From the NCBI GenBank assembly GCA_003598135.1, contig QZKA01000024.1, positions 619 to 64,618 of the forward strand: 64,000 bases of DNA, given 5' to 3'. Positions 1 through 64,000 of the stretch are shown piece by piece. The DNA comes from Candidatus Omnitrophota bacterium (GTDB lineage: Bacteria > Omnitrophota > Gorgyraeia > Gygaellales > Profunditerraquicolaceae). Every line of letters begins with the position of its first letter. Positions within the stretch are counted from its first letter, which is position 1. A program made the translations under genes and the position numbers. The notes beneath the pieces were generated by a model. The model was given only the letters and a program-made list of their open reading frames with translations, made no database searches and was not told where the DNA came from.

Positions 1-2109
1 CGTACCCCGCGGTGTCCCATCATCGGGTTTGCTTCATGCAGGTTATCCGCCCGTTTTGACAGCTCGTCCATCGAGATGTTCAGGTCTTTGGCTAATTGCT
101 CGAGTTTTGCCTTTTCGCGGGGGACGAATTCATGCAAGGGCGGGTCAAGAAGCCTGATGACTACCGGATATCCGTCCATCGCCTCAAGCGTGCCCTTGAT
201 ATCTTTCTTTACGAAAGGATAGAGTTCTGCAATAGCTGCCTGCCTTTCCTGAAGCGTGCTTGAGATAATCATTTTACGCAGGATAAAAAGCGGCTCATCA
301 GAACCCTTGCCGTAGAACATATGTTCTGTCCTGAACAGGCCGATTCCTTTTGCGCCGAATTGCCTGGCTTTCTTTGCGTCTTCGGGAGTATCGCCATTTG
401 TGCGCACGCCCAATTTCTTGATGGATTCGCACATCTTTAAGAATTCTGTAAGGAGCTCGTTTTCTTCCCCGGCATCCATCATCGGCAGCTTTCCTTCGTA
501 GACACAGCCCTTGGTGCCGTTTAAGGTAATCCAGTCGCCCTCGCTCAGCACTTTATCGCCGGCACGGAATTTTTTCTGCTCGGCCTCGACTTCAAGGGCA
601 CTGCAACCCACAATACAACACTTGCCCCAGCCACGGGCAACTAAGGCTGCATGGGAAGTCATGCCGCCCCGCGCAGTCAGGATCGCCTCTGCGGCACGCA
701 TCCCCTCTACGTCTTCGGGGTTTGTTTCTTCGCGGACAAGTATTACGCGCTTTCCCTGCTTTCTCCATTCAACGGCGTCGTTTGCATAAAAGACTATCTG
801 GCCGGCTGCCCCACCTGGCCCTGCAGGTAATCCTTTTACCAGGGGCTTATGTGTCAGCTCAACTTTCGGGTCGATGATAGGATGCAGCAATTCATCGAGC
901 TGGCTTGGGGTTACGCGCGTTACCGCTATTTCTTTATTGATAAGTTTTTCTTTGACCATATCCACGGCCATACGCACTGCAGCCGGGCCGTTACGTTTGC
1001 CCACGCGGCACTGCAGCATAAAGAGCTTGCCTTTTTCGATGGTAAATTCAATATCCTGCATGTCGCGGTAATGTGTTTCAAGCCGGTTGCGGATATCACA
1101 CAGTGCGTTGTAGATCGAGGGCATTGATTTTTCCAGGGTAACCAGCTCTTTGTTGTGGTCGGATTTTGAATATTCGTTGATTGGTGCAGGAGTGCGGGTG
1201 CCGGCAACCACGTCTTCGCCTTGCGCGTTCACCAGGTATTCGCCGTAGAATTTATTCTCACCGTTGCCGGGGTTGCGGGTAAACGCAACGCCGGTCGCGG
1301 AATCGTTTCCCATGTTCCCGAATACCATGGTCTGGACATTAACGGCTGTTCCCCATTCACCGGGAATATTTTCAATGCGGCGGTAGCTTATCGCACGCTT
1401 GCCGTTCCATGACGCGAATACCGCGCCGATGCCCCCCCATAATTGTTCGTTATGGGTATCGGGGAATTCCTTTCCCAATACTTGCTTGATTTTCTCTTTA
1501 AACAGAGAACAGAGCTTTTTTAAATCATCCGAAGTCAAGTCAGTGTCTGCCTTGTAGCCCTTCTCTTCTTTCATGCGGTGCATTATTTTTTCCAGCTGTT
1601 TGCGGATGCCTTGATCATCCTTGGGCTCTATGCCGGCAGCCTTTTCCATTACTACGTCTGAGAACATCATAATCAGGCGCCGATACGCATCATAGACAAA
1701 ACGGCTGTTACCGCCGCTTTTCTTTATGAGGCCGGGAATGGTCTTTTCGGTAAGGCCCACGTTTAATATCGTTTCCATCATGCCGGGCATCGACCTGCGG
1801 GCACCGGAGCGCACGGAAACCAAAAGCGGATTATCCGGGTCGCCGAATTTCTTCCCCATAAGCTTCTCTATTTTCTCCAAAGCCTTTACAACTTCCGCTT
1901 TAAGCGTTTTGGGGTAGTTTTTTTTGCTTTTATAATAATAGGTGCACACTTCGGTGGTGATGGTAAACCCGGGGGGGACAGGAAGCCGTAAATCTTTATG
2001 CCCTGCCATCTCGGCAAGGTTTGCGCCTTTGCCTCCCAGTAAATTTTTCATGCTTTCGTTGCCGTCAGCTTTTCCACCGCCGAAGAAGTAAACGTTTTTG
2101 TTGCCCATT
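1..2109 (-). CDS. ppdK: pyruvate, phosphate dikinase (3' partial; N-terminus at 2109, extends beyond window start)
   Basis: Reverse-complement translation from 2109 gives MGNKNVYFFGGGKADGNESMKNLLGGKGANLAEMAG..., the canonical PPDK N-terminus. The frame continues to the window edge. The plus-strand ORFs at 511-1412 are antisense artefacts. Confidence 0.85.
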
Positions 2110-2130
2110 GCTTTGTTAACCCTCCCTTTC

Positions 2131-2246
2131 GTATTGAGTATAGAGTATTGTGTATTGAGTGCGTTTAGCGTAAAACCGCTATATCTCAGATACTACCTTA
2201 ACCTAAGCCTTAACCTTAACCTAAGCCTTAACCTTAACCTGAACCT
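2131..2246. repeat. intergenic modular repeat, copy 1 (module A gtattgagtatagagtattgtgtattgagt plus module B, ccttaacctaagcc tandem units)
   Basis: The same modules recur at 5035, 9012, 11645, 16801 and 18555. This copy sits between the glyQS stop and the ppdK start. Confidence 0.8.
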
Positions 2247-2258
2247 TTATTTCTATTG

Positions 2259-3563
2259 TCATCCGGCCAGTTTCTGCAACAAGTATTCCTTCAGCGAATC
2301 GACGCTGATACGCTCCTGCTGCATTGAATCGCGGTCGCGGACAGTAACCTGCCTGTCTTGGAGTGATTGCACATCTACCGTCACGCAGAAGGGCGTACCT
2401 ACTTCGTCCTGCCGGCGATAGAGCTTTCCTATTGCGGCAGTGTCGTCATATACCGCAACCGTATGTTTCTTAAGGTCTTTTGAGATTGCGCGCGCCATTT
2501 CAACAATCTCAGGCCTGTTTTTCAAAAGTGGCAACACCGCCACTTTTACCGGCGCCAGATCCTTGTGAAGCTTAAGCACCACACGCAGATCGTCTTTAAC
2601 CTTCTCTTCGCTGTAGGCGTCGGTTAAAAACGCAAGGACTGTTCTGTCAACTCCGCCGGATGGCTCAATAATGTAGGGTAAGATCTTCTCTTTCTTGACG
2701 TCGTCGAAAAAGCGCAGGTCTTTCCCTGAGTATTGCGAATGCTGCTTTAGGTCAAAATCCGTACGGTTGGCAATTCCTTCAAGCTCCGACCATCCGAAAG
2801 GAAAATTGTATTCAATGTCGGTGCATGCCTTTGCATAGTGCGCCAGCTCGTCAGGGCCGTGTGCGCGCTTGCGTAAGTTTTCTCTTTTGATGCCAAGATC
2901 GCTATACCAATTGAAATGCAGTTCGATCCACTCTTGAAGCTTTTTATCTGCGTTCTCGGGCCTTACGAAATACTCTATTTCCATCTGCTCGAATTCGCGC
3001 GTCCTGAACGTTAAGTTTCCGGGAGTGATCTCATTACGGAATGCCTTGCCGACCTGCGCAAGGCCAAAAGGAAGCTTCGGGTGCCGTGAGTCAAGGATAT
3101 TCAAAAAATTGACAAACATACCCTGCGCGGTTTCAGGCCTTAGGTAAATGAGGTTTGCCTCATCGATGACTGCGCCCTGGTGGGTTTCAAACATTAAGTT
3201 AAACGGCCTGCTTTCGGTAAGCTCTCCCCTGCATTCCGGGCATTTGCTCTTGTCTTTCAGGTCCGCATCCTTAAACCTTTTTTTGCAGGATTTGCAGTCG
3301 CGCTTGAGGTCAAAAAAATTCTTCACGTGGCCGGACGCTTCCCAGACTTTCGGGTTCATCAGTATTGCTGCGTCCATCCCCAACATGTCATCGCGCTCAT
3401 AGACATTGGTTTTCCACCAGGCTCTCTTTACGTTGTTTTTAAGTTCAACGCCGTACGGGCCGTAATCCCAGGTATTGGCAAGCCCGCCGTAGATGTCGCT
3501 TCCCTGGAAGATAAATCCCCGGCGCTTACATAACGAAACGATCTTATCCATCATATCAGCCAT
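2259..3563 (-). CDS. glyQS: glycine--tRNA ligase (class II, GlyQS type)
   Basis: Translation MADMMDKIVSLCKRRGFIFQGSDIYGGLANTWDYGPYGVELKNNVKRAWW is typical GlyRS. The start was refined to the internal ATG at 3563, which overlaps the upstream gene by 8 nt. Confidence 0.88.
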   Translation of the reverse strand: MADMMDKIVSLCKRRGFIFQGSDIYGGLANTWDYGPYGVELKNNVKRAWWKTNVYERDDMLGMDAAILMNPKVWEASGHVKNFFDLKRDCKSCKKRFKDADLKDKSKCPECRGELTESRPFNLMFETHQGAVIDEANLIYLRPETAQGMFVNFLNILDSRHPKLPFGLAQVGKAFRNEITPGNLTFRTREFEQMEIEYFVRPENADKKLQEWIELHFNWYSDLGIKRENLRKRAHGPDELAHYAKACTDIEYNFPFGWSELEGIANRTDFDLKQHSQYSGKDLRFFDDVKKEKILPYIIEPSGGVDRTVLAFLTDAYSEEKVKDDLRVVLKLHKDLAPVKVAVLPLLKNRPEIVEMARAISKDLKKHTVAVYDDTAAIGKLYRRQDEVGTPFCVTVDVQSLQDRQVTVRDRDSMQQERISVDSLKEYLLQKLAG

Positions 3564-4965
3564 GTTCTTTTGCCTGCCCGTATTTATTGAATTCCTCCGA
3601 ATAGAACATCGCTGCTTCGGAATCGATGATGTCCATTTCAAGGTATCTTCGTATCGAGTCTGCCATAGATTGCATGCGGTATGCGCCGCTGGTCTGGATA
3701 ATGGTCGGCAGCTGGAAAAGCTCATCCTTACGGATGATCCTTTTTACCGCATCATTGGCAATGATGATTTCGGTCGCAAGGAGCCTGCCGGTGCGGTCTT
3801 TGCGCGGTATGAGCAGATGCGAGATTATCCCCTTAAGGCAGTTTGAAAGCTGCGAGAGGGCCTGTTTCCTCGCTTCAAGCGGGAAAAAGCTGACCAGGCG
3901 GTCAATTGCCTGCATGGTATTGGGCGAATGGAAAGAGGCGATTACTAAATATCCGGCTTCTGCCGCAATGAGCGCGGTCCTTACCGAATCGGCATCCTCA
4001 AGTTCTCCGATGACGATAATATTGGGGTCTTGTTTGAGGCTGCTTTTGATTGCTGCGGAAAAGGAATTTGTGTCAACGCCTACTTCACGCTGCTTGATGA
4101 TGCTTTTGATATTAGGATGCACGTATTCGATAGGCCGTTCAAGCGTGATAATAACCGCCCGTTTTTCGCGGTTAATCAGCTCAACCATCGCGGACATGGT
4201 AGTGGTTTTGCCGCTTCCCGTAGGCCCTACCAATAGCACCAAACCATCCCTCTGCCTGGCTAATTCCTGGACTACTGGGGGTATATTGAGCTCTTCAAAA
4301 GAAGAAACTTTTGTATTGATAAGCCTGAATGTCGCTTCCAGGAAGCCTCGTTGTTGGTGCACGTTGATCCTGAAACGGTTGCGGACATCGTATTGAATCC
4401 CGAAATCAAGCTCTTTTTCTTTTTCAAAGCGCCTTATCTGCTGCTTGGTCATAAGGCTGAATAAAATCTGAGGAATTTCTTCGGAGCTAAGGCTTGGGCC
4501 GTTTACTTCTTCCAATTCTCCGTTCACCCGTAAAACCGGGACGTGGTCTGCGAGTATATGCAGGTCAGAAGCGCCTCTTTTGATTGCAAGTTCCAGTAAT
4601 TTACCGACATTAAACCTTTCAATCAGCTGCTGGATTTCCTGTTTATGCGTGTCGTCGAGCTTGGTGAATACAGAACCTAAACCAAACGTCCTGCCTTCAT
4701 CCAGGGCCTCTATCCTTACAATCTTGATTGATGCCTGAATAGCGGTTTCGCTTTTGGGGAGGCGGAAACTGACAGTTGCTTCCATATTCAGAGGGAATAC
4801 CTCTTCGCTCTCCAGATAAATTCCGCCCGTGTTGATATTCGTGGCAAGGAGATTTCTTTCTTTTTTTACGTTCTCCTGGGAGTCCTGGAATGCAAATTTG
4901 ACGTGTATACGGGAATAGAGCCTGTAGTCTTTTCTTCTTTCCGGTATATCGTGCCGAGTCAGCAT
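3556..4965 (-). CDS. PilZ-domain / PilT-like type IV pilus retraction ATPase fusion
   Basis: N-terminal PilZ motifs: RRKDYR, then NINTGGIYL. The C-terminal PilT/GspE core has Walker A GPTGSGKTT. An AAGGAG ribosome-binding site precedes the ATG. Confidence 0.8.
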   Translation of the reverse strand: MLTRHDIPERRKDYRLYSRIHVKFAFQDSQENVKKERNLLATNINTGGIYLESEEVFPLNMEATVSFRLPKSETAIQASIKIVRIEALDEGRTFGLGSVFTKLDDTHKQEIQQLIERFNVGKLLELAIKRGASDLHILADHVPVLRVNGELEEVNGPSLSSEEIPQILFSLMTKQQIRRFEKEKELDFGIQYDVRNRFRINVHQQRGFLEATFRLINTKVSSFEELNIPPVVQELARQRDGLVLLVGPTGSGKTTTMSAMVELINREKRAVIITLERPIEYVHPNIKSIIKQREVGVDTNSFSAAIKSSLKQDPNIIVIGELEDADSVRTALIAAEAGYLVIASFHSPNTMQAIDRLVSFFPLEARKQALSQLSNCLKGIISHLLIPRKDRTGRLLATEIIIANDAVKRIIRKDELFQLPTIIQTSGAYRMQSMADSIRRYLEMDIIDSEAAMFYSEEFNKYGQAKEHG

Positions 4966-5034
4966 GGTATCTCCTTTTTAACGATAAACACAGAGTCGTA
5001 TTTTAGCATACATTGCAAAAAATCGCTATAGATT

Positions 5035-5135
5035 TCGTATTGAGTAGAGGCTCGCTGAAAAGACCGGCTACCTCAATCGTAACCTCAACCTCTCATTTTG
5101 CGTTAGCCTTGGCCTAAGCCTTAACCTTGGCCTTT
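5035..5135. repeat. intergenic modular repeat, copy 2 (A-like cgtattgagtagagg... plus taacctcaacctctcattttgcgttagccttggcctaagccttaacc)
   Basis: Shares the 'taacctcaacctctcattttgcgttagcc' block with the inverted copy at 9012-9135. Confidence 0.8.
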
Positions 5136-5852
5136 CTCTTTATTCTTTTGCAGCGTAGAAATAATTGTGAGTACCTTGTCTATATCCAGTTCTTTCTTCT
5201 TGTCCTTCAGGTACACCTTGAAAAATTCCTGCTTGCTATTTACTATGTCACAATTGAAGTAATTGCCTTCTTTCGTATAGTTGTAGGTAATAAACCCTCT
5301 TTTATCCGCTACGCTAAACCGTGCGATTTTTATGTTACTGCCCGGGCCAATGTCGGGAGTGAAGATGCTTTTCAGTATTACAAAGAGGGTGCTGGGCAGG
5401 TCTTTGATGTCAGGGGTTCTTGCGTTAAGGATGCGGCTTAAGAAATCGTAATTGTTTTTAAGGCTGTATTTTTTAAGCTGCGGGAAAAGCGACTGGAAGA
5501 AATCCGGATTTTGATACAACAGGTAGGCAATCGAATCCTTTTCGGTGCGTTTACGTTTTTTATAATAGGCCCTGTAAATCTGTTCTTTTATTACGAAGAA
5601 ATCCTTTGGGAGCGCTATTTCGATTTCTTCTATTTTATACCTCGCAAGGCTTAAGATATAGTTTTTGTCAATTTGGGGATTGGTAAAGTTTTGCGACGGT
5701 AGAATGCATAATACCGGTATTTTATTGCATGTACCGATACCCATTTCGACATAGGTTTTTAAAACGTACGGCTTGCCGAAGGTGGTCACTGTCAGGATAG
5801 CGGCGCTCCAGACTACTATCCACGGTAAAAATCTAGTGAGTTTCTTTTTCAT
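5121..5852 (-). CDS. hypothetical secreted protein (N-terminal signal peptide)
   Basis: MKKKLTRFLPWIVVWSAAILTVTTFG is a signal-like N-terminus. The gene is AT-rich and no known domain was recognised. Confidence 0.5.
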   Translation of the reverse strand: MKKKLTRFLPWIVVWSAAILTVTTFGKPYVLKTYVEMGIGTCNKIPVLCILPSQNFTNPQIDKNYILSLARYKIEEIEIALPKDFFVIKEQIYRAYYKKRKRTEKDSIAYLLYQNPDFFQSLFPQLKKYSLKNNYDFLSRILNARTPDIKDLPSTLFVILKSIFTPDIGPGSNIKIARFSVADKRGFITYNYTKEGNYFNCDIVNSKQEFFKVYLKDKKKELDIDKVLTIISTLQKNKEKGQG

Positions 5853-6690
5853 CGGGTATCGAATTTTTTAATTTTGAAAATTCTTCCTGCGATATCGAAA
5901 AGCTGTGTGCTTTATCGGGGAACGAGCCGCTTAAGACCTCATTTTTATACCGGATGATTGCTTCCCGCACCTGCGCGGCCACGTCGGCATATTGCATGAC
6001 GAATTTTGGTTTGAAGCCCTTAGACAGCCCGAGTATGTCATGTAGCACCAGGACCTGGCCGTCGCAATAAGGCCCTGCACCGATTCCAATAGTAGGGATA
6101 GAGAGTTTGTTCGTGATGAGTGAGGCGATTTTGTCGGGGACACACTCAAGCACGATAGAGAAACAGCCTGCGTCTTCGGATTCCTTTGCCTGTTGCAGAA
6201 GCTCTGTTGCGCGCTCAGCGTCTTTGCCCTGCACCTTAAACCCGCCGAGTTTATCCGCGGTCTGAGGGGTGAGGCCGATATGCCCCATCACCGGGATGCC
6301 TGCGTTGACAATCTCTTTTATCACAGTAAGGCATTGGGTAAACCATTCTACCTTTACCGCATCGCAGCCCCCTTCTTCTACCAGCCTTTTGGCGTTTCCT
6401 AGTGCCTTGTCGGGTTCAATCTGGTATGCCGAGAAAGGCATGTCAGCGATTACCAGCGCATGTGTTACTGCGCGGCTTACTGCTTTGGTATGATAGAGTA
6501 TTTCTTGTATTCCCACATCTTTTGTCGATTCCAGCCCTAACACTACGTTAGCCAGGGAATCACCTACAATAATTATATCGATACCTGACTGGTCGACCAG
6601 ATAGGCGAACGGGTAATCATAAGCGGTAAGGCAGGTACTTTTTTCTTTATTGTTCTTTTTGCTACGGATATCTTTAATTGTCAACTTCAT
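5833..6690 (-). CDS. panB: 3-methyl-2-oxobutanoate hydroxymethyltransferase
   Basis: LTAYDYPFA...IIVGDSLANVVLG...ADMPFSAY is the PanB signature. Confidence 0.88.
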   Translation of the reverse strand: MKLTIKDIRSKKNNKEKSTCLTAYDYPFAYLVDQSGIDIIIVGDSLANVVLGLESTKDVGIQEILYHTKAVSRAVTHALVIADMPFSAYQIEPDKALGNAKRLVEEGGCDAVKVEWFTQCLTVIKEIVNAGIPVMGHIGLTPQTADKLGGFKVQGKDAERATELLQQAKESEDAGCFSIVLECVPDKIASLITNKLSIPTIGIGAGPYCDGQVLVLHDILGLSKGFKPKFVMQYADVAAQVREAIIRYKNEVLSGSFPDKAHSFSISQEEFSKLKNSIPDEKETH

Positions 6691-6712
6691 GATAAAGGAT
6701 GGTTTCGTGAAG

Positions 6713-8116
6713 CTAGAAGCGCAGCGCAGGAATAAACAGTTGGGCTATTTTGAAATAAATTATTAACCCGCACACATCAACCACGCTTGTGGTAATTGGG
6801 CCTGCCAACACAGCAGGGTCGAGGCCTATTTTTTTCGAAAAAAACGGAAGAAATGTCCCTGTGGCAATAGCGAGTATCGCAATAAAAAGCATGCTTAAGC
6901 CAACGACTATGGCAAGCGTAAAGTCTTTTTGCAGCAGGAATGCCCTGCCGAAGGCGACGGTTCCTACTATTAGGCCCATCAGGAGGGCCGCGCTAAACTC
7001 AAGCTTGATAACCTTGAAGACATTCTTAAAATTCACGTCACCCGTGGCTAGTCCCCTTATAATCGTAATTGAAGTTTGGGCTCCGGCATTTCCGCCGGTG
7101 TCCAAAAGCATGGGGATGAAAAATGCCAGGGCTACGACAGAACTCAATGAATGTTCAAATGCTTTTAAGACTGTGCCGGTCAGAAAATCGAAAATCAACA
7201 GCAGTATCAGCCATCCTGCCCGCCTTTTCACCAATTCAGCGGTGGTGGCGCGCGCGTAACTGATAATCTGGCCACCCTTGGCATCCATTTTACCGATTTC
7301 GTATATATCTTTGGTAGCCTCTTTTTCTATGATATCGACTACGTCATCAATGGTGATAATCCCTACCAGGACGTCGTGGGTATCAACTACCGGCGCATCA
7401 AGTAAATCATATTTTTTGAAATAGCGGGCAACTTCAACGATATCGGTATCGGCATTCACTTTGATCAGGTCAGCGCTTTGCATAATTTCTTTTATCGCGA
7501 TATCGGGAGGGGCCTTTAATAAATCCTGCAGCGCAATACAGCCTCTTAGTTTATGGCCTTCGTCAGTTACAAATACCGAATAAATGTCCCTTGCGTATTC
7601 AGCCCTTAGGTTTTCCTGGATAGAAAGGATAGCTTGCCTGGCAGTCATATCTTTTTTCAACTCGACCATGTCTGTGGTCATCAAACTGCCTGCAGTCCCT
7701 TCGGGATACACCAGTAATTCGCGCAAGTCCTGCGCCTCTTCTTTATTGACCAGGTTGAACAATTTCTTCGAAACCTTATCAGGAAGCTCCTTAAAAAGGT
7801 CGGCTCTTTCGTCAGGAGACATTTCGTTAATAATCTGTGAGATCTCGGTATTGTTAAGGTTGTTTAAAATGAAGGATTGTTCCGAAAACGGGAGGGCTTC
7901 AAATACCTCTATGGCTTTTCTGGAGCTCAAGAGCTTAAATACCAGGATCTTGTCATTAGCCTCAAGGTGACGCCACCCTTCAGCCAGGTCAATGGACCGC
8001 ATTGTTTTGAGCACTAACTTAAGGCCGTTAAAGTCCTTCTTGGAAAGCAGCTGCTTTATTTCGGGAAGGAATAACGCAAATATGTCGACATTGCTTTTTT
8101 TCATACCGTTTTTCAT
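6713..8116 (-). CDS. mgtE: magnesium transporter MgtE
   Basis: MgtE N-domain, tandem CBS region and C-terminal membrane domain, as read from the translation. Confidence 0.85.
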   Translation of the reverse strand: MKNGMKKSNVDIFALFLPEIKQLLSKKDFNGLKLVLKTMRSIDLAEGWRHLEANDKILVFKLLSSRKAIEVFEALPFSEQSFILNNLNNTEISQIINEMSPDERADLFKELPDKVSKKLFNLVNKEEAQDLRELLVYPEGTAGSLMTTDMVELKKDMTARQAILSIQENLRAEYARDIYSVFVTDEGHKLRGCIALQDLLKAPPDIAIKEIMQSADLIKVNADTDIVEVARYFKKYDLLDAPVVDTHDVLVGIITIDDVVDIIEKEATKDIYEIGKMDAKGGQIISYARATTAELVKRRAGWLILLLIFDFLTGTVLKAFEHSLSSVVALAFFIPMLLDTGGNAGAQTSITIIRGLATGDVNFKNVFKVIKLEFSAALLMGLIVGTVAFGRAFLLQKDFTLAIVVGLSMLFIAILAIATGTFLPFFSKKIGLDPAVLAGPITTSVVDVCGLIIYFKIAQLFIPALRF

Positions 8117-9144
8117 GGCACAGCTACCATTTGACCTTCGTTATCACTCTCTACAATGCCGGCTTTTGCGGGGGGATATTTTTTTAACAGCTCTATCCCC
8201 TTCTCCCTGCCTAACACAAATAGGGAAGTAGCCAGCGCATCTGCGGTAAGGCAATCCTCTGCAATGACTGTCACTGAAATTACGCCGCCCTTGGCAGGAG
8301 CTCCTGTTTTGGGGTCAAGAATATGAGAAAAGACTTCATCTCTATTCTTAAAATACTGTTCATAATCCCCTGAAGTGGCTATGGCGCTGTTTTCCATGCT
8401 CATGGTGCTTAAGAAATTCTGTGAACGAGGGTTTTGCACTGCCACTTTCCATGGCGTGCCGAACTTGTTACCTAAACAATATATATCCCCGCCTGTATTA
8501 ATCAAGCAATTTTTTACGCCTGCGGCTTTTATTTTTTTGACTGCCGAATCAACGGCATACCCTTTGGCAATCGCACCCAGGTCAACAGCCATCCCGGGAA
8601 TACTAAATTCTATCACATTATTGTTTTTATGAAAAATAATTTTATCCATACCTACGCGCTTTGACGCCTTCTCAATTTCTTTTCTTTTCGGGACCTTATA
8701 CTGTGTATTGGAAAATCCCCAAATATTCATCAACGGGCCTACCGTAACATCGAATGCGCCGCCTGAGGCTTGCCAGAATTCCTTAGACTTCTGCATAATA
8801 TACCATGTCTCCTTGCTTGCGGCCACCTTGCCGGTTTTGTTCAGCCGGGAAATTTCGCTCTTCTCATCGTATTTGCTTAATAGGGATTCGATCCTCTTTA
8901 TCTCCTCAAAGGCAATGGCAGGCGCCCGTTCGTCAGGTGAAACAACTTCAACAAAGGTGCCCATCATGACGCGAGTTTCCTTATATAGCTTCTGGGGTTG
9001 ACAACCGTTAAATAAGGTTAAGGCCGAGGCTAAGGCCAAGGCTAACGCAAAATGAGAGGTTGAGGTTAAGGCTGAGGTAGCCGGTTTTTCTAGCGTGCTT
9101 CTACTCAATACCCTGTACCCTGCACTCAATACTGAATTTTTCAT
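8113..9144 (-). CDS. apbE: FAD:protein FMN transferase (ApbE family); start ambiguous (9144 or upstream 9318, or internal MMG)
   Basis: ATSGDYEQYF and the TRVMMGTFVEVV start of the mature domain identify ApbE. The N-terminal 40-50 aa, including the putative lipoprotein signal LALALASALTLFNGC, are encoded by repeat copy 3. Confidence 0.8.
   Translation of the reverse strand: MKNSVLSAGYRVLSRSTLEKPATSALTSTSHFALALALASALTLFNGCQPQKLYKETRVMMGTFVEVVSPDERAPAIAFEEIKRIESLLSKYDEKSEISRLNKTGKVAASKETWYIMQKSKEFWQASGGAFDVTVGPLMNIWGFSNTQYKVPKRKEIEKASKRVGMDKIIFHKNNNVIEFSIPGMAVDLGAIAKGYAVDSAVKKIKAAGVKNCLINTGGDIYCLGNKFGTPWKVAVQNPRSQNFLSTMSMENSAIATSGDYEQYFKNRDEVFSHILDPKTGAPAKGGVISVTVIAEDCLTADALATSLFVLGREKGIELLKKYPPAKAGIVESDNEGQMVAVP
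9012..9135. repeat. intergenic modular repeat, copy 3 (inverted orientation; overlaps the apbE 5' end)
   Basis: ggctaacgcaaaatgagaggttgaggtta... and ctactcaataccctgtaccctgcactcaatac are reverse complements of the copy 2 and module A sequences. Confidence 0.8.
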
Positions 9145-10850
9145 TTGTTTATCGCTTTTAGCAGTTCTCCCAATGGCAGTGTGTTGAGCACGTCTTTGGA
9201 AGTAAGCCAGCCCCTGCGGGCAACTGCGATACCGAACCTGGCTGCCTGAAGATGTTCTATGGAATGCGAATCGGTATTGATAGCCAGCTTCACTCCTCGT
9301 TCTTTTGCGCGGCGGCAATGGCTGTCGTTTAAGTCAAGCCGCAGCGGGAAAGAATTAATTTCTAAGGCGGTATTGGTATCTTTGGCTTGCGTGAGGATTG
9401 CGTCAAAATCTATTTCATAGGCATTGCGCGTTCCCCAGAGCCTGCCAGTGGGATGAGAAATAATGTGGACGTATTTGTTATCACAGGCTTTCAGCATCCT
9501 ATGGGTAAGTTTTTCTTTAGACTGTTTAAAGCCGCTATGGATAGCTGCAATGACGATATCGAATTCCTTTAAGATTTCGTCAGGATAATCAAGGCCTCCT
9601 TGCGAATCTATGTCTACCTCTGTCCCGTAAAGGACTTTGCACCGGCGTAATGTGTTATTGACTTTTTCGATTTCGCGCTTTTTCTTCAGAAGGTCTTTTA
9701 CCGAAAGGCCGTTTGCAATCGTAAGCCCTTGCGAATGGTCAGTTACAGCGATATAGGAATACCCTTGTCTTATTGCAGCATGCGCCATCTCTTGTATGGT
9801 ATGATTACCATCTGACCAGCTTGAGTGGGTATGCAAATCCCCCCTTAGATCATCCTGCGTAATCAATTTGGGTAGTTTTCCTTTTCTGGCAAGTTCGATT
9901 TCACCCGTATCCTCTCTTAGTTCCGGTTCGATATATTCCATCCCCAGCAGTTTGAAGATCTCCCCTTCTTTCCTTCCCGCAACAAAAGCCTTTCCTCTGA
10001 AAACGCCGTATTCGTTAATCTTTAAACTTTTCCGTATTGCTATTTGCCTTAATTTGATATTAAAATTTTTTGAGCCGGTAAAATACAGAAGCGCTGCCCC
10101 AAACGATTTTTCCATGACTACGCGGCAATCAACCTGGATGCCGTCATCCGTGCGCACGGATGATTTTGTGCTGCCTGAGGCAATAACCTCTTGTACCTGA
10201 GGCAGGCTTGTGAAGTGATGCATGATTTTTTGGGGTTTTTCCGAGACAATGAGGATATCGATATCCTTGATTGTTTCTTTCTGGCGCCGCAAGGAGCCTG
10301 CACAGGAAATCTTTTTAACCCCGGGTAAGTCCTGAAGCGGCTTTAGGAAGCTCTCAGCGACCTGCCAGGCAACCGAAAGCGGCATACGTTCTTTACCGGC
10401 TTTAAAAAGGCTTATCCCTGCGGTGATATTTTCAATAGTCTTTTCCTTGATGCCGAATATTCCCTTCAGCTTACCTTTAGCAATCGCAGACTCAAGGCCA
10501 GCCACATTTTGTATACGCAGCTCATCGTAAAGCAGCTTAGCGGTTTTTGGTCCGACTGAAGGGACGCGCAGCAACTCAAGCAGGCCGTCAGGGAATGATT
10601 TTTTCAATTCTTCGTACGCCCTAACCTTGCCCGTTCCGATAAATTCATTGATTTTCCTTTCCAGGTCTTCACCGATGCCGGGAATCTCTCTGAGCCTGCC
10701 TTCTTGCGCAATGATTTCGATATCTTCGTTGAGCCCCTCGATGGCCTGCGCTGCACGTTCATATGCCCTAGTGCGGAATGGGTTATCTTGGCGTATTTCA
10801 AACAGCTGGGATAGATTCCTGAAGGTTTCGGCGATTTTTAGGTTTAACAT
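9141..10850 (-). CDS. polX: DNA polymerase X family protein with C-terminal PHP domain
   Basis: HhH/pol-beta-like N-terminal half, then the PHP motif HTHSSWSDGNHTIQEMAHAA...VTDHSQ. Confidence 0.85.
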   Translation of the reverse strand: MLNLKIAETFRNLSQLFEIRQDNPFRTRAYERAAQAIEGLNEDIEIIAQEGRLREIPGIGEDLERKINEFIGTGKVRAYEELKKSFPDGLLELLRVPSVGPKTAKLLYDELRIQNVAGLESAIAKGKLKGIFGIKEKTIENITAGISLFKAGKERMPLSVAWQVAESFLKPLQDLPGVKKISCAGSLRRQKETIKDIDILIVSEKPQKIMHHFTSLPQVQEVIASGSTKSSVRTDDGIQVDCRVVMEKSFGAALLYFTGSKNFNIKLRQIAIRKSLKINEYGVFRGKAFVAGRKEGEIFKLLGMEYIEPELREDTGEIELARKGKLPKLITQDDLRGDLHTHSSWSDGNHTIQEMAHAAIRQGYSYIAVTDHSQGLTIANGLSVKDLLKKKREIEKVNNTLRRCKVLYGTEVDIDSQGGLDYPDEILKEFDIVIAAIHSGFKQSKEKLTHRMLKACDNKYVHIISHPTGRLWGTRNAYEIDFDAILTQAKDTNTALEINSFPLRLDLNDSHCRRAKERGVKLAINTDSHSIEHLQAARFGIAVARRGWLTSKDVLNTLPLGELLKAINK

Positions 10851-10864
10851 CTGAAAAACGAAGA

Positions 10865-11638
10865 TTACGCGCGCAAAGGAAGAGCGTCTGCCTTTTGCAT
10901 CCCTTCTAATACCCTTTGCGCCTTGAAACTTCTTTCAAGGTGATAGGTAAGGAAGGCGTTTAAGATTAAATTTAGTTCCCTCTTAATCTGCGGATTTATC
11001 CCTAAATTAAGGTTATTCTTCAGCTCATTCTTCTCGATATGCAGGATAGTGGCAACCGTGCCCCGGAAAATAAGGCGCGCATTTTTGTCTTTATGGTTAC
11101 AGGTAGTGCAGATGAGGCCGCCGAGCGCTAAACTGAATTTTGATTGGCTTAAGATTTTATTGCCGCAGGATACGCAGGAATCCAGGTGAGGCTTAAAGCC
11201 CGATAAGGAGAGAAGCTTTATTTTGAAAATAGTGGTGATTTTCTCCGGATTGGCACATGACCCCAGCTCTTGAAGCGAGGAATGAGCGAGCGAGAATATC
11301 TCTTCGTTCTTTTCTTCGGCAGGCATTACCGCGTGTAATAATTCTATCATTACGCTTGCGAGGCTTACTCTCGTAACATCGCGGCGGATTGCATCAAAAT
11401 TGTTCTTTAGGTCGCACTGACTAACCAGCTGGATATCCGAATTCTGTTTCCGGTAGAAAATAATCTCATTGAGCGAAAATAGATCCACGGAGCTGGCGAA
11501 TTTCTTCGGTTCAGTGCGTATCCCTTTTAATAGGCCGCTGATTTTTCCGAACTCAAGGGTGAAGAAATCCGCAATGAGGGACGTTTCACGAAAGGGCCGG
11601 CGGTTGAGTACTATCGCTTCTGTTTTATGGATCGACAT
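10865..11638 (-). CDS. recO: DNA repair protein RecO
   Basis: N-terminal OB fold (EAIVLNRRPFRETSLIADFFT) and a C-terminal CxxC...CxxC zinc motif. Confidence 0.85.
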   Translation of the reverse strand: MSIHKTEAIVLNRRPFRETSLIADFFTLEFGKISGLLKGIRTEPKKFASSVDLFSLNEIIFYRKQNSDIQLVSQCDLKNNFDAIRRDVTRVSLASVMIELLHAVMPAEEKNEEIFSLAHSSLQELGSCANPEKITTIFKIKLLSLSGFKPHLDSCVSCGNKILSQSKFSLALGGLICTTCNHKDKNARLIFRGTVATILHIEKNELKNNLNLGINPQIKRELNLILNAFLTYHLERSFKAQRVLEGMQKADALPLRA

Positions 11639-11644
11639 TTTGTG

Positions 11645-12080
11645 GTAGAAGGTTAAGGTTAAAGTTAAGTAAGGTTAAGGCCTAGGCTAAGGTTAAGTTT
11701 CGTATTGAGTATAGAGTATTGTGTATTGAGTACAATGACAAATACCAAAGCACCGATGACAGGAATGACAAATCACAAATGACAAAACTCAAATTCCAAA
11801 TAAATCCCAATGCCCAAAGGGCCAATGATAAATTCTAAACGACAAAACCTAATGGGGCGATAATCAATAGCCTATAGTCGATAGACCCTGCAAATGAAAT
11901 TTGCGCATTTATGCCTTGTCATTACGAGAGCTGCCTTAACCTCAACCTCGACCTTACTTAGCCTTAACCTTGACCTTAGCCTATTATAGTACAGTGTCCT
12001 GTATGGGTTATGCGTACAGCGTTACGCGCCGTTCTCCGTACGCATATCGCACTCAATACTCTGTACTCTATACTCACTAC
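11645..12080. mobile_element. composite MITE-like repeat element (~435 bp) with modules A and B at both ends in inverted orientation and a unique core
   Basis: Left end aaggttaagg... then gtattgagtatagagtattgtgtattgagt. Right end ccttaacctcaacc... then cactcaatactctgtactctatactcac. The core atgacaaataccaaagc...caaatgacaaaactcaaattccaaataaatcccaatgcccaaagg recurs inverted at 18700-18860. Confidence 0.6.
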
Positions 12081-12508
12081 TAACAAATATTATTTTTCTT
12101 CAAAATCCCCACTGCCCTTCTGTGCATTTCTTTTTTGCCTTTGGCAGTTTTATCATCAAAGCCCTGCAGATGAAGGATGCCGTGGGCTATATACAAGTAA
12201 AGTTCAAAAAGGGGCGAAGTACCAAACTCAGCCGCATTACGGAACGCCGTTTCAGTCGAAATAATAATATCTGCAGAAAACTCCTCTTTTTTTACGCCAA
12301 GCTCAAACGCTAATACGTCAGTGGGTTTTTTCTTGCCAAGAAAGCGGGAATTCAGTTTTTGTATCTGCGCGTCGTTTACGAAGCAAAAAGTCAATTCACC
12401 GGATTTTTTTAAGTCCCTGCGGGATAAGGCGCTAAAGGTTAACTTCTTTATCCTTGTCGGATTGATGGGAATTTTCTTTTGCAGGTTTTTTATGATTATT
12501 CTCAACAT
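12080..12508 (-). CDS. ybeY: endoribonuclease YbeY (rRNA maturation factor)
   Basis: HGILHLQGFDD matches the HxxxHxxxxxH zinc motif, and the N-terminus aligns with YbeY proteins. The start was chosen at MLRIII, which leaves about 77 nt of overlap with the upstream gene. Confidence 0.8.
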   Translation of the reverse strand: MLRIIIKNLQKKIPINPTRIKKLTFSALSRRDLKKSGELTFCFVNDAQIQKLNSRFLGKKKPTDVLAFELGVKKEEFSADIIISTETAFRNAAEFGTSPLFELYLYIAHGILHLQGFDDKTAKGKKEMHRRAVGILKKNNIC

Positions 12509-13877
12509 TCGCCTCTGGATAGGTGATGCGCACATGGTAGATACTGTTCAGGATGCGGATAAACACCTTTGAAATCTGTTCCAAATCCTTTAAGGTAAGC
12601 TCGCATTCATCAAGCTGGCCGTCGATAAATTTGTTATTGATGATCTTATGAACCACTTCTTCAATCTTGGCAGGGTTCGGCTCTTTTAAGGCGCGAGTAG
12701 CAGCCTCTACCGAATCCGCCAGCAATACCACAGCAGTCTCTTTGCTGTTTGGTTTCGGCCCGGGGTAACGGAACCCTTCCTCCTGGATTTTTTGGTCCTC
12801 TTCTACGCTTTCCACTGCGCGGCGGTAAAAATAATAGACAAGGCTGTTGCCATGGTGTTGATGGATGAAGTTTATGATTGCAGGGTTTAGCCTGCTGCGT
12901 TTTGCTAATTCGATGCCTTCTTTTACATGGTTCATAATTACCAGCTTGCTCATCGTGGGAGAAAGCTCGTCATGTTTACTTTGGCTTAAGTCCTGGTTTT
13001 CGCTGAAGTATTCAGGCTTTTCCAGCTTTCCGATGTCGTGGTAATATGCGCCTATGCGCGCAAGGAGCGCATTGGCATTGATGGCCTCGCAGGCAGCTTC
13101 AGAGAGATTGCCAACAATAAGGCTGTGGTGGTAAGTCCCCGGCACTTCAAGCATAAGGCGATGCAGGAGCGGCTGATTAAAATCGGATAATTCAAGAAGG
13201 GTAATATTGGTGATGGTTTTAAAGAGGTATTCAAAAATAGACAAAGTCCCCAATACGATGATGCTGCAGGCAAGGCCGTTTAAAAAGAACGCAGAATATA
13301 CAGTAGTGTGTTTTATAAGGTCGCCCGGATAAAGCAATAGATACGATAAGGCCTGGACGAAACCGATGATAAGCCCCGCCTTGATAATGGTGAACCTTCT
13401 CCTTGCCCCGACTACAAGTGTGATCGAAAGGATACCGCTGATAAGGAACAAAACCTCGACCAGAAGTTTGTTGCCAAAAATGAATGCCAGGGAAACGGCT
13501 GCGGCAAGATTGAGCAAAAACGGTATGGTAAGGCGAGGGAACAAAAGCGTTGCCAGCATAGGAAAGGCAGCGTAAGGTAGATAAAAAATCGGCAATTTCT
13601 GCTGTGCGAGCCAATAGGCGGTGACAAAATTAATCACAAAAAGAAACGAAGGATTTAATAGTTTATAGGCGAGCCGGTTATGCGTAAGGTAAAGATATTT
13701 AAAATAAATCGTCAGCGACAGCAGGAATAATCCCAAGAGGGTGTTGATATGCAGGACATAACAGAGCGTAAAAACAAGGATAGTCCCAAATAAGAATCCG
13801 ACGATTTCGCGGGTGCGCATCGAAGGGCTCATGCCCTGAGGCTGCTTTTTTTTGTTATTGACGGTTTGCGTGTTCAT
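12432..13877 (-). CDS. 7TM receptor with intracellular HD hydrolase domain (YqfF/PgpH-like)
   Basis: About 7 N-terminal TM helices followed by the HD domain HHSLIVGNLSE...GAYYHDIGK. It sits between phoH and ybeY as in Firmicutes. The start could be 13877, 13832 or 13820. Confidence 0.75.
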   Translation of the reverse strand: MNTQTVNNKKKQPQGMSPSMRTREIVGFLFGTILVFTLCYVLHINTLLGLFLLSLTIYFKYLYLTHNRLAYKLLNPSFLFVINFVTAYWLAQQKLPIFYLPYAAFPMLATLLFPRLTIPFLLNLAAAVSLAFIFGNKLLVEVLFLISGILSITLVVGARRRFTIIKAGLIIGFVQALSYLLLYPGDLIKHTTVYSAFFLNGLACSIIVLGTLSIFEYLFKTITNITLLELSDFNQPLLHRLMLEVPGTYHHSLIVGNLSEAACEAINANALLARIGAYYHDIGKLEKPEYFSENQDLSQSKHDELSPTMSKLVIMNHVKEGIELAKRSRLNPAIINFIHQHHGNSLVYYFYRRAVESVEEDQKIQEEGFRYPGPKPNSKETAVVLLADSVEAATRALKEPNPAKIEEVVHKIINNKFIDGQLDECELTLKDLEQISKVFIRILNSIYHVRITYPEANVENNHKKPAKENSHQSDKDKEVNL

Positions 13878-14844
13878 ATGCCTGGATTATTTTCTGGACA
13901 AGTTCGTGCCTGACGATATCCTCTCCTGTCAAAAATACGAATTTGATGCCTTCTATGTCGCGCAATATCTCCTGCGCCTGCAACAGCCCGATAGGCTTGC
14001 CGTCGGGCAGGTCGCTCTGCGTAATATCTCCGGTAATGACCGCTTTTGAATAAAACCCGATCCGGGTCAAAAACATTTTCATCTGCTCTGCGGTCGCGTT
14101 CTGTGCTTCATCGAGGACAATAAAGGCGTCGTTTAAGGTCCTGCCTCTCATATATGCAAGCGGCGCCACTTCGATGATCCCTGTTTCGATATATTTTTCT
14201 ATCCTTTCGGCATCCATCATGTCGTAAAGGGCATCATAGAGCGGCCGCAGATAGGGTGAGATTTTTTCATACATGTCCCCTGGCAAAAAACCAAGAGATT
14301 CACCGGCTTCGATTGCAGGCCGGGTAAGGATGATACGGCGCACTTCCTGTTTCTTGAGGGCCTCTACGGCTTGGGCCATTGCCAGGTATGTTTTTCCGGT
14401 ACCTGCTGGCCCGACTCCAAAAACTATGTCGTACTTCTTGATTGAATCAATGTATTCCCGCTGGCCCTTGGTCTTTGGCCCGATTGTCTTTTCGATGCCG
14501 AGCTTAGTTGAAGTTAAGGGCACCCTCTGATGTTTCTTTTCTCTCTTCAATTCTTCCCTTGCGTAATGCGGCACGCGCGGTTCTTCCTGCGGGCTCCTAA
14601 TGGAATCAAGTAGATCTTCTAGGTATTTGCGTGCCTTGCTGATCCTGACAGATGAACCGGATATCTGGAGATGGTTATCATGTATGGTCAGGCGGACCTT
14701 CAGTTCTTCTTCCAGCCTTTTTAGGCTTTCATCAAACCGCCCGCACAGCTGCTGTACTTCCGCAATGCTTTCTAACTTAATGATTTTTTTCACTGTCCCG
14801 TTATTTAAATTTCTGCATGCCTTCCGTAGCAACGGGCCCTTCAA
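13855..14844 (-). CDS. phoH: PhoH-like ATPase (YbeZ)
   Basis: GVGPAGTGKTYLAMAQAV...ILTRPAIEAGESLGFLPGD. Confidence 0.85.
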   Translation of the reverse strand: MKGPLLRKACRNLNNGTVKKIIKLESIAEVQQLCGRFDESLKRLEEELKVRLTIHDNHLQISGSSVRISKARKYLEDLLDSIRSPQEEPRVPHYAREELKREKKHQRVPLTSTKLGIEKTIGPKTKGQREYIDSIKKYDIVFGVGPAGTGKTYLAMAQAVEALKKQEVRRIILTRPAIEAGESLGFLPGDMYEKISPYLRPLYDALYDMMDAERIEKYIETGIIEVAPLAYMRGRTLNDAFIVLDEAQNATAEQMKMFLTRIGFYSKAVITGDITQSDLPDGKPIGLLQAQEILRDIEGIKFVFLTGEDIVRHELVQKIIQAYEHANRQ

Positions 14845-15388
14845 CAGGTATAACCAGTGTTTGTCCGGGGTAAATCTTATTGGGAGCTTTTAGGGTATTT
14901 TTGTTCGCCTCAAAGATCTTTTGCCATTTTTTTGTCGTTCCAAAAAATTTAAGGGAGATTTTTTGAAGCGTATCGCTTTTCTGGACTTTGTAGTTTTGAA
15001 AACTTGCTTTTTTGGCTGCTTGCGCGGGTTCGGCAATTTCAGGCGCATAGCTACTTGAGATATACCCACGGTTGCCCCACGCTTCTTTGTCTTCGGTTTT
15101 TTCGGCAATAGTTCCCCTCATAGCGACCTTTGAAGCGCTCTCTGAAGACGCAGGTGTTTTTTCAAATTTGAGCGGTGAATGTAATTCCATCTCAACCACC
15201 CTTAAGGAACGGGTAGCTTTACGGTCGGCCTTCTCGCCTGCAACAGGCCTGCCCTTAAGATAGCCACGGTTTCCCTGCAGATCCTGATCAACCCTGTTTT
15301 TTGTCGTTTGATACGTCCTCACCACGCAACCGGAAAGCAAAAACGCCGATGCCAAGAGCACAAAATACATTTGTTTTAGCGAATTCAT
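14801..15388 (-). CDS. LysM-domain lipoprotein
   Basis: Lipoprotein signal MNSLKQMYFVLLASAFLLSGC and a C-terminal LysM domain (YKVQKSDTLQKISLKFFGTTKKWQKIFEANKN...YPGQTLVIP). Confidence 0.7.
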   Translation of the reverse strand: MNSLKQMYFVLLASAFLLSGCVVRTYQTTKNRVDQDLQGNRGYLKGRPVAGEKADRKATRSLRVVEMELHSPLKFEKTPASSESASKVAMRGTIAEKTEDKEAWGNRGYISSSYAPEIAEPAQAAKKASFQNYKVQKSDTLQKISLKFFGTTKKWQKIFEANKNTLKAPNKIYPGQTLVIPVEGPVATEGMQKFK

Positions 15389-15389
15389 A

Positions 15390-16784
15390 CTAAGCCTCCT
15401 TTTTTTTGGCTAAATTGATTTTTAATTCTTTGAGCTGCCTTGCGTCAACCTCTGAAGGTGCTTGTGTAAGCGGACAGAATGCCTTCTGCGTCTTCGGGAA
15501 GCCGATTACTTCCCGGATACTCGCCTCATTGGCAAGTATTGCCAAGAGCCTATCTATGCCGAATGCGATACCTCCGTGCGGAGGCGCGCCGTATTGAAAC
15601 GCATCCAGAAGAAAACCGAAACGCTTGCGTGTTTCTTCATGCTGAATGCCGATTATCTTGAAAATCATTTCCTGAAGCGCCTGTTCGTGGATCCTTATCG
15701 AGCCGGAACCGATTTCCATGCCGTTTAATACTAGGTCATAAGAACGGGATAACGCCTCTGCTGGATTCGTTTCAAGCTTTTCAGCCTGGAGCGGATGTGG
15801 CGCAGTAAAAGGATGGTGTTCGCTCTCCCAGCGTTTTTCTTCATCATTATATTTAAACAGCGGAAAATCAACAACCCAGGCAAAGGCTAATTCCAGGCCC
15901 GACTCCTGCCGTAAGTCCGGCTTGTCGCTGGAATACCTGCGCATCGCCTCTTTATAAGAGATGCGCGGGAACGGCGTTTTTAACTCGATACCCTTTACCT
16001 TCTTTATTATTAGATACATCAATTCCTCTGTCAAACTAAATATATCCTCTTCGTTGACGAAGGACATTTCGATATCCAGCTGGGTAAATTCTGGCTGGCG
16101 GTCAGCGCGCAGGTCTTCGTCGCGGAAACATTTTGCGATCTGGTAATACCGTTCAATGCCTGAGACCATAAGGATCTGCTTGAATAGCTGCGGCGACTGG
16201 GGAAGCGCGTAAAATTGACCGGGGTTAAGCCTTGAAGGGACTAAATAATCACGCGCGCCTTCCGGTGTCGATTTAGTAAGTATGGGGGTTTCACATTCAA
16301 TAAAGTCCTTTTCCGCCAAAAAGGCCCTCATGACCTTATACACCTTGTCCCTCAAGGTAAAATTAGAAAAAACGTTTTTTCTGCGTAGGTCAAGATACCG
16401 GTACTTAAGCCGTAGTTCTTCGTCAATAGGTAGGTCCTCTTTTATCTCAAACGGCGGGGTGAGGCTGGGGTTGAGGATCTTAAGCCCGGTTGCAAGAATT
16501 TCTATTTCTCCCGTAGGCAACTTTGGATTGAGGGTACCTTGTGGTCTTTGATTTACCTTGCCGTTGACCATGACTACGTATTCATCCCGCAGCGTCTGTG
16601 CGGACTTATACGCCTCGCCGATATCTTTGGGGATAAAAACTACCTGGGTAAGGCCATACCTGTCCCTTATATCTATAAAAATAAGCTTACCGTGGTCGCG
16701 CCTGCTGGCAACCCAGCCGCATAGCGTTACTTCGCTACCGATGTCTTTCGCCGTTAATTCACCGCATGTGTGGGAACGTAGCAT
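15390..16784 (-). CDS. aspS: aspartate--tRNA ligase, short form lacking the GAD insertion domain
   Basis: Class IIb core with the bacterial-type motif FRDEDLRADRQPEFTQLDIEMSF and GGIAFGIDRL. At 464 aa it is well short of the ~590 aa typical of bacterial AspRS. Confidence 0.8.
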   Translation of the reverse strand: MLRSHTCGELTAKDIGSEVTLCGWVASRRDHGKLIFIDIRDRYGLTQVVFIPKDIGEAYKSAQTLRDEYVVMVNGKVNQRPQGTLNPKLPTGEIEILATGLKILNPSLTPPFEIKEDLPIDEELRLKYRYLDLRRKNVFSNFTLRDKVYKVMRAFLAEKDFIECETPILTKSTPEGARDYLVPSRLNPGQFYALPQSPQLFKQILMVSGIERYYQIAKCFRDEDLRADRQPEFTQLDIEMSFVNEEDIFSLTEELMYLIIKKVKGIELKTPFPRISYKEAMRRYSSDKPDLRQESGLELAFAWVVDFPLFKYNDEEKRWESEHHPFTAPHPLQAEKLETNPAEALSRSYDLVLNGMEIGSGSIRIHEQALQEMIFKIIGIQHEETRKRFGFLLDAFQYGAPPHGGIAFGIDRLLAILANEASIREVIGFPKTQKAFCPLTQAPSEVDARQLKELKINLAKKKEA

Positions 16785-16800
16785 TTTGTTAAAAAATTAC

Positions 16801-16950
16801 TTAAGGTTGAGGTTAAGGCTAAAGGTTAAGTAAGGTCAAGGATTAGGTAGTGAGTTTAGTGTATGGTGGTATGTTATTGGCCAAAAGAAAAACAACACCA
16901 ATTACCTTACCCAACAACCAAACCGACAACCTTACCTTTACCTAACTACT
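16801..16950. repeat. intergenic modular repeat, copy 5 (aaggttaagg-type units and degenerate ccttacc units)
   Basis: ttaaggttgaggttaaggctaaaggttaagtaaggtcaagg lies between the aspS start and the hisS stop. Confidence 0.7.
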
Positions 16951-18205
16951 TTACCTGATAAATAGCACCGATTTCCTGGATCATTTGTTCAATCTTAACT
17001 TCCTTCTGTTGCCCCGACTGCATATCTTTTAGGCTGATTGTTTCTTTACTCAACTCGTCTTCTCCCAGGATCGCTACAAACCTGGCATTGAAATCATTTG
17101 CTTTGCGCATTGCGCCCTTAAGGGATTTGCTCTCGTAATCTGTATCAGCAGCTATTCCATGATTACGTAAATTATTAAGAATCTTAAACCCTTCTTCCCT
17201 GGCCCGGTCGCCCAAAAGGATCAAAAAAACGAGCGGTTTAGGCGCAGGAATTACCTTTTCTTCTTTACACACCAACAATAATCTTTCTATCCCGAACGCA
17301 AATCCACACGCCCCTTTGTCAGGGCCGCCAAGCTCCTGAGTGAGAGTGTCGTACCTGCCGCCTGCGCCGAGTGCATCCTGCTGGCTCTCAAGTGACTTGT
17401 GTTTGAATTCAAACACCGTGCCCGTATAATAATCAAGGCCCCTGACCAATAAATGCGAAACTTCGTACTTGACTCCTAGCGCACCAAGCCCTTTCTTGAC
17501 CAGTTCAAAGTGCTGTGCGCATTCTTTGCATAAATGTTCGTTTTTAAGGCCGAGGTCTTTAACAAGGGCGCGGCAGGATTCATTTTTGCAATCAAGGATC
17601 CTGAATACATTGCGCTCATAACGCGCCCGGCATTCTTCGCAAAACCGCCCGACCTTGCCTTTAAGCGCAGCTCGTAATAGGTCTGAAAATTTCTTTTTGT
17701 CCTGCGGACAGCCAAGGCTGTTTAAGTGCAGGGTGTAGCCATCGATAAAAAAACGAGTAAGCAGGGTATTTGCCAGCGAGATAACCTCGACATCTACATA
17801 GGGGTCCTTTGAGCCGATTGCCTCACAGCCAATATGATGAAATTGCCTGAATCTTCCCTTTTGCGGACGTTCAAGCCTAAACATAGGGCCAATGTAATAT
17901 AGTTTCGAAAACGGCTGCTGCTTATCAAGGCTATTCTCAATATAGGCACGGACAATTGAGGCAGTAGCTTCTGGCCTGAGCGCGAACTCATCATCGCCTT
18001 TTTTTACTAGAAACATCTGTTTCTGGACGATTTCTGCGGTTTCCCCCAAAGATCGATTGAATAAAGACGAATCTTCAAGTAATGGAGGGCGCATCTCTTT
18101 ATAATTATAGAGATTGAATACTTCCCTGCTGATTGCTTCCAGGCTTTGCCATAGACTGACTTGTGCAGGCAGGATATCTTTTGTTCCGGCTACTCTTTTA
18201 AACAT
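16946..18205 (-). CDS. hisS: histidine--tRNA ligase
   Basis: The MFKRVAGTKDILP N-terminus and class IIa motifs across the length identify HisRS. Confidence 0.88.
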   Translation of the reverse strand: MFKRVAGTKDILPAQVSLWQSLEAISREVFNLYNYKEMRPPLLEDSSLFNRSLGETAEIVQKQMFLVKKGDDEFALRPEATASIVRAYIENSLDKQQPFSKLYYIGPMFRLERPQKGRFRQFHHIGCEAIGSKDPYVDVEVISLANTLLTRFFIDGYTLHLNSLGCPQDKKKFSDLLRAALKGKVGRFCEECRARYERNVFRILDCKNESCRALVKDLGLKNEHLCKECAQHFELVKKGLGALGVKYEVSHLLVRGLDYYTGTVFEFKHKSLESQQDALGAGGRYDTLTQELGGPDKGACGFAFGIERLLLVCKEEKVIPAPKPLVFLILLGDRAREEGFKILNNLRNHGIAADTDYESKSLKGAMRKANDFNARFVAILGEDELSKETISLKDMQSGQQKEVKIEQMIQEIGAIYQVK

Positions 18206-18208
18206 AGA

Positions 18209-18481
18209 TTATTTTATCTTTTTCTTCATTTCGAGGCCGGGCTTGAAGACTACTACTTTGCGGGGCGGAACAGGAACGACTTGACCTGTGCGCGGATTTC
18301 TGCCGGTTCGGCTTCTTCTCTGTTTTATTTTAAAAACGCCGAAATTCCTCAGCTCTATTTTTTCCCCGCGCACCAGAGCGTCTATTATGCAGTCGAAACA
18401 TTTTTGCACAACTCTTTTTACATCGGTTTGCTTCAGGTTAGTATCGTCAGAAATTTTCAGGATGATATCTTTTTTAGTCAT
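18209..18481 (-). CDS. hup: HU/IHF family DNA-binding protein
   Basis: MTKKDIILKISDDTNLKQTDVKRVV...GRNPRTGQVVPVPPRKVVVFKPG. Confidence 0.85.
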   Translation of the reverse strand: MTKKDIILKISDDTNLKQTDVKRVVQKCFDCIIDALVRGEKIELRNFGVFKIKQRRSRTGRNPRTGQVVPVPPRKVVVFKPGLEMKKKIK

Positions 18482-18554
18482 TTTTCCCTCCATTTTTTTC
18501 AGGCTAACTACGCAAGTATAGTATCAACAAAATGTTACGATGTCAATAGAATTT

Positions 18555-18892
18555 GTATTGAGTATAGAGTATTGAGCATAGAGTAAAAACAAACCATTCG
18601 GGAAATTCTAAACTCTAAGTCTTAAATTCTAAACAAATTTCAAATCCCAAGCGTTAAATCACAAATAAGCTCCAAATCTCAATCACCGAATTACCAAAGC
18701 GGGACAGTTTCGGCCATTGGTCCTTTGGGCATTGGGATTTATTTGGAATTTGAGTTTTGGAATTTGTGATTTGTCATTTGCCTGCCTGCCGCCTGTCCGA
18801 CGCCTGCCTGACGGCAGTCAGGGCAGTCAGGATAGGCAGGGTGCTTTGGTATTTGTCATTTACTCAATACACAATACTCTGTACTCAATACG
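18555..18892. mobile_element. MITE-like repeat element (~340 bp) bounded by inverted module-A copies, with the copy 4 core inverted inside
   Basis: gtattgagtatagagtattgagcatagagta at the left and tactcaatacacaatactctgtactcaatacg at the right. The internal tttgggcattgggatttatttggaatttgagttttg...gctttggtatttgtcatt is the reverse complement of the 11745-11830 core. A GC-rich palindrome cctgacggcagtcagg lies at about 18805-18835. Confidence 0.6.
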
Positions 18893-18893
18893 A

Positions 18894-21800
18894 TTAAATA
18901 ACTAACGAGAGCCTTTCTTCTCCGAGCAGGTTTTCGATATCGCTAATGAGATGTTCGGATGGATCGATATAGAGGTCCTTACCGACAACAAGTTGCACGT
19001 TTGTTTTGTTAGGAGTATCCAGGCGAAGGTACACAGGGGTCTTTCCGGGAGAACCGCTTAAGAGTTCTTTGAGGCTTTCAAAGATCGATTCACGCAAACC
19101 TAACAGATTGATCTGTAAGGCCGTTACGAGCTTATATACTTCTTCAACCGGAAAGATCTCGTTGGCAATGATTTTAGGAGTATCTTCTTTTAAGTTGAGC
19201 CTCCCTTTTACCATCACTGCGAGGTTTGGTTGCACGTAAAGATGGTTTTTCTGGTAGGATACCGGAAAAACAAGGACCTCGATTACCCCCTCAAGGTCTT
19301 CAACCAGCATTATCGCCATTTTTTCTTGCTTGGCGCGGGTAATGGTGTGCTTGACCTTGGCAATAAGGCCAATAATCGTAACAGGGTCCTGGTCTTTGAA
19401 ATTAGGCAAGTCGCGTATGGTCGTCGAGGAAAAGCGCTTCAATTGTTTTGCGTACCGAGCCAGAGGATGGCCTGAAATATAAAATCCGAGCATTTCTTTT
19501 TCAAAAGCGAGTAATTGAGGCTCAGGCCACTCCTTGACTTCAGCCTGTTCAATGAGCGAAACAGAATCTATAAACCCATGGGCATCAAACTCTTTGTCAA
19601 AAAAGGACAGCTGGCCCTTCGCTTTGTCTCGGCGCGAACTCGAAGAAAATTCCAGTATTTTTTCAAGAGACGCGAACATCTGCGCCCTGTTTTTTCTGAA
19701 AGAATCGAATGCCCCGCATTTTATCAGGCTCTCAAGCACCTTTTTATTCACCAGCCTTAGGTCAATACGCTGGCACAAATCTTCCAGGGTCGTAAACGTC
19801 CCGGATTCGTTCCTGGCATTAACGACTGAAACGATCGCTCCCCTGCCGACATTTTTAACCGCAAGCAGCCCGAACCGGATTGATGTATCATTTTCGATTT
19901 TAAAAAGCGCGTCGCTTTCGTTTATATCCGGTGGAGATATAGTAATGCCCATCTTTTCCGCCTCATTGACATATTCAACGATCTTATCCGTATTATCCCG
20001 CTCAGAGGTTAGAAGCGCGGTCATAAACTCAATCGGAAAATTCGACTTAAGGAATGCGGTCCTGTACGAAATGAGGGCGTACGCTGCGCTGTGGCTACGG
20101 TTAAAGCCATAACCTGAGAAGAAGACGATCTGATCGAATATCTTTTTTGCTGTTGCTTCATTCAACCCGTTCTTTACGCACCCTGAAGTGAAGTGTTTGC
20201 GCTGTTGCTCCATTACTTCGGGAATCTTCTTGCTCATTGCGCGCCTGAGCAAATCTGCTTCTGCAAGGCTGAAGCCCGCAAGGCTTGAGACAATCTGCAT
20301 GATCTGTTCCTGGTACACCATGATACCGTAGGTATCTTTCAAGATGGGTTCGAGCTTTTTATGGTCATAGCGTATGGGTATTTTATTTCTTTTCCTCTGG
20401 ATAAAATCAGTTAACATCCCTGAGCCCATAGGGCCAGGTCGGTAGAGCGCTAAAAGCGCAATCAGGTCTTCGAAGCGTTCCGGCTCAAGCTTCTTTAAAA
20501 GGTCGCGCATCCCGGAACTTTCGAGTTGGAACACCCCCATTGTGTGTGCCGAGGCGAGCAGTTTATATGTAGTCGCGTTATCCAGAGGGATATTCTCGAT
20601 ATCTATATCCTCACCCTTATGGCGCTTGATCAATTTAAGGGTTTCATCGATAACGGTCAGAGTCCTTAAGCCCAGGAAGTCTACCTTCAGCAGGCCGATT
20701 TTCTCAAGGGCCGTCATATCAAAACCACTGGTAATCTGATCGTCCTGCGTTTTGAATAACGGCATATAATTATTGAGCGGCTTATCGGCAATAACTACCC
20801 CTGCGGCATGAATAGAAGCGTGCCGGTTAAGTCCTTCCAGCGGCAATGCAGTATCAATTAGTTTGGTTATCTGCGCATCGTTGTTGAATAAATTCTTCAG
20901 TTCCGGTTCACTCTCCAGGGCGTCTTTAAGCGTAATATTTGGGTCGGGCGGAATCATTTTGGCGATCCGGTCAACGTCCGCATACGCCATTCCCATGACC
21001 CTGCCTACGTCCCTGATAACCGCACGCGCCTGCATTGTGCCAAATGTAATAATTTGGGCAACGTTTTCCTGTCCGTATTTCTTGGTCACATAATCAATAA
21101 CTTCCTGCCTGCGCTCATAACAGAAATCGATATCAATGTCCGGAAGGCCCTGCCTCTCAGGGTTGAGAAAACGCTCAAATAGCAGGTTATAACGCAAGGG
21201 GTCAATGTCTGTAATGCCGAGTAAAAAACTCACCAGGCTTCCTGCCGCAGAGCCCCTGCCCGGCCCAACCGGGATATGCTGGCTCTTTGCATAATGGATA
21301 AAATCCCATACAATGAGAAAATAACTGGTAAAGCCCATATCCTTTATGATTTTTAATTCATGGTCTAGCCGTGCGCGCACGCCTTCAGGCTGCGTGCCAT
21401 ACCGCTTAGAGAGGCCCTCAATGCATAACTGACGCAGGAATTCCTCTTTTGTCTTGCCTTCCGGCGGGACATATTTGGGGATATGGACCGAGGAGAAATT
21501 TAGCTCCAGATTACAACGCTCGGCAATCGCCTTGGTATTATAAATAGCTTCGGGAACTTCCCTGAAGGCCTCTTTCATTTCTTCTGGCGATTTGAAATAA
21601 AATTCGTCGGTCTGGAAACGCATACGGTTGGGGTCATTGAGGGTAGTCTGGGTCTGTATACATAGAAGCGCCTCGTGAGACCTTGCCCGGTCTTTGGTAA
21701 GGTAATGCACGTCATTAGTAGCAACAAGGCCCAGGCCCAGCTCTTTTGCAATCTTCAGCAAGCCCTGGTTTACGATCTTTTGTTCAGGGATTTTATTTTC

Positions 21801-22337
21801 CTGGAGCTCAAGGTAAAAATGCTCCTTGCCGAGGATATGCAGGAAATCATCCGCGGTTTTTAAGGCGTCGTTGAACCTATTTTGCTGCAGGAGAGAAGGA
21901 ATTTCTCCCTTAAGGCAGGCGCTTAATCCGATCAGCCCTTTACTGTGGGCAGCCAAAAGCTCTTTGTCGATTCGCGGCCTATAATAAAACCCGTCGATGT
22001 AGGCCTTAGAGACCAATTTCATTAAATTTTGCAGCCCTGTTTCGTCGCGCACCAGAAGAATAAAATGGTGCGCTGCTTCCTCAATGCTGCCCGTATCTTT
22101 ATCCAGGTGGCTTTTAGGCGCTATATACGCTTCGCAGCCGATAATCGGCTTGATTCCCGCTTTTTGCGCACCCAGGTAGAAATCTATTGCCCCGAACATG
22201 TTGCCGTGGTCGGTAATTGCCAAAGAGTCCATATTGTATTGCGCGGCTAGATTGAGGAGCTCGGGAATGCGGCAGGCACCATCAAGTAGGCTGTACTGCG
22301 TATGGAGGTGTAAATGGATGAAGTCGGAACGCGGCAT
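18894..22337 (-). CDS. dnaE: DNA polymerase III alpha subunit
   Basis: 1147 aa with an N-terminal PHP domain (LHLHTQYSLLDGA), polymerase core and OB fold. Confidence 0.9.
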   Translation of the reverse strand: MPRSDFIHLHLHTQYSLLDGACRIPELLNLAAQYNMDSLAITDHGNMFGAIDFYLGAQKAGIKPIIGCEAYIAPKSHLDKDTGSIEEAAHHFILLVRDETGLQNLMKLVSKAYIDGFYYRPRIDKELLAAHSKGLIGLSACLKGEIPSLLQQNRFNDALKTADDFLHILGKEHFYLELQENKIPEQKIVNQGLLKIAKELGLGLVATNDVHYLTKDRARSHEALLCIQTQTTLNDPNRMRFQTDEFYFKSPEEMKEAFREVPEAIYNTKAIAERCNLELNFSSVHIPKYVPPEGKTKEEFLRQLCIEGLSKRYGTQPEGVRARLDHELKIIKDMGFTSYFLIVWDFIHYAKSQHIPVGPGRGSAAGSLVSFLLGITDIDPLRYNLLFERFLNPERQGLPDIDIDFCYERRQEVIDYVTKKYGQENVAQIITFGTMQARAVIRDVGRVMGMAYADVDRIAKMIPPDPNITLKDALESEPELKNLFNNDAQITKLIDTALPLEGLNRHASIHAAGVVIADKPLNNYMPLFKTQDDQITSGFDMTALEKIGLLKVDFLGLRTLTVIDETLKLIKRHKGEDIDIENIPLDNATTYKLLASAHTMGVFQLESSGMRDLLKKLEPERFEDLIALLALYRPGPMGSGMLTDFIQRKRNKIPIRYDHKKLEPILKDTYGIMVYQEQIMQIVSSLAGFSLAEADLLRRAMSKKIPEVMEQQRKHFTSGCVKNGLNEATAKKIFDQIVFFSGYGFNRSHSAAYALISYRTAFLKSNFPIEFMTALLTSERDNTDKIVEYVNEAEKMGITISPPDINESDALFKIENDTSIRFGLLAVKNVGRGAIVSVVNARNESGTFTTLEDLCQRIDLRLVNKKVLESLIKCGAFDSFRKNRAQMFASLEKILEFSSSSRRDKAKGQLSFFDKEFDAHGFIDSVSLIEQAEVKEWPEPQLLAFEKEMLGFYISGHPLARYAKQLKRFSSTTIRDLPNFKDQDPVTIIGLIAKVKHTITRAKQEKMAIMLVEDLEGVIEVLVFPVSYQKNHLYVQPNLAVMVKGRLNLKEDTPKIIANEIFPVEEVYKLVTALQINLLGLRESIFESLKELLSGSPGKTPVYLRLDTPNKTNVQLVVGKDLYIDPSEHLISDIENLLGEERLSLVI

Positions 22338-22413
22338 GGTTTGGAATGAGATAATTTAAACTATCGGCTATGGACTATCGACTATAAGCCCATCTAAAGA
22401 ATTGCGTAGTAAC

Positions 22414-23955
22414 CTATTCCCACTCTATTGTTGCAGGAGGCTTTGAGGTGATGTCATAAACGACGCGGTTGACGCCCTTGACCTCGTTGATGATCCTGTT
22501 TGAGAGCCTCTCCAGAAGCTCTGGAGGCAGTTTAACCCAGTCGGCAGTCATGCCGTCAACACTGGAAACGCAACGAATAGCGACTACGTTTTCATACGTC
22601 CGTTCATCGCCCATAACACCCACGCTTTTAATAGGCAGAAGTATCGCAAACGACTGCCATATCTGCTTGGAGAGATTTTCCTTTTGAATTTCCTCCATCA
22701 CCCTGAAATCAACTTCCCTTAAGATGTTGAGGCGTTCTGGGGTTATTTCGCCGATTATACGGATAGCAAGGCCAGGCCCGGGAAAGGGCTGACGAAATAA
22801 AATGGAATCAGGCAAACCGAGTTCCCTGCCGATCTGACGGACCTCGTCTTTAAATAGCTCCCTCAAGGGCTCTATCAATTTCAGTTTCATATGCTCGGGA
22901 AGCCCTCCGACGTTGTGGTGGCTTTTGATCTTACTTGAAGGCGAGCCGATCGGAGAAAGGGATTCAATGACGTCGGGATAGAGTGTTCCCTGCGCGAGAA
23001 ATTTTACTCCCTTGATCTTTTTTGCCTCTGCTTCGAAGATCTTGATGAATTCGTTGCCGATTATTTTTCTTTTCTCTTCAGGGTCGATAACCCCTTTAAG
23101 GCGGGTAAGAAATCGCTTGCTAGCTTCTACGTAATCAAGATTGAGCCGGAAATTGCTTCGGAACACTTGTTTGATCTGGTCGGGCTCGTCTTTTCTGAGT
23201 ACGCCGTTATTGATAAAGATACAGCGGGAATTCCTTTTAACGGCCCTGTGCAATAAAAGCGCGGTTACCGATGAATCAACCCCGCCACTTAACCCAAGCA
23301 CGACCTTATTCTTGCCAACAGTTTTACGTATCTCTTCTATTGTCTGTTTGATGAAGGAATGCATGTTCCAGCGTCCAGAACAACTGCAAATCTTAAGTAG
23401 AAAATTGCTTAGAATGTGATTGCCTTTTTCGGTATGGGTGACTTCCGGGTGGAACTGGACGCCGTAAATCTTACGGGCGCGGTGCCCCATAGCCGCTATA
23501 GGAGAATTTAAGGTATGGGCAATGATACTAAAGCCCGGGGGAACCTTGGTTACATAATCGCCATGGCTTGCCCAGCAGGTAAAATTGCCGGGGAGCGAAC
23601 TGAAAAGCGAACGGTTATCATCGATAAAAATTTCGGCCTTACCGTATTCCCTCGCTTTTGTATGCTTTGTCCGTCCTCCCAAAAGCTGCGCAATCGCCTG
23701 CATCCCGTAACAAACTCCCAGCACCGGAATGCCGAGCTTAAAAATTCGAGCATCGGGCAAAGGGCTTTTCTTATCAACTACCGATGAAGGGCCGCCTGAA
23801 AGGATTATTCCCTTGGGAGAGAGTTCAGTTATCTCCTTGGCAGTTATATTGTAGGGTACGATCCTTGAGAAAATTTTATGCTCCCTGATGCGCCGCGCGA
23901 TAAGCTGGGTGTACTGGGAGCCAAAATCAAGAATCAATATTATTTCCTGTTTCAT
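22414..23955 (-). CDS. guaA: GMP synthase (glutamine-hydrolysing)
   Basis: GATase domain with catalytic GVCYGMQ, then the ATP-PPase motif SGGVDSSV and the C-terminal dimerisation domain. Confidence 0.9.
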
Positions 23956-25112
23956 TTGCCCATCCCCACTCTCTGGCCGACCTGAAAGATTTTTCCTTCG
24001 GTTTGTATTGAAGGCGCAATAATAATTTCTACATCATGCATCTCTTTTATATTTGCGGCACCCAAAGAACCCATGGAGGTCTTTAGCGCTCCCATCAAAT
24101 TTTGTGAGCCGTCATCGACCCTGGCAGGACCGAAAAGGATCTCTTTTAAACTCCCTGTAGTTCCGACATAAATTCGCGTGCCTCTGGGTAAATTGACATT
24201 TGAAGTTGCCATGCCCCAATGATAGCCTCCGCCCGGAGCTTCCTTTGCCCTGGCAAAGCTGGAACCAATCATTACTGCATCGGCTCCGCTGGCAAAGGCC
24301 TTACAGATATCTCCACCCCTGTTCATGCCGCCGTCAGTAATGATGGTCACGTACTTGCCAGTCCTCTTAAAATAAAAATCCCTCGCGGCAGCCGCGTCAA
24401 CAGTTGCGGTTACCTGAGGCACCCCAATGCCTAATACCCCCCTTGTGGTACAGGCAGCGCCAGGGCCTATTCCGATGAGCAGGCCCATAACGCCTGTCGA
24501 CATAAGGTCAAGGGTTGTTCCGTAAGTAACGCTGTTACCCACGACAACGGGAATTTTCATTTTTTTACAGAAGGCATATAAATCAAGGCTTTTATATTCT
24601 GTAGCTATATGCTTGGTGGAAGTAACAGTAGATTGTATCATAAAATAATCTGCGCCGGCAGAAACTGCGATTTTTGCAAAACGATCTGCATGGGAAGGGA
24701 TACAGCTTACCGCTGCGATACCGCCTTTGTGCTTAATCTGGGAAACCCTCTTGGCAATAAGCTTTTCTTTGATTGGCTTGGTATAGATTTCCTGAATGAG
24801 TTGGGTAGCTTCTTGGGGCGTTGCTGATGCGATTCTTTCCAAGACAACTTCCGGGTTCTCGTAGCGGGTCTGGACTCCGTCAAGGTTTATCACTGCTAGG
24901 CCGTTGAGTTTTGACATAGTTACCGCGAACTTTACATCTACTACGCCGTCCATAGCAGCAGCCAGTATAGGCACTTTAAATTTCCTTTTGCCAAGCTCAA
25001 AAGAAGTATCTACCTCTGCAGGATTTATGGTCTGATTACCCGGCACAAGGGCAATCTCATCAAATCCGTAACACCTGCGGGCTCTCCTGCCCATCCCGAT
25101 CCATTCTCCCAT
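23952..25112 (-). CDS. IMP dehydrogenase family protein lacking the CBS subdomain (GuaB-like)
   Basis: TIM barrel with active-site loop [11 protein letters not shown] (IMPDH has GIGPGSICTTR). At 386 aa there is no CBS pair. Confidence 0.75.
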
Positions 25113-25253
25113 CTTTTCTCCTTATTGTAACTTATTATTTTTCAATAGGTTATAAATGAACAAATCTAAATTTTTTGGGAATATGTGAATTTTATACTAA
25201 TAATCCTCTTTTGTCAACATTTATTTTTCAAAAAATTTAATGATATTGGCAGC

Positions 25254-25281
25254 TTTACAAAAAAATTATTTCTGCTATAAT
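25254..25281 (+). promoter_or_regulatory. putative sigma70-type promoter for the exeA-like gene
   Basis: tttaca at 25254-25259, a 16-nt spacer, then tataat at 25276-25281. A GAGGAAG ribosome-binding site lies 4 nt before the ATG at 25306. Confidence 0.4.
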
Positions 25282-25305
25282 ATGAACACAACAACAGAGG
25301 AAGCA

Positions 25306-26130
25306 ATGTATTGTAAATATTATGGATTAAAGGAAATGCCGTTTAATGTCACTGCTGACCCCACCTTCTTTTTTATGAGCCACCAGCATAAGGAGGCCCT
25401 CTCGCATCTTCTTTACGGAGTAAACCAACGCAAAGGAATAATCGTGATCACCGGTGAAATCGGCACCGGAAAAACCACGCTGTGCCGTTTCTTCCTTGAT
25501 CAGCTGGGAAAAAATGTAAAGACCGCTTTTATATTGAACCCGAATTTCTCAGAGCTTCAGCTGCTTGAAGCGATAGTCAGGGATTTCGGCGTTCAGATCA
25601 AGAACAAGACCAGGCTTGGTTTTATCTGGGAACTAAACAGGTTCCTGATTGAAGAGGCCAAGGCTGGCAATAACGTAGTGCTTATTATCGATGAAGCCCA
25701 GAATTTGAAACCCCACCAACTTGAACAGGTCCGCCTCCTTTCCAATCTTGAGACCGAAAAGGATAAGCTCATCCAAATAATACTGGTCGGCCAGCCCGAG
25801 CTAAACCATAAATTAAGCCTCTATGAATTACGGCAGCTACAACAAAGAATAATGGTGCGTTACCACATAATCCCCATAGAAAAAAAGGAGCTTGCAGAAT
25901 ACATCCGTCACCGGCTTAAGATTGCAGGCTCTGAGGATACTGTCAGCTTCAAGGACGATGCGATCGAATTGATCTCCGTTTTCTCAAGAGGCACACCGCG
26001 GCTGATTAATATTATTTGCGACCGGTCGCTTTTAGCAGGATTTGTCGCAGAGACAAAAGTCATTGACGGCAGCCTTGTCAAGAAATGCATCGCGGAACTC
26101 GAAACCTCGCTACAGCCGACTATTCTATGA
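25306..26130 (+). CDS. ExeA/GspA-like AAA+ ATPase
   Basis: MYCKYYGLKEMPF resembles the MYxxHFGLxxxPF start of ExeA. Walker A is GEIGTGKTT. The start was refined from the ORF track value of 25240 using the promoter and RBS. Confidence 0.75.
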   Translation: MYCKYYGLKEMPFNVTADPTFFFMSHQHKEALSHLLYGVNQRKGIIVITGEIGTGKTTLCRFFLDQLGKNVKTAFILNPNFSELQLLEAIVRDFGVQIKNKTRLGFIWELNRFLIEEAKAGNNVVLIIDEAQNLKPHQLEQVRLLSNLETEKDKLIQIILVGQPELNHKLSLYELRQLQQRIMVRYHIIPIEKKELAEYIRHRLKIAGSEDTVSFKDDAIELISVFSRGTPRLINIICDRSLLAGFVAETKVIDGSLVKKCIAELETSLQPTIL

Positions 26131-26618
26131 GCATTATTTACGAAGCGTTAAAAAAACTAGGCAAACACCCCGCGCAGCACCAAGCACAAGTCGAATCACC
26201 TTCAATTATTCAAAAGGCAAAAACTAGGCCGGTTGCTATATATATAATCCTTGCGATCACAGGAATGTTTATTGCCAAAAAAGGGTTTGATTATCTTTTC
26301 CCTCCGCTTCCAAATACCCCGAGCTCTGTACAAACTGCGCCGGTTTCGCCTGTTCAGCCTGCCGTACACGAAGCGCCTCTCCTTCCTCTCCCGGCACCTG
26401 CGGTAGTAGAAAACGAAGCTGTGCCTCAAACCGAACCCAGGGAACAATACACCTTAAATGGGGTGTTCTCTTCTGGAAATGACAGCTATGCCCTGATTAA
26501 TAATCAGATTGTGAGGCTGGGTGAAAAAGTGGATGGCGCAACAGTAGAAAAAATCACCGCGGATTCCGTAGAGTTAAGTACCCAGGAAGGACAGCTCATA
26601 CTCACCAACCGCCGTTAA
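26127..26618 (+). CDS. hypothetical single-TM protein with a proline-rich linker (possible GspB/ExeB-like partner)
   Basis: The ATG overlaps the exeA-like stop (atga). It has a TM helix IYIILAITGMFIA, a P-rich segment, and a C-terminal beta-rich domain. Assignment by context only. Confidence 0.45.
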   Translation: MSIIYEALKKLGKHPAQHQAQVESPSIIQKAKTRPVAIYIILAITGMFIAKKGFDYLFPPLPNTPSSVQTAPVSPVQPAVHEAPLLPLPAPAVVENEAVPQTEPREQYTLNGVFSSGNDSYALINNQIVRLGEKVDGATVEKITADSVELSTQEGQLILTNRR

Positions 26619-27709
26619 GGCTTTAGTATTGACCGGATTGCCTTCTTGACGGCCGACAAGTTAACGTTACGCACGATTATTGGCCTGCCAATGCCTTTCA
26701 GTAAGACAAATTTGTTCTCAAGGCCAGTGAACTTCTTATCGTGGCGATAGGCCGTAACAATTGCTTTAAGGGCAACCCTTGAGGCTTTTTGCGGTAATCC
26801 TATTTCTTTTAAAAGCCTGGTTATGCGGGCGGCCAAAGAGTTATTTATATACCCTAATTCCTGGCTTATGGCAATTGCTGCCAACATCCCAAGAGCAACT
26901 GCTTCTCCGTGACTAAAGCGCGAATACCCACATGCTGCTTCCACGGCATGCCCGATAGTGTGCCCGAAATTAAGTATCGTCCTTAACCCTTTTGCTTCTT
27001 TCTCGTCTTTTCCGACAATCTCCGACTTTATCTCCACGCAACGATAAATTACACGCCTGAGCGCTGGTTCATCTTTCTTAAGAAGTAAGCGGTAATTTTT
27101 CTCAATATAGGCAAAAAGGCTCGCATCCCGGATAAGGCCGTACTTTATTGCTTCTGAAAGGCCATTTTTTATCTGAGCTAAAGGCAGGCTCCGCAGGAGC
27201 GAGATATCAACAACCACTAACCTGGGCTGATAAAAACTTCCAATAAGGTTTTTTGCTTCTTTAAGGTCAACGGCAGTTTTTCCTCCGATACTGGAATCGA
27301 TCTGTGCTAGAAAAGTAGTGGGAACCTGCACATAGGGCACACCCCGCCTATAAATGGAGGCAATAAAGCCTGAGAGGTCTCCGACAACCCCTCCGCCGAA
27401 GGCAATGATACACAAGCGGCTTCTTGATCCTATCCGCGCCAGTTTTCTGATTACTAAAGAGGCGACTTTTAGGGACTTGCTCGCTTCGCTATCAGGAACC
27501 AGGCACCAGGTAAAATTGAGGCTTTTTGCGGTAAGAGATTTTTTGAGTTGAGTTCCGTATTTTTTCTTAATAAAAGGGGTGGTAATTATGAAGGCGTGGT
27601 CTCCCAGGCCATTTGTAACAAGCAGCTGCCCAAGGGAAGCCAGATTGCCGCTGCCGATAAGGATTGCATAGGAATTGCGTTTTAGCCTGACTTTTAGTTT
27701 TTTCATCAA
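26615..27709 (-). CDS. aroB: 3-dehydroquinate synthase
   Basis: Glycine-rich NAD-binding loop and the metal-binding motif GHTIGHAVE. Confidence 0.88.
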   Translation of the reverse strand: MMKKLKVRLKRNSYAILIGSGNLASLGQLLVTNGLGDHAFIITTPFIKKKYGTQLKKSLTAKSLNFTWCLVPDSEASKSLKVASLVIRKLARIGSRSRLCIIAFGGGVVGDLSGFIASIYRRGVPYVQVPTTFLAQIDSSIGGKTAVDLKEAKNLIGSFYQPRLVVVDISLLRSLPLAQIKNGLSEAIKYGLIRDASLFAYIEKNYRLLLKKDEPALRRVIYRCVEIKSEIVGKDEKEAKGLRTILNFGHTIGHAVEAACGYSRFSHGEAVALGMLAAIAISQELGYINNSLAARITRLLKEIGLPQKASRVALKAIVTAYRHDKKFTGLENKFVLLKGIGRPIIVRNVNLSAVKKAIRSILKP

Positions 27710-27711
27710 TT

Positions 27712-28329
27712 CTAGAAAGGATTCGCGAGCAAAGAGGCGATGAGCCTGATTACGGGCCAGACAAAAACATCAAACACGCCAAGCCAAAGAAGGATGATGA
27801 TGATAAAGAAGCCATACGGTTCTAAGCTCGCATAGCGCTCAGAAAGGTCACGAGGTAAAATGCCGGCGACGATCCTTGAGCCGTCAAGCGGAGGTATGGG
27901 CACAAGGTTGAATATCCCCAGCACGACATTGATGAAAATAAGATTATACAAAACGAGGCTTAACCCGCTGTGCGATGGCAAAAACCTAAGGAGTATCGAT
28001 GAAGCCACTGCAAAAAGAAGATTGGCCAACGGTCCGCTTAGCCCGATCAGCACCATATCCCGCTTTGGGTTACGTAGGGCAAGATAATTTATAGGAACGG
28101 GTTTTGCCGCACCGAATACAAACTGTCCATTGGTTGCAATAAGCAGCATAAGCGGCAGAAGCACAGTCCCTACCGGGTCGATATGCGCAAGCGGGTTAAG
28201 AGTAAGCCTTCCGAGATATTTGGCAGTGGTGTCCCCCAACCGGTACGCAGTCCAGCCGTGCGCAAATTCATGCACGCTCATTGCGATCATAAGAAGGCCG
28301 AATAGTACGATAAAATAAGGTATGTTCAT
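27712..28329 (-). CDS. site-2 protease family (M50) membrane metalloprotease
   Basis: HEFAHGWTA is an HExxH motif inside TM1, and the protein is multi-TM. Confidence 0.75.
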   Translation of the reverse strand: MNIPYFIVLFGLLMIAMSVHEFAHGWTAYRLGDTTAKYLGRLTLNPLAHIDPVGTVLLPLMLLIATNGQFVFGAAKPVPINYLALRNPKRDMVLIGLSGPLANLLFAVASSILLRFLPSHSGLSLVLYNLIFINVVLGIFNLVPIPPLDGSRIVAGILPRDLSERYASLEPYGFFIIIILLWLGVFDVFVWPVIRLIASLLANPF

Positions 28330-29111
28330 TCCAGGTATTCTATCTTTTTTACTTCGATGAGAGGGTATGCGTAGCCGGGTAACGTGCGTAAAGTGCCGGT
28401 TATTCTGGCGCGATAATTATTGAACTGGTTCAGGGTTTGCTTATCGCAGCGTAAAAAATACTCCTTCCCTGAACGATCCACGATTTTATGCGTTGTTTTT
28501 CTGTTAAAGAATATTCCTTGCGGCCTTACAATGCCTTCGACAGAAACGCTGTTCTCGCCGGGCCCTTCAGGAGTGCCGGATAATTCCTTTCGTATTTCTT
28601 TTTCGGAAGGCTGCGGTAAGGGCTTTGGTTCTGCGGGTCCCGGTGAATTATCTTTTTGCACAAATCGCTTATGTATCCAGCCGAAGGACTTCGTGACCGG
28701 CTTGATCTTATACCATGCTCCTGCGTCTGCCACTATGTTGACTACTTCCCCTTTTATGGCCCGCCCAATTATAGGAGAAGACTCATTGGGCTCTAGCCTA
28801 ATATTTATCCTCTCTTTGATTATTTCCGCCGAAGAACCTGCCTCTTTTGCGATAAGGTCTTTGCGGACAAAAGAAGGCGCATCGCCTGGTACCCTGACCT
28901 TATACCATTCGTATAACTCTGCGAGCACCTCAAGTGAATCGCCCTTGCCGGCATCACAGATAACAGGCGAGCTCACCGTAGAATCAGACCGTATATGTAT
29001 ACCGTCGGACGTCACTATTCCTTTAAACGGCGTAAAATCTTCGGCACTACATATGCCGCAGGTGAAAAAGATAAGCAGCGCGCTAGTAATAATGAGGGCC
29101 TTAAGTGACAT
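28326..29111 (-). CDS. secreted protein with bacterial SH3-like domains
   Basis: Signal peptide, and two SH3b-like segments (GDSLEVLAELYEWYKVRV and GEVVNIVADAGAWYKIKP). Confidence 0.55.
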   Translation of the reverse strand: MSLKALIITSALLIFFTCGICSAEDFTPFKGIVTSDGIHIRSDSTVSSPVICDAGKGDSLEVLAELYEWYKVRVPGDAPSFVRKDLIAKEAGSSAEIIKERINIRLEPNESSPIIGRAIKGEVVNIVADAGAWYKIKPVTKSFGWIHKRFVQKDNSPGPAEPKPLPQPSEKEIRKELSGTPEGPGENSVSVEGIVRPQGIFFNRKTTHKIVDRSGKEYFLRCDKQTLNQFNNYRARITGTLRTLPGYAYPLIEVKKIEYLE

Positions 29112-29117
29112 ATAGAG

Positions 29118-29417
29118 TTATTTACCCTTTTCTGAGCCTTTGGCGCCTGTCTGTTCTTTTCCTTTGGCACCTGCCTGTTCTTTAGTGGCAGGCGTGGCAG
29201 TAGCAGCACCTTCCGTACCGGCAACAGCTTCGGTTTTTTCGGCCTTTTCCTTCTTGATCTTGATTCGTACCGTTTTGATCTTCGGCAGCCCGTAAACGTC
29301 GTCTTTTTCCGACCACTCGTTCTTTTCGCTCATCAACTTAAGGCGTTCAATCCGTTTTAATACGGACCGCTGCTTCTTTGATTTATCTGCCGCACTCAAT
29401 GATGGATGTATTGACAT
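29118..29417 (-). CDS. hypothetical lysine-rich basic protein
   Basis: 99 aa. The C-terminus has low complexity (KEQAGAKGKEQTGAKG) produced by a 24-nt tandem duplication. Confidence 0.45.
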   Translation of the reverse strand: MSIHPSLSAADKSKKQRSVLKRIERLKLMSEKNEWSEKDDVYGLPKIKTVRIKIKKEKAEKTEAVAGTEGAATATPATKEQAGAKGKEQTGAKGSEKGK

Positions 29418-29422
29418 GTTTT

Positions 29423-29974
29423 CTACAACCTCCTGATGTAACAGTCGCGGAACGTTTTTTTAAGCTCGCTTAATAGCGACCGTGCCTTTTCTTTATTTGG
29501 AAAATTACCTACGCATACGATACTGTATTTGCCTCTGGATAAGATTATCGGTGAATGCCCCCTGTCCTTAAGTTTTACCGCTGCTTGTTCGGCATGTTTC
29601 TTTGTCTGAAAAGTAGCTACCTGGATCGTGTATGTATCAAGGGCAGGATTTGCATTTTTCAAAAATTCTTTTACAGAAGACGGCTGCGTAGTAGAGGCAA
29701 CCGCGACCTGCTCCTTGGGGGGTTGCGTATCCTGAGGCCTAGATGCGACATCAATAAATGAGGCGTGGTATACCCTTGCTGTCTTTTTGCCTTTTTCAAT
29801 ACCGATACAATACGCTAAAGTAGCGGTCGTCAAAAACCCGATGATAATGAGGATCGATTTTTCGTGATTTCTTAACGCAAGCAGGGTACGGCTTTGCTCA
29901 TGCCTCTTTCGCGGCGTTGCGGGATCCCCTGAGTCTGAAAATAATTCCAGCTGTGAATAATTAGCCCTATTCAT
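29423..29974 (-). CDS. SPOR-domain protein (putative cell-division/peptidoglycan-binding)
   Basis: One TM helix and a C-terminal SPOR fold (YTIQVATFQTKKHAEQAAVKLKDRGHSPIIL...YSIVCVGNFPNKEKA). Confidence 0.7.
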   Translation of the reverse strand: MNRANYSQLELFSDSGDPATPRKRHEQSRTLLALRNHEKSILIIIGFLTTATLAYCIGIEKGKKTARVYHASFIDVASRPQDTQPPKEQVAVASTTQPSSVKEFLKNANPALDTYTIQVATFQTKKHAEQAAVKLKDRGHSPIILSRGKYSIVCVGNFPNKEKARSLLSELKKTFRDCYIRRL

Positions 29975-29995
29975 ATTCTGCGTATTATATACTGC

Positions 29996-31057
29996 CTATT
30001 TCCTCAGTTGCAAGTATTTTTTTGCAACCTTTTTAGAGATTTTTAGGAATGCCTCCACTACTTTGGGGTCAAATTGGCTGCCGCTTTTCTTGCGTATTTC
30101 GTTAATCGCCTTGTCAATATTCATCCTTTCGCGGTAAGGCCTGCCGTATACCATCGCCTCAAACGCATCAGCGACTGCCATTATCCTAGCGCCAAGAGGA
30201 ATCTGCCCTTTTTTTAGTTTTGACGGATAGCCGGTGCCGTCAAATTTTTCATGATGATGCATAATAATGGGTATTGCCGGTTTTAAGACCTGAAGCGGCC
30301 GTAAAATCTGAACCCCTTTTATCGGATGCGTCTTAATAATGCGGAATTCATGAGGGGTAAGTTTTGAAGTCTTAGTAAGTATCTCAAGCGGGATATCGAC
30401 CTTGCCCGCGTCATGAAGGAGGCTAGCGTACTCAATGCTCTCAGCCTGCTTCTGTTCGATGTTCATCTGATGCGCTATCGCGGTCACTAATTTACTGAAA
30501 TAAGAAGAATGGGTATATTCCTGCGGCACGCGTTTATCCAGAAGAGAAACCAATGACTTAAGGCTCCCCAACACAATCTTTTGCTGCTCTACATACAGCT
30601 GCATGTTCTTGATCCCGATCATGACTTGCTCAAGCAAGGTGGTCAATGTATCCTGGTCATAATTATCAAATGCGGGCTGACGCCTTCCCCGTTTTACAAT
30701 AATAAGGCCCATGATATCTTCGGAAATAAGAGGCAGCCCTAGCAGGTGATGATTACGAACCGTCGCAAGCCTATCGATGATTTTTTTCTCAAGCCCGTTT
30801 GTAATCCTTTGTTTTTTATCGATGACTTTTTTGTGCCTGCCGCTTACAATACACCGGAAGCTTGAAAATTTCTTCGTAGAATCAAGAATTAGGATAACGC
30901 AATACCTGGCATCCAGGATCTGACACACCAGCCTCGCCAGACGGATAACAAGGTCTTTTAATTCGAATGTCGAGTTCACGAGCCGATAGACGCTGTGAAT
31001 CGCCGAGATTAGCTTTTTATACCTTCTCGTAGGGGTCAAATAATTTTTTGTACTCAT
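29996..31057 (-). CDS. HD-GYP domain c-di-GMP phosphodiesterase with N-terminal GAF-like region
   Basis: HDAGKV...HHHEKFDGTGYP. Confidence 0.8.
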   Translation of the reverse strand: MSTKNYLTPTRRYKKLISAIHSVYRLVNSTFELKDLVIRLARLVCQILDARYCVILILDSTKKFSSFRCIVSGRHKKVIDKKQRITNGLEKKIIDRLATVRNHHLLGLPLISEDIMGLIIVKRGRRQPAFDNYDQDTLTTLLEQVMIGIKNMQLYVEQQKIVLGSLKSLVSLLDKRVPQEYTHSSYFSKLVTAIAHQMNIEQKQAESIEYASLLHDAGKVDIPLEILTKTSKLTPHEFRIIKTHPIKGVQILRPLQVLKPAIPIIMHHHEKFDGTGYPSKLKKGQIPLGARIMAVADAFEAMVYGRPYRERMNIDKAINEIRKKSGSQFDPKVVEAFLKISKKVAKKYLQLRK

Positions 31058-32171
31058 CTAGCGCGTACCTGTCAGTCATGCCGGCGATATAATCGCAGAT
31101 TGCCCTCTTCTTCCCGTCACTAGCTATCCTCTTCTGGATATGCACCGGTAAAGCCTTAGGTTTCGATAAATACACATCAAATAATTCACCGATAAAATGT
31201 TTTGCCTTTTCGCTCATTCTCACCACGCGGTAGTGATGGTATAATTTCGAAATCAGGAATTTCCTTAAAGGAACCCTTTGCTTCTCTATTTTGCTGCTGA
31301 AGGTAATTATCTTCTCTCGTATCCTTTTGACGTCCAGATGGTTTGCCGGCTTAAGCGCGTCAAGCTTCTTAAGTGAAGTAGTGATCAAATCGGTTACCTG
31401 CATATCAATAAGCGAACGAATGATTAGGTATTTTCGCTTATCGTCATCCATTGTACCATACTTCTTTGAAATTTCCCTATAAATGTTATTCCATATCGGG
31501 ACCTCGGCCAGTTCCGGCTCCTTAAGCAGCCCGGAGGTAATGCCATCGTCAATATCGTGGTTGTCGTAGGCGATTTCATCGGCTACATCGACAACCTGCG
31601 TTTCAAGGGTGGGCATTTCGTCGGGAGCAAGATCTTTGAGCTTGAAACTCGTATCAAACGCAGATGAATGCTTGACTATGCCCTCTCTTACCTCCCAGCT
31701 TAAGTTTAAGCCCGGGTAATCAGGATATCGTTCCTCAAGAAGGTCTACTACTCTTAACCCTTGCAGGTTATGATTAAAACCCCCTTCCTTTGCCATGAGC
31801 TCGTTGAGTGCATCTTCTCCGGAATGCCCAAAAGGCGTATGCCCCAAGTCGTGCGCAAGGGCGATGGCCTCGGTTAGGTCTACATTAAGACACAAGGCTG
31901 AGGCGATAGTCCTGGCAATCTGTGCGACCTCAAGGGTATGCGTTAATCTGGTCCGGTAATAATCGCCTTCGTGATTCACGAAAACCTGCGTCTTGTATTC
32001 AAGCCTCCTAAAAGCAGCGGAATGAATTATCCTGTCCCTGTCTCGCTGGTATAGAGACCGGTAGGGGTGATCCTTCTCCTTGTGCACCCTGCCACGTGAA
32101 TTATAACTTTTCATGGCATAGGGAGCAAGGAGCTCGTCCTCAAGTTCTCTTACTGTTCTTACTTTCAGCAT
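31017..32171 (-). CDS. dgt: dGTP triphosphohydrolase-like HD protein
   Basis: HTLEVAQIARTIA...LAHDLGHTPFGHSGE, with RDRDRIIHSAAFRRLEYKTQVF at the N-terminus. The start is taken at the internal Met at 32171. Confidence 0.8.
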   Translation of the reverse strand: MLKVRTVRELEDELLAPYAMKSYNSRGRVHKEKDHPYRSLYQRDRDRIIHSAAFRRLEYKTQVFVNHEGDYYRTRLTHTLEVAQIARTIASALCLNVDLTEAIALAHDLGHTPFGHSGEDALNELMAKEGGFNHNLQGLRVVDLLEERYPDYPGLNLSWEVREGIVKHSSAFDTSFKLKDLAPDEMPTLETQVVDVADEIAYDNHDIDDGITSGLLKEPELAEVPIWNNIYREISKKYGTMDDDKRKYLIIRSLIDMQVTDLITTSLKKLDALKPANHLDVKRIREKIITFSSKIEKQRVPLRKFLISKLYHHYRVVRMSEKAKHFIGELFDVYLSKPKALPVHIQKRIASDGKKRAICDYIAGMTDRYALDEYKKLFDPYEKV

Positions 32172-32646
32172 TCCGTAATTGCGTATAAAGCTGGTCAAGT
32201 GATTGAGAAATTACTTTTGTCTGATAAATCACGGGCATAAAGTTGGTATCGCCGATCCATCGGGGAACAATGTGTATATGCAGATGACCGGGAATACCGG
32301 CGCCTGCAACCATCGAAGTATTGATCCCTATATTAAATCCGTGGGGCTTAAGGACTTTGACAAGGAGCTTTTGTACCCTCGTAAGCGCAGCGAATAGATC
32401 AAGTACTTCATGAGGCTTTAATTGCGCCAAATCCTTTACGTGCCTTTTGGGGCATACCATCATATGACCGTTGTTATACGGGTAAAGATTAAGGATAGCT
32501 AGTGAATAACGGGTTTGTAGTATTGCCTGTTTTTTCGTGCGCGGGCGCTGGCTGTAGCAAAAGATGCATTTCTTTGTTTTGTTATTGGACCGGACGTAAT
32601 GGATGCGCCACGGAGCCCAAAGCCTGTCAATTTTGTCAGCGTTCAT
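32140..32646 (-). CDS. HIT family hydrolase
   Basis: The histidine triad HLHIHIVPR and a CxxC zinc motif near the N-terminus. Confidence 0.8.
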   Translation of the reverse strand: MNADKIDRLWAPWRIHYVRSNNKTKKCIFCYSQRPRTKKQAILQTRYSLAILNLYPYNNGHMMVCPKRHVKDLAQLKPHEVLDLFAALTRVQKLLVKVLKPHGFNIGINTSMVAGAGIPGHLHIHIVPRWIGDTNFMPVIYQTKVISQSLDQLYTQLRNAESKNSKRT

Positions 32647-33131
32647 AACTTAATGATTTTCGACTCTATGGCGTCGTTTATCTCGATTATACCGTATGAA
32701 TTAAAAGGCGTAAATAACTTATCGGTCACGCTTCCGGGGTTGAAGAATTTAATGCCCTTTTTCACAAATTCTGCCGGTCGGTGCGAATGGCCAAAAATAA
32801 CCAAGTTGACATTATCGTTTTTAAATTCCTCCAGCAATAATTCCGGTAATTTATCGGGATGACCGTAGCCATGCATTATCCCGATCCTGAATTTTCCGAT
32901 TTTGAGAATCTTTTTGCCGGGGAGCAACTCCCTGACTTCTGCAGGGTCCATGTTACCCCATACTGCCTGCACGTTCTTGCAAACGCGCTTCAACTCTTCT
33001 ATGACAGCGGCCTCAACGAGGTCGCCTGCATGAATTACCATATCGACATGCCTGAATTCCTTAAGGATTACCTCCGGAATTGCATCCGCCCTGTCGGGAA
33101 TATGGGTATCGGCAATAACTCCTATTTTCAC
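32643..33131 (-). CDS. YfcE/MJ0936-family metallophosphoesterase
   Basis: MKIGVIADTHIP...HAGDL...GNMD...GHSH. Confidence 0.8.
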   Translation of the reverse strand: MKIGVIADTHIPDRADAIPEVILKEFRHVDMVIHAGDLVEAAVIEELKRVCKNVQAVWGNMDPAEVRELLPGKKILKIGKFRIGIMHGYGHPDKLPELLLEEFKNDNVNLVIFGHSHRPAEFVKKGIKFFNPGSVTDKLFTPFNSYGIIEINDAIESKIIKL

Positions 33132-34720
33132 GCGATTATCCTCGGCCTAGAATATAAATCAAGGATCTGGTTTAAGTGCTCAAGGTTTAGTGTGAGAATC
33201 TTCTCGTCAAGAGCCCGTAAACGGCTATTCTCATCAAGGTTCTTAAACGCGATAATAATCTTTCTTTGCATCTTATGGCGGAACTTTTTGCATTCTTTTG
33301 CGAACTCGGAAATATCGTCTTCGGTAAGCGGCTCAAAGTTAAGCCCCATAATCCATAAACTGTCCGTAGAACGGCACAAAAGCCCTTCCCTTAAATTAGG
33401 CTTCCCGAATTCAAGGGGCTTGATCTCCCTGAAATGGTAAAGTTTGATCTTTTTCTTTTCAAACTGAATCGTGTCGTTTTCAAAGAGCCTCAATAATTCA
33501 ATGATGCGCTCAGTGACCGGTTTGTTTGCATCAAGGAGAAACTCCTGTAGCATTGATTCAAGGCTCTTCCTGAACGCGGCTTTCTGGCTTTTGGCATCAA
33601 AGGTCAGAGAGTGTAATTTTTCCTGGTATACAAATTTAAGCCAGAACCCAAATACCCGGTCATTGATTTTTAAAAAATCGCCGGTCCGGCTGATTACGTC
33701 GGACTCAAGCAGCTCATCAATCCTTGCCCTTAGTTGCGCCTGGGGCTTACGCATAAGATGGGAAATTTCCTTATATTTATTATGCCCGCTTGCCACCAAA
33801 TAAAGGATATGCTGGTACTCCGAGCTAAAACGGCTGTCCTGGAAACGCTTGAGGTAATTGGAAAATTTATGATGCATGATTCCGGATGATGAAAAAAGAA
33901 GGTTTTCCAATATATCGACGAGTGATTCTTCTTTTGCGTGCGAGAGCGCTTCAGCAATCATCTGCACGTAAAGAGGAGTCCCCCCGGTAAAATTCACGAT
34001 AAAATTCCGTATACCCCTGCTTAGATTAAGCCCGGGCAATAAGTAATCGATAAATTGGCCGGTAGTATCCATGTCAAACGGTTCGATAGTTATCAATTCA
34101 AAATTCCCGAAGAGCAAACTAAGTTCTTTGGAGAGTATTACCTGGGCTTTGTGTTTCCGGGAACTGATTATAATATACATGGTATTTTTTTGAGTAATCA
34201 AAAGCTTCGACCATTCCGCATAAAGGCGTTTTTTTCCAATAAACTCAAGGTTATGGAATTCGTCCAGAATAACACAGGTACGTTTTTGCGTTTCTTGATA
34301 GAGCGATTCGCAAAGAGAAAGCAGCTCTGAAAACATATTTTCTTTTTTGCCCTTTGCCAGGTCACTTAGAAGTGAGTTGATTTTACTGACGGTGTGCGGT
34401 ATATAGGATGAGGCCTTTTTGACGAGGAAATCCAGGTTTTCTTTAAGCTCTAGGTTACTATTGATAAGAAAATTATAGAGCAGTACACCGATAAACCTCC
34501 TGGCAAAAGAAACGAGCGTTTCCTGCCTGACGTCAAGATACACAAACACAAGGCGGGATTCACAGACAGAATCAAGGAATTTCGAAATAATCGATGTCTT
34601 ACCTATTGAATCGTCTCCGATTAGTGCAATATTCTGCCGATATCCGTCTCTAAATGCGGCTGTTCTTTTTTGCAGGACATTAAGGTACTCAGCCCGATCG
34701 AAAATATTATCTTTTAGCAT
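33128..34720 (-). CDS. AAA+/STAND-like ATPase (archaeal-ATPase-type N-terminal domain with C-terminal DUF234-like region)
   Basis: Walker A GDDSIGKTS and Walker B VILDEF. Confidence 0.6.
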   Translation of the reverse strand: MLKDNIFDRAEYLNVLQKRTAAFRDGYRQNIALIGDDSIGKTSIISKFLDSVCESRLVFVYLDVRQETLVSFARRFIGVLLYNFLINSNLELKENLDFLVKKASSYIPHTVSKINSLLSDLAKGKKENMFSELLSLCESLYQETQKRTCVILDEFHNLEFIGKKRLYAEWSKLLITQKNTMYIIISSRKHKAQVILSKELSLLFGNFELITIEPFDMDTTGQFIDYLLPGLNLSRGIRNFIVNFTGGTPLYVQMIAEALSHAKEESLVDILENLLFSSSGIMHHKFSNYLKRFQDSRFSSEYQHILYLVASGHNKYKEISHLMRKPQAQLRARIDELLESDVISRTGDFLKINDRVFGFWLKFVYQEKLHSLTFDAKSQKAAFRKSLESMLQEFLLDANKPVTERIIELLRLFENDTIQFEKKKIKLYHFREIKPLEFGKPNLREGLLCRSTDSLWIMGLNFEPLTEDDISEFAKECKKFRHKMQRKIIIAFKNLDENSRLRALDEKILTLNLEHLNQILDLYSRPRIIA

Positions 34721-34733
34721 TTTAGCCTAGGCA

Positions 34734-35405
34734 CTAGTTTGGAAGAAAAAAATATGGGTTTTGAGGAAAGTGGCCTTTGCGAATCTCAAAGTGGAGATAC
34801 GCACTTTCCTGTTTTCCTATCGCGCCTACCTTTGCGATCATCTCGCCCTTATGCACCGTAGCACCCTTCTGCACAAGGACAGATGTAACCCTTGAATATA
34901 CTGTCAAAAATCCGTCGCCGTGGTCAATAATAACCGTTTTACCGAAGGAAAGAAAATTATCGCTGTAAAATACTACTTTTCCCGTACGCGCGGCAACGAC
35001 CGAGGCATCCTTGGGCGCCTGGATATTAATGCCCTTAGTTATGACGTTGTCAAAAAGTTGGCCGAAAGTAGCTATGACCCTGCCTTTCACTGGCCAGATA
35101 AAATCTTCCTGCGTGTATGCCTGACTGGGATCATTGGGTTTTTGTTTGCCGGGAATAAAAAGAAACTGCCCTGCTTCGACGCGGCTTGTGTCGGTAATGC
35201 GGTTAATACGAGCTAATTCATTGAGATCGGTATCATGCATCCGGGATATTCCATACAAAGTTTGTCCTCTTGAAATCTGGTGATAGAATCCCGGTGTGCC
35301 GGCAGCAATAATCCCGGAATGCATAGGCGAAGCGCATCCCATGACGCCAAACGCAGATACTGCGACGATACAATAGGCGAAGTGTGTAGCAATATTATTT
35401 TGCAT
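34734..35405 (-). CDS. LysM-domain M23 family peptidase
   Basis: LysM domain (RGQTLYGISRMHDTDLNELARINRI), then the M23 motifs GINIQAP...IIDHGDGFLTVYS...HFEIR. Confidence 0.8.
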   Translation of the reverse strand: MQNNIATHFAYCIVAVSAFGVMGCASPMHSGIIAAGTPGFYHQISRGQTLYGISRMHDTDLNELARINRITDTSRVEAGQFLFIPGKQKPNDPSQAYTQEDFIWPVKGRVIATFGQLFDNVITKGINIQAPKDASVVAARTGKVVFYSDNFLSFGKTVIIDHGDGFLTVYSRVTSVLVQKGATVHKGEMIAKVGAIGKQESAYLHFEIRKGHFPQNPYFFLPN

Positions 35406-35424
35406 TCACGGCTTAATTTATCCA

Positions 35425-35495
35425 AGCGGGCGAAGGGAATCGAACCCTCCTATCCAGCTTGGGAAGCTGGTGTTCTACCGATGAACTACGCCCGC
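35425..35495 (-). tRNA. tRNA-Gly (anticodon CCC)
   Basis: The reverse complement GCGGGCGTAGTTCATCGGTAGAACACCAGCTTCCCAAGCTGGATAGGAGGGTTCGATTCCCTTCGCCCGCT folds as a cloverleaf with anticodon loop UUCCCAA. CCA is not encoded. Confidence 0.8.
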
Positions 35496-35507
35496 AAAAA
35501 ATCAGTT

Positions 35508-36800
35508 TTAAAGATATGACTCTTCCGTTATTTTTATTGAACAATATTCCCCGCACATCGTGCATACATCCGAAAGGCGGGGCTGCGAAATCATCCTGGA
35601 GGCGCCTGCTTTTTCAGGATCGACGGAAAGGGCAATCTGTTTTTCCCAATTCCGCTGCCTGCGTGCCTCTGACATCTTTTTATCCCAATCTTTAGCGGCA
35701 GGAAAACCTTTTACTATATCAGCTGCATGCGCTGCAATCTTTGAAGCAATGACGCCGTCCCTTACGTCTTCGGAACTAGGGTGTTTGAGGTGCTCGGCAG
35801 GGGTTACGTAACAGAGAAAATCTGCGCCGTAACTTGCTGCAAGCGCGCCACCGATTGAACCACTAATATGGTCATACCCTGAGGCGACATCCGTTACCAG
35901 GGGCCCCAGCACATAAAATGGGGCGCCGCGGCATATCCGTTTTTCAAGAAGCACATTCTTTTTTATCTGATCAAGCGGCACATGGCCGGGCCCCTCGATT
36001 ATTACCTGGACATTTCTCTTCCTTGCGCGGGCTGCAAGCTTGCCGAGGGTCTTTAACTCTTCCAGCTGCGGCTTATCGGTAGCATCAAGAATAGAGCCGG
36101 GGCGCAGACCATCGCCGAGGCTCAAAGTGATATCAAACTCGCATGCAATATCCAGGATAAGGTCGAAGTACTCATAAAAAGGGTTTTCTTTTTTATTCTT
36201 GCGCATCCAACACGAAAGTATTGCGCCTCCACGCGAAACGAGACTAAGTAGCCTCTTTTGCATCTTCAGGAGTTTGAGTGCTTTCTGGGTAACACCTGCG
36301 TGGATGGTAAAAAAATCAACGCCATCTTCTGCCTGCACACGCAATGTTTCCAGGATATCTTTGATTTCAAAACTCAAATAGTCTTTTCTGTTGACAGCAG
36401 CATTTACCGAGATTTCATATATCGGAACAGTCCCTACCGGAAGCGATGAGGCAGAAAGTATTTGTTGACGGATTTTTCGAATCTGCCCACCAATGCTCAA
36501 ATCCATCACCGTATCAGCACCATAGTGCTCTGCCGTTTCCAATTTTCTTAATTCTTCCGCGATGTCGGTTTTATCGGTTGAAGTGCCGATATTGGCATTT
36601 ATCTTAGTCCGCAAACCAAAACCTACTGCACATGGTTTTTTCACTACCCTGTTTGCATTATGAGGTATTGCTATTCTGCCTTCCTTGATGCGCCGCATTA
36701 ACACGGCACTGGAAATTCCCTCTGAGGCAGCAATCCTTTTCATCAACGGGGTAATCACCCCTCGTCTTGCCTGTCCTAATTGTGTCATACCTGCATTCAT
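35508..36800 (-). CDS. thiC: phosphomethylpyrimidine synthase
   Basis: C-terminal CTMCGEYCSIK and the conserved core identify ThiC. The start is at MNAGMTQLG, directly after the thiE stop. Confidence 0.85.
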   Translation of the reverse strand: MNAGMTQLGQARRGVITPLMKRIAASEGISSAVLMRRIKEGRIAIPHNANRVVKKPCAVGFGLRTKINANIGTSTDKTDIAEELRKLETAEHYGADTVMDLSIGGQIRKIRQQILSASSLPVGTVPIYEISVNAAVNRKDYLSFEIKDILETLRVQAEDGVDFFTIHAGVTQKALKLLKMQKRLLSLVSRGGAILSCWMRKNKKENPFYEYFDLILDIACEFDITLSLGDGLRPGSILDATDKPQLEELKTLGKLAARARKRNVQVIIEGPGHVPLDQIKKNVLLEKRICRGAPFYVLGPLVTDVASGYDHISGSIGGALAASYGADFLCYVTPAEHLKHPSSEDVRDGVIASKIAAHAADIVKGFPAAKDWDKKMSEARRQRNWEKQIALSVDPEKAGASRMISQPRLSDVCTMCGEYCSIKITEESYL

Positions 36801-37432
36801 CGTAGCGCTTCCCGAAACGCACGGACTACAGGATAAGGGTCGGTAACCGCGCAGATTGCCTTTGCAACAGCAACCCTCCTTACCCCACACCGGACCAGTT
36901 CATTTATGTTGCTTCTATTTATCCCGCCGATAGCGAAAACCGGTATGCGTATTCTGTTTGTACAATTCCGTAGCACTGTTTTTTTTATCTTTTTTGACTC
37001 TGGTTTTGTCACGGTAATGAAACAAGGGCCGATACCAATATAATCGGCTCCTCCCTCTTGCGCCTTAAGCGCTTCTTGAATGCTCGCGCAGGAAATACCA
37101 ATAATCTTATCCTTTCCGAGCATCTTCCTTGCATAGGCAAGAGGCATATCCTGTTGTCCCAGATGTACACCATCTGCCTGCGCTGCCAACGCGATATCAA
37201 CGCGGTCGTTTACAATACAAAGAGCCTTTGTTTTCGCGAGAGCCTTCTTTAACTCAACAACCTCTTTTAAGGATGAACGCGCATCAGCGCATTTATCCCT
37301 GAACTGAAAAACCCTGATTCCTGCGTTTGCCATCCTCAATGCAACTTTCGAAATCTGTTTTCCAGCAAGCGCCCGCCTATCCAGAATGGCGTAAAGATGC
37401 GAGTTGTTCAGCTGCTTTCTTTTCCAGTTCAT
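36797..37432 (-). CDS. thiE: thiamine-phosphate synthase
   Basis: LYAILDRR...GADYIGIGPCF...AIGGI. The open frame continues upstream to 37501 and overlaps the next ORF. Confidence 0.8.
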   Translation of the reverse strand: MNWKRKQLNNSHLYAILDRRALAGKQISKVALRMANAGIRVFQFRDKCADARSSLKEVVELKKALAKTKALCIVNDRVDIALAAQADGVHLGQQDMPLAYARKMLGKDKIIGISCASIQEALKAQEGGADYIGIGPCFITVTKPESKKIKKTVLRNCTNRIRIPVFAIGGINRSNINELVRCGVRRVAVAKAICAVTDPYPVVRAFREALR

Positions 37433-37820
37433 ATACGCGGTACCGTAACTGTTTATAGTACAAGGCACAACGGCTGTCTTTGAGCTTAGAAAACTCTTCA
37501 AGTACTCTCACCGATTCTTTGACACGTTGAATATTCGCAAAGAAGATATCCGTGATATCCTTTCTTTTTAATTCGTTGTGTGCATGGAGCAGGCGGCCCT
37601 TGTCCTTAAAAGCCGACCTTTCCTCAAGGAGGCAGGATAGGCGAGTATACCGTTTGGCGGTTTTTTCTATACCGTGCCTTATTTGTTTGAGCCCGCTCGT
37701 CAGGCGCGCATTATCCAAAACAAACCTGCAAATATCTTCGCATACCCGTAAGCCTTCTTTGGCACGGTTGATATTCGCATCCAAAATCCTATTTATGCCC
37801 TTACGCATATGATCGCGCAA
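37377..37820 (-). CDS. hypothetical helical protein (147 aa) overlapping both neighbours
   Basis: The ORF sits between rfaE2 and thiE in a different frame. No recognisable motif. Confidence 0.35.
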   Translation of the reverse strand: MRDHMRKGINRILDANINRAKEGLRVCEDICRFVLDNARLTSGLKQIRHGIEKTAKRYTRLSCLLEERSAFKDKGRLLHAHNELKRKDITDIFFANIQRVKESVRVLEEFSKLKDSRCALYYKQLRYRVYELEKKAAEQLASLRHSG

Positions 37821-38310
37821 TTTTTTTAATCAAAGCGGTAGTAGATTTACCAGGGACAAAGCGTATCGTCTTGACTCTGCCACCATAGCTCTTTACGAAC
37901 TCATTACCGACTATATCCTTCCTTTTCCAGTCTGCGCCTTTTATTAGGACATGCGGCCTGATCATTGTAATTAAAGCAAGGGGTGTATCTTGGCGGAAAG
38001 GAACAACGTAACTTACGCTCTCAAGCGCTGCCACCAGCCTGAGCCTGTCTTTCTGTCCGACTATGGGCCTGTTTTTTCCTTTTATCCTTTTTATCGATGC
38101 GTCACTGTTTATTCCGACGATTAACGCATCGCCCTTGCCCGATGCTTCTTCCAGATATTTTACATGGCCATAATGCATAAGGTCAAAACAGCCGTTGGTA
38201 AATACGATCTTTTTGCCGTTTTTCCGTAAGCGTAACGCTATTCGCTTAAGTATCGCGTAATCAGTAATGACTTTCTTTTCTAACACAGCGCCTGCTCCAC
38301 AAGTTCGCAA
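37801..38310 (-). CDS. D-glycero-beta-D-manno-heptose-1-phosphate adenylyltransferase (RfaE domain II / HldE C-terminal type)
   Basis: KKIVFTNGCFDLMHYGHVKYL...VGINSDASIKRIKG is the cytidylyltransferase fold. Confidence 0.8.
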   Translation of the reverse strand: MRTCGAGAVLEKKVITDYAILKRIALRLRKNGKKIVFTNGCFDLMHYGHVKYLEEASGKGDALIVGINSDASIKRIKGKNRPIVGQKDRLRLVAALESVSYVVPFRQDTPLALITMIRPHVLIKGADWKRKDIVGNEFVKSYGGRVKTIRFVPGKSTTALIKKIARSYA

Positions 38311-38846
38311 ATAATATGGCCTAGGGTGATATGCACTTCCTGGATTCGGGCGGTGTTAGTGGAAGAAATAACCATGGCTGTGTCTGCTAATTTTGCCAAT
38401 TCCCCGCCATCGCCTCCTGTAAATACTACCGTCTTTATCCCCATTTTTTTTGCCTGCTTGATCCCCTGAATCACATTCTTTGCCTTGCCGCTCGTCGAAA
38501 TCCCGATTGCCACATCGTTCACTGAACCCAATGCTTCAATCTGTTTTGCAAACACAATATCGTAACCGTAATCGTTTGCAAGCGCGGTGAGTATTGAGGT
38601 ATTCGTGGTGAGCGCAATAGAAGGCAGCGGCCTGCGGTCTTTTTTAAATCTTCCTACGAGTTCAGCAGCAAGGTGTTGGCTATCGCTGGCAGAGCCACCG
38701 TTTCCGAAAAAAATAACCTTCCCGCCCTTTTTAAGGCATTCGATAACAATATCGGCGATTTCCATAATTTCGGTTATGCCGGTGTGCAGCAGGTCTTCCT
38801 TTACTTGGATGCTCTCAAGGAGAGAATCTTTAATTATATCCCTCAT
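38280..38846 (-). CDS. gmhA: phosphoheptose isomerase (sedoheptulose-7-phosphate isomerase)
   Basis: SIS domain: FFGNGGSASDSQHLAAEL...GISTSG. Confidence 0.85.
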   Translation of the reverse strand: MRDIIKDSLLESIQVKEDLLHTGITEIMEIADIVIECLKKGGKVIFFGNGGSASDSQHLAAELVGRFKKDRRPLPSIALTTNTSILTALANDYGYDIVFAKQIEALGSVNDVAIGISTSGKAKNVIQGIKQAKKMGIKTVVFTGGDGGELAKLADTAMVISSTNTARIQEVHITLGHIICELVEQALC

Positions 38847-38859
38847 ACTCCACCCCGCG

Positions 38860-39888
38860 TTAACCAAAGAATACTTTGGCTATTTCATATATTTCTTCAT
38901 CCACCGTTTTTAACTCTTTTACGGCTTCTTCCAGGGAAACATCAATAACCTTATTGCCTTGCAGCGCAACCATTCTGCCGAATTTTTTGTGCAAGACAAG
39001 TTCGACGGCCTTAACGCCGAAACGGGTACCCAAGATCCTGTCGAATGCGGTCGGAGAACCGCCTCTTTGAATATGCCCCAGGACGCTGACGCGCGTCTCG
39101 TATCCTATCCTCTTTTCGATTTCTTTGCCCAAGATCTCTCCGATACCGCCAAGCCTGACGTGGCCGAACTCATCCAGCTTCTCTTCCTGCAGCACCATAC
39201 TTCTTGACTTAAACTGGGCACCTTCAGCAACCACGACGATGCTGAAATTCTTTCCCCGCCCATGCCTTTTTTTAATGAGCGCACAGACCTCGTCCATATC
39301 GATCGGAATTTCAGGTATCAGTATCACATCTGCCCCTCCCGCAAGACCCGATTCAATCGCAATCCAGCCGGCATGCCTGCCCATAACCTCAACGACTATG
39401 ATACGATGGTGGCTTTCAGCGGTAGTATGCAGCTTATCAATACACTCCATAGCCGTATTAATTGCGGTGTCAAAACCAAATGTATAATCGGTGCAGGAAA
39501 GATCGTTATCTATCGTTTTCGGTACGCCGACAATATTGGGAATTTCGTCTTTAATCAATTTAGACGCAACGCCAAGCGTATCTTCTCCTCCGACTGCAAT
39601 CAGCGCATGCAAACCGAGCTTTGAGAAATTCTCTTTTGTTTTTTCTCTTCCGCCTTCTTTCTTGTATGGATTTGTCCGGCTCGTACCGAGAATTGTACCC
39701 CCTTTAGGCAAGATGCCTGAAACGGTATTGAGGGTAAGCGGGATGGTGTCGTTATCAATGAGCCCCTTCCATCCGTTCTTTATCCCCACCACTTCGCAGC
39801 CCGATACGTTTGCCTTTCTTACTACAGCCCGAATCACAGGATTAAGGCCCGGACAATCTCCGCCGCCAGTCAAAATACCTATCTTCAT
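38860..39888 (-). CDS. pfkA: 6-phosphofructokinase
   Basis: MKIGILTGGGDCPGLN...GGEDTLGVA...MGRHAGW. Confidence 0.88.
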   Translation of the reverse strand: MKIGILTGGGDCPGLNPVIRAVVRKANVSGCEVVGIKNGWKGLIDNDTIPLTLNTVSGILPKGGTILGTSRTNPYKKEGGREKTKENFSKLGLHALIAVGGEDTLGVASKLIKDEIPNIVGVPKTIDNDLSCTDYTFGFDTAINTAMECIDKLHTTAESHHRIIVVEVMGRHAGWIAIESGLAGGADVILIPEIPIDMDEVCALIKKRHGRGKNFSIVVVAEGAQFKSRSMVLQEEKLDEFGHVRLGGIGEILGKEIEKRIGYETRVSVLGHIQRGGSPTAFDRILGTRFGVKAVELVLHKKFGRMVALQGNKVIDVSLEEAVKELKTVDEEIYEIAKVFFG

Positions 39889-39901
39889 TTCCTGTTACCT
39901 C

Positions 39902-40516
39902 CTACTTGTTAAACGTTGTGTAACCGCCATAGGGGACAGAGGGGATTTGCTGCTCAATTTGCCCTCTTCTTTTGTCCTTTTCTTCCTTTGTGATTATTTT
40001 TGCGATATGGATCTTAATTACGATAGCCTCCTCGATCCCTAGAACCTCCTGGATTCTCGTTTTGGTCACATCCTGAAGCCTTGAGGTCAATTCAGGCAAG
40101 TTGGCTTCGGTACGCAAAACTACCCGCATGTGCACGATTATTCCTTTTTTAGTCGCGATTACGTCAGGCTTAAGTTCCTTGATTTCAGGAAATACGAATG
40201 CAAGCTGTCTGATAAGGTCCTCAACTGCCGAAAGAGAAATAGTCACTTCTCCGGTCGAAGTCGCAAACGCGATAGTTTTTTCCCGCTGAAAACGGCCCAG
40301 TATAAGCTGTGCAAAGGAATAACTGATAATGATAAGCAGGCCGCCGGATAACCCGAGCAGGATGCGGTAATTCGTATTATACTGTGTAATTTCCAGCAAT
40401 CGGATTATATCGACGGGTGCAAGTACGTTAAAAGAAAATACTATCATACCGAGCCCTATAAAGATCAACACGATCATGTAAAACGATATGCCCACAACGG
40501 TAAGGAATCTCATCAT
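39902..40516 (-). CDS. Asp23-anchoring membrane protein (AmaP-like)
   Basis: Two N-terminal TM helices, and the gene sits immediately upstream of an asp23 gene. Confidence 0.55.
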   Translation of the reverse strand: MMRFLTVVGISFYMIVLIFIGLGMIVFSFNVLAPVDIIRLLEITQYNTNYRILLGLSGGLLIIISYSFAQLILGRFQREKTIAFATSTGEVTISLSAVEDLIRQLAFVFPEIKELKPDVIATKKGIIVHMRVVLRTEANLPELTSRLQDVTKTRIQEVLGIEEAIVIKIHIAKIITKEEKDKRRGQIEQQIPSVPYGGYTTFNK

Positions 40517-40872
40517 TGCCCCCTTTCTATGCCTACAATACTGACATTGATATCGATTATCGAGAGGTTCGTCATTTTGTCTACCGCGGCACTGACATTT
40601 TCCTGGACCTTACTGGCGATGTCGGGAATATTAAAACCGTATTTTACTATCAACGGGATCTCAATGCGCACATCGCTATTTTTATCTATCTCTACCCTTA
40701 TTCCGGAATTCTTATGCCTAAAACCAATTAATTCAAAAAGATTTGTTTTCATATTCCTGCCGATGCCGTTTACGCCTTCGATTTCTTCAGCCGCAAGATA
40801 GGCAATAGAAGCAATTACGTTTTTATGGATGTTGACTGCGCCAAGCCCTGTTGCTGAATCATCCTTAGTCAT
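40513..40872 (-). CDS. Asp23/Gls24 family alkaline-shock protein
   Basis: 119 aa with the characteristic IASIAYLAAEEIEGV core. Confidence 0.75.
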   Translation of the reverse strand: MTKDDSATGLGAVNIHKNVIASIAYLAAEEIEGVNGIGRNMKTNLFELIGFRHKNSGIRVEIDKNSDVRIEIPLIVKYGFNIPDIASKVQENVSAAVDKMTNLSIIDINVSIVGIERGQ

Positions 40873-42236
40873 TATCCCTCCTTTGCCTGTTCTTCTTCTC
40901 CGAGCATCTCATTAACGAAATGCGTAGAGAACTCGCCTTTTGCAAAAAGGGAGTTCGAAAGAAGCTGTATGTGAAATGGTATTGTAGTTTTGATCGGCTC
41001 AATCTTGAATTCACTCAGCGCCCTCTGCATAATCCTTAAAGCCTCGTTACGGTCTTTGCCATGAGCGATTATCTTTGCGACTAATGAGTCGTAGTATGGG
41101 GAGATTTCATACCCCTGGTAAATATGGGTATCGATCCGGATCCCCGGGCCTCCGGGAAGGATAAGCGTCTCGATCTTACCGGGACAGGGAATAAAACCGT
41201 TTCGGAAATCTTCGGCGTTTATGCGGCATTCAATCGCTGCGCCGTTAAGATGGATGTCGCTTTGCTTAAAAGACAATCTTGTGCGGGCAGCAACTAAAAT
41301 CTGCTGCTTAATCAAGTCGATACCGCTAACCATTTCGGTAACGGGATGCTCAACCTGAATGCGCGTGTTCATTTCCATAAAATATACGTTTTTCTCCTGA
41401 TCAAGCAAAAACTCTATGGTGCCTGCGCCGACATAATCAAAGGATTTCGCGGCTTTTATCGCCATATCTCCCAGCCGCTTGCGTAATTTAGAATCAACGA
41501 TAGGCGAAGGCGACTCTTCGAGTAGTTTCTGGTGCCTGCGCTGAATACTACAATCCCTCTCGCCAAGATAGAGGTGATGACCGTAGGTATCGCTTAAAAT
41601 CTGCACTTCTATGTGGCGGGGCTTATCGATATATTTTTCGATATAGACGTTTGGGTTGCCGAAGTTGGCTTCTGCCTCTGCCTGTGCAGTCATGAAACTG
41701 CTCACAAGTTTTATCTCGTTATGGCATATTCTCATTCCTTTACCGCCGCCCCCTGCAGAGGCCTTTATAATCACGGGGTATTTGATGCGGTTTGCCGTTT
41801 TAATCGCTTCGTCTTTATTCTTAATAACTGAAGTGCTTCCCGGAACTATGGGAAGCCCGATTTTTTGCATTGTCGTACGCGCCGCCATTTTATCACCCAT
41901 AAGCTTGATATTTTCAGGGGTCGGGCCGATAAAAGTAATATGGCAGGACTCGCAGATCTCCGCAAAATGAGCGTTTTCGGCAAGAAAACCGTATCCGGGG
42001 TGTATTGCCTCAACATCGGTAATCTCTGCGGCGCTGATAACGGCAGGAATATTAAGGTAGCTTGAACTACTTTGGGCTCGACCGATACAGATAGCTTCAT
42101 CAGCCATTTGTACGTGCAGAGAACTCGCATCGGCCTGGGAATACACCGCGACCGTTCTGATTCCCATTTCTTTACACGCACGGATTATGCGTAAGGCGAT
42201 TTCGCCGCGGTTTGCGATAAGAATTTTGGAAAACAT
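40872..42236 (-). CDS. accC: acetyl-CoA carboxylase, biotin carboxylase subunit
   Basis: ATP-grasp biotin carboxylase: MFSKILIANRGEIALRIIRAC... Confidence 0.9.
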   Translation of the reverse strand: MFSKILIANRGEIALRIIRACKEMGIRTVAVYSQADASSLHVQMADEAICIGRAQSSSSYLNIPAVISAAEITDVEAIHPGYGFLAENAHFAEICESCHITFIGPTPENIKLMGDKMAARTTMQKIGLPIVPGSTSVIKNKDEAIKTANRIKYPVIIKASAGGGGKGMRICHNEIKLVSSFMTAQAEAEANFGNPNVYIEKYIDKPRHIEVQILSDTYGHHLYLGERDCSIQRRHQKLLEESPSPIVDSKLRKRLGDMAIKAAKSFDYVGAGTIEFLLDQEKNVYFMEMNTRIQVEHPVTEMVSGIDLIKQQILVAARTRLSFKQSDIHLNGAAIECRINAEDFRNGFIPCPGKIETLILPGGPGIRIDTHIYQGYEISPYYDSLVAKIIAHGKDRNEALRIMQRALSEFKIEPIKTTIPFHIQLLSNSLFAKGEFSTHFVNEMLGEEEQAKEG

Positions 42237-42246
42237 TTATCTAGAA

Positions 42247-42699
42247 TTAAAGAGGTTCGACAATAAACATGGACTGCCCGAATTCAACTGGCTCAGCATT
42301 TTCGACTAAAATCTCAACAATCCTGCCCTTGATTTCGGATTTAATCTCGTTCATAAGCTTCATCGCTTCGATGATACAAAGCACCTGCCCTGCCTCAATG
42401 ACCTGCCCTATTTCAATGTAAGGCGGGGCTTCCGGGGCAGGAGCACGGTAGAAAGTACCGACCATCGGCGCCTTTATTTCAACATTTTTTGAGGACACTT
42501 CCTTGGCGGGCTCAGAGGTAAAAGAGGCTTTTGCGGATGGTGCTGTTTCCCTCTCTATGACTATCGGCCCGCTTACGCCCTCCATCCCAGAGCCTGTTTT
42601 TTTCAGCCTTATACGCATACCGTCCTTTTCGATTTCAAGCTCGACAAGGCCGTTTTCATTCATGAGGTTGATCATCTCTTTGATTTCTTTGATATTCAT
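42247..42699 (-). CDS. accB: biotin carboxyl carrier protein
   Basis: Biotinylation motif EAMKLMNEI within a C-terminal lipoyl-like domain. Confidence 0.88.
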   Translation of the reverse strand: MNIKEIKEMINLMNENGLVELEIEKDGMRIRLKKTGSGMEGVSGPIVIERETAPSAKASFTSEPAKEVSSKNVEIKAPMVGTFYRAPAPEAPPYIEIGQVIEAGQVLCIIEAMKLMNEIKSEIKGRIVEILVENAEPVEFGQSMFIVEPL

Positions 42700-42712
42700 G
42701 TATGCTCTCCCG

Positions 42713-43276
42713 TTAATATACCCTTTCTACATACCCGCCGGTCCTCGTATCAATTTTTATCTTGTCGCCACTATTAACGAATAGAGGAACCTGTACCGTA
42801 GCCCCGGTTTCAATAGTGGCAGGCTTTGTGCCACTCTTTGCTGTATCGCCTTTAATGCCGGGTTCAGTATGTGTGATCGCAAAATGGATAAAATTAGGAA
42901 GGCTGATATTGAGGATATCGTCTTTGTAAGAATAGGCGACTACCTCCAGATTGTCTTTTAAATATTTTGTTTGGTCGCCAAGAACAGGAGCAGGAATTGC
43001 TACTTCATCGTAAGTTTCCTGGTCCATGAAGTGGTATATGCCAGAAGAGGCATATTGAAACTGAAGTTTACGTTCATCAACGTATGCGCTTTCTATCTTT
43101 TCATCGCCACGGTACGTCTTCTCAAGGACGTTACCGCTTTTCATATTCCTTACCCTGGTCCTTACGAACGCCGCACCTTTACCTGGTTTGACGTGTTGGA
43201 AATCAATCACCTGATACACATCGTTATCCACCAGAATAGTTAACCCCGATTTGATTTCGTTGATTGAGAGAGCCAC
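42713..43276 (-). CDS. efp: elongation factor P
   Basis: Three OB-like domains, with KPGKGAAFVRTRVRN. Confidence 0.88.
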   Translation of the reverse strand: MALSINEIKSGLTILVDNDVYQVIDFQHVKPGKGAAFVRTRVRNMKSGNVLEKTYRGDEKIESAYVDERKLQFQYASSGIYHFMDQETYDEVAIPAPVLGDQTKYLKDNLEVVAYSYKDDILNISLPNFIHFAITHTEPGIKGDTAKSGTKPATIETGATVQVPLFVNSGDKIKIDTRTGGYVERVY

Positions 43277-44316
43277 TAGAGTACCTCAACTCCTTTCGCA
43301 GTCACCAGTACCATATCTTCAATCCTTATGCCGTATTTGCCGTAAAGGTATATTCCCGGCTCAACCGTAAAAACCATACCTTGGCGGATCAGCTCATTGC
43401 TCTTTTTAGATATTCGGGGGTCTTCGTGGACTTCTAGGCCAACGCCGTGGCCTACGCTATGACCAAAAAACCCGCCAAATCCACAACGGGCTATATACTG
43501 GCGGGCTGTTGCGTCAATTACCTTGGCCGAAGTCCCGGGTTTTATTTTACTTATTGCGCTCTTTTGAGCCCGAAGCACAATCTCGTAAGTCTTTTTTACA
43601 GCGTTACTTATTTTACCGGAGTTAAAAACCCTTGTCAAGTCAGATTTATACCCTTGATAATCAACCCCCATATCAATCAAGACGGGTTCGTTCTTTTCAA
43701 TCCTTTTCATAGAGGTAATGTGATGCGGAAAGGCAGAATTTTTGCCGGAGGCGACAATAACAGGAAACGCAGCTGCCCATGCACCGTGGAACCGCACAAA
43801 CCTTTCAAGCTCGGCGGCAACCTCTATCTCCCTCCTACCCGGCACGATCAGCCCTTGCGCAAAATACATCGCTTTTTTAGCGATATCGACCGCCCGTTTT
43901 ATCAGAGCGATCTCATCTTCTGCTTTGATGGAACGCAATTCTTCGATAAGGTGTGTTTTTGGAACCAGCGTTACTTTTCTACCTAGCCGTTTTCGCATCA
44001 GCGCATACGCAGAGTAACTGATGTGGCGCCCCTCAAAACCAACCCGCTTCAGGCCAAGCCGCAGGCATTCTTTTGCTGCCAATTCAACCAGAGAACCACT
44101 GTACGTTTTTACCAAAAAACCGTTGGTTCGGTCCTTAAGTTCTTCGGAATACCTGGTATCGGTCAGAAATAAGCTCTTTCCTGAAGTGATTAAAAGGTAG
44201 GTGTCCCGGCAGGGATATCCTGCTGCGTACGAAACGTTCGCGGAGGAAAAAAGCACAATTCCGTCAAGACGGTCTGTGCATAGCTTCCGCTTAATCTGCG
44301 CCAGCCTTGCATTCAT
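43276..44316 (-). CDS. pepP: Xaa-Pro aminopeptidase (M24B)
   Basis: Creatinase N-domain and M24 metal ligands (HGVGHGVGLEVHE). Confidence 0.85.
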   Translation of the reverse strand: MNARLAQIKRKLCTDRLDGIVLFSSANVSYAAGYPCRDTYLLITSGKSLFLTDTRYSEELKDRTNGFLVKTYSGSLVELAAKECLRLGLKRVGFEGRHISYSAYALMRKRLGRKVTLVPKTHLIEELRSIKAEDEIALIKRAVDIAKKAMYFAQGLIVPGRREIEVAAELERFVRFHGAWAAAFPVIVASGKNSAFPHHITSMKRIEKNEPVLIDMGVDYQGYKSDLTRVFNSGKISNAVKKTYEIVLRAQKSAISKIKPGTSAKVIDATARQYIARCGFGGFFGHSVGHGVGLEVHEDPRISKKSNELIRQGMVFTVEPGIYLYGKYGIRIEDMVLVTAKGVEVL

Positions 44317-44319
44317 TGT

Positions 44320-44760
44320 CTATGTAAGGAGATTACACAAGGCCTCAAGCCCCAAGACGTAGCTTTTAGGCCCAAAACCCATAACCGTACCTTTTACCAC
44401 CGGGCTGATGAGAGACTTATGCCTGAATTCCTCTCTTGTGTAAATATTTGAAAGGTGTACTTCAACGGAAGGAACTTGAGCTGCGGCAATCGCGTCTCTG
44501 ATTGCCACGCTTGTGTGTGTATATGCTGCGGGGTTGATAAGCAGCCCCTGAAAAACACCTTTGCTCTTACAAATAAGATCCACGATTTCACCTTCGTGGT
44601 TGGATTGCGCAATAACCAGCCTGACTTTCCTCTTTTTTGCATAACCCTTGAGGCTTCGGTTTATTTGTACCAAAGTAGTCTTGCCGTAAACCTGCGGCTC
44701 GCGTGTACCCAAAAGCTTGAGGTTCGGACCGTGGATAACCAATATTTTTTTAATCTTCAT
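44320..44760 (-). CDS. aroQ: 3-dehydroquinate dehydratase, type II
   Basis: [17 protein letters not shown]...[15 protein letters not shown]. Confidence 0.88.
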
Positions 44761-44939
44761 TTATCCGCCTCGCCTATTAACATAACTGGTATACCGTTTA
44801 CGATGGAATACTTTTTCCCGCACTTTTTGCAGACAATTTTCGCCTTAACCATACCCACATCCGACTTGCAATCAGGACAGGAAAGGATATCAAGCAACAA
44901 ATTGTCAGCTACTGTTTTATTTTTTTGTTTTTTCGACAT
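44757..44939 (-). CDS. Trm112/YcaR-like zinc-ribbon protein
   Basis: [10 protein letters not shown]...[18 protein letters not shown]. The start could equally be 44957 or 44993. Confidence 0.6.
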
Positions 44940-45255
44940 ACTGCATTTTAAGCTCATAGAGCACATTTTCAAAAAACGTGCCTTCTTCCTCATTTAAATT
45001 CCCTTTGGTTTTTTCCCTCAGCATATCAAGCGTATCGATGATAAATTTTGCCTGACTTAAGTCTTCTTCCTTCTGATTTGTCACAGGGTTTTCAATCAAG
45101 CCAAGAAAAATCGAAGCCTGCAGGGAAAGGGTAGAAACAAAGAATTTGAAATCCGGGATAGGCGGTATAAACTCCTTCTCCTGCCCGCCTTGAGTTTTTT
45201 CCTTATCTACGTTCTCTTTCCATTCATTATCAATGTGTTTATTTTTTTCTTCCAT
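44917..45255 (-). CDS. DUF1844 domain protein
   Basis: DFKFFVSTLSLQASIFLGLIENP. The start is at MEEKN. Confidence 0.6.
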   Translation of the reverse strand: MEEKNKHIDNEWKENVDKEKTQGGQEKEFIPPIPDFKFFVSTLSLQASIFLGLIENPVTNQKEEDLSQAKFIIDTLDMLREKTKGNLNEEEGTFFENVLYELKMQYVEKTKK

Positions 45256-45287
45256 CGCTATCCTACCTCGTTTAAAATGACGCTCGG

Positions 45288-46106
45288 TTAATAAATAATC
45301 ATCCCCGCATAACCAACTACGCTGCTTGTGTCTTTGCTCACTTCTGCGCTGGTTTGATACTTGACAAGACTGCCTGAAGATGCCCCTAGTGTTTTTGCTG
45401 CAGAGAGCATAACGGCAACTGCGGCATAACCGCACATCGAAATGCCCTGCGCTGCAATATTTTCAAAGAGGGCATCTTCATTTAATGCAAGTATCGCTTC
45501 AATCGCTAGCCTGTCCTTCTTCTCTGCGTGCTCCAGAGGCTCATAGTGCGTCATGTCAGTGCTCGCAGCTATCACAACTGAATCCTTTGCTCCGCAGGAA
45601 ATAATTGCCTGGGCAATTTCTTTGCCGATACGTTTTAAAAGCGCGAGCTCGCCGGAAAAGACCGCTATGGGCACAATCTCAAAAGACATCTTAAAATACT
45701 GCAAAATAGGAAGTTCAACTTCCAGGGAATGCTCATACCTATGCGCAAGCGTATCTTCTTTCAGGCTTGGCGAATGAGACGCCATTTGTTTGGCAAGATC
45801 AGAATTAATCCGCACATCGCCCATCGGGGTCTGCCATACCCCTTCAGTCATTATGCTGAATTCTTCTCCGTAGCCGGAATGATTAGGGCCTATCAATATC
45901 ACGGTATCCTTGATCTTCATTGACGAGACCGTTTCAACGGCAACCCTGCCTGAATACACGTATCCTGCGTGTGGTAATACACAAGCGATCACGTCTTTGT
46001 TGGCAGGCTCTTTGACAATAAAACTGGCAATCAGCCTTTTTAACTCCTGTTCCGAAGAAGGGTAGAATTGCCCTGCAACCGCAGGCTTACGAATTCCGCC
46101 GGCCAC
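45288..46106 (-). CDS. amrB: AmmeMemoRadiSam system protein B (MEMO1-like dioxygenase-fold protein)
   Basis: KPAVAGQFYP and LPHAGYVYSG. No AMMECR1 partner (amrA) lies adjacent. Confidence 0.8.
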   Translation of the reverse strand: MAGGIRKPAVAGQFYPSSEQELKRLIASFIVKEPANKDVIACVLPHAGYVYSGRVAVETVSSMKIKDTVILIGPNHSGYGEEFSIMTEGVWQTPMGDVRINSDLAKQMASHSPSLKEDTLAHRYEHSLEVELPILQYFKMSFEIVPIAVFSGELALLKRIGKEIAQAIISCGAKDSVVIAASTDMTHYEPLEHAEKKDRLAIEAILALNEDALFENIAAQGISMCGYAAVAVMLSAAKTLGASSGSLVKYQTSAEVSKDTSSVVGYAGMIIY

Positions 46107-47013
46107 TAGATAACCTTTCGTTTATAATCGTTTTACTGGCTTTTAGTTCGCGCGCGCTTGAGTTACGGTGTGCCTCAATTATTTTAATAGTAGTTTCTTT
46201 AAGAAACCCGTTAAGGATACTAAAGTCAAAAGTGCCTGTCCCTGGCGCCTTGTGGTCATTGCATCCAGCCAGATCATGCAAGTGTACGCCGATAAGAGGC
46301 TTTTTAAAATTCACAATATAATCGTTATGACTAAGAAATCCCAAATTTTCCATTACCTGCGCATGGCCGGTATCGTGCCAATAGCGTAAGTTCGAACCCC
46401 TGAATTGCTGAAAGATATGCACGAGTTCTTCAAAGGATGGGATCTCACGGTAATAAAAACGATTCTCAAGCCCCAAAAGAACGTTATTCTCCCCTGCACA
46501 GCGGTTTAATTCCTCTAAGCTTCTAAGCGCGCTCTGCAGGAAAGGCTTACATTTTCTTTCCCTTTCTTTTATCGCTTGGTTCTTTTCTTTTGAAAAGAGT
46601 CGAAAATCCTTTTTGTTGTATAAAGATATGAGTCTCTTTGTCCTATCGGCGATTTCAACCCTTCCGCAATGTAGCACTACGGCTTTGGCACCAAGGCAGG
46701 CCGCAGTAGCAATAGTTCTCTTGGTATAGCGTATGGCAAGGCGCCTTTCCTCCTTATCCAAAGAAGCCAATGAATAACAATCGGGGAGGGCTTTTTCTCT
46801 GGCCAGACAAGCGGGAATGGGACAAAAGTTATGAATACTTAAAATGCGGCAGAGTTTCTTTGCAACGAGCTTTTTAAACCCGTTTACAATAAAAGAGTTG
46901 AGGTTATAGCTCAACTCAAACGTATTAAATCCGAGTACTTCCAACTCTGATGTTATAGCCCCTGCGCAATGGTGGCGATACGCATTCCAGGCAGTCGAAA
47001 CACCCAGGGCCAT
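46087..47013 (-). CDS. xylose-isomerase-like TIM-barrel sugar-phosphate isomerase/epimerase family protein
   Basis: Fold-level resemblance only (MALGVSTAWNAYRHH...LHDLAGCNDHKAPGTGTFDF). Confidence 0.5.
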   Translation of the reverse strand: MALGVSTAWNAYRHHCAGAITSELEVLGFNTFELSYNLNSFIVNGFKKLVAKKLCRILSIHNFCPIPACLAREKALPDCYSLASLDKEERRLAIRYTKRTIATAACLGAKAVVLHCGRVEIADRTKRLISLYNKKDFRLFSKEKNQAIKERERKCKPFLQSALRSLEELNRCAGENNVLLGLENRFYYREIPSFEELVHIFQQFRGSNLRYWHDTGHAQVMENLGFLSHNDYIVNFKKPLIGVHLHDLAGCNDHKAPGTGTFDFSILNGFLKETTIKIIEAHRNSSARELKASKTIINERLSSGRRNS

Positions 47014-47175
47014 TTACCGCCTGCCCTTAGCCTTCCTTCGCTTTCGCTCGCTGGGCTTTTCATAGTGCTTGCGGTCTCTGACTTCCCTTAAAATACCTTC
47101 CTGCTCAATTTGTTTTTTGAAACGGCGCATCGCCGCCTCAAAAGAATCGCCTTTTCTGATCTCAATCTGCGACAT
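47014..47175 (-). CDS. rpsU: 30S ribosomal protein S21
   Basis: The 53-aa ORF was translated by hand from the sequence: MSQIEIRKGDSFEAAMRRFKKQIEQEGILREVRDRKHYEKPSERKRRKAKGRR. At <60 aa it is absent from the ORF track. Confidence 0.85.
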   Translation of the reverse strand: MSQIEIRKGDSFEAAMRRFKKQIEQEGILREVRDRKHYEKPSERKRRKAKGRR

Positions 47176-47277
47176 CTAATCACCATCCTCCTCATCTAGA
47201 ATTTCTTAAACTATATCATTAATTTTAGCTGGAGTCAATCGTTTTAGGAGAAGTATTAATGTAGAAATTCAAAATTC

Positions 47278-48621
47278 CTATATCAGTGCTTTAAGCACTT
47301 TAGTGACCCTACTATTATTGGGAAGATTTTTTATATCCTTTACCGTAAAATGGCGTTTTGAAAAGTTATTTTGGATTTCTTCCAGGTCTTCTACAGTAAG
47401 TTCATCATTTGCGAATGGCATAAGCGACGGGGCTAATTCTTCTAAATCTCTGCCCTTTATGAGATGCCTATAATTAACATACTCTTCGGTGCCAGGTATA
47501 GGGGTATAAGGTAGTACCACCGGCAAACATCCTAATTTCCAAACGTCTATCAAAGTAAGGAGAATCGATTTCAAACTTTGTTCTGGCAGACCTATCAGAA
47601 CAAATAACCAAATGTCGTTTTCATAACGCATGGTTTTATGGCAAAAATAACCTTCTTCCTTAAATAATTTTACCACCTTCTCAAAATAAGAAAGTTTTAG
47701 TTTCTTATGAAACCTGTGCTGCAAATTAGAATCGCTGCTTTCTAAAGCCAAGCCTATATAGCTAACTCCGCTTAAACGCAATTTTCTAATAATCTCAGGA
47801 TAAATTAAACGTGGATCGAAGCCCTCGGGGATCTGGATAGAAAGATCTAGTTCCAATTCTATAATCCTATCCAGTAATTTTTCAAAATACTGTTTTGCAT
47901 CCTGTAAAATATTTGACTCCCAAAATACTATTTTCCTAATGCCGCTACTAACGCGCAACTGCAACTCAGCGATAACATCTCCTATCGGACGGTGCGTAAT
48001 AATTTTACCTTCGACCTTCGGGACTGCACAGTAGCTGCAGTTGTTACAACAACCGCGAGTGGTTTTTATTATTGCGTATTTATATTCCCTTTCTTTCATT
48101 AACTCCATAGCGGGCGGCAAATCGCTGGCTCCTTTAAATTGTCCGATAATAACATTATCTGCCTTTGATCTCTTGGCATGTTCGGGAGCAAGAGTTGGAT
48201 AAATTCCTCCTATGGTAACAGGGATATCAGGATATAACTTTTTACAGATCTCTACTACCTTGTGGACGCCCTCCCAATAAAAAGTCAAGGATGAACCTAC
48301 GTAGATTTCATCGGGTTTCTTAATTTTTTTTAGCTCAGTATTAAAAAACGAATAAGGCTTACCAATATGATAACGCTTTTTAAATATTTTCTTACTCCCC
48401 ATACCACATCTTTTTTTATCAACATACCTACCTGGCTCCTTATAAGGATGGTCTTCTCCTATATATTTATACATCCCCTCTAGAAAATCAAAAAAGCATA
48501 CCCGGCAACCTTGATTTTTTAAAAAAGCCCCGATTTTTAATAATCCTGTGTTGTAGTCAAAGTTTGCGTTTGGGCGACTATCTAACAAAGGGGGATTTAT
48601 TAGTAGTATTTCTTTAGTCAT
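47278..48621 (-). CDS. B12-binding-domain radical SAM protein (class B)
   Basis: N-terminal cobalamin-binding Rossmann domain (ILLINPPL...) and a radical-SAM core (TTRGCCNNCSYCAVP). Confidence 0.8.
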   Translation of the reverse strand: MTKEILLINPPLLDSRPNANFDYNTGLLKIGAFLKNQGCRVCFFDFLEGMYKYIGEDHPYKEPGRYVDKKRCGMGSKKIFKKRYHIGKPYSFFNTELKKIKKPDEIYVGSSLTFYWEGVHKVVEICKKLYPDIPVTIGGIYPTLAPEHAKRSKADNVIIGQFKGASDLPPAMELMKEREYKYAIIKTTRGCCNNCSYCAVPKVEGKIITHRPIGDVIAELQLRVSSGIRKIVFWESNILQDAKQYFEKLLDRIIELELDLSIQIPEGFDPRLIYPEIIRKLRLSGVSYIGLALESSDSNLQHRFHKKLKLSYFEKVVKLFKEEGYFCHKTMRYENDIWLFVLIGLPEQSLKSILLTLIDVWKLGCLPVVLPYTPIPGTEEYVNYRHLIKGRDLEELAPSLMPFANDELTVEDLEEIQNNFSKRHFTVKDIKNLPNNSRVTKVLKALI

Positions 48622-48648
48622 AGGAATGTTAGGCCTTACAGCCTTACT

Positions 48649-49629
48649 TTATAACGGTTTTATTTCAGAGTCTCCGTAATGAAACACATAATTTAAAAAT
48701 ACTCCTGGGCAATATTGCTCAATTTGACAATGGAAACATTTGCTTAATTTGTGGTACGAAAAAACCCTCGTGTACAAAAATATTGCATCAGATATATCGT
48801 TCTCTATTTTACATAATAAATTCGTTTTATAATTTTTGCTGCAAGAGACTGTCTTGGAAAATTTTTCTGGTGACAGCTCTTTTAAAACACACAAAGGAAA
48901 ACCGACAAAATTAAAATTAGAATTTCTAAATTTCCTTATTATTTCTTTATAAGAAGGTATTAAGCTTTTATAGGGAAGCTTGGCCTTATATTTAAGATGC
49001 AGTATCGAAAGGGGTACTTTTGTTACCTTAGCGCATAGACTAATTATTTTATCTACATGGTTTATATTTTGCTTAAGTAACAATGTGTGCAGATAAATTT
49101 TTACCCCTGGATGTGACCTTAGATTATCCACTCCGCTTCTCAGTAAATTATAACTCTTGTGATTAGCAACTATCTGATTATGCAATTTATTTATACCGTA
49201 TACCGGAATGGATATATTCCTTAATCCGTATCTTACTAGTTTTTCTGTAAATGACGAATTCGAAAAAAATTCTCCGGAAGATATGGTTTCAATTGTCTTA
49301 AAACCATACTTATTTGCAGATTCTAACAAATCCAAAATCCCCGGATAACGCAATGGTTCATTAGCGGCAAGAAGCAAGTGAGATATGTTATTTTTTCTAT
49401 TTAAATGCATCGAATTTTTTAGGCTGGCAAGAATTGAATCGTTATAACCTTTCTTAGGATCATCTTTATGAAAACAAAAAATGCAATAATTACAACATCC
49501 GGTCTGGAAACTTATAATATTATACTTCTTATTACACCCGAGCCCCTTTAATAAATGAAGCTGTTTATCGAATGGGGCAGTAAAAATACTTAAAAGGCCT
49601 TTATTATCTTGGTTAAAATCTAAATACAT
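48649..49629 (-). CDS. radical SAM protein, ~300-aa paralogous family member (copy 1)
   Basis: CCNYCIFC is a CxxxCxxC motif. The C-terminus reads CFHCQIEQYCPG...GDSEIKPL. Closest relative is the second domain of the 694-aa fusion (LHTLLLKQN). Confidence 0.75.
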   Translation of the reverse strand: MYLDFNQDNKGLLSIFTAPFDKQLHLLKGLGCNKKYNIISFQTGCCNYCIFCFHKDDPKKGYNDSILASLKNSMHLNRKNNISHLLLAANEPLRYPGILDLLESANKYGFKTIETISSGEFFSNSSFTEKLVRYGLRNISIPVYGINKLHNQIVANHKSYNLLRSGVDNLRSHPGVKIYLHTLLLKQNINHVDKIISLCAKVTKVPLSILHLKYKAKLPYKSLIPSYKEIIRKFRNSNFNFVGFPLCVLKELSPEKFSKTVSCSKNYKTNLLCKIENDISDAIFLYTRVFSYHKLSKCFHCQIEQYCPGVFLNYVFHYGDSEIKPL

Positions 49630-49641
49630 ACATTCTAATTT

Positions 49642-50784
49642 TTAAAAATACGTTTGACTGATTTTTCCAAAAATTAACAAATTTATTATAGGAAATTTAA
49701 CTAATACCGTAATGAAGGCGCCTAAAAATATAAAGGGCGCCAACGGCAAAGTTTTATATATCTCTATTGTTTCCGATGAACGATTTCTCAATAAGTCCGT
49801 TCTAACTTCATTAATTTGATCTTGAGTTAAGCCATCAGGATAGAGTTTACCAATTTTTTTGAAACCAAATTTCAAAATTGACTCATCAGTAAGCTGTAAC
49901 CTATCCGGCAAGTTTGCAACCGGCACCTCTTCTATTATATCATTTCTTAAAGAAAGCAATTTCCGGAGAGAATAAAAAAGCACAAAAAAGTAAGTAAAAT
50001 TCTTTAAGTACACAATAAAACTAAGAATCGCACTTGATCCGAAAATAATGAAAGAATTAACTAGAAGGCAAATCATTAAAAAACTTGAAAAAACAAGAAT
50101 GGATACATGTTTCAATAGGGTTTTATTGAATGTTCTATACAACAAAAGCGGCATTAAATAGCTCAACATTGACAAAGAAGAATCCAATTTTAGTTGAGGA
50201 AAATTCATATTAAGCACAACCAACTGAATCAACATAATAAAAGTAAGGTAACTCAACACAAACCTTAAACATTTAAATATTCTCTTTTTGATATATTTAA
50301 AAATATTTTTTAAGGAAAACAAAAAAACGTCATAAAAACTGCGAGAGCCGCTCTGTAATACCTTATTTTTAATAAAAACAACTACTTTCGTGAAATAAAC
50401 AGCTAACAAGAAAATAAAAAGCAACACAAAGACATTTGTTAAGAAAACAATTATGGGATAAAGCGGCAAAATTTTCTGAAAGGGATTTACTTTTAAAAGC
50501 ACAAAAAATGAAAACATAATAAAAAGCTTAGAATCTCCGGCAGCCCAGAATCCAAAATACCAGATTAAAAAGGCGACCAAAGTTATTAACGCGGCGTTTA
50601 TAATCACAAAAGAAAGAAAATGGAAACTCAAATACTTGAACAACAGCAAATACATAAAACTTATAAATGAAAAAAATATGCCTACGATTACCAAATTGTT
50701 CTTAATTTTTGAATATCTGATGTCGCTATACGAACTAAACAAACCGATGATCAAAAATATTAAAAAATAAATAAAATTTTCCAT
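49642..50784 (-). CDS. polytopic membrane protein with a split prepilin-peptidase (A24/TadV-like) aspartyl-protease signature
   Basis: SYSDIRYSKIKNN parallels the D(L/I)RxxxIPN motif, WAAGDSKLFIM parallels GxGDVKL, and the C-terminal TLPLAPFIFLGAF parallels PFGPFLALGA. A ~200-aa multi-TM insertion sits between the motifs. Confidence 0.55.
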   Translation of the reverse strand: MENFIYFLIFLIIGLFSSYSDIRYSKIKNNLVIVGIFFSFISFMYLLLFKYLSFHFLSFVIINAALITLVAFLIWYFGFWAAGDSKLFIMFSFFVLLKVNPFQKILPLYPIIVFLTNVFVLLFIFLLAVYFTKVVVFIKNKVLQSGSRSFYDVFLFSLKNIFKYIKKRIFKCLRFVLSYLTFIMLIQLVVLNMNFPQLKLDSSLSMLSYLMPLLLYRTFNKTLLKHVSILVFSSFLMICLLVNSFIIFGSSAILSFIVYLKNFTYFFVLFYSLRKLLSLRNDIIEEVPVANLPDRLQLTDESILKFGFKKIGKLYPDGLTQDQINEVRTDLLRNRSSETIEIYKTLPLAPFIFLGAFITVLVKFPIINLLIFGKISQTYF

Positions 50785-50829
50785 TTAAGATTTAATGTTT
50801 CTTGCAGCTAATTTTGCGTTTCGGTCCGG

Positions 50830-51807
50830 TTAACGAGTAGCATGAATTCTTCTTATAATTACATCGGGATTACAAAAAATGGGATAGAGTTCTTTGCTTC
50901 CGTAAATATTGATATATTCTTTTTGGATTCCCGCACAAATTCTATTGGCCGAACAATGGGCGCAACACTCAACTTTAATTCTAAATTTCGTAGGCTTCAC
51001 CTGCCTTAATTTATCCGTCCTTTTTTTACTTATAAATGAACAAATATAAAGTTCATTCTTGACTATTTTCCTGGTTTCAGACGAAAGCTCTTCAAAGCCT
51101 TGCATATAACATAATGGAACTCGCTCAATTCTCATTGTCCTCTCATGCGTTCTCAGCAATTCAACAGTTTTCTTCAACTCCAGCTCGATATCTGTATACC
51201 TTGCTACAATCCATTGGTTATTTACTACCCTACTATTAATTTCACCATCCGCCTTCCCCGGGTCGAGATTATTATAAACAAAATGTTTTATACCAGGAAA
51301 AGCCTTAATGAAAAATTTCGCAGTGTTAGACAGATTTTTACAATTAAGCGTATTTATAGTACTATTGAGCGCCACATGGAATCCTACTCTCAATGAGTTC
51401 TCTAGCCCTTTTATTGCCTTTTTAAAATGGCCTTTCTTTTGAGATAATTTGTCTGCGATGCTGCTGCTATCGGAATGAATCGAAATATTTATATCCCTTA
51501 AACCAGCCTTAAAAAGTTTTTTAGTTAAGCGAGGGTCCTCCAGTTTGCAACCATTCGTTATGATCCTGCTTGCAATGCCGTTTTTTTGAATAAATGATAT
51601 TACTTCCGGCAAAAAGCTTACCAATGTCGGTTCTCCGCCAGTAAGAATAATTTCAGTGATGTTCTGTTTTTTTAAAGCGATAATTTTGTTTTTTATTTCA
51701 CCTAAGCCATAATTTTTTTTAAATTGGGGGTTAGAACAAAATAAACATTCATTATTACATTCCCGGGTAATCTGAAGATAAGCTGCTTTTCTAGACCTTG
51801 GGCTCAT
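50830..51807 (-). CDS. radical SAM protein, paralogous family member (copy 2)
   Basis: CNNECLFC, GGEPTL, ISIHSDS, ERVPLCYMQGFEE and the C-terminal CCAHCSANRICAG. Confidence 0.75.
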   Translation of the reverse strand: MSPRSRKAAYLQITRECNNECLFCSNPQFKKNYGLGEIKNKIIALKKQNITEIILTGGEPTLVSFLPEVISFIQKNGIASRIITNGCKLEDPRLTKKLFKAGLRDINISIHSDSSSIADKLSQKKGHFKKAIKGLENSLRVGFHVALNSTINTLNCKNLSNTAKFFIKAFPGIKHFVYNNLDPGKADGEINSRVVNNQWIVARYTDIELELKKTVELLRTHERTMRIERVPLCYMQGFEELSSETRKIVKNELYICSFISKKRTDKLRQVKPTKFRIKVECCAHCSANRICAGIQKEYINIYGSKELYPIFCNPDVIIRRIHATR

Positions 51808-51819
51808 CGGAGGCGTAGT

Positions 51820-52746
51820 TTATTTAAAAGTAAATAATAAAGGTTTCTCGTTTTTGATTTTACCCACCTCTTTATCGTTAAGAAAAACGGAAATGGTTTT
51901 TTTACCAAGAATAATGTTATTTCCGTTCTCAAGTCTATTATACGCACAAAGATAATTTCGATCTTTCTCAAAGCCGTGGTTTTGATTTATGCTTTTATAT
52001 ATGAAATTATAACGGGCGCTTCCTGCTGACATATCAACACTATTAAAAAAAAATGTTTTTCCGTTATTCAAAACAAGTACAGGAAGCTTTAAAAAAAACT
52101 CAATGTATTCCCGAATTTCAGTTTCCGAAACACAAATCGAATTTAGGACTTTTTGCGCATACTTTTTTGACTCATTACACGTATAAGAACATGGAAAATG
52201 TGAAATTAGCGCCCCAAAACGAGAGCCGGGGAATGCGTGTAAATTGTTTAAGTAAAATGAAGGCGTTCCTTTGGTATTCTCAAATGCACTAGATATTAAT
52301 TTTATTGATGGAGAATTTGTATTTTGTTTAAAGAAATTTATGCAGCATTGTGGGTATCCTAATAAATGGCCTATGGTTTCATCAACCATAGAGAAAAACT
52401 TTCTTCCTGACGAATATATACCTTTTATTCTTTTATCTTCCTGCTCTTTTAAAGCCTTAGCAAGTTTTGGTAATTTCGATGCGTAAAATATTATTTGGCC
52501 GCCATGGCTATGTAAAGGTGCCGCCCTTAACATCTTTTTTGTTCTTTTGATTTTATAATCGGAATGGGTTATATATATTCCGTTTTTCTCATAAATTTTT
52601 TTTATTCCTTTAAATTGCCCATGGTCGATTATGCTTCTCTGTGTAGGCTTAATACCATTTCTCAATGCCAAATACTCAAAATTAATATTTTCAATAACTT
52701 TGATGGCTTTCAATATATGTTGCGTATCGATTTTAACTCTACTCAT
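51820..52746 (-). CDS. hypothetical Cys-motif protein (308 aa) embedded in the rSAM cluster
   Basis: Motifs HLLGYPQCC and HFPCSYTC. No recognisable family. Confidence 0.4.
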   Translation of the reverse strand: MSRVKIDTQHILKAIKVIENINFEYLALRNGIKPTQRSIIDHGQFKGIKKIYEKNGIYITHSDYKIKRTKKMLRAAPLHSHGGQIIFYASKLPKLAKALKEQEDKRIKGIYSSGRKFFSMVDETIGHLLGYPQCCINFFKQNTNSPSIKLISSAFENTKGTPSFYLNNLHAFPGSRFGALISHFPCSYTCNESKKYAQKVLNSICVSETEIREYIEFFLKLPVLVLNNGKTFFFNSVDMSAGSARYNFIYKSINQNHGFEKDRNYLCAYNRLENGNNIILGKKTISVFLNDKEVGKIKNEKPLLFTFK

Positions 52747-53663
52747 TTGATCGGGGCGAGCTCAAGCCAGCCTATCTTTTCAGCATACGTTACATCAATC
52801 CCGCTGCATAATTTGTAGTGCCTGCAAGGTGAGCAAATCGGTGTTTTTGTAGTAGCTGAACTACGGTGGAGCATTGTCTTTTCTTTATTTTTAATATAGT
52901 ACGGTGTTTCTGGAATCCCTACATAATTCTCGTAACCACCCATTAGGCAAAATGGCATAGTTTCTATCTTAATGGGCAGCTCTTTTTTGTCGCCATACGA
53001 ACGCTTTAGTTTGTCAATCGCTTTTTTAAATTCTTTCGCTAACTCTGAGTATGAAACAAAGAGCTGATTAAAAAATTTATCTGCATTTCCTGCATACATG
53101 AGGGTGTTCAGTATTATACAATCGATTTTTTCGAAAGCCAGCAACATCTTAATAAGAAAATAAATATTTTTATAATTTAGCTTGGTAAGCGTAGAACATG
53201 TATTTACCTTTAACCGAAAAATATCTTTTAAGGCAACTATATTCTTCAATCCTTGGACGGTTTGCGCATATCCATTGGGAGTACGAGTTAAAGCTTCATG
53301 AATTTTTTTTGAGCTTCCATGGATAGAAATATTGACTTCTGTTAAGCCTGCTTTGACGAGCTCATCGACATAGCTACCGTAACTCAGCAATCTTCCGTTT
53401 GTTTGAAGGCAAATGTGTTTATATCCTTTTTGTTTCGCTAATTTAATAAAATTAGTTAAATTTTTATTAAGCGTGGGTTCGCATGTAGTAAAAAGCATTG
53501 AGTCAAGCGATTCGATCTTTTTACTTTGTTTTAAAAACCCTTCGGGTGTAAGCCAAGCAGCGTTTTTAAAAGACAGGTCCGGTTTGCGATCAGAACAAAA
53601 AACACAATTATTATTACAGGCAGCGCTTGTAAATATGGTAAGCCGGTCATTATCCATACGCAC
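52743..53663 (-). CDS. radical SAM protein, paralogous family member (copy 3)
   Basis: CNNNCVFC, ISIHGSSKKIHEALT, ETMPFCLMGGYEN and CSPCRHYKLCSG. Confidence 0.75.
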   Translation of the reverse strand: MRMDNDRLTIFTSAACNNNCVFCSDRKPDLSFKNAAWLTPEGFLKQSKKIESLDSMLFTTCEPTLNKNLTNFIKLAKQKGYKHICLQTNGRLLSYGSYVDELVKAGLTEVNISIHGSSKKIHEALTRTPNGYAQTVQGLKNIVALKDIFRLKVNTCSTLTKLNYKNIYFLIKMLLAFEKIDCIILNTLMYAGNADKFFNQLFVSYSELAKEFKKAIDKLKRSYGDKKELPIKIETMPFCLMGGYENYVGIPETPYYIKNKEKTMLHRSSATTKTPICSPCRHYKLCSGIDVTYAEKIGWLELAPIK

Positions 53664-53698
53664 CCTATGTTACTATGCTTCTACTTTCTCAGCCGTAT

Positions 53699-55783
53699 TC
53701 AAGGTAAACTGGTTAATGGCTTAAATTCGCCATCGCCATACAGCTTTAAATATAGGTCGGGAATCCCCATACAAAAATTATTTAATTTGCATTGACTGCA
53801 TTTAGTCAAAAAAGATATTTTATCTTCCATATACGTTCCTTCATTACAAAAAATTAACCTGTTCATTGAAATTTTAACGAAAGGATTGTTTTCATAAAAA
53901 TTACCTGGTTGAAGCAATTCGTCTTCAGTATAACCGGATATGGCACTTTTTAAATAAAATTTTGGCAACACACAATACGGTATCCTGATTTTAGCACGGT
54001 CCATAACCTTGTTATGCTTTAATATTTTCGCAATGTCAGAGAATTTAGGAGCAAATTCATAGTAATCGCGCTGGTCGCTATTTCTTGGTCTTACCATGCA
54101 AAAATTTATCGGAAATATTCTAAAGTAAGAAGCAATAAAATCGTATATTTTGGATATAAATAAATAGTTTTGCTTCAAAAGCAAAGAGTGCAACATTATT
54201 TCTACCTTAGGAAATCTCTGCAAATTCCTGATTGCGTTTAATAAGATTTTGAAGCTCCCACGGGAACCAGTAATTAAATCGTGAGATTCGTCATTATATC
54301 CATAAATGGACAATTGGACTTTGTCAACACCGGAAGCACAGAACTTACGGGTAAAATTAAAATTAATCAATCTTTCGCCAGAAGTGGCCAGCCTAATTTC
54401 TCTATAGCCTAATTCTTTCGCATATTTTATTACTCTTAATAAGCCCGGGTAATTTAAGGGTTCATTGCCTCCTATCCTTAGCGTATCTATTTTCAAGCTA
54501 TTGTGGATATAGGATAAATCTGATTCTATCTTATTCGGCTTTACCACAATTTCCTTATTTTTTTTGTTTTTCAGAGAACGCGAGCAAAAAATACAGCCTT
54601 TTTTACATGGAGAAGGAATTTCGCAAGAGACAAAACAGTTTTTAGAAGATTTTTCTGGTATGGGCACTAAGACTTTATATCCGTTGTTTTTAATGCGGCC
54701 GCACTGCATTCCATCGCAGGTAGCGGTAAATTTACATAAAGCGCATCTAGGGCTTTTTACAAAATAACGGTTTTTTATAAAAAAATCTAGAAAGTCAAAT
54801 ATATCTATATCATGGCCTTTATTAACTATCGGCTGACTTTCAAGCATCCTTTCAGAAATCTCGTTGTTTTTTATGCAATACGGCATATTTTTTGGCTTGA
54901 GGATACCGTCACGTTTAAATAACGATATGTCATCGCAAAAACTTTTCAAAACACAATAATCGCACCGAGTGCCTTTGCATCTTAAAGTAATATTATTTTT
55001 AAGATATTTCTCAAATTCTGCTTTTCTCCCCATTACTTCATAAAATAATTTTGCAGGGCTCTGTATTAAGTCTTCATAACCTTCGAAATATTGAGCGGGA
55101 AAACGGTTTGTGAAAATATTTAATTTTCTGTTTTTTGATAATTCAAATGCCTTTTTCAAATAGCTTAATTCTTTTTCAATGTCATAAAAAAGGATACTTC
55201 GATTATTCCACGCCCTACCAAAAGGCACTATTTGTAATAAATCAAATTCGCTTACGCCTATTCCTATAAAAAACTTTATAATACTTTCAAGCCTCCTTAC
55301 ATTTAATTTATTAACAACGATATCTTGGCTTACAATTAGCTTAGGAGACTTTAGCGCATTAATTAATCCCGCTAACGACTGAAAATAAGAGCCAGCTACT
55401 TGCGTTATACGATCATGGGGTTTTTCCTCGCATTCATGAATAGAAAAAGTTATCTCTTTTAAGCCGGAGGATATTGTATCCTGTAAAAAACTCTTATATG
55501 CAAACATCCTCCCGTTAGTTATAACCTGTATATGGCTATATCCTATCTTATTTGCGAATCTAACAATCTCTTGAAATCTTGGATGCAAAGATGGCTCTCC
55601 CCCGCTCAAAACTGCCCTTCTTATATTTTCTTTCCGCCCCTTCATTAATTCAGATTTCACTAGAGAGAACTCGATACAACTTCCGTCTTGTGATTCATAA
55701 TCCAAACAAAAAAGGCATCTATTATTGCACGCCTTAGTTAATCGGACCCAATATCTTTTTTCCTCCGGAGAACTTTTTGACAT
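53699..55783 (-). CDS. tandem double radical SAM protein (two complete rSAM domains, 694 aa)
   Basis: Domain 1 has CNNRCLFC, GGEPSL and SIHECEEKPHD. The linker carries CDYCVLKSFC and CALCKFTATCDGMQCG. Domain 2 has CKKGCIFC, GGNEPL and the C-terminal CSQCKLNNFCMG. Confidence 0.75.
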   Translation of the reverse strand: MSKSSPEEKRYWVRLTKACNNRCLFCLDYESQDGSCIEFSLVKSELMKGRKENIRRAVLSGGEPSLHPRFQEIVRFANKIGYSHIQVITNGRMFAYKSFLQDTISSGLKEITFSIHECEEKPHDRITQVAGSYFQSLAGLINALKSPKLIVSQDIVVNKLNVRRLESIIKFFIGIGVSEFDLLQIVPFGRAWNNRSILFYDIEKELSYLKKAFELSKNRKLNIFTNRFPAQYFEGYEDLIQSPAKLFYEVMGRKAEFEKYLKNNITLRCKGTRCDYCVLKSFCDDISLFKRDGILKPKNMPYCIKNNEISERMLESQPIVNKGHDIDIFDFLDFFIKNRYFVKSPRCALCKFTATCDGMQCGRIKNNGYKVLVPIPEKSSKNCFVSCEIPSPCKKGCIFCSRSLKNKKNKEIVVKPNKIESDLSYIHNSLKIDTLRIGGNEPLNYPGLLRVIKYAKELGYREIRLATSGERLINFNFTRKFCASGVDKVQLSIYGYNDESHDLITGSRGSFKILLNAIRNLQRFPKVEIMLHSLLLKQNYLFISKIYDFIASYFRIFPINFCMVRPRNSDQRDYYEFAPKFSDIAKILKHNKVMDRAKIRIPYCVLPKFYLKSAISGYTEDELLQPGNFYENNPFVKISMNRLIFCNEGTYMEDKISFLTKCSQCKLNNFCMGIPDLYLKLYGDGEFKPLTSLP

Positions 55784-55793
55784 AATGGCGTTA

Positions 55794-56720
55794 TTAATTC
55801 TCCTCCTTCTTAAACTCTTTCTGGCCGTATTTTCTTAGGTATTCTTGCCAAATGCCCCAGCAATTACTACTCACTGGACAATTCTGACATTCTTTAACCT
55901 TCACATAGGTAATGATTTTATTTTTTGATACCGCATAATACTCCCTGTACTTTGTTACTGATGAATGGGGTAAAAAATTTTCTTCATTTCTGGAATCACC
56001 GTATCGAATCGAGTTATTTTTAAAGTATTTATGAAAATAGCAGCCAACCGGTGGGTTAAGCAAGCACCATGAGAAACCAAGGCCTTGTCCTTTATCTAAG
56101 GCACGTACTATATAAGGCGCTGCTTCTGATATACGCGGCGTGAGGCTTTTAAATATAGATTCATTTTTCGTGATTATATACATAAATTCCGCCCTCTTTA
56201 TCTGATATGCAAGTAAGATTTTACCAATAGACGGCAAATATTTGTAATTTTGCTTGGTAATCGTAGTATTGGTTCCTATCTGATTGAACCCTAATTTTTT
56301 TAAATTTTCTATCCCTTTTACTAATTGCTGAAAACTCCCTGCTGTATCGGTAAGATAATCGTGCACCTTGGGGCTATGGCCGTGCAAAGAAAAATCTATT
56401 TCTGATACACCGGATTTTATCAATTGCCGGGCAAAATCGTCGTACGCCAACATTCTGCCGTTTGTACTTATTCTCACTTTTTTAAAACCGATTTTTTTTC
56501 CGTATGCAATCAACTCGCAAATGTCCTTCCTTATAGTCGGTTCTCCTCCGATTAGATTAAGCCAGCTCTTCCCGATCTTTTTTGCTGCTAAAATTTCACT
56601 TTTAACTTCTTCTGTCGTTTTCTCGGACAGATGACGGTTCTCCCGGTCATAACAAAATAGGCAACCGTTATTACATTTAAATCCAAATACAATAGCGGCA
56701 TGATCGCTTATGTTGTTCAT
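55794..56720 (-). CDS. radical SAM protein, paralogous family member (copy 4)
   Basis: CNNGCLFC, IGGEPTI, FSLHGHSPKVHDYLT and CQNCPVSSNCWG. Confidence 0.75.
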   Translation of the reverse strand: MNNISDHAAIVFGFKCNNGCLFCYDRENRHLSEKTTEEVKSEILAAKKIGKSWLNLIGGEPTIRKDICELIAYGKKIGFKKVRISTNGRMLAYDDFARQLIKSGVSEIDFSLHGHSPKVHDYLTDTAGSFQQLVKGIENLKKLGFNQIGTNTTITKQNYKYLPSIGKILLAYQIKRAEFMYIITKNESIFKSLTPRISEAAPYIVRALDKGQGLGFSWCLLNPPVGCYFHKYFKNNSIRYGDSRNEENFLPHSSVTKYREYYAVSKNKIITYVKVKECQNCPVSSNCWGIWQEYLRKYGQKEFKKEEN

Positions 56721-57649
56721 ATAGCAAACTCCTTGTCTTTAAATTCAAGGTAATATCTTTTAAATATCCCGCCGCAGTTACTACTCATAGAACAGCTTTC
56801 GCATACATGGATCTTAATCCTATTACGAGTCGGATAACAACTCAAAGTTTCCTTTAAAAATATATTTTTAGAACTTTTCCGCTGCTCAACTGTTATTCTA
56901 GGGGACCAGTGAAAATCATTAGTGTAAAGTTCATAACCCTTTAGCACGCAAAGAGGAAGCCCAAAAAATCTAATAATTAGAGCTTTTTTATTCGCATATT
57001 CAACTAATCGAGGGACTGCCGTTTTTATTTCTTTTAAAGGAACAACTAATTTTTTAAAATTAGCCAATCCATTTCCTTCCGGGGCGAAGTTAGAAAAAAG
57101 TATTTGTTTGACTTTTTTAAAATTGCTGACCAAATCGATTACCTTCTCAAGTGAGCTAACATTATATTTAGTAATAACTGTGTTAATGAACAAAAAAATG
57201 TCCCCCTTTGACCTTTCAATATTTTCTAATGCGTTCATACATCTGCTGAAGCTTTCTCTGTTGGCGGTGTGAAGATTATGAAGCGTTCCGCTATGACCGT
57301 GCAGAGAAAAACAAATTTCATCAACATAAAAAAGAGTTTTATCGCAAAACCTTTTTAAGGAAAATAAGCCTCCGTTAGAACTACAATACACTGTATACAT
57401 TAACTGCTTTGCGGATTGGATTATTTCTACAAAACTCGGGTGAAAAGTCGGCTCTCCCCCTGTTAATGTAATGTGGTTTAAGCCTTTTTCGGCAAAATAT
57501 TTTAATTTATTTTGTATTATATTGAAGTCAACAAAATGGTTATTACGTTTATTTAATTGGCCTGCCTCGGAACAAAAAATGCAGTTATTGACACATTTAT
57601 ACGATATGTGAAATTCTAATCTCTTTGCCTTAGATCTATTTCCCGTCAT
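56717..57649 (-). CDS. radical SAM protein, paralogous family member (copy 5)
   Basis: CVNNCIFC, TGGEPTF, FSLHGHSGTLHNL, GLPLCVLKGYEL and CESCSMSSNCGG. Confidence 0.75.
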   Translation of the reverse strand: MTGNRSKAKRLEFHISYKCVNNCIFCSEAGQLNKRNNHFVDFNIIQNKLKYFAEKGLNHITLTGGEPTFHPSFVEIIQSAKQLMYTVYCSSNGGLFSLKRFCDKTLFYVDEICFSLHGHSGTLHNLHTANRESFSRCMNALENIERSKGDIFLFINTVITKYNVSSLEKVIDLVSNFKKVKQILFSNFAPEGNGLANFKKLVVPLKEIKTAVPRLVEYANKKALIIRFFGLPLCVLKGYELYTNDFHWSPRITVEQRKSSKNIFLKETLSCYPTRNRIKIHVCESCSMSSNCGGIFKRYYLEFKDKEFAI

Positions 57650-57651
57650 CT

Positions 57652-59070
57652 TTATCCATAAAGTAAGTAAGATAGTTGGAAGTCAATATTCCGGTATTCA
57701 TTCTTATTCTTATCAACTAATCCTGAATATCTAGCCAAAAAACGACCATCAAGAAAGCAATTTGAATAAATGTATCTTTCACATCTTGTTTTCGCAGATA
57801 ACGTAATAAAATTTCTGTCTTCTCCCACGGGGCACATTTTTTTTATTAACTTGAGTTCCCTTGGATATAGCTTTTCGGGTTCTTCATTGAATATTTTTTG
57901 AAACAAATTTTTATCAATTCTCCCTTCTTCCTGAATAGAGTTTATTATATTGAAACGCATCTCTAAATCCTTTGATAATTGGAACGCGAAGAGTTTAGGG
58001 AAAATATTTCGTTTGAGATTTCTTTCATAATCCGGATAGTGTAGGTCTTTTACGTAGTACATCTTTTTAAACGCATGTGAGATTGCCCCCCACCCTAATC
58101 CCAAAACCGAACTATTAAATTTATACATGTCAAAAAATTGTAAATTTTCTTTATTTGTACTGTAATCCTCCAACGCATAAGGATACGCACTGCTAATCAT
58201 CTGGTACGCTAAATCGAGCATCTTTTTACAGCGGATTACATCACTAAAGTTTAATGTAAGGCCGTTTTTAGTAAACCTTGTAAAAACATCTGGACAAAAA
58301 GAGTTAACGTGGATAGTATCTGGTTTCAGTTTTAAAATATTTTTTAACGAGATTTGGAACGATTCAATTGATTGATAAGGAACCCCTGCCATCAAATCAA
58401 CATTGATATGGCGTATCTTCAATTTTCTACAATTTTGATATAGCTGAAAAACTAATTTTGCATTTTGCGGCCTTTGGAGTTTCTTGAGGACATTTTTATC
58501 CAGCGATTGAACTCCGATAGTTACTTTGTTTACCCCATAATCCTTAAGTATTTTTACTTTCTCATAAGAGCACGTGTATGGGCTAAGTTCAACCATAAAT
58601 TGCTCTTTATTCTCCACATTATAATTTTCTGAAATCATGACCATGAGTCTTTTGAGATTGGCAGATGATAATATTGAAGGCGTACCGCCACCTATATAAA
58701 CGGTTTTTGCTTCCAATTTCTTTGGAAAATCCAATAATTTTATTTCTTTTTCCAGTGCATTAAGAAAGCGGGAATGTGACTGATCATTAGTCTGGGGGAA
58801 TGATAGGGTGTTACAATAAAAACACTTGCTGACACAAAATGGAATGTGGACATATATACCGAATCTATCGTGGCTACCCTTCTCTTTAAGGATGGATGTC
58901 GCAACAGATCGCCAAGATTTTTTTACTTCCTCTAGGCGTATTGATCTTCTTTGGAGTCTCAGTACCGAATACGGCGTTCCTAAGCCATAAAAAATCAAAT
59001 CCCTGGTTATGCACTTAAACAGCTCAAGCTTCTTATTAACTTCATTACTTAAAAGGGACAAGTTCGGCAT
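57652..59070 (-). CDS. HemN/HemW-like radical SAM protein (coproporphyrinogen-III-oxidase family)
   Basis: YVHIPFCVSKCFYC, GGGTPS and VTIGVQSLD. Confidence 0.75.
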   Translation of the reverse strand: MPNLSLLSNEVNKKLELFKCITRDLIFYGLGTPYSVLRLQRRSIRLEEVKKSWRSVATSILKEKGSHDRFGIYVHIPFCVSKCFYCNTLSFPQTNDQSHSRFLNALEKEIKLLDFPKKLEAKTVYIGGGTPSILSSANLKRLMVMISENYNVENKEQFMVELSPYTCSYEKVKILKDYGVNKVTIGVQSLDKNVLKKLQRPQNAKLVFQLYQNCRKLKIRHINVDLMAGVPYQSIESFQISLKNILKLKPDTIHVNSFCPDVFTRFTKNGLTLNFSDVIRCKKMLDLAYQMISSAYPYALEDYSTNKENLQFFDMYKFNSSVLGLGWGAISHAFKKMYYVKDLHYPDYERNLKRNIFPKLFAFQLSKDLEMRFNIINSIQEEGRIDKNLFQKIFNEEPEKLYPRELKLIKKMCPVGEDRNFITLSAKTRCERYIYSNCFLDGRFLARYSGLVDKNKNEYRNIDFQLSYLLYG

Positions 59071-59971
59071 CCGAATATTTTAAGAAATATTTTTCGTAAA
59101 CGCCTCCGCATATGCTATTCTTTGAGCATTTTTTACACTTGCGGGTTTTTATTCTTCCGATATCGATTTTAAAATTGTTTTCGATATATTTCCCCGGCTC
59201 ATTCCATAATCGTATTTTTCCATTATGATCTTTCTGATTATCAATTTTGAAGGGTTCCCATAAATCATAGGAATACTGATATCTATCTCCTAAAATACAC
59301 ATAGGAATACCGGAAAACCTGATTTTAATATTTTTGGACTCGCAAAAGTTTATTGCTTTTATTACGTGTGGGGAAAGAACAGAAAATTTAGGAAAAATCT
59401 CGTAAAATTTTCGGCTCCCCTCTCCTGTAGGTACAATAGACATACATTGATATTCGTTTATTCCAAAATTATGAATCAACTCAGCTATGTTGGTTAAAAA
59501 TTTATAATTAAGACTGGTTATCGCAGTGGTTGCTTGAAGTCTGCCCTTATAATATTTCTTCAGATTTTTCATTCCTTGAAAGACAGATTTAAAAGCTGCC
59601 GGGTTACGGGTATTAATTGAATGAATTTTATTATTATGCCCGTGTATAGAAATCATAATTTCGTCGAGATAAGGCAATGTCTTGATGCAAAACTCATAAG
59701 AGCTGAACATAATTGCATTTGAAATAATAAATGTATTATAATGTAATGCCTTTGACAATTTTAATATTTCGGGAAAATGAGAATGTAATGTTGGCTCCCC
59801 TCCTACAAAGTGTACAAGATTTGCCCCTTTAGACCTTTCAGCTACTAATATATTCTTAATTTTCTCAAATGAGAGCTCAGAGCCATCAAGGTTATTTCTT
59901 TCGCTGCAAAAAATACATCTATTACAGCATTTTTTTACAATAAAAAGGTCAATTCGTCTGGTGTGTACCAT
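59045..59971 (-). CDS. radical SAM protein, paralogous family member (copy 6)
   Basis: CNRCIFC, VGGEPTL, ISIHGHNNKIHS, GIPMCILGDRYQ and CKKCSKNSICGG. Confidence 0.75.
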   Translation of the reverse strand: MVHTRRIDLFIVKKCCNRCIFCSERNNLDGSELSFEKIKNILVAERSKGANLVHFVGGEPTLHSHFPEILKLSKALHYNTFIISNAIMFSSYEFCIKTLPYLDEIMISIHGHNNKIHSINTRNPAAFKSVFQGMKNLKKYYKGRLQATTAITSLNYKFLTNIAELIHNFGINEYQCMSIVPTGEGSRKFYEIFPKFSVLSPHVIKAINFCESKNIKIRFSGIPMCILGDRYQYSYDLWEPFKIDNQKDHNGKIRLWNEPGKYIENNFKIDIGRIKTRKCKKCSKNSICGGVYEKYFLKYSDAELVPFK

Positions 59972-60905
59972 ATTCGTAAGGAAGAACTGAACAATACATA
60001 CTAATCTCTTTGGCCCTGGTAGAATTTAGAAAGGTCAATCCCAGGGCAGTAGGATAAATACAACTGTGAAATGTCGCATAAAGATTATTTAATCCGTAGA
60101 TAAATTTATTTATACTCAAAAGGGGAACTTTCAACTTCTTGATATCTGACCATCTTTCTTTCGGATTAAAATTGCACTGGAATTCTCTGGTTTCATAAAT
60201 TAAATAATTCTTCAGAAAAGCTATCGTTCCTGGTTTTTTTAATTTGACCGCAGCAAGGTAAAATACATTTTTCTTTGGTGAATTTTTGAAAAATACGCTA
60301 AATTTAGATTTGAAGTCGTTATGCAAAAAGCTAAATTTGTTTAATTCTTGTAGCGCATGATACCTAAAATAAAGCTTAATTGACATTTGATTACTATTCG
60401 GGCAAAGCACTAATGCAAGCGCACAGATTTCATATCGTAAATATAAACCGACCATATTCGGATCGTAGCCCGATATCAAACACAACTTATACAATATATC
60501 GTTTTTCAAAAAAGGGCCGCATTCAACTTCAATTTTTAAAGTGGGGGCCCTGTCTGATTCAGCCCACTCAAACCCCAAAGTGACTGGAAAAGCTTTAATT
60601 ACATAGATTGCTTTTTCCGCTTGTTGTCGCAATTCCCCATCGTAACACAATCGTATTATTGAACGTATTTTATTGAGAAATTCGACTCTCTCCCCTGAAT
60701 CATTAATACTAAATCTCAAAAGATGTTTAGGCCTTCTATTAATTTTAAAAGAAAAATCAAACTTAAAAAAATCAAGACTACGCATTTGGTAATCATCAAA
60801 GAGGATTTTGATAATACATGGGAAATTTTTCTTTTCATAAATATTATTTTCTCTTGCAATTTGTTCTATAATATTTCTGTAACAAGTAAGGATGTTAGTG
60901 CTCAT
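59949..60905 (-). CDS. hypothetical protein (318 aa) homologous to the C-terminal domain of the 624-aa rSAM fusion
   Basis: KFDFSFKINRRPKHLLRFSINDSGERVEF aligns with KFDFSISASDSNARSLRFSYNDFGEKKEF at residues ~330-360 of ORF 61951..63825. Confidence 0.45.
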   Translation of the reverse strand: MSTNILTCYRNIIEQIARENNIYEKKNFPCIIKILFDDYQMRSLDFFKFDFSFKINRRPKHLLRFSINDSGERVEFLNKIRSIIRLCYDGELRQQAEKAIYVIKAFPVTLGFEWAESDRAPTLKIEVECGPFLKNDILYKLCLISGYDPNMVGLYLRYEICALALVLCPNSNQMSIKLYFRYHALQELNKFSFLHNDFKSKFSVFFKNSPKKNVFYLAAVKLKKPGTIAFLKNYLIYETREFQCNFNPKERWSDIKKLKVPLLSINKFIYGLNNLYATFHSCIYPTALGLTFLNSTRAKEISMYCSVLPYEYGTHQTN

Positions 60906-60913
60906 TTAAAAGA

Positions 60914-61957
60914 TTAAAAACTGCGATTGGCTAATGCGTTATTTAAATATGCAACAAAATTTGACATTAATTGGCCCGCTAAGATAGTATTATTCAGATA
61001 TTTGGTAACATTATTTTCACGGAAAATTATTTCCATTGCTTCTTCATTAGTAAGCCGCTTTTTCTCAAACGCATCCATACTCTCTTTTATTTCGTTGATA
61101 TTCCCCAGGATGAACTTCCTTTTCCTTTCATAGTTTTGAATTAAATAACTGATACACGCAGAGTAGATGTTTCCGTCAAAATCCACGGATATCTCTGTAT
61201 TCATCCTAAATGGCGGGAACCATTCTGTCAGGTTTTGCAACCGAATATCATTTTTTAGTCTTAGTTTTAAATACAGACTCCTTAATTTAATCAGATTCCT
61301 TGCCAAAACTATTCTATCGTTGTTTGACCATTTTACTCCACAGGCAATCATTATGAATATATTTCTAAAGCCTAAATTTACTAAATGGCTGAAATTGTCA
61401 ACAATTCTGCCCACTGTCATGGGAGAAACTACCATACTGACCTGGCAATCTGTATTATATTTAAAAATTATCGGAAGGTTGCGGACAATAAGAGAATACG
61501 AGTCGGGTAAACCATTCTTTTGCGGCCTATTTAACCTCTGCGCTCCAGGGCCTCCATCCAGACTTAGCTCAAGAAGTACATTGTTTTCTTTGAAGAACCT
61601 TACTTTTTCTTCATTCAACAATACTCCGTTTGTTGTAAGAATAGGGGTTAATTTTCTTTTTTTGGCATTTGCTACTTTGTTTGCATACATTATTCCTTTC
61701 TTTAAAATCTTGAAAGGCAGCATTAGTGGTTCGCCGCCGAAAAAATGCAATTGTAAAACGTCTGCTGAGGAAGTCATCAAAAAATCGACAGATTTAAGCA
61801 AAACGTGCTCGGACATATATCTTTTTGAACTTTGCGATACAAAGCAGTATTTGCACTTCAAACAACAGTCATGGGTTAATAACAGTAACAGTCTAGTTGT
61901 TCTAAACTCAGTCCGCTCCCCTATTAAATTGTTTCCTTTTTTTTCTGAAATCACCAT
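60914..61957 (-). CDS. anSME/SPASM-like radical SAM core lacking the C-terminal Cys-rich domain
   Basis: LLLLLTHDCCLKCKYCF, FFGGEPLM and ELSLDG. There are no C-terminal cysteine clusters. Confidence 0.65.
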   Translation of the reverse strand: MVISEKKGNNLIGERTEFRTTRLLLLLTHDCCLKCKYCFVSQSSKRYMSEHVLLKSVDFLMTSSADVLQLHFFGGEPLMLPFKILKKGIMYANKVANAKKRKLTPILTTNGVLLNEEKVRFFKENNVLLELSLDGGPGAQRLNRPQKNGLPDSYSLIVRNLPIIFKYNTDCQVSMVVSPMTVGRIVDNFSHLVNLGFRNIFIMIACGVKWSNNDRIVLARNLIKLRSLYLKLRLKNDIRLQNLTEWFPPFRMNTEISVDFDGNIYSACISYLIQNYERKRKFILGNINEIKESMDAFEKKRLTNEEAMEIIFRENNVTKYLNNTILAGQLMSNFVAYLNNALANRSF

Positions 61958-63825
61958 TTAACCGTAAAATAGACGTCAGCCTTTTGGGAACCCCTTGCAT
62001 GATCAATGGCCGCGATCACTGGAAATACTTTTCTTCCTTTTAATGCGCATAAACTGCAGATCTCTGAAAAAACTTCATTCGCCGCTTTGTCATTTGAATT
62101 AATCAATATGTTCCTAATTTCAGGCGTAACCTGATTAGAATCTTTGATTTGGCTAATTTCATAGATTTTATATAATTTGATTGAATTAATACAGCCGTTC
62201 TCCTGGAACCTTTTAGTGATGTAATAAAATACCTTCAACTTAGATTCGCCCTTATTTAAAATTGATTTTAGAAGCTTTCTGGCCGCATTCAACCCATTCT
62301 TCCTTAAAAATTTTAAAAATGTTTTTTCGTTTACTTTTTTATGAATACAATATACTTTAAGGTTTATGTTTTTTTTGGGCAAAAAATCTACGCAAATCGC
62401 ACCAATAATAGCGCGAGAGTTAATTTGTAATTTCTTATAATCGATTTTCAATACCTTACAAATACGTTGCAGAAAAATCCTGATTTCTGATTGAGTAAAG
62501 GAATGAACCAATTCTTCAAAATATACTTTTATTTTTGGGTAATTTTCCTTGGAAAACCAAACCAAACCAATGGTCGTTTGTTGCTTATTGCCGAACGGGA
62601 TCATTACGCATAGCAGTTCATTTATTTGATTAATGGAGTAAGCATCGCCGAATAATTGAAAGATTTTCAATAATTTATTTTTGAACTCTTTTTTCTCCCC
62701 AAAATCATTATAGCTAAACCGTAAACTCCTTGCGTTACTATCGCTGGCTGAAATTGAAAAATCAAATTTTTGGTTATCTTTAAGCCATGATTCTTTAAAA
62801 TCCGTGAAAAGAATATTTGTTATTCTGTCAACTTTCTCTTTTAAAAACTTCAGGCCAAAGTGCTTAATTAACAAATTAGAAATATCTGTAAAAATAGAAA
62901 CGGTAGAAACACTGCCTTTGTTATTTAATACAAACCCTTTTCTAACGGGTTTAAATTCATCCCATCCGAATTTCTGCGGATACTCCCTCCAGGGTCCTTC
63001 ACACACTGCGTAGTACCGACATTTAGGACAATTTGTTGATTTACTTTTCCCTTCCTTTTTACGAACAAGCCCAAAATTTTCTATAACTCCATTTACATCG
63101 TATATCTTTGTTTCGGGCAAAATCCTCTCAGCAATATAATCCTCGTAGCCCCTCATGAAACAATAAGGAATTGCCTCGGTCATCACTCTCTTTCCAGCAG
63201 AAATGCCTTTTTCTAGTGCCATCTTGACAAACGGTTCAACCAGTGACATCCGGGGCACTATAGAATCAAAGTTATCTTTTGCGCTTCCTAAAGGGTGAGG
63301 GAATGCGAATTGGAACTGGTCAACCCCGAGCCTAATCAATAAATCTGCTATCGAGGGCAAATACGCAAAATTAGACTTGGTTATGACGGTATTGGTAATA
63401 ACCGTCTGCCCTAGTTTTTTTAAGTTTATTATCCCATCAACAGTTTGTTTAAAGCTACCCGGGGAGCTTGTGAGGTAATCGTGCATATGGGGGGTACTTC
63501 CGTGCAAAGCAGGAGAAAATTCATTGGCACCGCATTTAATCGCCTTTTTGCAAAATTCAGAATAAGAAAAAAAACGGCCATTAGATTGGATTTGAATTGT
63601 ATTGAAGTTCAATGCTTTGGCAAAAGCAACAAATTGAAAAAAGTCTTTATGTAAGGTAGGCTCTCCGCCGGTAAAGACTATATCGCGACAGCTTGTTCTC
63701 GCCTTCTCCATTTCATTTTTTATAATTCCGGTATCCCTGCTTCCGTATGCCTTGCGCTTGTCGCCCTGAACGCAAAATTTACAGAAGTTATTACAATTGA
63801 ATCCAATCTTTATATCGGCTTTCAT
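61951..63825 (-). CDS. radical SAM (family copy 7) fused to a ~300-aa C-terminal domain of unknown function
   Basis: CNNFCKFC, TGGEPTL, PALHGSTPHMHDYLT, EAIPYCFMRGYED and CPKCRYYAVCEG, followed by a domain paralogous to ORF 59949..60905. Confidence 0.75.
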   Translation of the reverse strand: MKADIKIGFNCNNFCKFCVQGDKRKAYGSRDTGIIKNEMEKARTSCRDIVFTGGEPTLHKDFFQFVAFAKALNFNTIQIQSNGRFFSYSEFCKKAIKCGANEFSPALHGSTPHMHDYLTSSPGSFKQTVDGIINLKKLGQTVITNTVITKSNFAYLPSIADLLIRLGVDQFQFAFPHPLGSAKDNFDSIVPRMSLVEPFVKMALEKGISAGKRVMTEAIPYCFMRGYEDYIAERILPETKIYDVNGVIENFGLVRKKEGKSKSTNCPKCRYYAVCEGPWREYPQKFGWDEFKPVRKGFVLNNKGSVSTVSIFTDISNLLIKHFGLKFLKEKVDRITNILFTDFKESWLKDNQKFDFSISASDSNARSLRFSYNDFGEKKEFKNKLLKIFQLFGDAYSINQINELLCVMIPFGNKQQTTIGLVWFSKENYPKIKVYFEELVHSFTQSEIRIFLQRICKVLKIDYKKLQINSRAIIGAICVDFLPKKNINLKVYCIHKKVNEKTFLKFLRKNGLNAARKLLKSILNKGESKLKVFYYITKRFQENGCINSIKLYKIYEISQIKDSNQVTPEIRNILINSNDKAANEVFSEICSLCALKGRKVFPVIAAIDHARGSQKADVYFTVKW

Positions 63826-64000
63826 CAGTTTAAAGAAGAAATGAACTCGGTAAGCTTATAATCTATATTAATCGTGGATTTTAAGACTCTGAAAGGAGTA
63901 CATTTTTCGACAATTTTACCGAGATCTGCCTGCATAATCAAGCGTTTTATTTTTTTTAAACTTCTAATTGAATTAACGTTTCCGAGTTTAAATTTTTTCG
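63826..64000 (-). CDS. 3' end of an upstream minus-strand gene in the same operon (partial, unknown function)
   Basis: The open frame ends ...KLTEFISSLN, and its stop overlaps the start of the following gene (atga). The gene begins beyond the window. Confidence 0.4.

Follow-up and report, generated by a model that had tools for sequence, protein, structure and literature searches.

Tandem heptamer arrays are among the commonest simple-sequence repeats of bacteria. In cyanobacteria, the STRR repeats that Mazel and colleagues are said to have described in 1990 reportedly consist of tandem heptamers in many intergenic copies per genome, and 35 years after their description heptamer arrays are not known to have an accepted function or origin. 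The arrays analysed here resemble the STRR in these respects, but the STRR units are different (CCCCAGT, TTGGTCA, CAACAGT) and were defined in heterocystous cyanobacteria, and the likeness is one of description, with no sequence relationship expected. The small dispersed repeats of Nostoc, attributed to Elhai and colleagues in 2008, reportedly nest in one another and in other intergenic repeats; compared by description, they share with our loci tiny nesting modules that encode no enzyme, while having other sequences and another host phylum. In Streptococcus pneumoniae, BOX elements follow the plan boxA-boxB(n)-boxC, with modules of 45-59-nt unique sequence. Our elements are likewise modular and intergenic, with unlike ends, a variable middle and either orientation, but BOX modules are not simple-sequence arrays and there is no homology. 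MITEs such as Correia and Nezha are also small, dispersed and intergenic, and their likeness extends to the inverted ends and apparent nesting of our long copies; our loci, however, show neither target-site duplications nor empty sites, have no full-length form that stays constant and, among the Pfam-called ORFs of the contig, no cognate transposase.

A REP sequence is an imperfect palindrome of 20-40 nt that is headed by GTAG/CGTC and mobilised by RAYT transposases (PMC3733652). The loci described below recall the BIME, REP and REPIN elements of Escherichia coli in being extragenic, hairpin-forming mosaics that lie between operon genes in varying combinations and orientations, and for BIME and REP roles in mRNA 3′-end protection and termination have been proposed (PMC3116915, PMC3733652). 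In contrast to the REP unit, the building blocks here are tandem arrays of 6-7 nt that are not palindromic, and no RAYT was found among the contig ORFs with Pfam calls. The closest described systems are the heptanucleotide long simple-sequence repeats (LSSRs; Mrazek et al. 2007, to the extent that they are covered in PMC4679880) and the TAACTGA arrays of Beggiatoaceae, Cyanobacteria and Bacteroidetes (MacGregor 2015, PMC4679880). The shared traits are 7-nt units arranged head to tail, a nearly always intergenic position, mixing with other heptamer arrays, a patchy occurrence across phyla with no evident vector, and indels between relatives in 7-nt steps. Our arrays differ in unit sequence and in forming the edges of composite elements with hairpin cargo; moreover, they abut stop codons in the G-rich sense, whereas TAACTGA arrays lie just upstream of start codons.

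Here, we analysed a 64-kb window (the whole stretch of DNA under study) of a contig from Candidatus Omnitrophota. An earlier note had placed a repeat family at six loci (2131-2246, 5035-5135, 9012-9135, 11645-12080, 16801-16950 and 18555-18892), and all six carry the claimed repeats far beyond chance. In the window, the module A 20-mer GTATTGAGTATAGAGTATTG has 8 matches with at most 3 mismatches against 0.00 expected, the module B 20-mer 6 against 0.00, and GTATTGAGT 11 exact matches against 0.32, all of them inside 2131-18891. The three modules of that note, namely A, B and a core common to the two long copies (11764-11827 versus 18715-18778, 64 nt, 95% complementary), were recovered, and two further modules, D and E, were found. 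Module A does repeat, but Tandem Repeats Finder shows a plain period-7 array of GTAnnGA heptamers (GTATTGA GTATAGA GTATTGT GTATTGA, 4.3-4.4 copies) where gtattgagt and atagag units had been proposed. Module B is tandem as claimed, with hexamers (AAGGTT/CCTTAA, period 6, up to 8.8 copies) in place of the ccttaacc, ctaagcc and cttggcc units. As in LSSRs, both modules are runs of 5-11-nt head-to-tail units longer than chance. No two loci share a full-length architecture; the arrays form the element edges in either orientation, and between them lies interchangeable hairpin cargo (core, D hairpin, E mini-hairpin or GC-rich hairpin). The features are as follows.

2131-2160, plus strand: locus 1 module A, GTATTGA heptamer array, 4.3 copies
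2161-2194, unstranded: locus 1 spacer, small stem TAGCG...CGCTA
2195-2247, minus strand: locus 1 module B, AAGGTT/AAGGCT hexamer array, 8.8 copies
5037-5134, plus strand: locus 2 98-nt unit, A remnant, central segment and interrupted B array
9001-9144, minus strand: ApbE lipoprotein signal peptide, Met1 to Cys48, coding; includes locus 3
11649-11697, plus strand: locus 4 outer module B, AAGGTT-type array adjoining the RecO start at 11638
11702-11732, plus strand: locus 4 inner module A, identical to 2131-2160
11733-11930, plus strand: locus 4 core cargo, junction, hairpin arms and module E tip
11934-11982, minus strand: locus 4 inner module B, plus-strand reading CCTTAA
11983-12050, unstranded: locus 4 GC-rich spacer hairpin, GCGTACGG...CCGTACGC
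12051-12081, minus strand: locus 4 outer module A, beginning at the YbeY stop codon on the gene strand
16801-16850, plus strand: locus 5 module B, AAGGTT-type array adjoining the AspRS start at 16784
16851-16945, unstranded: locus 5 module D hairpin, GGTAAGGTAATTGGTG...CACCAATTACCTTACC type
18552-18585, plus strand: locus 6 module A, immediately upstream of the HU promoter
18586-18860, unstranded: locus 6 cargo, heptamer-built arms AAATTCT/AGAATTT, core, GC-rich hairpin and junction
18861-18893, minus strand: locus 6 second module A, starting on the gene strand 2 nt past the DnaE stop at 18894
22360-22389, minus strand: seventh locus (GuaA to DnaE gap), module E heptamers TAGTCGA/TAGTCCA

At locus 1, module B begins about 12 nt past the ProRS stop (2259, minus strand), and module A, which on the gene (minus) strand is a G-free TCAATAC array, ends about 10 nt 5′ of the Shine-Dalgarno site of the pyruvate phosphate dikinase gene. 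Locus 2 combines an A remnant (5037-5050), a central segment whose minus strand has a weak terminator-like stem (5066-5084) and the interrupted B array (5080-5134), which furnishes the stop codon (5121) of a 243-aa gene. In locus 4, the cargo comprises a 21-nt junction, AATGACAAATACCAAAGCACC (11734-11754), heptamer-based hairpin arms common to locus 6 (11764-11827) and a module E mini-hairpin nested at the tip (11856-11886); the inner module B pairs with 11649-11697 in the minimum-free-energy fold, and the junction of the YbeY stop with the outer module A reads TAG TAG TGA GTA TAG on the gene strand. Locus 5 is without module A and has module B with hairpin D instead; on the gene strand, the C-poor arm of D starts at the HisRS stop (16946). 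In the locus 6 cargo, 18715-18778 is the core copy, 18780-18831 the GC-rich hairpin and 18840-18860 the 21-nt junction, the last being 100% complementary to 11734-11754, and the adjacent HU promoter lies at 18546-18518 on the minus strand. The idea that the short copies are solo ends had to be abandoned, as they are complete array-hairpin-array units, one of them being coding sequence.

The complementary edges at loci 4, 5 and 6 allow very long intercistronic RNA or DNA hairpins to form. Loci 4 (dG -139.8, z = -5.2) and 6 (dG -128.1, z = -8.8) fold better than shuffles, and loci 1-3 and 5 do not. Thus, of the terminator or mRNA-stabiliser role proposed earlier, the part concerning the long hairpins may hold, but the role is not supported for loci 1-3; the long hairpins may plausibly act as REP/BIME-like barriers or processing sites. 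Only the weak 5-6-bp stem with a T-run in the 98-nt unit of locus 2 resembles an intrinsic terminator, terminator-like sites were not above shuffles (29 observed versus 26.1), and Rfam covariance models gave no match in the gaps, even at E <= 1. Among the matches listed, sense and antisense folding energies did not differ (41 versus 35, p = 0.29) and thus give no sign of selection at the RNA level.

The contig and three syntenic relatives form a compact natural experiment, with variable arrays and cargo in a constant set of genes. In the independent assembly L115 (99.8% identical) these elements recur without any indel, so the structure is not an assembly artefact. Across three species, the same gaps retain their flanking arrays while the central hairpin cargo differs, a given cargo type occupies different loci in different species, and hairpins nest within hairpins. 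The gap orthologous to locus 5, for example, is 51 nt long in the relatives and holds module E in place of D; the GC-rich spacer hairpin of locus 4 is missing from the orthologous gap of L120; and module E of the seventh locus is present at the same position in L114. Arrays differ across species by whole units and not at all between the 99.8%-identical strains, and between sister species the unit itself can be replaced wholesale at the same locus (GTAnnGA to GTAnnGC). The modules also occur at unrelated loci of related Omnitrophota, between tRNA-Lys and tRNA-Leu in L060 and, in L116, at TruA to MarC and GlgC-like to GNAT, which establishes a dispersed modular family and not a single segmental duplication. 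An identical 55-nt segment of module A plus junction is common to locus 4, locus 6 and L116, which appears to come from the same relative as L120 and L121, the ApbE of which is 81% identical in protein.

Across bacteria, the module A 20-mer was found at more than 111 loci among the matches listed, where at least 7 named groups are represented (Bacteroidota, Omnitrophota, Patescibacteria, Planctomycetia, Ignavibacteria, Opitutales and Fischerella), and it had no match in 2.9 million viral contigs. This cross-phylum sample was picked by the exact 20-mer, with crude ORF calls, so that its figures hold among the matches listed and part of the conservation within the 20-mer stems from how the sample was ascertained. 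Among these matches, 109 of 114 arrays were intergenic, period 7 dominated (262 of 459 arrays, with period 14 in 60 of 459), and the TAACTGA unit of MacGregor was the next commonest, its arrays co-occurring in loci that carry GTATTGA arrays. The claim of an undescribed family survives in that we found no description for Omnitrophota, but module A is not specific to the family, and repeats of its kind had been noted earlier (Mrazek 2007, MacGregor 2015).

The arrays follow an orientation rule, by which on either strand G-rich, C-poor arrays lie 5′ of C-rich, G-poor ones. The rule holds at 6 of 6 window loci and, among the matches listed, in 24 of 27 gaps (p = 5e-5), including the convergent gaps at 8:0. 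In the same matches, stop-adjacent arrays have G>C by 41:12 and start-adjacent arrays C>G by 31:4, a polarity also seen there for heptamers outside the selection pattern, and, of 67 A arrays, 45 have their start no more than 30 nt from the upstream stop codon. Stop codons abound in the G-rich, C-free arrays, which usually begin at the upstream stop or directly behind it; the C-rich, G-free arrays take the last position, adjoin the next ribosome-binding site or promoter, and cannot hold AUG, GUG, UUG or a Shine-Dalgarno motif. Translational inertness of this kind accounts well for the polarity at co-directional gaps and only weakly for the 8:0 at convergent gaps. To our knowledge, neither this polarity nor the swapping of cargo has been described before. 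If genome-wide, the polarity rule would constrain all models of repeat origin and action.

The arrays are one lineage's version of the LSSR/STRR-like heptamer-repeat phenomenon found across many bacterial phyla. Our main reading, to which we assign a probability of roughly 0.6, is that the loci are mosaics of arrays of the heptamer simple-sequence kind, which recombination has shuffled between loci and selection on translation signals has filtered, that they may serve as intercistronic hairpins, and that they are not transposons. Slippage would add or remove whole units, and arrays at separate loci could provide the homology arms needed for gene conversion or template switching, which would copy, invert and nest cargo between loci, with selection retaining only the arrangements that are harmless to gene expression. 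The finding reveals no new molecular machine; it offers three testable regularities, namely a strand-symmetric stop/start polarity, conserved array edges around swappable hairpins, and an array recruited as a signal peptide.

An alternative, which we regard as unlikely, is that the loci are selected cis elements whose GUA (and AAGG) arrays are candidate multivalent binding or cleavage sites, on RNA or DNA, of a conserved protein. Candidates for this protein, which would control intercistronic processing, termination or translation, include RNases, RNA chaperones, Rho, and nucleoid or recombination proteins. Counting against our main reading, the exact identity of the 20-mer across phyla and of the 55-nt junction across species goes beyond what slippage and neutral drift predict and hints at a sequence-specific factor or transfer, and the 20-mer is absent from viral contigs while being present in several phyla. 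Consistent with selection, Sphingobacteriaceae species retain arrays at orthologous stop codons, and the arrays keep strictly to their position and polarity with respect to stops and starts. The C-rich, G-free arms would be similar to Rho-loading sequences, and GU|AUU would suit the preference of RNase E; heptamer arrays alter recO and recF expression in Nostoc (bioRxiv 10.1101/2022.06.06.494920), and binding of S1, Csp or CsrA was proposed for TAACTGA arrays by MacGregor (PMC4679880). Against this stand the wholesale switch of unit sequence between sister species, the coexistence of many unrelated heptamer units, the lack of a folding advantage of the sense strand, and the contribution of ascertainment to the 20-mer's conservation. 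A bolder version appears more doubtful still: a trans-acting system common to Bacteroidota, Omnitrophota, Patescibacteria, Cyanobacteria and others would recognise the 7-nt-periodic GTA arrays, spread them and their cargo between intergenic sites, use them to set transcript boundaries and leave the G-rich-first polarity as its footprint; it could be a protein that binds or cleaves RNA, or a recombination enzyme.

That loci 4 and 6 are full MITE-like, non-autonomous transposons with module A terminal inverted repeats, the short loci being solo or decayed copies and the transposase lying elsewhere in the genome, is improbable in our view. Inverted A arrays of 33-38 nt (82% complementary) do bound both loci, locus 4 appears nested, with an inner A-core-B unit within an outer one, three loci in two species share an identical 55-nt end, and cargo varies at orthologous sites. 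However, any two oppositely oriented arrays form inverted repeats, which would by itself account for the inverted ends of the long copies. The target-site duplication sought at loci 4 (flanks TTTC/TAAC) and 6 (ATTT/GATT) was found at neither, and MAG207, L114 and L120 hold no empty site, their orthologous gaps keeping the flanking arrays around other modules. The commonest unit has unlike ends (A and B′; loci 1-3, L060, L116), end arrays differ in unit number and sequence (GTAnnGA versus GTAnnGC), and module A is also found alone in many phyla. No transposase, nor any RAYT (Y1 transposase), was seen among the contig ORFs with Pfam calls, 22.4-30.9 kb of the window being judged from a relative's annotation. 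The earlier view of the long copies as MITE-like elements is not supported. A local segmental duplication or assembly artefact limited to this contig has next to no chance: the window copies do all lie within 2.1-22.4 kb and a scan of a metagenome collection gave just 2 loci (a count that is uninformative because the window's own contig was not returned), but the idea is refuted by the identical structure in L115, the unrelated loci of other genomes and the loci of module A across phyla.

Returning to the mosaic reading, one repeat copy has been absorbed into a gene. Locus 3, which had been placed in a gap between genes, is part of the ApbE gene, which starts at 9144 with an ATG overlapping the PolX stop (ATGA). 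Its A heptamers (9103-9135) form the n-region of the signal peptide and the hexamers complementary to module B (9014-9078) encode its (Ala-Leu)n h-region. The central part of locus 2 is, in this lineage only, the reverse complement of this segment (5037-5134 versus 9014-9111, 98 nt, 86% complementary, including a 35-nt exact stretch). A genome-wide polarity rule would help annotators to spot gene-model errors such as truncated ApbE calls. The ApbE homologues keep the lipobox L-x-G-C-Q...LYK[DE]TRVMMGTF, and the frame is open in three species even though heptamer numbers differ (roughly 5, 10 and 4).

The repeats in the window are a real, clade-specific mosaic family built on widespread, poorly understood heptamer arrays, and their main interest lies in a polarity rule and in an array-hairpin-array architecture with swappable cargo. 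The sequences that an earlier note had described at six loci are present exactly at all six (approximate boundaries below), alongside a seventh locus:

2131-2247, locus 1
5037-5134, locus 2
9012-9135, locus 3
11649-12081, locus 4
16801-16945, locus 5, carrying module D, a hairpin
18552-18893, locus 6, with a GC-rich hairpin inside
22360-22389, seventh locus, module E, with heptamers TAGTCGA/TAGTCCA

Module A (heptamer arrays) and module B (hexamer arrays) form the edges of the elements. In the window, their 20-mers matched 8 and 6 times, respectively, against 0 expected in each case, and GTATTGAGT matched 11 times against 0.32 expected. Tandem Repeats Finder resolved module A as a period-7 array of GTATTGA/GTATAGA/GTACAGA units (about 4.4 copies) and module B as a period-6 array of AAGGTT/AAGGCT units, CCTTAA on the other strand (at most 8.8 copies). 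The arrays enclose an interchangeable central hairpin, or cargo. The core reported as common to both long copies corresponds to inverted matches of 64 nt (95%) and 21 nt (100%) that link locus 4 to locus 6, and module E is also nested in its tip in locus 4. Loci 2 and 3 are inverted copies of each other over 98 nt (86% identity). The arms of the D hairpin are degenerate short repeats that are not reliably alignable between copies.

Between 1 and 24 kb, the minus strand carries every gene, all of them housekeeping (source MAG proteins RJO64314-RJO64319; JGI sample 3300007354), in the gene-strand order GuaA, DnaE, HU, HisRS, AspRS, LysM, PhoH, HD, YbeY, RecO, PolX, ApbE, MgtE, PanB, hypothetical, PilZ-ATPase, ProRS and PPDK. 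Arrays occupy 6/6 non-coding gaps of at least 40 nt in this interval, and the few gaps at 24-64 kb are without them. The claim that the repeats lie in gaps between genes holds for five loci but not for locus 3, whose reading frame is open. The starts of RecO (11639-11650) and AspRS (16785-16800) are without a recognisable Shine-Dalgarno site and have G-poor CCTTAA-type arrays directly 5'; GGAGG-type sites are present at PPDK and HU.

Module A arrays are an instance of a known heptamer-repeat phenomenon and are not clade-specific. The 20-mer query GTATTGAGTAYAGAGTATTG matched more than 111 loci, a lower bound, with hosts among the matches listed being mostly Bacteroidota, followed by Omnitrophota, Patescibacteria, Planctomycetia, Ignavibacteria, Opitutales and Fischerella. 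Phage carriage is unsupported, since the same 20-mer had no match among 2.9 million viral contigs. Among the matches listed, 109/114 arrays were intergenic, 45 of the 67 with a co-oriented upstream gene started no more than 30 nt past its stop, and period 7 was dominant (262 of 459 tandem arrays, with a further 60 of period 14), TAACTGA, MacGregor's unit, being the next most common unit. Mrazek 2007 and MacGregor 2015 (PMC4679880) had already described such repeats, and a later study examined them in Nostoc (bioRxiv 10.1101/2022.06.06.494920); these papers do not settle what the repeats do. The description of the family as new stands in part: a literature search with the literal arrays returned only an irrelevant paper on chloroplasts, and one for Omnitrophota together with repeats returned nothing pertinent, but the class to which module A belongs was already known. 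Across species of Sphingobacteriaceae, arrays are kept at orthologous stop codons, the differences between them amounting to whole units. A composite of (CTAACTA)n, TTTTTGA, (GTATTGA)n, AGATAGATTCTGCTTCAT.. and (CAGATAA/CTGATAA)n recurs in six Sphingobacteriaceae loci (L048, L054, L084, L091, L098, L108), so that mosaics combining arrays with a unique segment exist in other lineages too, each in its own form. In L117 (about 1380-1760; Ga0138256_10043006), a long array of (GTATTGT/GTATTGA)n units is followed by CTATCAA heptamers, about 20 in tandem, and far exceeds in length any array of the window.

The arrays obey a polarity rule, by which G-rich/C-poor arrays stand 5' of C-rich/G-poor arrays. 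Among the matches listed, stop-adjacent arrays had G>C on the sense strand by 41:12 under strict criteria, and start-adjacent arrays had C>G by 31:4; both skews also hold for heptamers outside the search pattern. Where a gap contained both kinds, the G-rich array lay 5' of the C-rich one in 24/27 cases (p = 5e-5), and convergent gaps followed the rule 8:0, again among the matches listed, as did 6/6 window loci. Because a hairpin reads identically on either strand, the rule is strand-symmetric, and replication-strand skew therefore cannot explain it. Start-proximal arrays are nearly devoid of AUG/GUG/UUG on the sense strand (0.1, versus 3.1 on the complement, in the GTATTGA family). We infer that selection on translation signals acts as a filter: G-free arrays would be incapable of making false start sites or Shine-Dalgarno motifs and C-free arrays would be rich in stop codons, so that only the G-rich-first order would be harmless beside genes. 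A putative alternative is that transcribing the G-rich arm first keeps C-rich single-stranded RNA from being exposed to Rho. The idea that the G-rich arrays serve solely as a "stop-codon battery" was rejected because the GTAnnGC arrays of the related Omnitrophota genome MAG207 mostly lack stop codons.

The elements may also act as RNA. Folding, proposed earlier as a check, surpassed dinucleotide shuffles at locus 4 (dG -139.8 kcal/mol, z = -5.2) and locus 6 (dG -128.1 kcal/mol, z = -8.8) but not at loci 1, 2, 3 and 5 (z -1.4 to +1.3). Sense versus antisense folding across phyla, a test of RNA-level selection, gave 41 vs 35 (p = 0.29, not significant), and the repeats had no Rfam match at the gathering threshold or at E <= 1. 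A REP/BIME-like RNA barrier role is plausible, if unproven, for the long hairpins only. Promoter and terminator consensus scans returned as many sites as shuffles, and only two features stood out, the HU promoter and, within the 98-nt unit, a weak stem. The former, a strong sigma-70-like promoter of the HU/IHF-like gene (18518-18546, minus; TTGACA, 17 nt, TACTAT, TG extension), follows immediately downstream of the locus 6 element, and L113 and L114, from two of the relatives described below, also have it conserved.

Comparison with relatives revealed constant edges and turnover of the middles, the source samples being JGI 3300007354, 3300038436 and 3300029288. MAG207 (GCA_040754255.1; L113, L119, L060) has genes 79-92% identical to those of the window at the nucleotide level; L120 and L121 (JGI sample 3300029288) appear to represent a second relative, with an ApbE protein 81% identical to the window's, to which L116 probably also belongs; and L114 derives from yet another genome (GCA_028717045.1), with an AspRS that shares a 90%-identity protein cluster with the window's. 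In orthologous gaps, the edge arrays are retained and the middles differ. Between the hypothetical gene and PilZ-ATPase, 3/3 species have (AAGGNN)n, cargo, (..TAC)n and a conserved promoter, the cargo being a 60-nt segment in the window, the D hairpin in MAG207 and, in L120, the core hairpin, whose tip holds the E mini-hairpin. The HisRS-AspRS gap of the window measures 161 nt (B-D-B'); in MAG207 and L114 it measures 51 nt and is occupied by module E. Where the window has GTAnnGA arrays 3' of the DnaE, YbeY and PolX stops, those of MAG207 are GTAnnGC. Identical cargo types occur at different loci in different species. A metagenome scan with a module A 24-mer returned two loci and yielded L116; the window's own contig was absent from it, so it gives no copy count for this genome. 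That the repeats form a family not confined to the window is borne out by cargo modules in unrelated settings: L060 has them between tRNA-Lys and tRNA-Leu, and L116 at TruA-MarC and GlgC-like-GNAT. Only the window's clade carries module B and the cargo modules.

The apparent nesting within locus 4 and a 55-nt module A-plus-junction segment, identical in locus 4, locus 6 and L116, would suit the MITE-like elements proposed earlier, but this reading has a small probability: no target-site duplication was found by inspection, the relatives show no empty sites, the two ends of the commonest unit are dissimilar, the arrays at the ends differ in sequence and in how many units they hold, and the proposed transposase search saw none among contig ORFs with Pfam calls. 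Rather, the mosaic family would be generated by slippage and inter-locus recombination. Contingency (phase-variation) loci were judged unlikely because the flanking genes are housekeeping and unit number is constant between 99.8%-identical strains, the elements of the window and of L115, from a separate sample, being identical without indels (5 SNPs/1331 nt of gaps; 0.19% elsewhere).

At locus 3, the repeats overlap coding sequence. The ATG of ApbE (FAD:protein FMN transferase) overlaps the PolX stop (ATGA at 9144), and the frame through the locus translates as MKNSVLSAGYRVLSRSTLEKPATSALTSTSHFALALALASALTLFNGCQPQKLYKETRVMMGTF... The long gene model is correct, since Omnitrophota ApbE homologues all have a lipoprotein signal peptide, ending L-x-G-C-Q...LYK[DE]TRVMMGTF. 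Its (Ala-Leu)n hydrophobic core is encoded by CCTTAA-type hexamers read GCC-TTA, and the heptamers encode its n-region or, at a minimum, provide a TTG start. In three species this frame stays open, although heptamer numbers differ (roughly 5, 10 and 4 by our own count). Gene models of ApbE disagree (window 8113-9144, minus; L120 3428-4444): calls measure 343-352 aa in the window and MAG207 and 284 aa in a relative, the shorter one being truncated, as the long form has both the signal peptide and the conserved lipobox. The central 60 nt of locus 2 are the reverse complement of the signal-peptide coding segment, only in the window's lineage, which indicates copying between loci 3.9 kb apart. The N-terminal extension SLAYSVERIAYS of another Omnitrophota ApbE (P0126, 378 aa) resembles translated GTATAGC/GTATTGC heptamers. 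Its sequence suggests that heptamer arrays precede ApbE, or sit inside its 5' end, in further Omnitrophota too.

Elsewhere in the window, consecutive radical-SAM (PF04055) paralogues, at least 12 in number and about 306-694 aa long, form an unusually dense run (47278-63825, minus) interspersed with ORFs that lack annotation and a DUF483-like one, and short direct-repeat families recur across the same interval.

Follow-up and report, generated by a model that had tools for sequence, protein, structure and literature searches.

For ApbE, a FAD:protein FMN transferase, periplasmic localisation matters for function (PMC12052999). In the classical ApbE/Ftp lipoproteins (ApbE of Salmonella/E. coli and V. 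cholerae, and Ftp of T. pallidum), the ApbE domain follows an SPII-type leader ending in a lipidated Cys. The same arrangement is predicted for the ApbE-family protein described here, but its leader is roughly double the usual length, with n- and h-regions that are tandem repeats translated into low-complexity sequence and a lipobox that reads F-N-G-C.

Repeats that are read as protein have been described in other bacteria. Rickettsia palindromic elements (RPEs) and other MITEs are short dispersed repeats found in ORFs, where they are in frame and translated within housekeeping proteins (PMC10969869). The present repeat is likewise dispersed, short, in frame in an ORF and read as protein. However, RPEs are ~150-bp palindromic mobile elements inside mature protein regions, whereas this element is built from one array of 7-nt and one of 6-nt tandem units, has neither terminal inverted repeats nor evidence of transposition, and supplies a predicted cleavable targeting signal and no part of the mature protein. 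In Neisseria opa genes, CTCTT coding repeats are located in the 5' region encoding the leader peptide (PMC3960869). A short tandem repeat in the leader-encoding 5' region is also what is seen here, but pentamers in opa change the reading frame and so cause phase variation, while the core described here is made of frame-neutral hexamers that are in frame in all lineages and, unlike the opa units, are members of a family of intergenic repeats. In the opa leader, it is the hydrophobic core that the CTCTT units encode. In a laboratory selection by Kaiser et al. (Science, 1987), random or non-native sequences reportedly acted as signal peptides. This precedent explains how arbitrary DNA, when its translation is first basic and then hydrophobic, can take the place of a native leader; unlike that selection, the present case is natural and is retained across three diverged lineages. 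That signal peptides are loosely constrained and that repeats land in frame inside genes is already known, and this locus joins both.

The window analysed here is a 64,000-nt stretch of contig QZKA01000024.1 from an uncultured Candidatus Omnitrophota bacterium. ApbE sits in a minus-strand ORF (8113..9318) whose first in-frame ATG by ORF translation is at 9144-9142, and translation of 8113-9144 on the minus strand gives a 343-aa protein beginning MKNSVLSAGYRVLSRSTLEKPATSALTSTSHFALALALASALTLFNGC, which is identical to P0001 (NCBI/JGI), labelled by NCBI as FAD:protein FMN transferase from a Candidatus Omnitrophota MAG. Pfam PF02424 covers residues 61-325 (E 8e-90; 301 bits vs a cut-off of 25.6), and homologues in the PDB include 2o18, 3pnd, 4ifu and 6nxi (E 1e-50 to 1e-32). 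The score against the NCBIfam E. coli ApbE equivalog was below the cut-off (165 vs 498), which places the protein in the ApbE family but outside the enterobacterial equivalog. Directly upstream on the same strand is polX (9141..10850), encoding a family X DNA polymerase with a PHP domain, and its TGA stop (9141-9143) overlaps the ApbE ATG (9142-9144) as ATGA; no SD-like motif was seen by eye ahead of ATG 9144. Since ApbE starts at -4 to +8 nt from the polX stop in nine other Omnitrophota loci (L007, L009, L011-L015, L017 and L018), with L008 (~110-nt spacer) and L019 (88-nt spacer) as exceptions, ATG 9144 is regarded as the orthologous start. The initial annotation had named this ATG, overlapping the polX stop, as the only in-frame Met giving a hydrophobic leader and MMGTFVEVV as the following candidate start; the translation agrees with the former, and the next Met residues are indeed M60/M61 (8962-8967), where the Pfam domain begins. 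Only Met codons had been weighed there, and in-frame TTG codons at 9129, 9108 and 9039 are formal start candidates too.

ApbE codons 1-44 are a copy of the heptamer-linker-hexamer repeat of the window. The leader DNA at 9013-9132 fits the order of an A-linker-B family consisting of GTATTGN heptamers, a linker with ACCGGCTACCTCA and RCCTNR hexamers. On the minus strand, module A (9098..9132) contains five heptamers (GTATTGA, GTGCAGG, GTACAGG, GTATTGA and GTAGAAG) and encodes VLSAGYRVLSRS of the n-region; the linker (9079..9097; CACGCTAGAAAAACCGGCT) encodes TLEKPA and is common, by alignment, to the ApbE leader of L001 and to a copy at 5052-5070; and module B (9013..9078) contains 11 hexamers (3 canonical, 3 degenerate and 5 canonical, the canonical units being at 9061-9078 and 9013-9042). 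Module B reads ACC-TCA/GCC-TTA and encodes TSALTSTSHFALALALASALTL, which forms the end of the n-region and the hydrophobic core, and the frame used for the hexamers (GCC-TTA/ACC-TTA) is the only one that is both stop-free and hydrophobic, giving an Ala/Leu/Thr core. The repeat similarity stops at 9013, one codon pair ahead of the F-N-G-C lipobox. With heptamer and hexamer units mapped inside the leader and 84 of 98 nt matching a second copy at 5037-5134, the earlier claim that the leader directly translates repeat modules A and B holds.

The translated repeat has the charged and hydrophobic parts of a signal peptide. The n-region has a net charge of about +3 by hand count (K2, R11, R15 and K20 vs E19), and those of L001 and L002 are more basic. 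The h-region FALALALASALTLF comprises the 14 residues directly before the lipobox, a length inside the range of about 7-22 expected for SPII signal peptides, and its best 12-residue Kyte-Doolittle mean is 2.29, vs an orthologue median of 2.46. The leader has 47 residues ahead of the Cys, vs an orthologue median of 25. A search of 5.8 billion proteins with the 52-residue leader, seeking other genes that start with this repeat translation, gave no scoring match.

The first sequence past the repeat is the lipobox (9001..9012, minus strand), in which Cys48 is encoded by TGT at 9003-9001, followed by the conserved mature N-terminus QPQKLYKETRV (8968..9000, minus strand), located upstream of M60/M61. 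Cys48 aligns with the lipobox Cys in ~110 of 120 Omnitrophota orthologues, within the motif [LIF]-x-G-C-Q-x-x-x-L-Y-K-[DE]-x-R-V-M-M-G-T. G is found at -1 in 102 of the 110, while only 3 of the 110 have F at -3 and only 3 have N at -2. F-N-G-C departs from the usual L-[CS]-G-C of the orthologues and from the classical [LVI]-[ASTVI]-[GAS]-C. Classical lipobox regular expressions were set aside as a criterion, since the non-classical orthologue consensus L-C-G-C already violates some of them and failing them is uninformative. Over the 19 codons from G47, 10 synonymous and 3 non-synonymous differences from L007 were counted, and the mostly synonymous pattern is similar against L009, L012, L014 and L015; over the 13 codons upstream of M60, the split from L007 by eye is 8 synonymous and 3 non-synonymous. 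In addition, the PDB homologues 7esa and 7mgt align from ApbE residues 52-53. The conserved lipobox Cys and the mostly synonymous change upstream of M60 indicate that translation begins inside or upstream of the repeat.

The repeat is located at the same polX-ApbE junction in three lineages: the window, L001, and a lineage represented by three assemblies (L002, L003 and L005), which are in frame with an equal heptamer count. In each of them the stretch from ATG to Cys is free of stops and its length is divisible by 3 (144 nt in the window, 171 nt in L001 and 129 nt in L002/L005), whereas frame +1 of this segment contains 4-8 stops; with only three lineages, the chance of such in-frame conservation is about 1 in 9. 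Identity of the mature ApbE among the three lineages is 72-81%. Module B of the window leader is 24 nt longer than in L001/L002, which equals four extra hexamers. Because the repeat is common to L001 and L002/L005, it is not a recent event in the window genome, and only the extra core hexamers are window-specific.

Relatives were also collected by scanning with degenerate DNA patterns: the scan of a genome collection brought in L005 as a new close relative, along with several distant relatives, and in metagenome contigs the only hit of a clade-specific pattern was the JGI contig already known. L014-L017 (chosen on contig size), together with L018 and L019 as the two nearest outgroups, were sampled without regard to leader length, while L011-L013 were picked for their long annotated N-termini, so that the open frames of the latter are not independent evidence. 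Conventional leaders were found in distant and nearest-outgroup orthologues (L007, L008, L015, L017 and L018), and in L018, the nearest outgroup, a plain leader of 16 residues starts at a polX-overlapping ATGA. A short conventional leader at the corresponding ATG in the nearest outgroups indicates that the repeat lies within the ancestral leader and is read through, and that the leader is not truncated.

Taken from sequence comparison, ApbE is probably a lipoprotein precursor with a signal peptide translated from the repeat, starting at ATG 9144 or, less likely, at TTG 9108. The initial annotation had offered two options. The first, that the repeat was recruited as a signal peptide, is favoured by the conserved Cys and GCQ..LYKETRVMMGT, by the repeat being the sole sequence upstream of them, and by the open frame in three lineages. 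The second, that the repeat inserted into and truncated the native leader, stands as to insertion and fails as to truncation, since the repeat is read through. Orthologues with an unrelated conventional leader, together with a start mapping downstream of the repeat, had been named there as the contrary outcome; such leaders do occur elsewhere, but the start here does not map downstream of the repeat.

Other copies of the repeat were found in the window. The leader DNA at 9014-9111 is identical at 84 of 98 nt (86%) to a copy in reverse orientation at 5037-5134, and only these two sites contain the 21-mer ACCTCTCATTTTGCGTTAGCC (0 expected by chance). The paralogous A-linker-B copy (5030..5134, plus strand) is located in the spacer between a 243-aa gene and a T2SSE/PilZ ATPase gene, antisense to both, where it stands in place of a palindromic core found in the orthologous spacers of L001 and L002; in the same frame it has TAA where the leader reads TTA. 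A third, more diverged A-linker-B copy (2124..2251, plus strand) is also antisense to its flanking genes, of which the downstream one, read by eye, is taken by us to be a candidate PPDK gene. GTATTGA-type arrays are present in intergenic DNA at 2131-2158, 11702-11729, 18555-18575 and 18864-18891.

The 86% match probably reflects exchange within the genome, and possibly this exchange ran from the leader to the intergenic copy. The segment at 5037-5134 would then be a gene-conversion copy of the ApbE leader, whose hexamer-rich core expanded in situ by slippage instead of being replaced by an intergenic repeat, an account that we regard as tenable while leaning slightly against it. The ApbE leader of L001 contains the linker AAACCGGCTACCTCAGCC and that of L002 a diverged form of it; it is missing from their T2SSE-upstream spacers, in which a palindromic core and a long A' array occupy the place of the window's leader-like segment; moreover, TCTCATTTTGCGTTAG aligns loosely to unique h-region DNA of L001/L002. 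On the other hand, the diverged copy at 2124-2251 points to the three-module unit as an older dispersed family and not a mere duplicate of the leader, leader modules A and B both belong to families that are intergenic elsewhere, and with 64 kb of the genome visible a donor copy may be located elsewhere. The question concerns origin alone, and either answer is compatible with a functional leader.

A repeat-encoded leader may also start further downstream. Under this alternative, initiation at the in-frame TTG of codon 13 (9106..9108, minus strand; MSRSTLEKPATS...), or at the further TTG at 9127-9129, would leave the heptamers as an untranslated spacer that is open by chance, and TTG 9108 would give the 35-residue leader MSRSTLEKPATSALTSTSHFALALALASALTLFNG followed by the Cys. 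An in-frame TTG is found in the last module A heptamer in all three lineages, L001 also has an internal ATG (MRRASCALRKRPRGKPATS...), GCAGGG was read by eye 9 nt upstream of TTG 9108, and a leader of 35-36 residues is nearer the orthologue range. However, throughout the phylum sample the conserved place for the start is the ATG at the polX stop, and ahead of the TTG the length differences between lineages (9, 42 and 51 nt by hand count, in the heptamer array) are all multiples of 3 and the segment is free of stops, as expected only if it is translated. A TTG start is thus considered unlikely.

Far less probable is that the repeat destroyed the native leader, leaving an ApbE that starts at M60/M61 and is cytoplasmic or en route to loss, with the upstream frame as a leftover. 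The orthologue of L002/L003 (P0003) is called from MMGT by the ENA and JGI gene callers, the Pfam domain begins at residue 61, the lipobox is atypical (F-N-G-C), and cytosolic ApbEs are known in some bacteria. An SD-like AAGGAA, read by eye 9 nt upstream of the M60 ATG-ATG, is accounted for by conserved Lys-Glu codons. Against such a start, GCQPQKLYKETRV upstream of M60 is conserved as protein with synonymous change in the DNA, three lineages with 72-81% identity in mature ApbE have kept the frame open, and structural homologues align from residue 52, so that a leaderless M60 start is judged from these comparisons to be very unlikely.

Other roles for the segment were rejected: an RNA element in the polX-ApbE junction (fold z = +0.78; no Rfam match), a promoter or sense-strand terminator between polX and ApbE (none found), a MITE/RPE-type mobile element (no inverted termini, modules A and B not mutually complementary, the same leader RNA fold z and the same position in three lineages), and opa-like phase variation by heptamer slippage (all three lineages in frame by scripted translation; equal heptamer count in the three assemblies L002, L003 and L005).

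For the preferred reading, a repeat-encoded leader started at ATG 9144, the following course is proposed. The repeat would have entered in the common ancestor of the three lineages, after codons 4-7 and ahead of the lipobox, and may have survived because the n- and h-regions of signal peptides tolerate almost any basic-then-hydrophobic sequence. Initiation would take place at the ancestral ATG overlapping the polX stop (ATGA) by termination-reinitiation coupling, or less likely at TTG 9108, and the ribosome would pass through the in-frame, stop-free heptamer-linker-hexamer copy. The heptamers and linker would give a long, net-positive n-region, and the hexamers, read as GCC-TTA/ACC-TTA, the Ala/Leu/Thr hydrophobic core. 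At the native lipobox that follows, lipidation of Cys48 and cleavage of the leader would leave ApbE anchored at the periplasmic face. A further rebuilding of the core from hexamers, by a frame-neutral addition of 24 nt, would have taken place in the window lineage.

Leader repeats of other kinds were observed elsewhere in Omnitrophota, namely AT-rich palindromes (L019 and L013) and, for L012 and L014, hairpins with an A-rich arm that gives a Lys-rich n-region and a T-rich arm that gives a Phe/Leu core. That unrelated intergenic repeat families have repeatedly supplied, by read-through, the n- and h-regions of the ApbE leader at this junction across Omnitrophota is a tentative idea, and we hold it to be rather doubtful.

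A dispersed intergenic tandem repeat that supplies the charged and hydrophobic parts of a leader, and is kept across three lineages, would be a concrete route for leader turnover. Gene callers differ on the start of ApbE (343 aa vs 284 aa), and starts placed downstream of repeats would give a wrong predicted localisation, not only of ApbE but probably also of other exported proteins in candidate phyla rich in repeats; the localisation of ApbE decides whether extracytosolic flavoproteins mature. If the tentative idea of recurrent repeat read-through holds genome-wide, new signal peptides would be continually available from repeat-rich spacers, and the length of the hydrophobic core could be tuned without loss of frame by slippage of 6-nt units.

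ApbE (FAD:protein FMN transferase) is encoded at 8113-9144 on the minus strand, as are RecO (10865-11638), PolX (9141-10850), MgtE (6713-8116) and PanB (5833-6690), and its ATG (9144-9142) overlaps the TGA of polX (9143-9141). Translation from this ATG gave a 343-aa product identical to the database copy P0001 (NCBI: FAD:protein FMN transferase, Candidatus Omnitrophota MAG), confirming the overlap and the protein quoted in the initial annotation. Residues 61-325 make up the Pfam ApbE domain, with the second candidate start (M60/M61, MMGT) right at its edge. Compared with PMC12052999, the window protein is predicted to be an ordinary ApbE-family lipoprotein.

The proposal that the ApbE leader (the residues before the lipobox Cys48) is a translation of repeat modules A and B was borne out. 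Two types of short tandem array occur in the first 19 kb of the window: module A is built of heptamers (GTATTGA/GTATAGA) and module B of hexamers (GCCTTA/ACCTTA). The leader consists of five heptamer units (9098-9132), a linker of 19 nt (9079-9097) and eleven hexamer units (9013-9078), and repeat similarity stops at 9013, directly ahead of the F-N-G-C codons (9012-9001). Leader positions 9014-9111 were identical at 84 of 98 nt to an oppositely oriented copy (5037-5134), and one 21-mer was exact at these two sites only (chance expectation, none). Module A and B arrays also occupy spacers at about 2124-2263, 5030-5144, 11644-12083, 16802-16930 and 18548-18893; together with the palindromes they are limited to the first about 19 kb, in six spacers, and no A or B array was detected past 18.9 kb of the 64-kb window. 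A distinct 26-nt family (AACAAAAAATGCAATAATTACAACAT; 7 copies, 72-100% identity, 49473-59930) is sited in a series of apparently paralogous ORFs (about 306-326 aa, minus strand).

Of the 120 best matches, all Omnitrophota-type ApbEs, about 110 have the motif [LIF]-x-G-C-Q-x-x-x-L-Y-K-[DE]-x-R-V-M-M-G-T directly after a hydrophobic segment, and Cys48 aligned with their lipobox cysteine. The alignment with solved ApbE structures begins at window residue 52-53. Between G-C and M60, the DNA differs from distant syntenic orthologues mostly by synonymous changes (against L007, eight synonymous and three non-synonymous in the 13 codons upstream of M60, counted by eye, and ten and three in all 19 compared codons, counted by script), indicating protein-level selection on this segment. 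A start at M60 would drop this conserved, translated sequence, and since the repeat is the only sequence upstream of Cys48, translation would have to span it.

In the collections searched, there were three close lineages only: the window, L001 (= L006, GCA_040754255.1; ApbE identity 72% for the whole protein and 78% for its mature portion), and L002/L003/L004 plus L005 (about 80% identity). In all three, synteny and the ATGA overlap with polX were found, and heptamers, linker and hexamers are read through to the lipobox (leaders: window, MKNSVLSAGYRVLSRSTLEKPATSALTSTSHFALALALASALTLFNGC; L001, MKQPIRSVLRIAYRVSRYASSVMRRASCALRKRPRGKPATSALTLAFCSSLVILCGC; L002, MKQPIHCVLRIAYCVLRNTERKKLTTSALTLAFCSSLVILCGC). 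The ATG-to-Cys distances (144, 171 and 129 nt) are each divisible by three despite the 7-nt arrays, with no stops in frame 0 and 4-8 in frame +1. The hexamers are always read as GCC-TTA/ACC-TTA (Ala-Leu/Thr-Leu); their remaining frames yield stops in one case and Leu-Asn-Leu-Ser in the other, and the 5037-5134 paralogue has TAA at the position of the leader's TTA. In L001 and L002 hexamer coding stops halfway through the hydrophobic core and the remainder (FCSSLVILCGC) is unique sequence, whereas the window has 24 extra nt of hexamers in the core, without the unique part.

Signal-peptide quality was assessed by a surrogate, hydropathy plus orthologue lipobox frequencies, with charge counted by hand. 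Net charge in the n-region is about +3, and mean hydropathy of the h-region (FALALALASALTLF) is 2.29 (orthologue median, 2.46). Gly at -1 is typical (102/110 orthologues), while Phe at -3 and Asn at -2 are rare (3/110 each), and the leader has 47 residues against an orthologue median of 25. Function as a signal peptide is thus plausible from sequence. The conserved Cys48, the segment to M60 and the read-through in three lineages support recruitment of the repeat as the ApbE signal peptide, which we consider probable.

No Shine-Dalgarno-like motif was seen by eye ahead of ATG 9144, and this start would depend on coupling to polX termination. A recruited leader could instead begin at a TTG, available in frame at 9129 and 9108. 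We regard this as unlikely, since the heptamer part is in frame and stop-free in all three lineages and the ATG position is conserved phylum-wide, which favours ATG 9144; with three lineages, though, such a pattern would arise by chance about 1 time in 9. In a broader sample, L007, L009, L011-L015, L017 and L018 place the ApbE start codon -4 to +8 nt from the stop of polX, indicating that ATG 9144 is the ancestral start position. In L018, the nearest outgroup (63% identity), an ATGA overlap opens a plain leader of 16 residues, and conventional leaders (18-24 residues before Cys) are present in L007, L015 and L017. These leaders imply that the A-linker-B unit was inserted in an ancestor shared by the three lineages, downstream of the first 4-7 leader codons and ahead of the lipobox, and has been read through ever since. 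The alternative of an insertion truncating the native leader is therefore upheld for the insertion and not for the truncation.

Leader RNA structure did not exceed shuffled controls (z = +0.78), Rfam gave no match in window 1-20000, and neither a promoter nor a sense-strand terminator was found in 8800-9400. A MITE-type element is unsupported because inverted termini are absent, and opa-like phase variation is argued against by equal heptamer counts in three L002-lineage assemblies. RPE/MITE in-frame insertions (PMC10969869) likewise place a repeat inside an ORF, but the window element consists of two tandem arrays and would provide a targeting signal that is cleaved off. Functionally, the nearest parallel is the CTCTT coding repeat of the Neisseria opa leader (PMC3960869), although the window repeat is frame-neutral and apparently stable.

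In L001 and L002 the orthologous T2SSE-upstream spacers contain a long A' array together with a palindromic core; at the equivalent place the window has the leader-like linker and h-region in reverse complement. The linker is common to the leaders of ApbE in L001 and the window. The 86% match (9014-9111/5037-5134) would need within-genome exchange after the lineages split, with leader-to-spacer transfer somewhat more parsimonious than spacer-to-leader transfer. An unseen third copy is a possible donor, because the visible genome is only 64 kb. A third, diverged A-linker-B copy (2124-2251) shows that the unit belongs to an older dispersed family. Unlike the fast-evolving repeats beside it, the stretch of about 65 nt ahead of the T2SSE/PilZ ATPase ATG is nearly invariant in three genomes (window 4966-5030; L001 10255-10325; L002 7705-7775), with an extended -10-like TGATAGAAT (TGCTAAAAT in the window) and a AAAAAGGAGAT Shine-Dalgarno seen by eye.

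Elsewhere in Omnitrophota, ApbE leaders are encoded wholly or partly by other repeats, so that the theme appears to recur. The second arm of an AT-rich palindrome (1440-1560) encodes the leader (M)EIGIYLVVLVLLVVLGFLCGC in L019 (62% identity); the first arm of this palindrome occupies the polX-ApbE spacer, and its 15-mer TTGGGATTTATTTGG exactly matches window intergenic palindrome cores (11796-11810, 18732-18746). In L014 (2014-2069) and L012 (4039-4103) a hairpin makes up the leader; its A-rich arm encodes a Lys-rich n-region and its T-rich arm a Phe/Leu-rich hydrophobic core. Other repeats are read through in the n-regions of L013 (AT-rich palindrome, 4001-4200), L011 (heptamers plus GC hairpin, 4001-4170) and L009 (tandem 24-nt unit encoding CHCEPRRG twice, about 2380-2500), three loci selected partly for long N-termini, which illustrate the pattern rather than test it statistically. 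The L011 ApbE ORF (378 aa vs about 320) extends at its 3' end into paired hairpin repeats (GGGACACTTCTT...AAGAAGTGTCCC; 5027-5137, again 3.8 kb downstream at 8875-8979), so in this phylum both the starts and the ends of ORFs reach into repeats.

A composite layout is conserved in the ybeY-recO spacer (window 11639-12083; L001 3267-3506; L002 606-932), with the same module order in the orthologous spacers of these two other genomes. On the + strand of the window, this order is B' (11644-11697), A (11698-11731), a long imperfect palindrome as core (about 11734-11930), B (11933-11983) and A' (12046-12083). Pairing is between A and A' and between B' and B, and the two pairings interleave rather than nest. 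Arrays in the orientation of the 243-aa gene are located after gene ends and their units contain TAA/TAG; the stop of this gene (TAA, 5121-5123, minus strand) lies inside the first TAAGGN hexamer unit (window 5106-5129), as does that of its L001 orthologue (10040-10049). The linker contains a small hairpin (GGCTACCTCAGCC, 9070-9082, + strand), and its ApbE-antisense strand reads GGCTGAGGTAGCC then GGTTTTTC, resembling a terminator. In the antisense-oriented copies (5030-5134, 2124-2251), this terminator-like linker would fall just 3' of the preceding gene's stop, a placement that hints at a possible job of the unit in spacers.

What the first reader, a model, noticed from the sequence alone, without database searches (positions are those of the whole stretch)
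47278..64000. AT-rich 17-kb operon of 12 radical SAM proteins (13 rSAM domains) with no substrate gene visible
From 47278 to the window edge, 14 tightly packed minus-strand genes have gaps of 0-45 nt or overlapping stop/start codons. They encode a B12-binding rSAM, eight members of one ~300-aa rSAM family (one of them duplicated into a two-domain protein), a HemN/HemW-like rSAM, an anSME-like rSAM core and an rSAM-DUF fusion. A modified prepilin-peptidase-like membrane protease and two unknown ~310-aa proteins are interleaved with them. Base composition drops sharply at ~47.2 kb relative to the housekeeping block, which suggests horizontal acquisition. This density and paralog diversity of rSAM enzymes has few precedents. 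Candidate roles are iterative modification of a ribosomal peptide such as a small Flp-pilin-like peptide, given the A24-like protease, or of a lipid or cofactor, given the B12-rSAM and HemN-like members. No precursor ORF fits in any intergenic gap, and the operon continues upstream past coordinate 64000, so the substrate gene is probably outside the window.
Basis: partly seen in the sequence, partly recalled or inferred. Interest (0 to 1): 0.92.

Follow-up and report, generated by a model that had tools for sequence, protein, structure and literature searches.

The report
Giant His-Xaa-Ser peptide maturation operon
This AT-rich block is the enzyme part of a greatly enlarged "His-Xaa-Ser" (Hxs) system, in which about 13 radical SAM enzymes, two prenyltransferase-fold proteins and a membrane protease probably remodel a small secreted peptide of Ser-His-Gly repeats encoded just beyond the window edge; only the four-gene version (an anti-phage system) has been studied.

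Summary
The 14 tightly packed minus-strand genes (47278-63825, GC 0.34 vs 0.46) encode 11 complete radical SAM (rSAM) proteins with 12 CxxxCxxC motifs. The 3' end of a twelfth rSAM gene sits at the window edge.

The contig ends 231 nt upstream of the first complete gene. A Candidatus Omnitrophota MAG has the same genes in the same order (71-92% aa identity) and the same housekeeping flank. Its upstream part holds HxsD, an HxsD-like protein and HxsB, all above curated cut-offs, plus an 85-aa peptide ending GGHSSHGSHSSHGSHGQW.

The same architecture occurs in Schekmanbacteria and Elusimicrobiales MAGs and in dozens of metagenome contigs. The paralogs have cross-phylum orthologs.

So this is an expanded Hxs-type peptide maturation locus. 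It is a new variant of a known kind; I found no paper describing it. The low GC is shared by homologous loci at the same chromosomal site, so recent horizontal acquisition is not supported. The chemistry and biological role remain inferred.

The parts
63825..63998 (-). 3' end (57 codons plus stop) of a PapB-like, SPASM-less rSAM gene. The full protein is 309 aa in the MAG207 ortholog. Its stop codon overlaps the ATG of the next gene.
   Evidence: Searches give the translation ...KKFKLGNVNSIRS...TEFISSLN*. It matches the C-terminus of L002 6151-7080 and scores 83 bits with the HMM built from that protein.
61951..63825 (-). 624-aa fusion. The N-terminal part (~300 aa) is an HxsC-like rSAM, the most conserved paralog and the likely primary HxsC equivalent. 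The C-terminal part (~320 aa) is an ABBA prenyltransferase-fold domain.
   Evidence: Pfam Radical_SAM scores 71 bits. HxsC4 scores 166 bits and HxsC 108 bits, both below cut-off. Reciprocal-best orthologs in other phyla are 50-62% identical. The C-terminal domain is homologous to the 318-aa protein.
60914..61957 (-). 347-aa PapB/HxsB-like rSAM core. It has CxxxCxxC but none of the Cys-rich SPASM motifs.
   Evidence: PapB 146 bits (cut-off 340), HxsB 98.5 bits (cut-off 370). It is 92% identical to the MAG207 ortholog.
59949..60905 (-). 318-aa protein with the ABBA (PT-barrel) prenyltransferase fold. It matches no Pfam or NCBIfam family.
59045..59971 (-). 308-aa HxsC-like rSAM with a C-terminal CxxCx5CxG motif.
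   Evidence: The ortholog in L005 is 38% identical.
57652..59070 (-). 472-aa HemN/HemW/STM4012-like rSAM, a candidate class C methyl or methylene transferase.
   Evidence: STM4012 family 169.5 bits (cut-off 380), HemN 158 bits (cut-off 325). It is 88% identical to the MAG207 ortholog. HemN-like genes recur in related loci.
56717..57649 (-). 310-aa HxsC-like rSAM.
   Evidence: Orthologs in four other loci are 37-43% identical.
55794..56720 (-). 308-aa HxsC-like rSAM.
   Evidence: Orthologs are 41-42% identical.
53699..55783 (-). 694-aa protein with two HxsC-like rSAM domains. It has 2 CxxxCxxC and 3 CxxCx5C motifs.
   Evidence: A 681-aa double-domain counterpart exists in Schekmanbacteria. Orthologs of domain 1 are 48-50% identical.
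52743..53663 (-). 306-aa HxsC-like rSAM. Of all the paralogs it scores highest against the HxsC4 model.
   Evidence: NF038332 190.9 bits (cut-off 500).
51820..52746 (-). 308-aa DUF483 protein with a GYPQCC motif. Its role is unknown.
   Evidence: Pfam PF04467 scores 29 bits against a cut-off of 25. NCBIfam, PDB-sequence and PADLOC searches found nothing. It is 78% identical to the MAG207 ortholog. It is rare in the other loci.
50830..51807 (-). 325-aa HxsC-like rSAM.
   Evidence: HxsC 102 bits. Orthologs are 37-43% identical.
49642..50784 (-). 380-aa polytopic membrane protein. It is an A24 (prepilin-peptidase)-like aspartyl protease with an extra C-terminal region.
   Evidence: Pfam Peptidase_A24 scores 24.5 bits, below the 26.5 cut-off. 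The motifs 'S[YF]xDI[RK]xxKIKN' and '[WF][AS]AGDxKLF' are conserved in all 8 homologs, and every homolog lies next to HxsC-like rSAM genes. The AF2 model was too poor to use (pLDDT 47.5).
48649..49629 (-). 326-aa divergent HxsC-like rSAM.
   Evidence: HxsC4 78 bits.
47278..48621 (-). 447-aa B12-binding-domain rSAM, a candidate cobalamin-dependent methyltransferase. It is the last gene of the operon.
   Evidence: Radical_SAM 48.7 bits. B12-binding scores 27.1 bits, below the 32.1 cut-off. The ortholog lies at the same end position in MAG207, followed by rpsU.

Best explanation
The block is the tailoring-enzyme part (about 16.7 kb of about 22 kb) of a greatly expanded His-Xaa-Ser (Hxs) maturation operon in an Omnitrophota-like bacterium.

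By synteny with MAG207, the missing 5' part should encode:
- a secreted Cys-rich protein;
- HxsD and an HxsD-like protein;
- the SPASM rSAM HxsB;
- a second secreted protein;
- an 80-90-aa precursor, made of a conserved N-terminal leader (LPxIKKDLKxFLxSEEGKIxKK..KxG), a hydrophobic signal-like segment, and a core ending in (Ser-His-Xaa)n-SHGSHGQW.

Inferred mechanism. In the cytoplasm the leader-bound precursor is worked on by HxsB and by a primary HxsC-like enzyme (the N-terminal half of the 624-aa protein). By analogy with the canonical HxsC-HxsD complex, these probably act together with HxsD or the HxsD-like protein. The eight further HxsC-like domains each carry a radical SAM cluster and a C-terminal auxiliary-cluster motif. 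They would perform site- or step-specific radical chemistry on the His/Ser triads; in the canonical system this is a +8 Da (+C -4H) change. The HemN-like and B12-dependent rSAMs would add one-carbon units. The two ABBA-fold proteins would alkylate (prenylate) an aromatic side chain, most plausibly the invariant C-terminal Trp or a His. The product is then exported, and the leader is removed either by signal peptidase at an AxA site or by the dedicated A24-like aspartyl protease after the conserved K-x-G.

Shown: gene content, homologies, fold, synteny and cross-phylum conservation. Inferred: the substrate for this particular genome, every chemical step, and the biological role.
For: Synteny and context:
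- (1) The contig ends 231 nt upstream of the 624-aa gene, inside another rSAM gene.
- (2) MAG207 (GCA_040754255.1) has all 14 genes in the same order at 71-92% aa identity. Its downstream flank is the same: rpsU, TIM-barrel protein, Memo, DUF1844, DHQase II, M24 peptidase, EF-P.
- (3) Upstream genes in that locus pass curated cut-offs: HxsD TIGR03976 59.9 (cut-off 50), HxsD-like NF038315 63 (41), HxsB TIGR03978 481 (370). An 85-aa peptide ends GGHSSHGSHSSHGSHGQW; its best hits are HxsA3 and HxsA4, both below cut-off.

Homology of the parts:
- (4) HxsC4 or HxsC is the best NCBIfam hit for seven of the eight HxsC-like proteins and is among the top four for the eighth.
- (5) A profile of the 9 domains aligns with canonical Aeromonas HxsC at hhalign probability 99.05%, E 2e-18, over 260 columns. 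The alignment includes the P.C and CxxCx5CxG auxiliary-cluster motifs.
- (7) Both A24 Asp motifs are conserved in the membrane protein.

Conservation elsewhere:
- (8) The same architecture occurs in Schekmanbacteria GWA2_38_11 (L093), in another Omnitrophota MAG (L005) and in an Elusimicrobiales MAG (L006). It consists of HxsD, HxsB, a precursor ending SHGSHGQW, a PapB-like rSAM, HxsC-like paralogs, an ABBA protein, a HemN-like rSAM, a double HxsC-like protein and an A24-like protein. The HxsB-led multi-rSAM pattern also occurs in many metagenome contigs.
- (9) Seven of the 9 HxsC-like domains have reciprocal-best orthologs in other phyla that are more similar (35-62%) than any paralog in the window (22-34%). 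This points to old, specialised enzymes.

Published background:
- (10) In the canonical system HxsB, HxsC and HxsD mature the HxS-repeat protein HxsA, with a +8 Da change on SHRSS and N-terminal processing (PMC13128918).
Against: - No precursor, HxsB or HxsD has been seen for this genome itself. The link is by synteny with a relative that is 71-92% identical.
- None of the HxsC-like proteins reaches the curated HxsC (267.9) or HxsC4 (500) cut-offs.
- The MAG207 precursor is below the HxsA3 and HxsA4 cut-offs.
- The precursors lack the peptidoglycan-binding domain of canonical HxsA.
- The A24 assignment is sub-threshold and its model failed.
- No chemistry was or could be tested.
Confidence: 0.85

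Rival explanations
1. Rival about function: the locus is an anti-phage defence system like the canonical four-gene HXS. The matured HxS-repeat product would sit in the periplasm and block phage DNA entry. The extra enzymes would only elaborate the effector.
For: The core (HxsD, HxsB, HxsC-like enzymes and an HxS-repeat secreted substrate) is homologous to the system shown to block phage DNA entry (PMC13128918). The composition is island-like. Gene content varies between loci.
Against: The locus keeps a fixed chromosomal position between housekeeping genes in diverged Omnitrophota lineages. The architecture is conserved across three phyla. The precursors have no peptidoglycan-binding domain. 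No other defence genes lie nearby. The enzyme investment is very large for a peptide core of about 38 aa.
Confidence: 0.25
2. One reading: the substrate is a Flp or type IV pilin-like peptide. The A24-like protease would cleave it after Gly, and the mature hydrophobic N-terminus would assemble into a fibre or anchor in the membrane, displaying the modified His-rich tail.
For: Both catalytic Asp motifs are conserved in the A24-like protein. It recurs at the ends of HxsC-like gene runs in at least four lineages. The precursors have a nearly invariant K-x-G followed by about 18 hydrophobic residues.
Against: The site lacks the Glu+5 (type IV pilin) and EY (Flp) signatures that I recall from established knowledge; these were not tested here. 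The leader before the Gly is about 35 aa and highly conserved, as RiPP leaders are. The hydrophobic segment is followed by typical AxA signal-peptidase sites. No pilus assembly genes lie in the locus. Many related loci show no A24-like gene in the sequence available.
Confidence: 0.2
3. The block makes or modifies a lipid or cofactor. This reading takes the B12-rSAM as ladderane- or hopanoid-like, the HemN-like enzyme as haem-related, and the prenyltransferase fold as acting on a small molecule, not on a peptide.
For: The best NCBIfam hit of the B12-rSAM is the ladderane-lipid family TIGR04072 (59.6 bits). The HemN-like protein hits coproporphyrinogen oxidase models. ABBA enzymes often act on small aromatic molecules.
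Against: Those hits are far below their cut-offs (59.6 vs 360; 158 vs 325). The operon is contiguous with HxsD, HxsB and a precursor in every complete homologous locus. Ten of the 12 rSAM domains are closest to peptide or protein maturases. No lipid or tetrapyrrole pathway genes are present.
Confidence: 0.03
4. Most HxsC-like copies are redundant or decaying tandem duplicates, so the apparent complexity is not functional.
For: Nine domains of one family lie in a single operon.
Against: All nine keep CxxxCxxC, GGEP-type motifs and the C-terminal CxxCx5CxG. The paralogs are only 22-34% identical to each other, yet they have 35-62% identical reciprocal-best orthologs in other phyla. Orthologs in MAG207 are full length at 75-91% identity.
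Confidence: 0.04

Closest known systems
Canonical HXS (His-Xaa-Ser) system, hxsD-hxsB-hxsC-hxsA. My recollection is that it was first defined in silico by Haft and Basu in 2011. It was characterised as an anti-phage system by Li et al. 2026 (Nat Commun 17:3910, PMC13128918).
   Same: In the syntenic locus HxsD and HxsB pass the curated models. The rSAM paralogs are homologous to HxsC over the whole domain, including the second-cluster motif. The substrate is a secreted protein with tandem His-Xaa-Ser triads.
   Different: - There are 13 rSAM proteins (14 domains) in the full locus instead of 2.
- It adds two ABBA-fold domains, an A24-like protease, DUF483, HemN-like, B12-dependent and PapB-like rSAMs, and a second HxsD-like protein.
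- The substrate is an 80-125-aa peptide with a long conserved leader and C-terminal (SHx)n-GQW. Canonical HxsA is a roughly 190-215-aa protein with a peptidoglycan-binding domain.
- It is found in Omnitrophota, Schekmanbacteria and Elusimicrobiales, whereas 99.7% of canonical systems are in Pseudomonadota.
- The paper reports that more than 99.8% of systems have just four proteins.
NCBIfam rare Hxs variants: HxsA3 (NF038309), HxsA4 (NF038313), HxsC4 (NF038332) and HxsD-like (NF038315).
   Same: These are the best-scoring curated models for the precursor, for most of the HxsC-like paralogs and for the 68-aa protein. NCBI names some Omnitrophota homologs of the precursor HxsA4.
   Different: Only the HxsD-like model is passed. 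The precursor scores 51.3 against HxsA3 (cut-off 65) and 33.7 against HxsA4 (cut-off 55). The best HxsC4 score is 190.9 against a cut-off of 500. No paper in the searched library mentions these names.
ABBA (PT-barrel) aromatic prenyltransferases, including the RiPP enzymes PagF and PatF (cyanobactins), CymD, DMATS, DciF (Arg) and FunA (His).
   Different: Sequence identity to the structural matches is 5-15%. There is no Pfam or NCBIfam hit. One copy is fused behind an rSAM domain. The donor, the acceptor and even catalytic competence are untested.
Peptidase family A24 (prepilin peptidases PilD, TadV/CpaA, FlaK).
   Same: It is a polytopic membrane protein. It has a first Asp in 'SDIRYSKIKN' and a second in a GxGD-like 'AAGDSKLF'. 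The substrates have Gly followed by a hydrophobic helix.
   Different: The Pfam score is below threshold. It has an extra conserved region of about 250 aa (motif LYPDGL). It is not linked to any pilus or secretion genes and occurs only next to HxsC-like rSAMs.
Multi-rSAM RiPP clusters with SPASM maturases (PapB ranthipeptide, SCIFF, PqqE).
   Same: The 347-aa and 309-aa proteins and HxsB belong to this broad clade. The logic is the same: a leader peptide plus a core.
   Different: The two PapB-like proteins lack the SPASM cysteines. Fourteen rSAM domains for a core of about 38 residues exceeds any characterised RiPP pathway that I know of (my own knowledge).

Membership tests
Canonical HXS system | HxsB: SPASM rSAM passing TIGR03978 | tested here: inconclusive
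   This is met in the syntenic MAG207 locus (481 bits, cut-off 370). The gene lies beyond the window and contig end, so it was not seen for this genome. The window's own 347-aa PapB/HxsB-like protein scores only 98.5 bits.
Canonical HXS system | HxsC: rSAM passing TIGR03977 (cut-off 267.9) | tested here: not met
   The best whole-protein scores are 147.6 (694 aa, two domains) and 107.8 (624 aa). Homology itself is clear: hhalign gives 99.05% probability against Aeromonas HxsC.
Canonical HXS system | HxsD: small protein passing TIGR03976 | tested here: inconclusive
   This is met in MAG207 (59.9 bits, cut-off 50), which also has an HxsD-like protein (63 bits, cut-off 41). Neither gene is within the window.
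Canonical HXS system | HxsA: signal peptide, tandem His-Xaa-Ser repeats and a peptidoglycan-binding domain | tested here: not met
   The MAG207 precursor and about 40 relatives have the repeats and a signal-like segment. They have no further domain and a different layout.
Canonical HXS system | Four-gene organisation hxsD-B-C-A | tested here: not met
   The locus has about 21 genes with the precursor in the middle.
Canonical HXS system | Confers phage resistance by blocking DNA entry | not testable with these tools
   This needs phage challenge of a host that expresses the operon.
NCBIfam HxsA4/HxsC4-type variant | Precursor passes NF038313 (55) or NF038309 (65); an rSAM passes NF038332 (500) | tested here: not met
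   The precursor scores 33.7 and 51.3. The best rSAM score is 190.9. The paralogs of L005 and L093 also fail.
Radical SAM superfamily | CxxxCxxC motif and Pfam PF04055 above the gathering score | tested here: met
   There are 11 proteins with 12 motifs, and all PF04055 scores (44-100 bits) exceed the 29.5 cut-off.
ABBA prenyltransferases | PT-barrel fold of five alpha-alpha-beta-beta repeats | tested here: met
ABBA prenyltransferases | Binds a prenyl diphosphate and transfers it to an aromatic acceptor | not testable with these tools
   There is only indirect support: family-invariant K48, R64, K124, K177, K232, Y179, Y304 and E72 on the barrel strands.
Peptidase A24 | Pfam PF01478 above the gathering score (26.5) | tested here: not met
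   The score is 24.5 bits.
Peptidase A24 | Two catalytic Asp in transmembrane segments, the second in a GxGD-type motif | tested here: met
   D21 in SDIRYSKIKN and D84 in AAGDSKLF are conserved in all 8 homologs. The assignment is by motif only, because the structure model was unusable.
HemN / class C rSAM | Passes the HemN, HemW or STM4012 equivalog cut-offs | tested here: not met
   Scores are 169.5 (cut-off 380), 158.4 (325) and 144.8 (205). It is family-like but not an equivalog.
B12-dependent rSAM | Pfam B12-binding domain above its cut-off, plus an rSAM domain | tested here: inconclusive
   B12-binding scores 27.1 against a cut-off of 32.1. Radical_SAM scores 48.7 and passes.

The most novel reading that the evidence does not exclude
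This would be a conserved, multi-phylum pathway that uses about 14 radical SAM domains, prenyltransferase-fold enzymes and a dedicated intramembrane protease. It would turn a genetically encoded (Ser-His-Gly)n peptide into a densely cross-linked and alkylated secreted product. That product would be a new RiPP class, with chemistry well beyond the single +8 Da change of canonical HXS and possibly a role other than phage defence, for example metal binding or cell-surface function in ultra-small anaerobes.
Probability: 0.45. Interest if true: 0.88.

Novelty: new variant of a known kind. Interest (0 to 1): 0.78.

Why it matters
The four-gene HXS system has only recently been shown to be an anti-phage defence, and the structure of its +8 Da modification is still unsolved. 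This expanded form has nine specialised HxsC-like domains, one-carbon-transfer rSAMs, ABBA-fold proteins and its own protease. It is conserved across Omnitrophota, Schekmanbacteria and Elusimicrobiales.

- It offers a natural series of related enzymes for working out what HxsC-type enzymes do to His and Ser residues.
- It points to a probably new class of heavily modified ribosomal peptide from uncultivated phyla.
- It has an unusually high ratio of radical enzymes to substrate residues.
- The ABBA-fold family (59 clusters among 1.84 billion representatives) and the A24-like family are uncharacterised: neither passes a curated family cut-off, and no paper describing them was found.

Tried and rejected
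- A 37-aa ORF just upstream of the 624-aa gene looked at first like a precursor. It is the C-terminus of a longer SPASM-like rSAM gene that runs off the contig.
- No (HxS)n or (SHx)n peptide is encoded anywhere in the window in any of the six frames.
- I tried to extend the contig. The record is only 64,674 bp and ends 231 nt upstream. The 98%-identical contig L003 adds only about 600 nt. L011 belongs to a different lineage, at 32% identity. The metagenome scan with MAG207 HxsB found 149 relatives, none above 53% identical, so this population's own upstream region was not recovered.
- The AF2 model of the A24-like protein was too poor to search with (pLDDT 47.5). PDB sequence searches for the A24-like and DUF483 proteins gave nothing.
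- PADLOC gave only generic viperin-type rSAM hits.
- The literature search for DUF483 was swamped by DUF483x names. No paper mentions HxsA3, HxsA4 or HxsC4.
The narrower alignment A1 worked.
- I tested whether ABBA genes go with GQW-ending precursors. All 4 locus types with ABBA genes have GQW-ending precursors, and 3 loci with other endings have no ABBA gene. But 3 GQW loci show no ABBA gene in the 8-9 kb available, so the result is only suggestive.
- Recent horizontal transfer was rejected as the explanation for the low GC.

Full report
**Observation.** The region 47278-63825 holds 14 minus-strand ORFs with gaps of -26 to +45 nt. GC is 0.342 in the block and 0.459 in the rest of the window, and it is lower at all codon positions. 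Pfam finds Radical_SAM above its cut-off in 11 of the 14 proteins, with two stretches in the 694-aa protein. A motif scan finds 12 CxxxCxxC motifs in those 11 proteins. A twelfth rSAM gene is present only as its last 57 codons at 63825-63998. Terminator-like sites are no more frequent than in shuffled sequence (7 vs 11.9), and none lies in an intergenic gap on the coding strand. This is consistent with a single operon.

**Where the window ends.** The contig is JGI Ga0104761_1000182 (64,674 bp). It stops 231 nt upstream of the 624-aa gene. A 37-aa ORF there, which I first took for a precursor, is the tail of a longer gene (NGDIYPSNAFF...LGNV, a SPASM-like C-terminus) that runs off the contig. 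No HxS or SHx repeat peptide is encoded anywhere in the window.

**Family assignments inside the window.**
- *HxsC-like family.* This comprises eight proteins and nine domains, including the N-terminal half of the 624-aa protein. HxsC4 (NF038332) or HxsC (TIGR03977) is the best NCBIfam hit for seven of the eight and is among the top four for the eighth. All scores are far below the cut-offs.
  - All nine domains share CxxxCxxC, a GGEP motif and a C-terminal CxxCx5CxG. Eight of the nine also have an upstream P.C.
  - A profile of the nine aligns with a canonical, PGAP-annotated HxsC from an Aeromonas salmonicida plasmid. hhalign gives probability 99.05% and E 2e-18 over 260 columns, including the auxiliary-cluster cysteines.
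  - The published HxsC likewise has a second cluster, whose CxxC contributes to activity.
- *Other rSAMs.* The 347-aa protein is a PapB/HxsB-like core without SPASM cysteines. The 472-aa protein is HemN/STM4012-like. The 447-aa protein is a B12-domain rSAM. All three are below equivalog cut-offs.
- *DUF483.* The 308-aa protein at 51820-52746 is DUF483 (29 bits, cut-off 25). Nothing more could be learned about it.
- *A24-like protease.* The 380-aa membrane protein scores 24.5 bits for Peptidase_A24, against a cut-off of 26.5. All eight homologs I could collect keep 'S[YF]xDI[RK]xxKIKN' and '[WF][AS]AGDxKLF', which correspond to the two catalytic Asp motifs of the family. All of them lie beside HxsC-like rSAM genes. 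Its AF2 model was unusable.

**The two "unknown" domains.** The 318-aa protein and the C-terminal 320 aa of the 624-aa protein are homologous.
- The family is tiny. A word-indexed search of 5.8 billion proteins found 3 homologs. A full HMM search of 1.84 billion representatives found 59 clusters, several fused behind a domain of about 300 aa.
- An AF2 model (pTM 0.75, pLDDT 68) shows five alpha-alpha-beta-beta units.
- Across 38 family members the invariant or near-invariant residues are K48, D50, S52, R64, E72, K124, E128, K177, Y179, K232 and Y304. They lie on the predicted barrel strands. From my knowledge of these enzymes, this is where ABBA prenyltransferases bind the diphosphate. Activity itself is untested.

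**Related loci give the missing half.** The 318-aa protein led to a Candidatus Omnitrophota MAG (MAG207, GCA_040754255.1, contig JBFMDA010000002.1).
- All 14 genes are present in the same order at 71-92% aa identity.
- The downstream housekeeping flank is identical: rpsU, a TIM-barrel protein, Memo, DUF1844, DHQase II, M24 peptidase, EF-P, BCCP.
- Upstream of the 624-aa ortholog it encodes, in order:
  - a secreted Cys-rich 198-aa protein;
  - HxsD (TIGR03976, 59.9 bits, cut-off 50);
  - an HxsD-like protein (NF038315, 63 bits, cut-off 41);
  - HxsB (TIGR03978, 481 bits, cut-off 370);
  - a secreted 187-aa protein;
  - an 85-aa peptide ending GGHSSHGSHSSHGSHGQW (best hits HxsA3 at 51.3 and HxsA4 at 33.7, both below cut-off);
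  - the 309-aa PapB-like rSAM, whose C-terminus matches the window-edge fragment.
- The full locus therefore has 13 rSAM proteins (14 domains) in about 22 kb.

**A family of expanded Hxs loci.**
- *Precursors.* The precursor has about 40 relatives of 76-136 aa. They share a conserved leader (LPxIKKDLKxFLxSEEGKIxKK..KxG) and a hydrophobic segment that is often followed by AxA. All of the aligned relatives end in (SHx)n followed by Trp (SHGSHG[QS]W, or ...QGGWC in two). NCBI names some of them HxsA4.
- *MAG loci.* Their loci in another Omnitrophota MAG (L005) and in an Elusimicrobiales MAG (L006) carry HxsD, HxsB, the precursor, 5 or more HxsC-like genes, HemN-like and B12-dependent rSAMs, and an ABBA-like gene.
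- *Genome scan.* A scan of 185,579 species genomes with the ABBA alignment found only MAG207 and Candidatus Schekmanbacteria GWA2_38_11. The Schekmanbacteria locus has nearly the same order: HxsD, HxsB, an 87-aa precursor ending ...SHGSHGQW, a PapB-like rSAM, an HxsC-like rSAM, ABBA, a HemN-like rSAM, four HxsC-like rSAMs, a 681-aa double HxsC-like protein, another HxsC-like rSAM, and an A24-like protein.
- *Metagenome scan.* A scan with MAG207 HxsB found 149 relatives. The longer contigs show hxsD, hxsD-like, hxsB and a precursor followed by 3-10 HxsC-like genes with HemN-like, PapB-like and B12 genes. Some also carry A24-like or DUF483 genes. In those contigs the precursors range up to about 550 aa with about 50 SHx repeats, and some are fused to a 330-aa domain.
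- *Ancient paralogs.* Seven of the nine HxsC-like domains in the window have reciprocal-best orthologs in other lineages at 35-62% identity. Paralogs within the window are only 22-34% identical. The paralogs are therefore ancient and individually conserved, which argues for distinct roles.

**Composition.** The block is also low-GC relative to its flanks in MAG207 (0.36-0.38 vs 0.44-0.50), in L005 and in the Schekmanbacteria locus. It occupies the same site in MAG207. L005 shares the upstream rsmE-mtaB flank with MAG207. The AT-richness is thus a long-standing property of the locus. An ancient transfer from a low-GC lineage is possible. A recent acquisition is not indicated.

**What is known.** The canonical HXS system (hxsD-B-C-A) was recently shown to be an anti-phage defence.
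- HxsB, HxsC and HxsD are all needed for N-terminal processing of HxsA and for a +8 Da (+C -4H) change on an SHRSS motif.
- HxsC binds HxsD.
- Mature HxsA acts in the periplasm.
- 99.7% of systems are in Pseudomonadota, and more than 99.8% have just four proteins (PMC13128918).
- I found no paper that mentions HxsA3, HxsA4 or HxsC4, or a multi-rSAM Hxs locus.

**Mechanism proposed (inferred).**
1. The leader-bearing precursor is recognised in the cytoplasm, probably through HxsD and the HxsD-like protein.
2. HxsB and the primary HxsC-like enzyme start the chemistry on the His/Ser triads.
3. The other specialised HxsC-like domains act on particular triads or on successive intermediates.
4. The HemN-like and B12-dependent enzymes add one-carbon units.
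5. The ABBA-fold proteins alkylate the invariant C-terminal Trp or a His.
6. The product is exported, with leader removal at AxA or by the A24-like protease after K-x-G.

The biological role could be periplasmic phage defence, as in the canonical system. It could also be something else, such as metal binding. The fixed chromosomal position, the lack of a peptidoglycan-binding domain and the size of the pathway make simple equivalence with canonical HXS uncertain.

**Verdict.** The finding is real and unusual. It is best filed as a new, greatly expanded variant of the Hxs system rather than as something without relatives. The lipid/cofactor idea and the recent-HGT idea are not supported.

Noticed in passing
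window 47014-47175 (-): A 53-aa ribosomal protein S21 gene (rpsU) lies in the apparent 264-nt gap just below the cluster. A promoter-like site (TTGACT-17-TATAGT, with TG) lies at 47238-47210. The same gene sits at the same position in MAG207.
   Followed up: partly
window 35425-35495 (-): A single tRNA gene (Rfam RF00005, 66.6 bits) is the only Rfam match in the window at gathering threshold.
   Followed up: no
window 60914-61957, 57652-59070, 53699-55783 (L001 gene calls): The JGI gene calls for this contig shorten three rSAM genes: 287 vs 347 aa, 360 vs 472 aa and 602 vs 694 aa. The MAG207 orthologs support the longer forms.
   Followed up: partly
window 61167-61961 (+): A 264-aa ORF runs antisense to the 347-aa rSAM gene. 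No evidence supports it, so it is probably spurious.
   Followed up: no
L002 2672-3268; L005 6525-7115; L006 6586-7979: The expanded Hxs loci begin with one or two secreted proteins of about 200-240 aa. They share 'T.YYP[SA]P[YF]G.Y' just after the signal peptide and a Cys-rich C-terminus (MICC/MICV). They match no known family.
   Followed up: partly
L017 11374-12966; L033 3787-5298; L080 3269-4903; L026 7919-8686: Some related loci encode HxS-repeat precursors of 250-550 aa with about 50 SHx triads. Several are fused to a conserved C-terminal domain of about 330 aa that starts CPFIILWNGKNFVIENNILP.
   Followed up: no
L009 119-2273; L010 104-2258: A distant homolog of the A24-like membrane protein (404 aa) lies directly after a 306-aa rSAM gene in another MAG (GCA_964361265.1). 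The pairing of protease and rSAM therefore recurs outside the large clusters.
   Followed up: partly
window 1-47013: The housekeeping block (EF-P, BCCP, biotin carboxylase, M24 peptidase, DHQase II, Memo and others) is collinear with Candidatus Omnitrophota MAG207. This places the window's organism in or near that lineage.
   Followed up: partly
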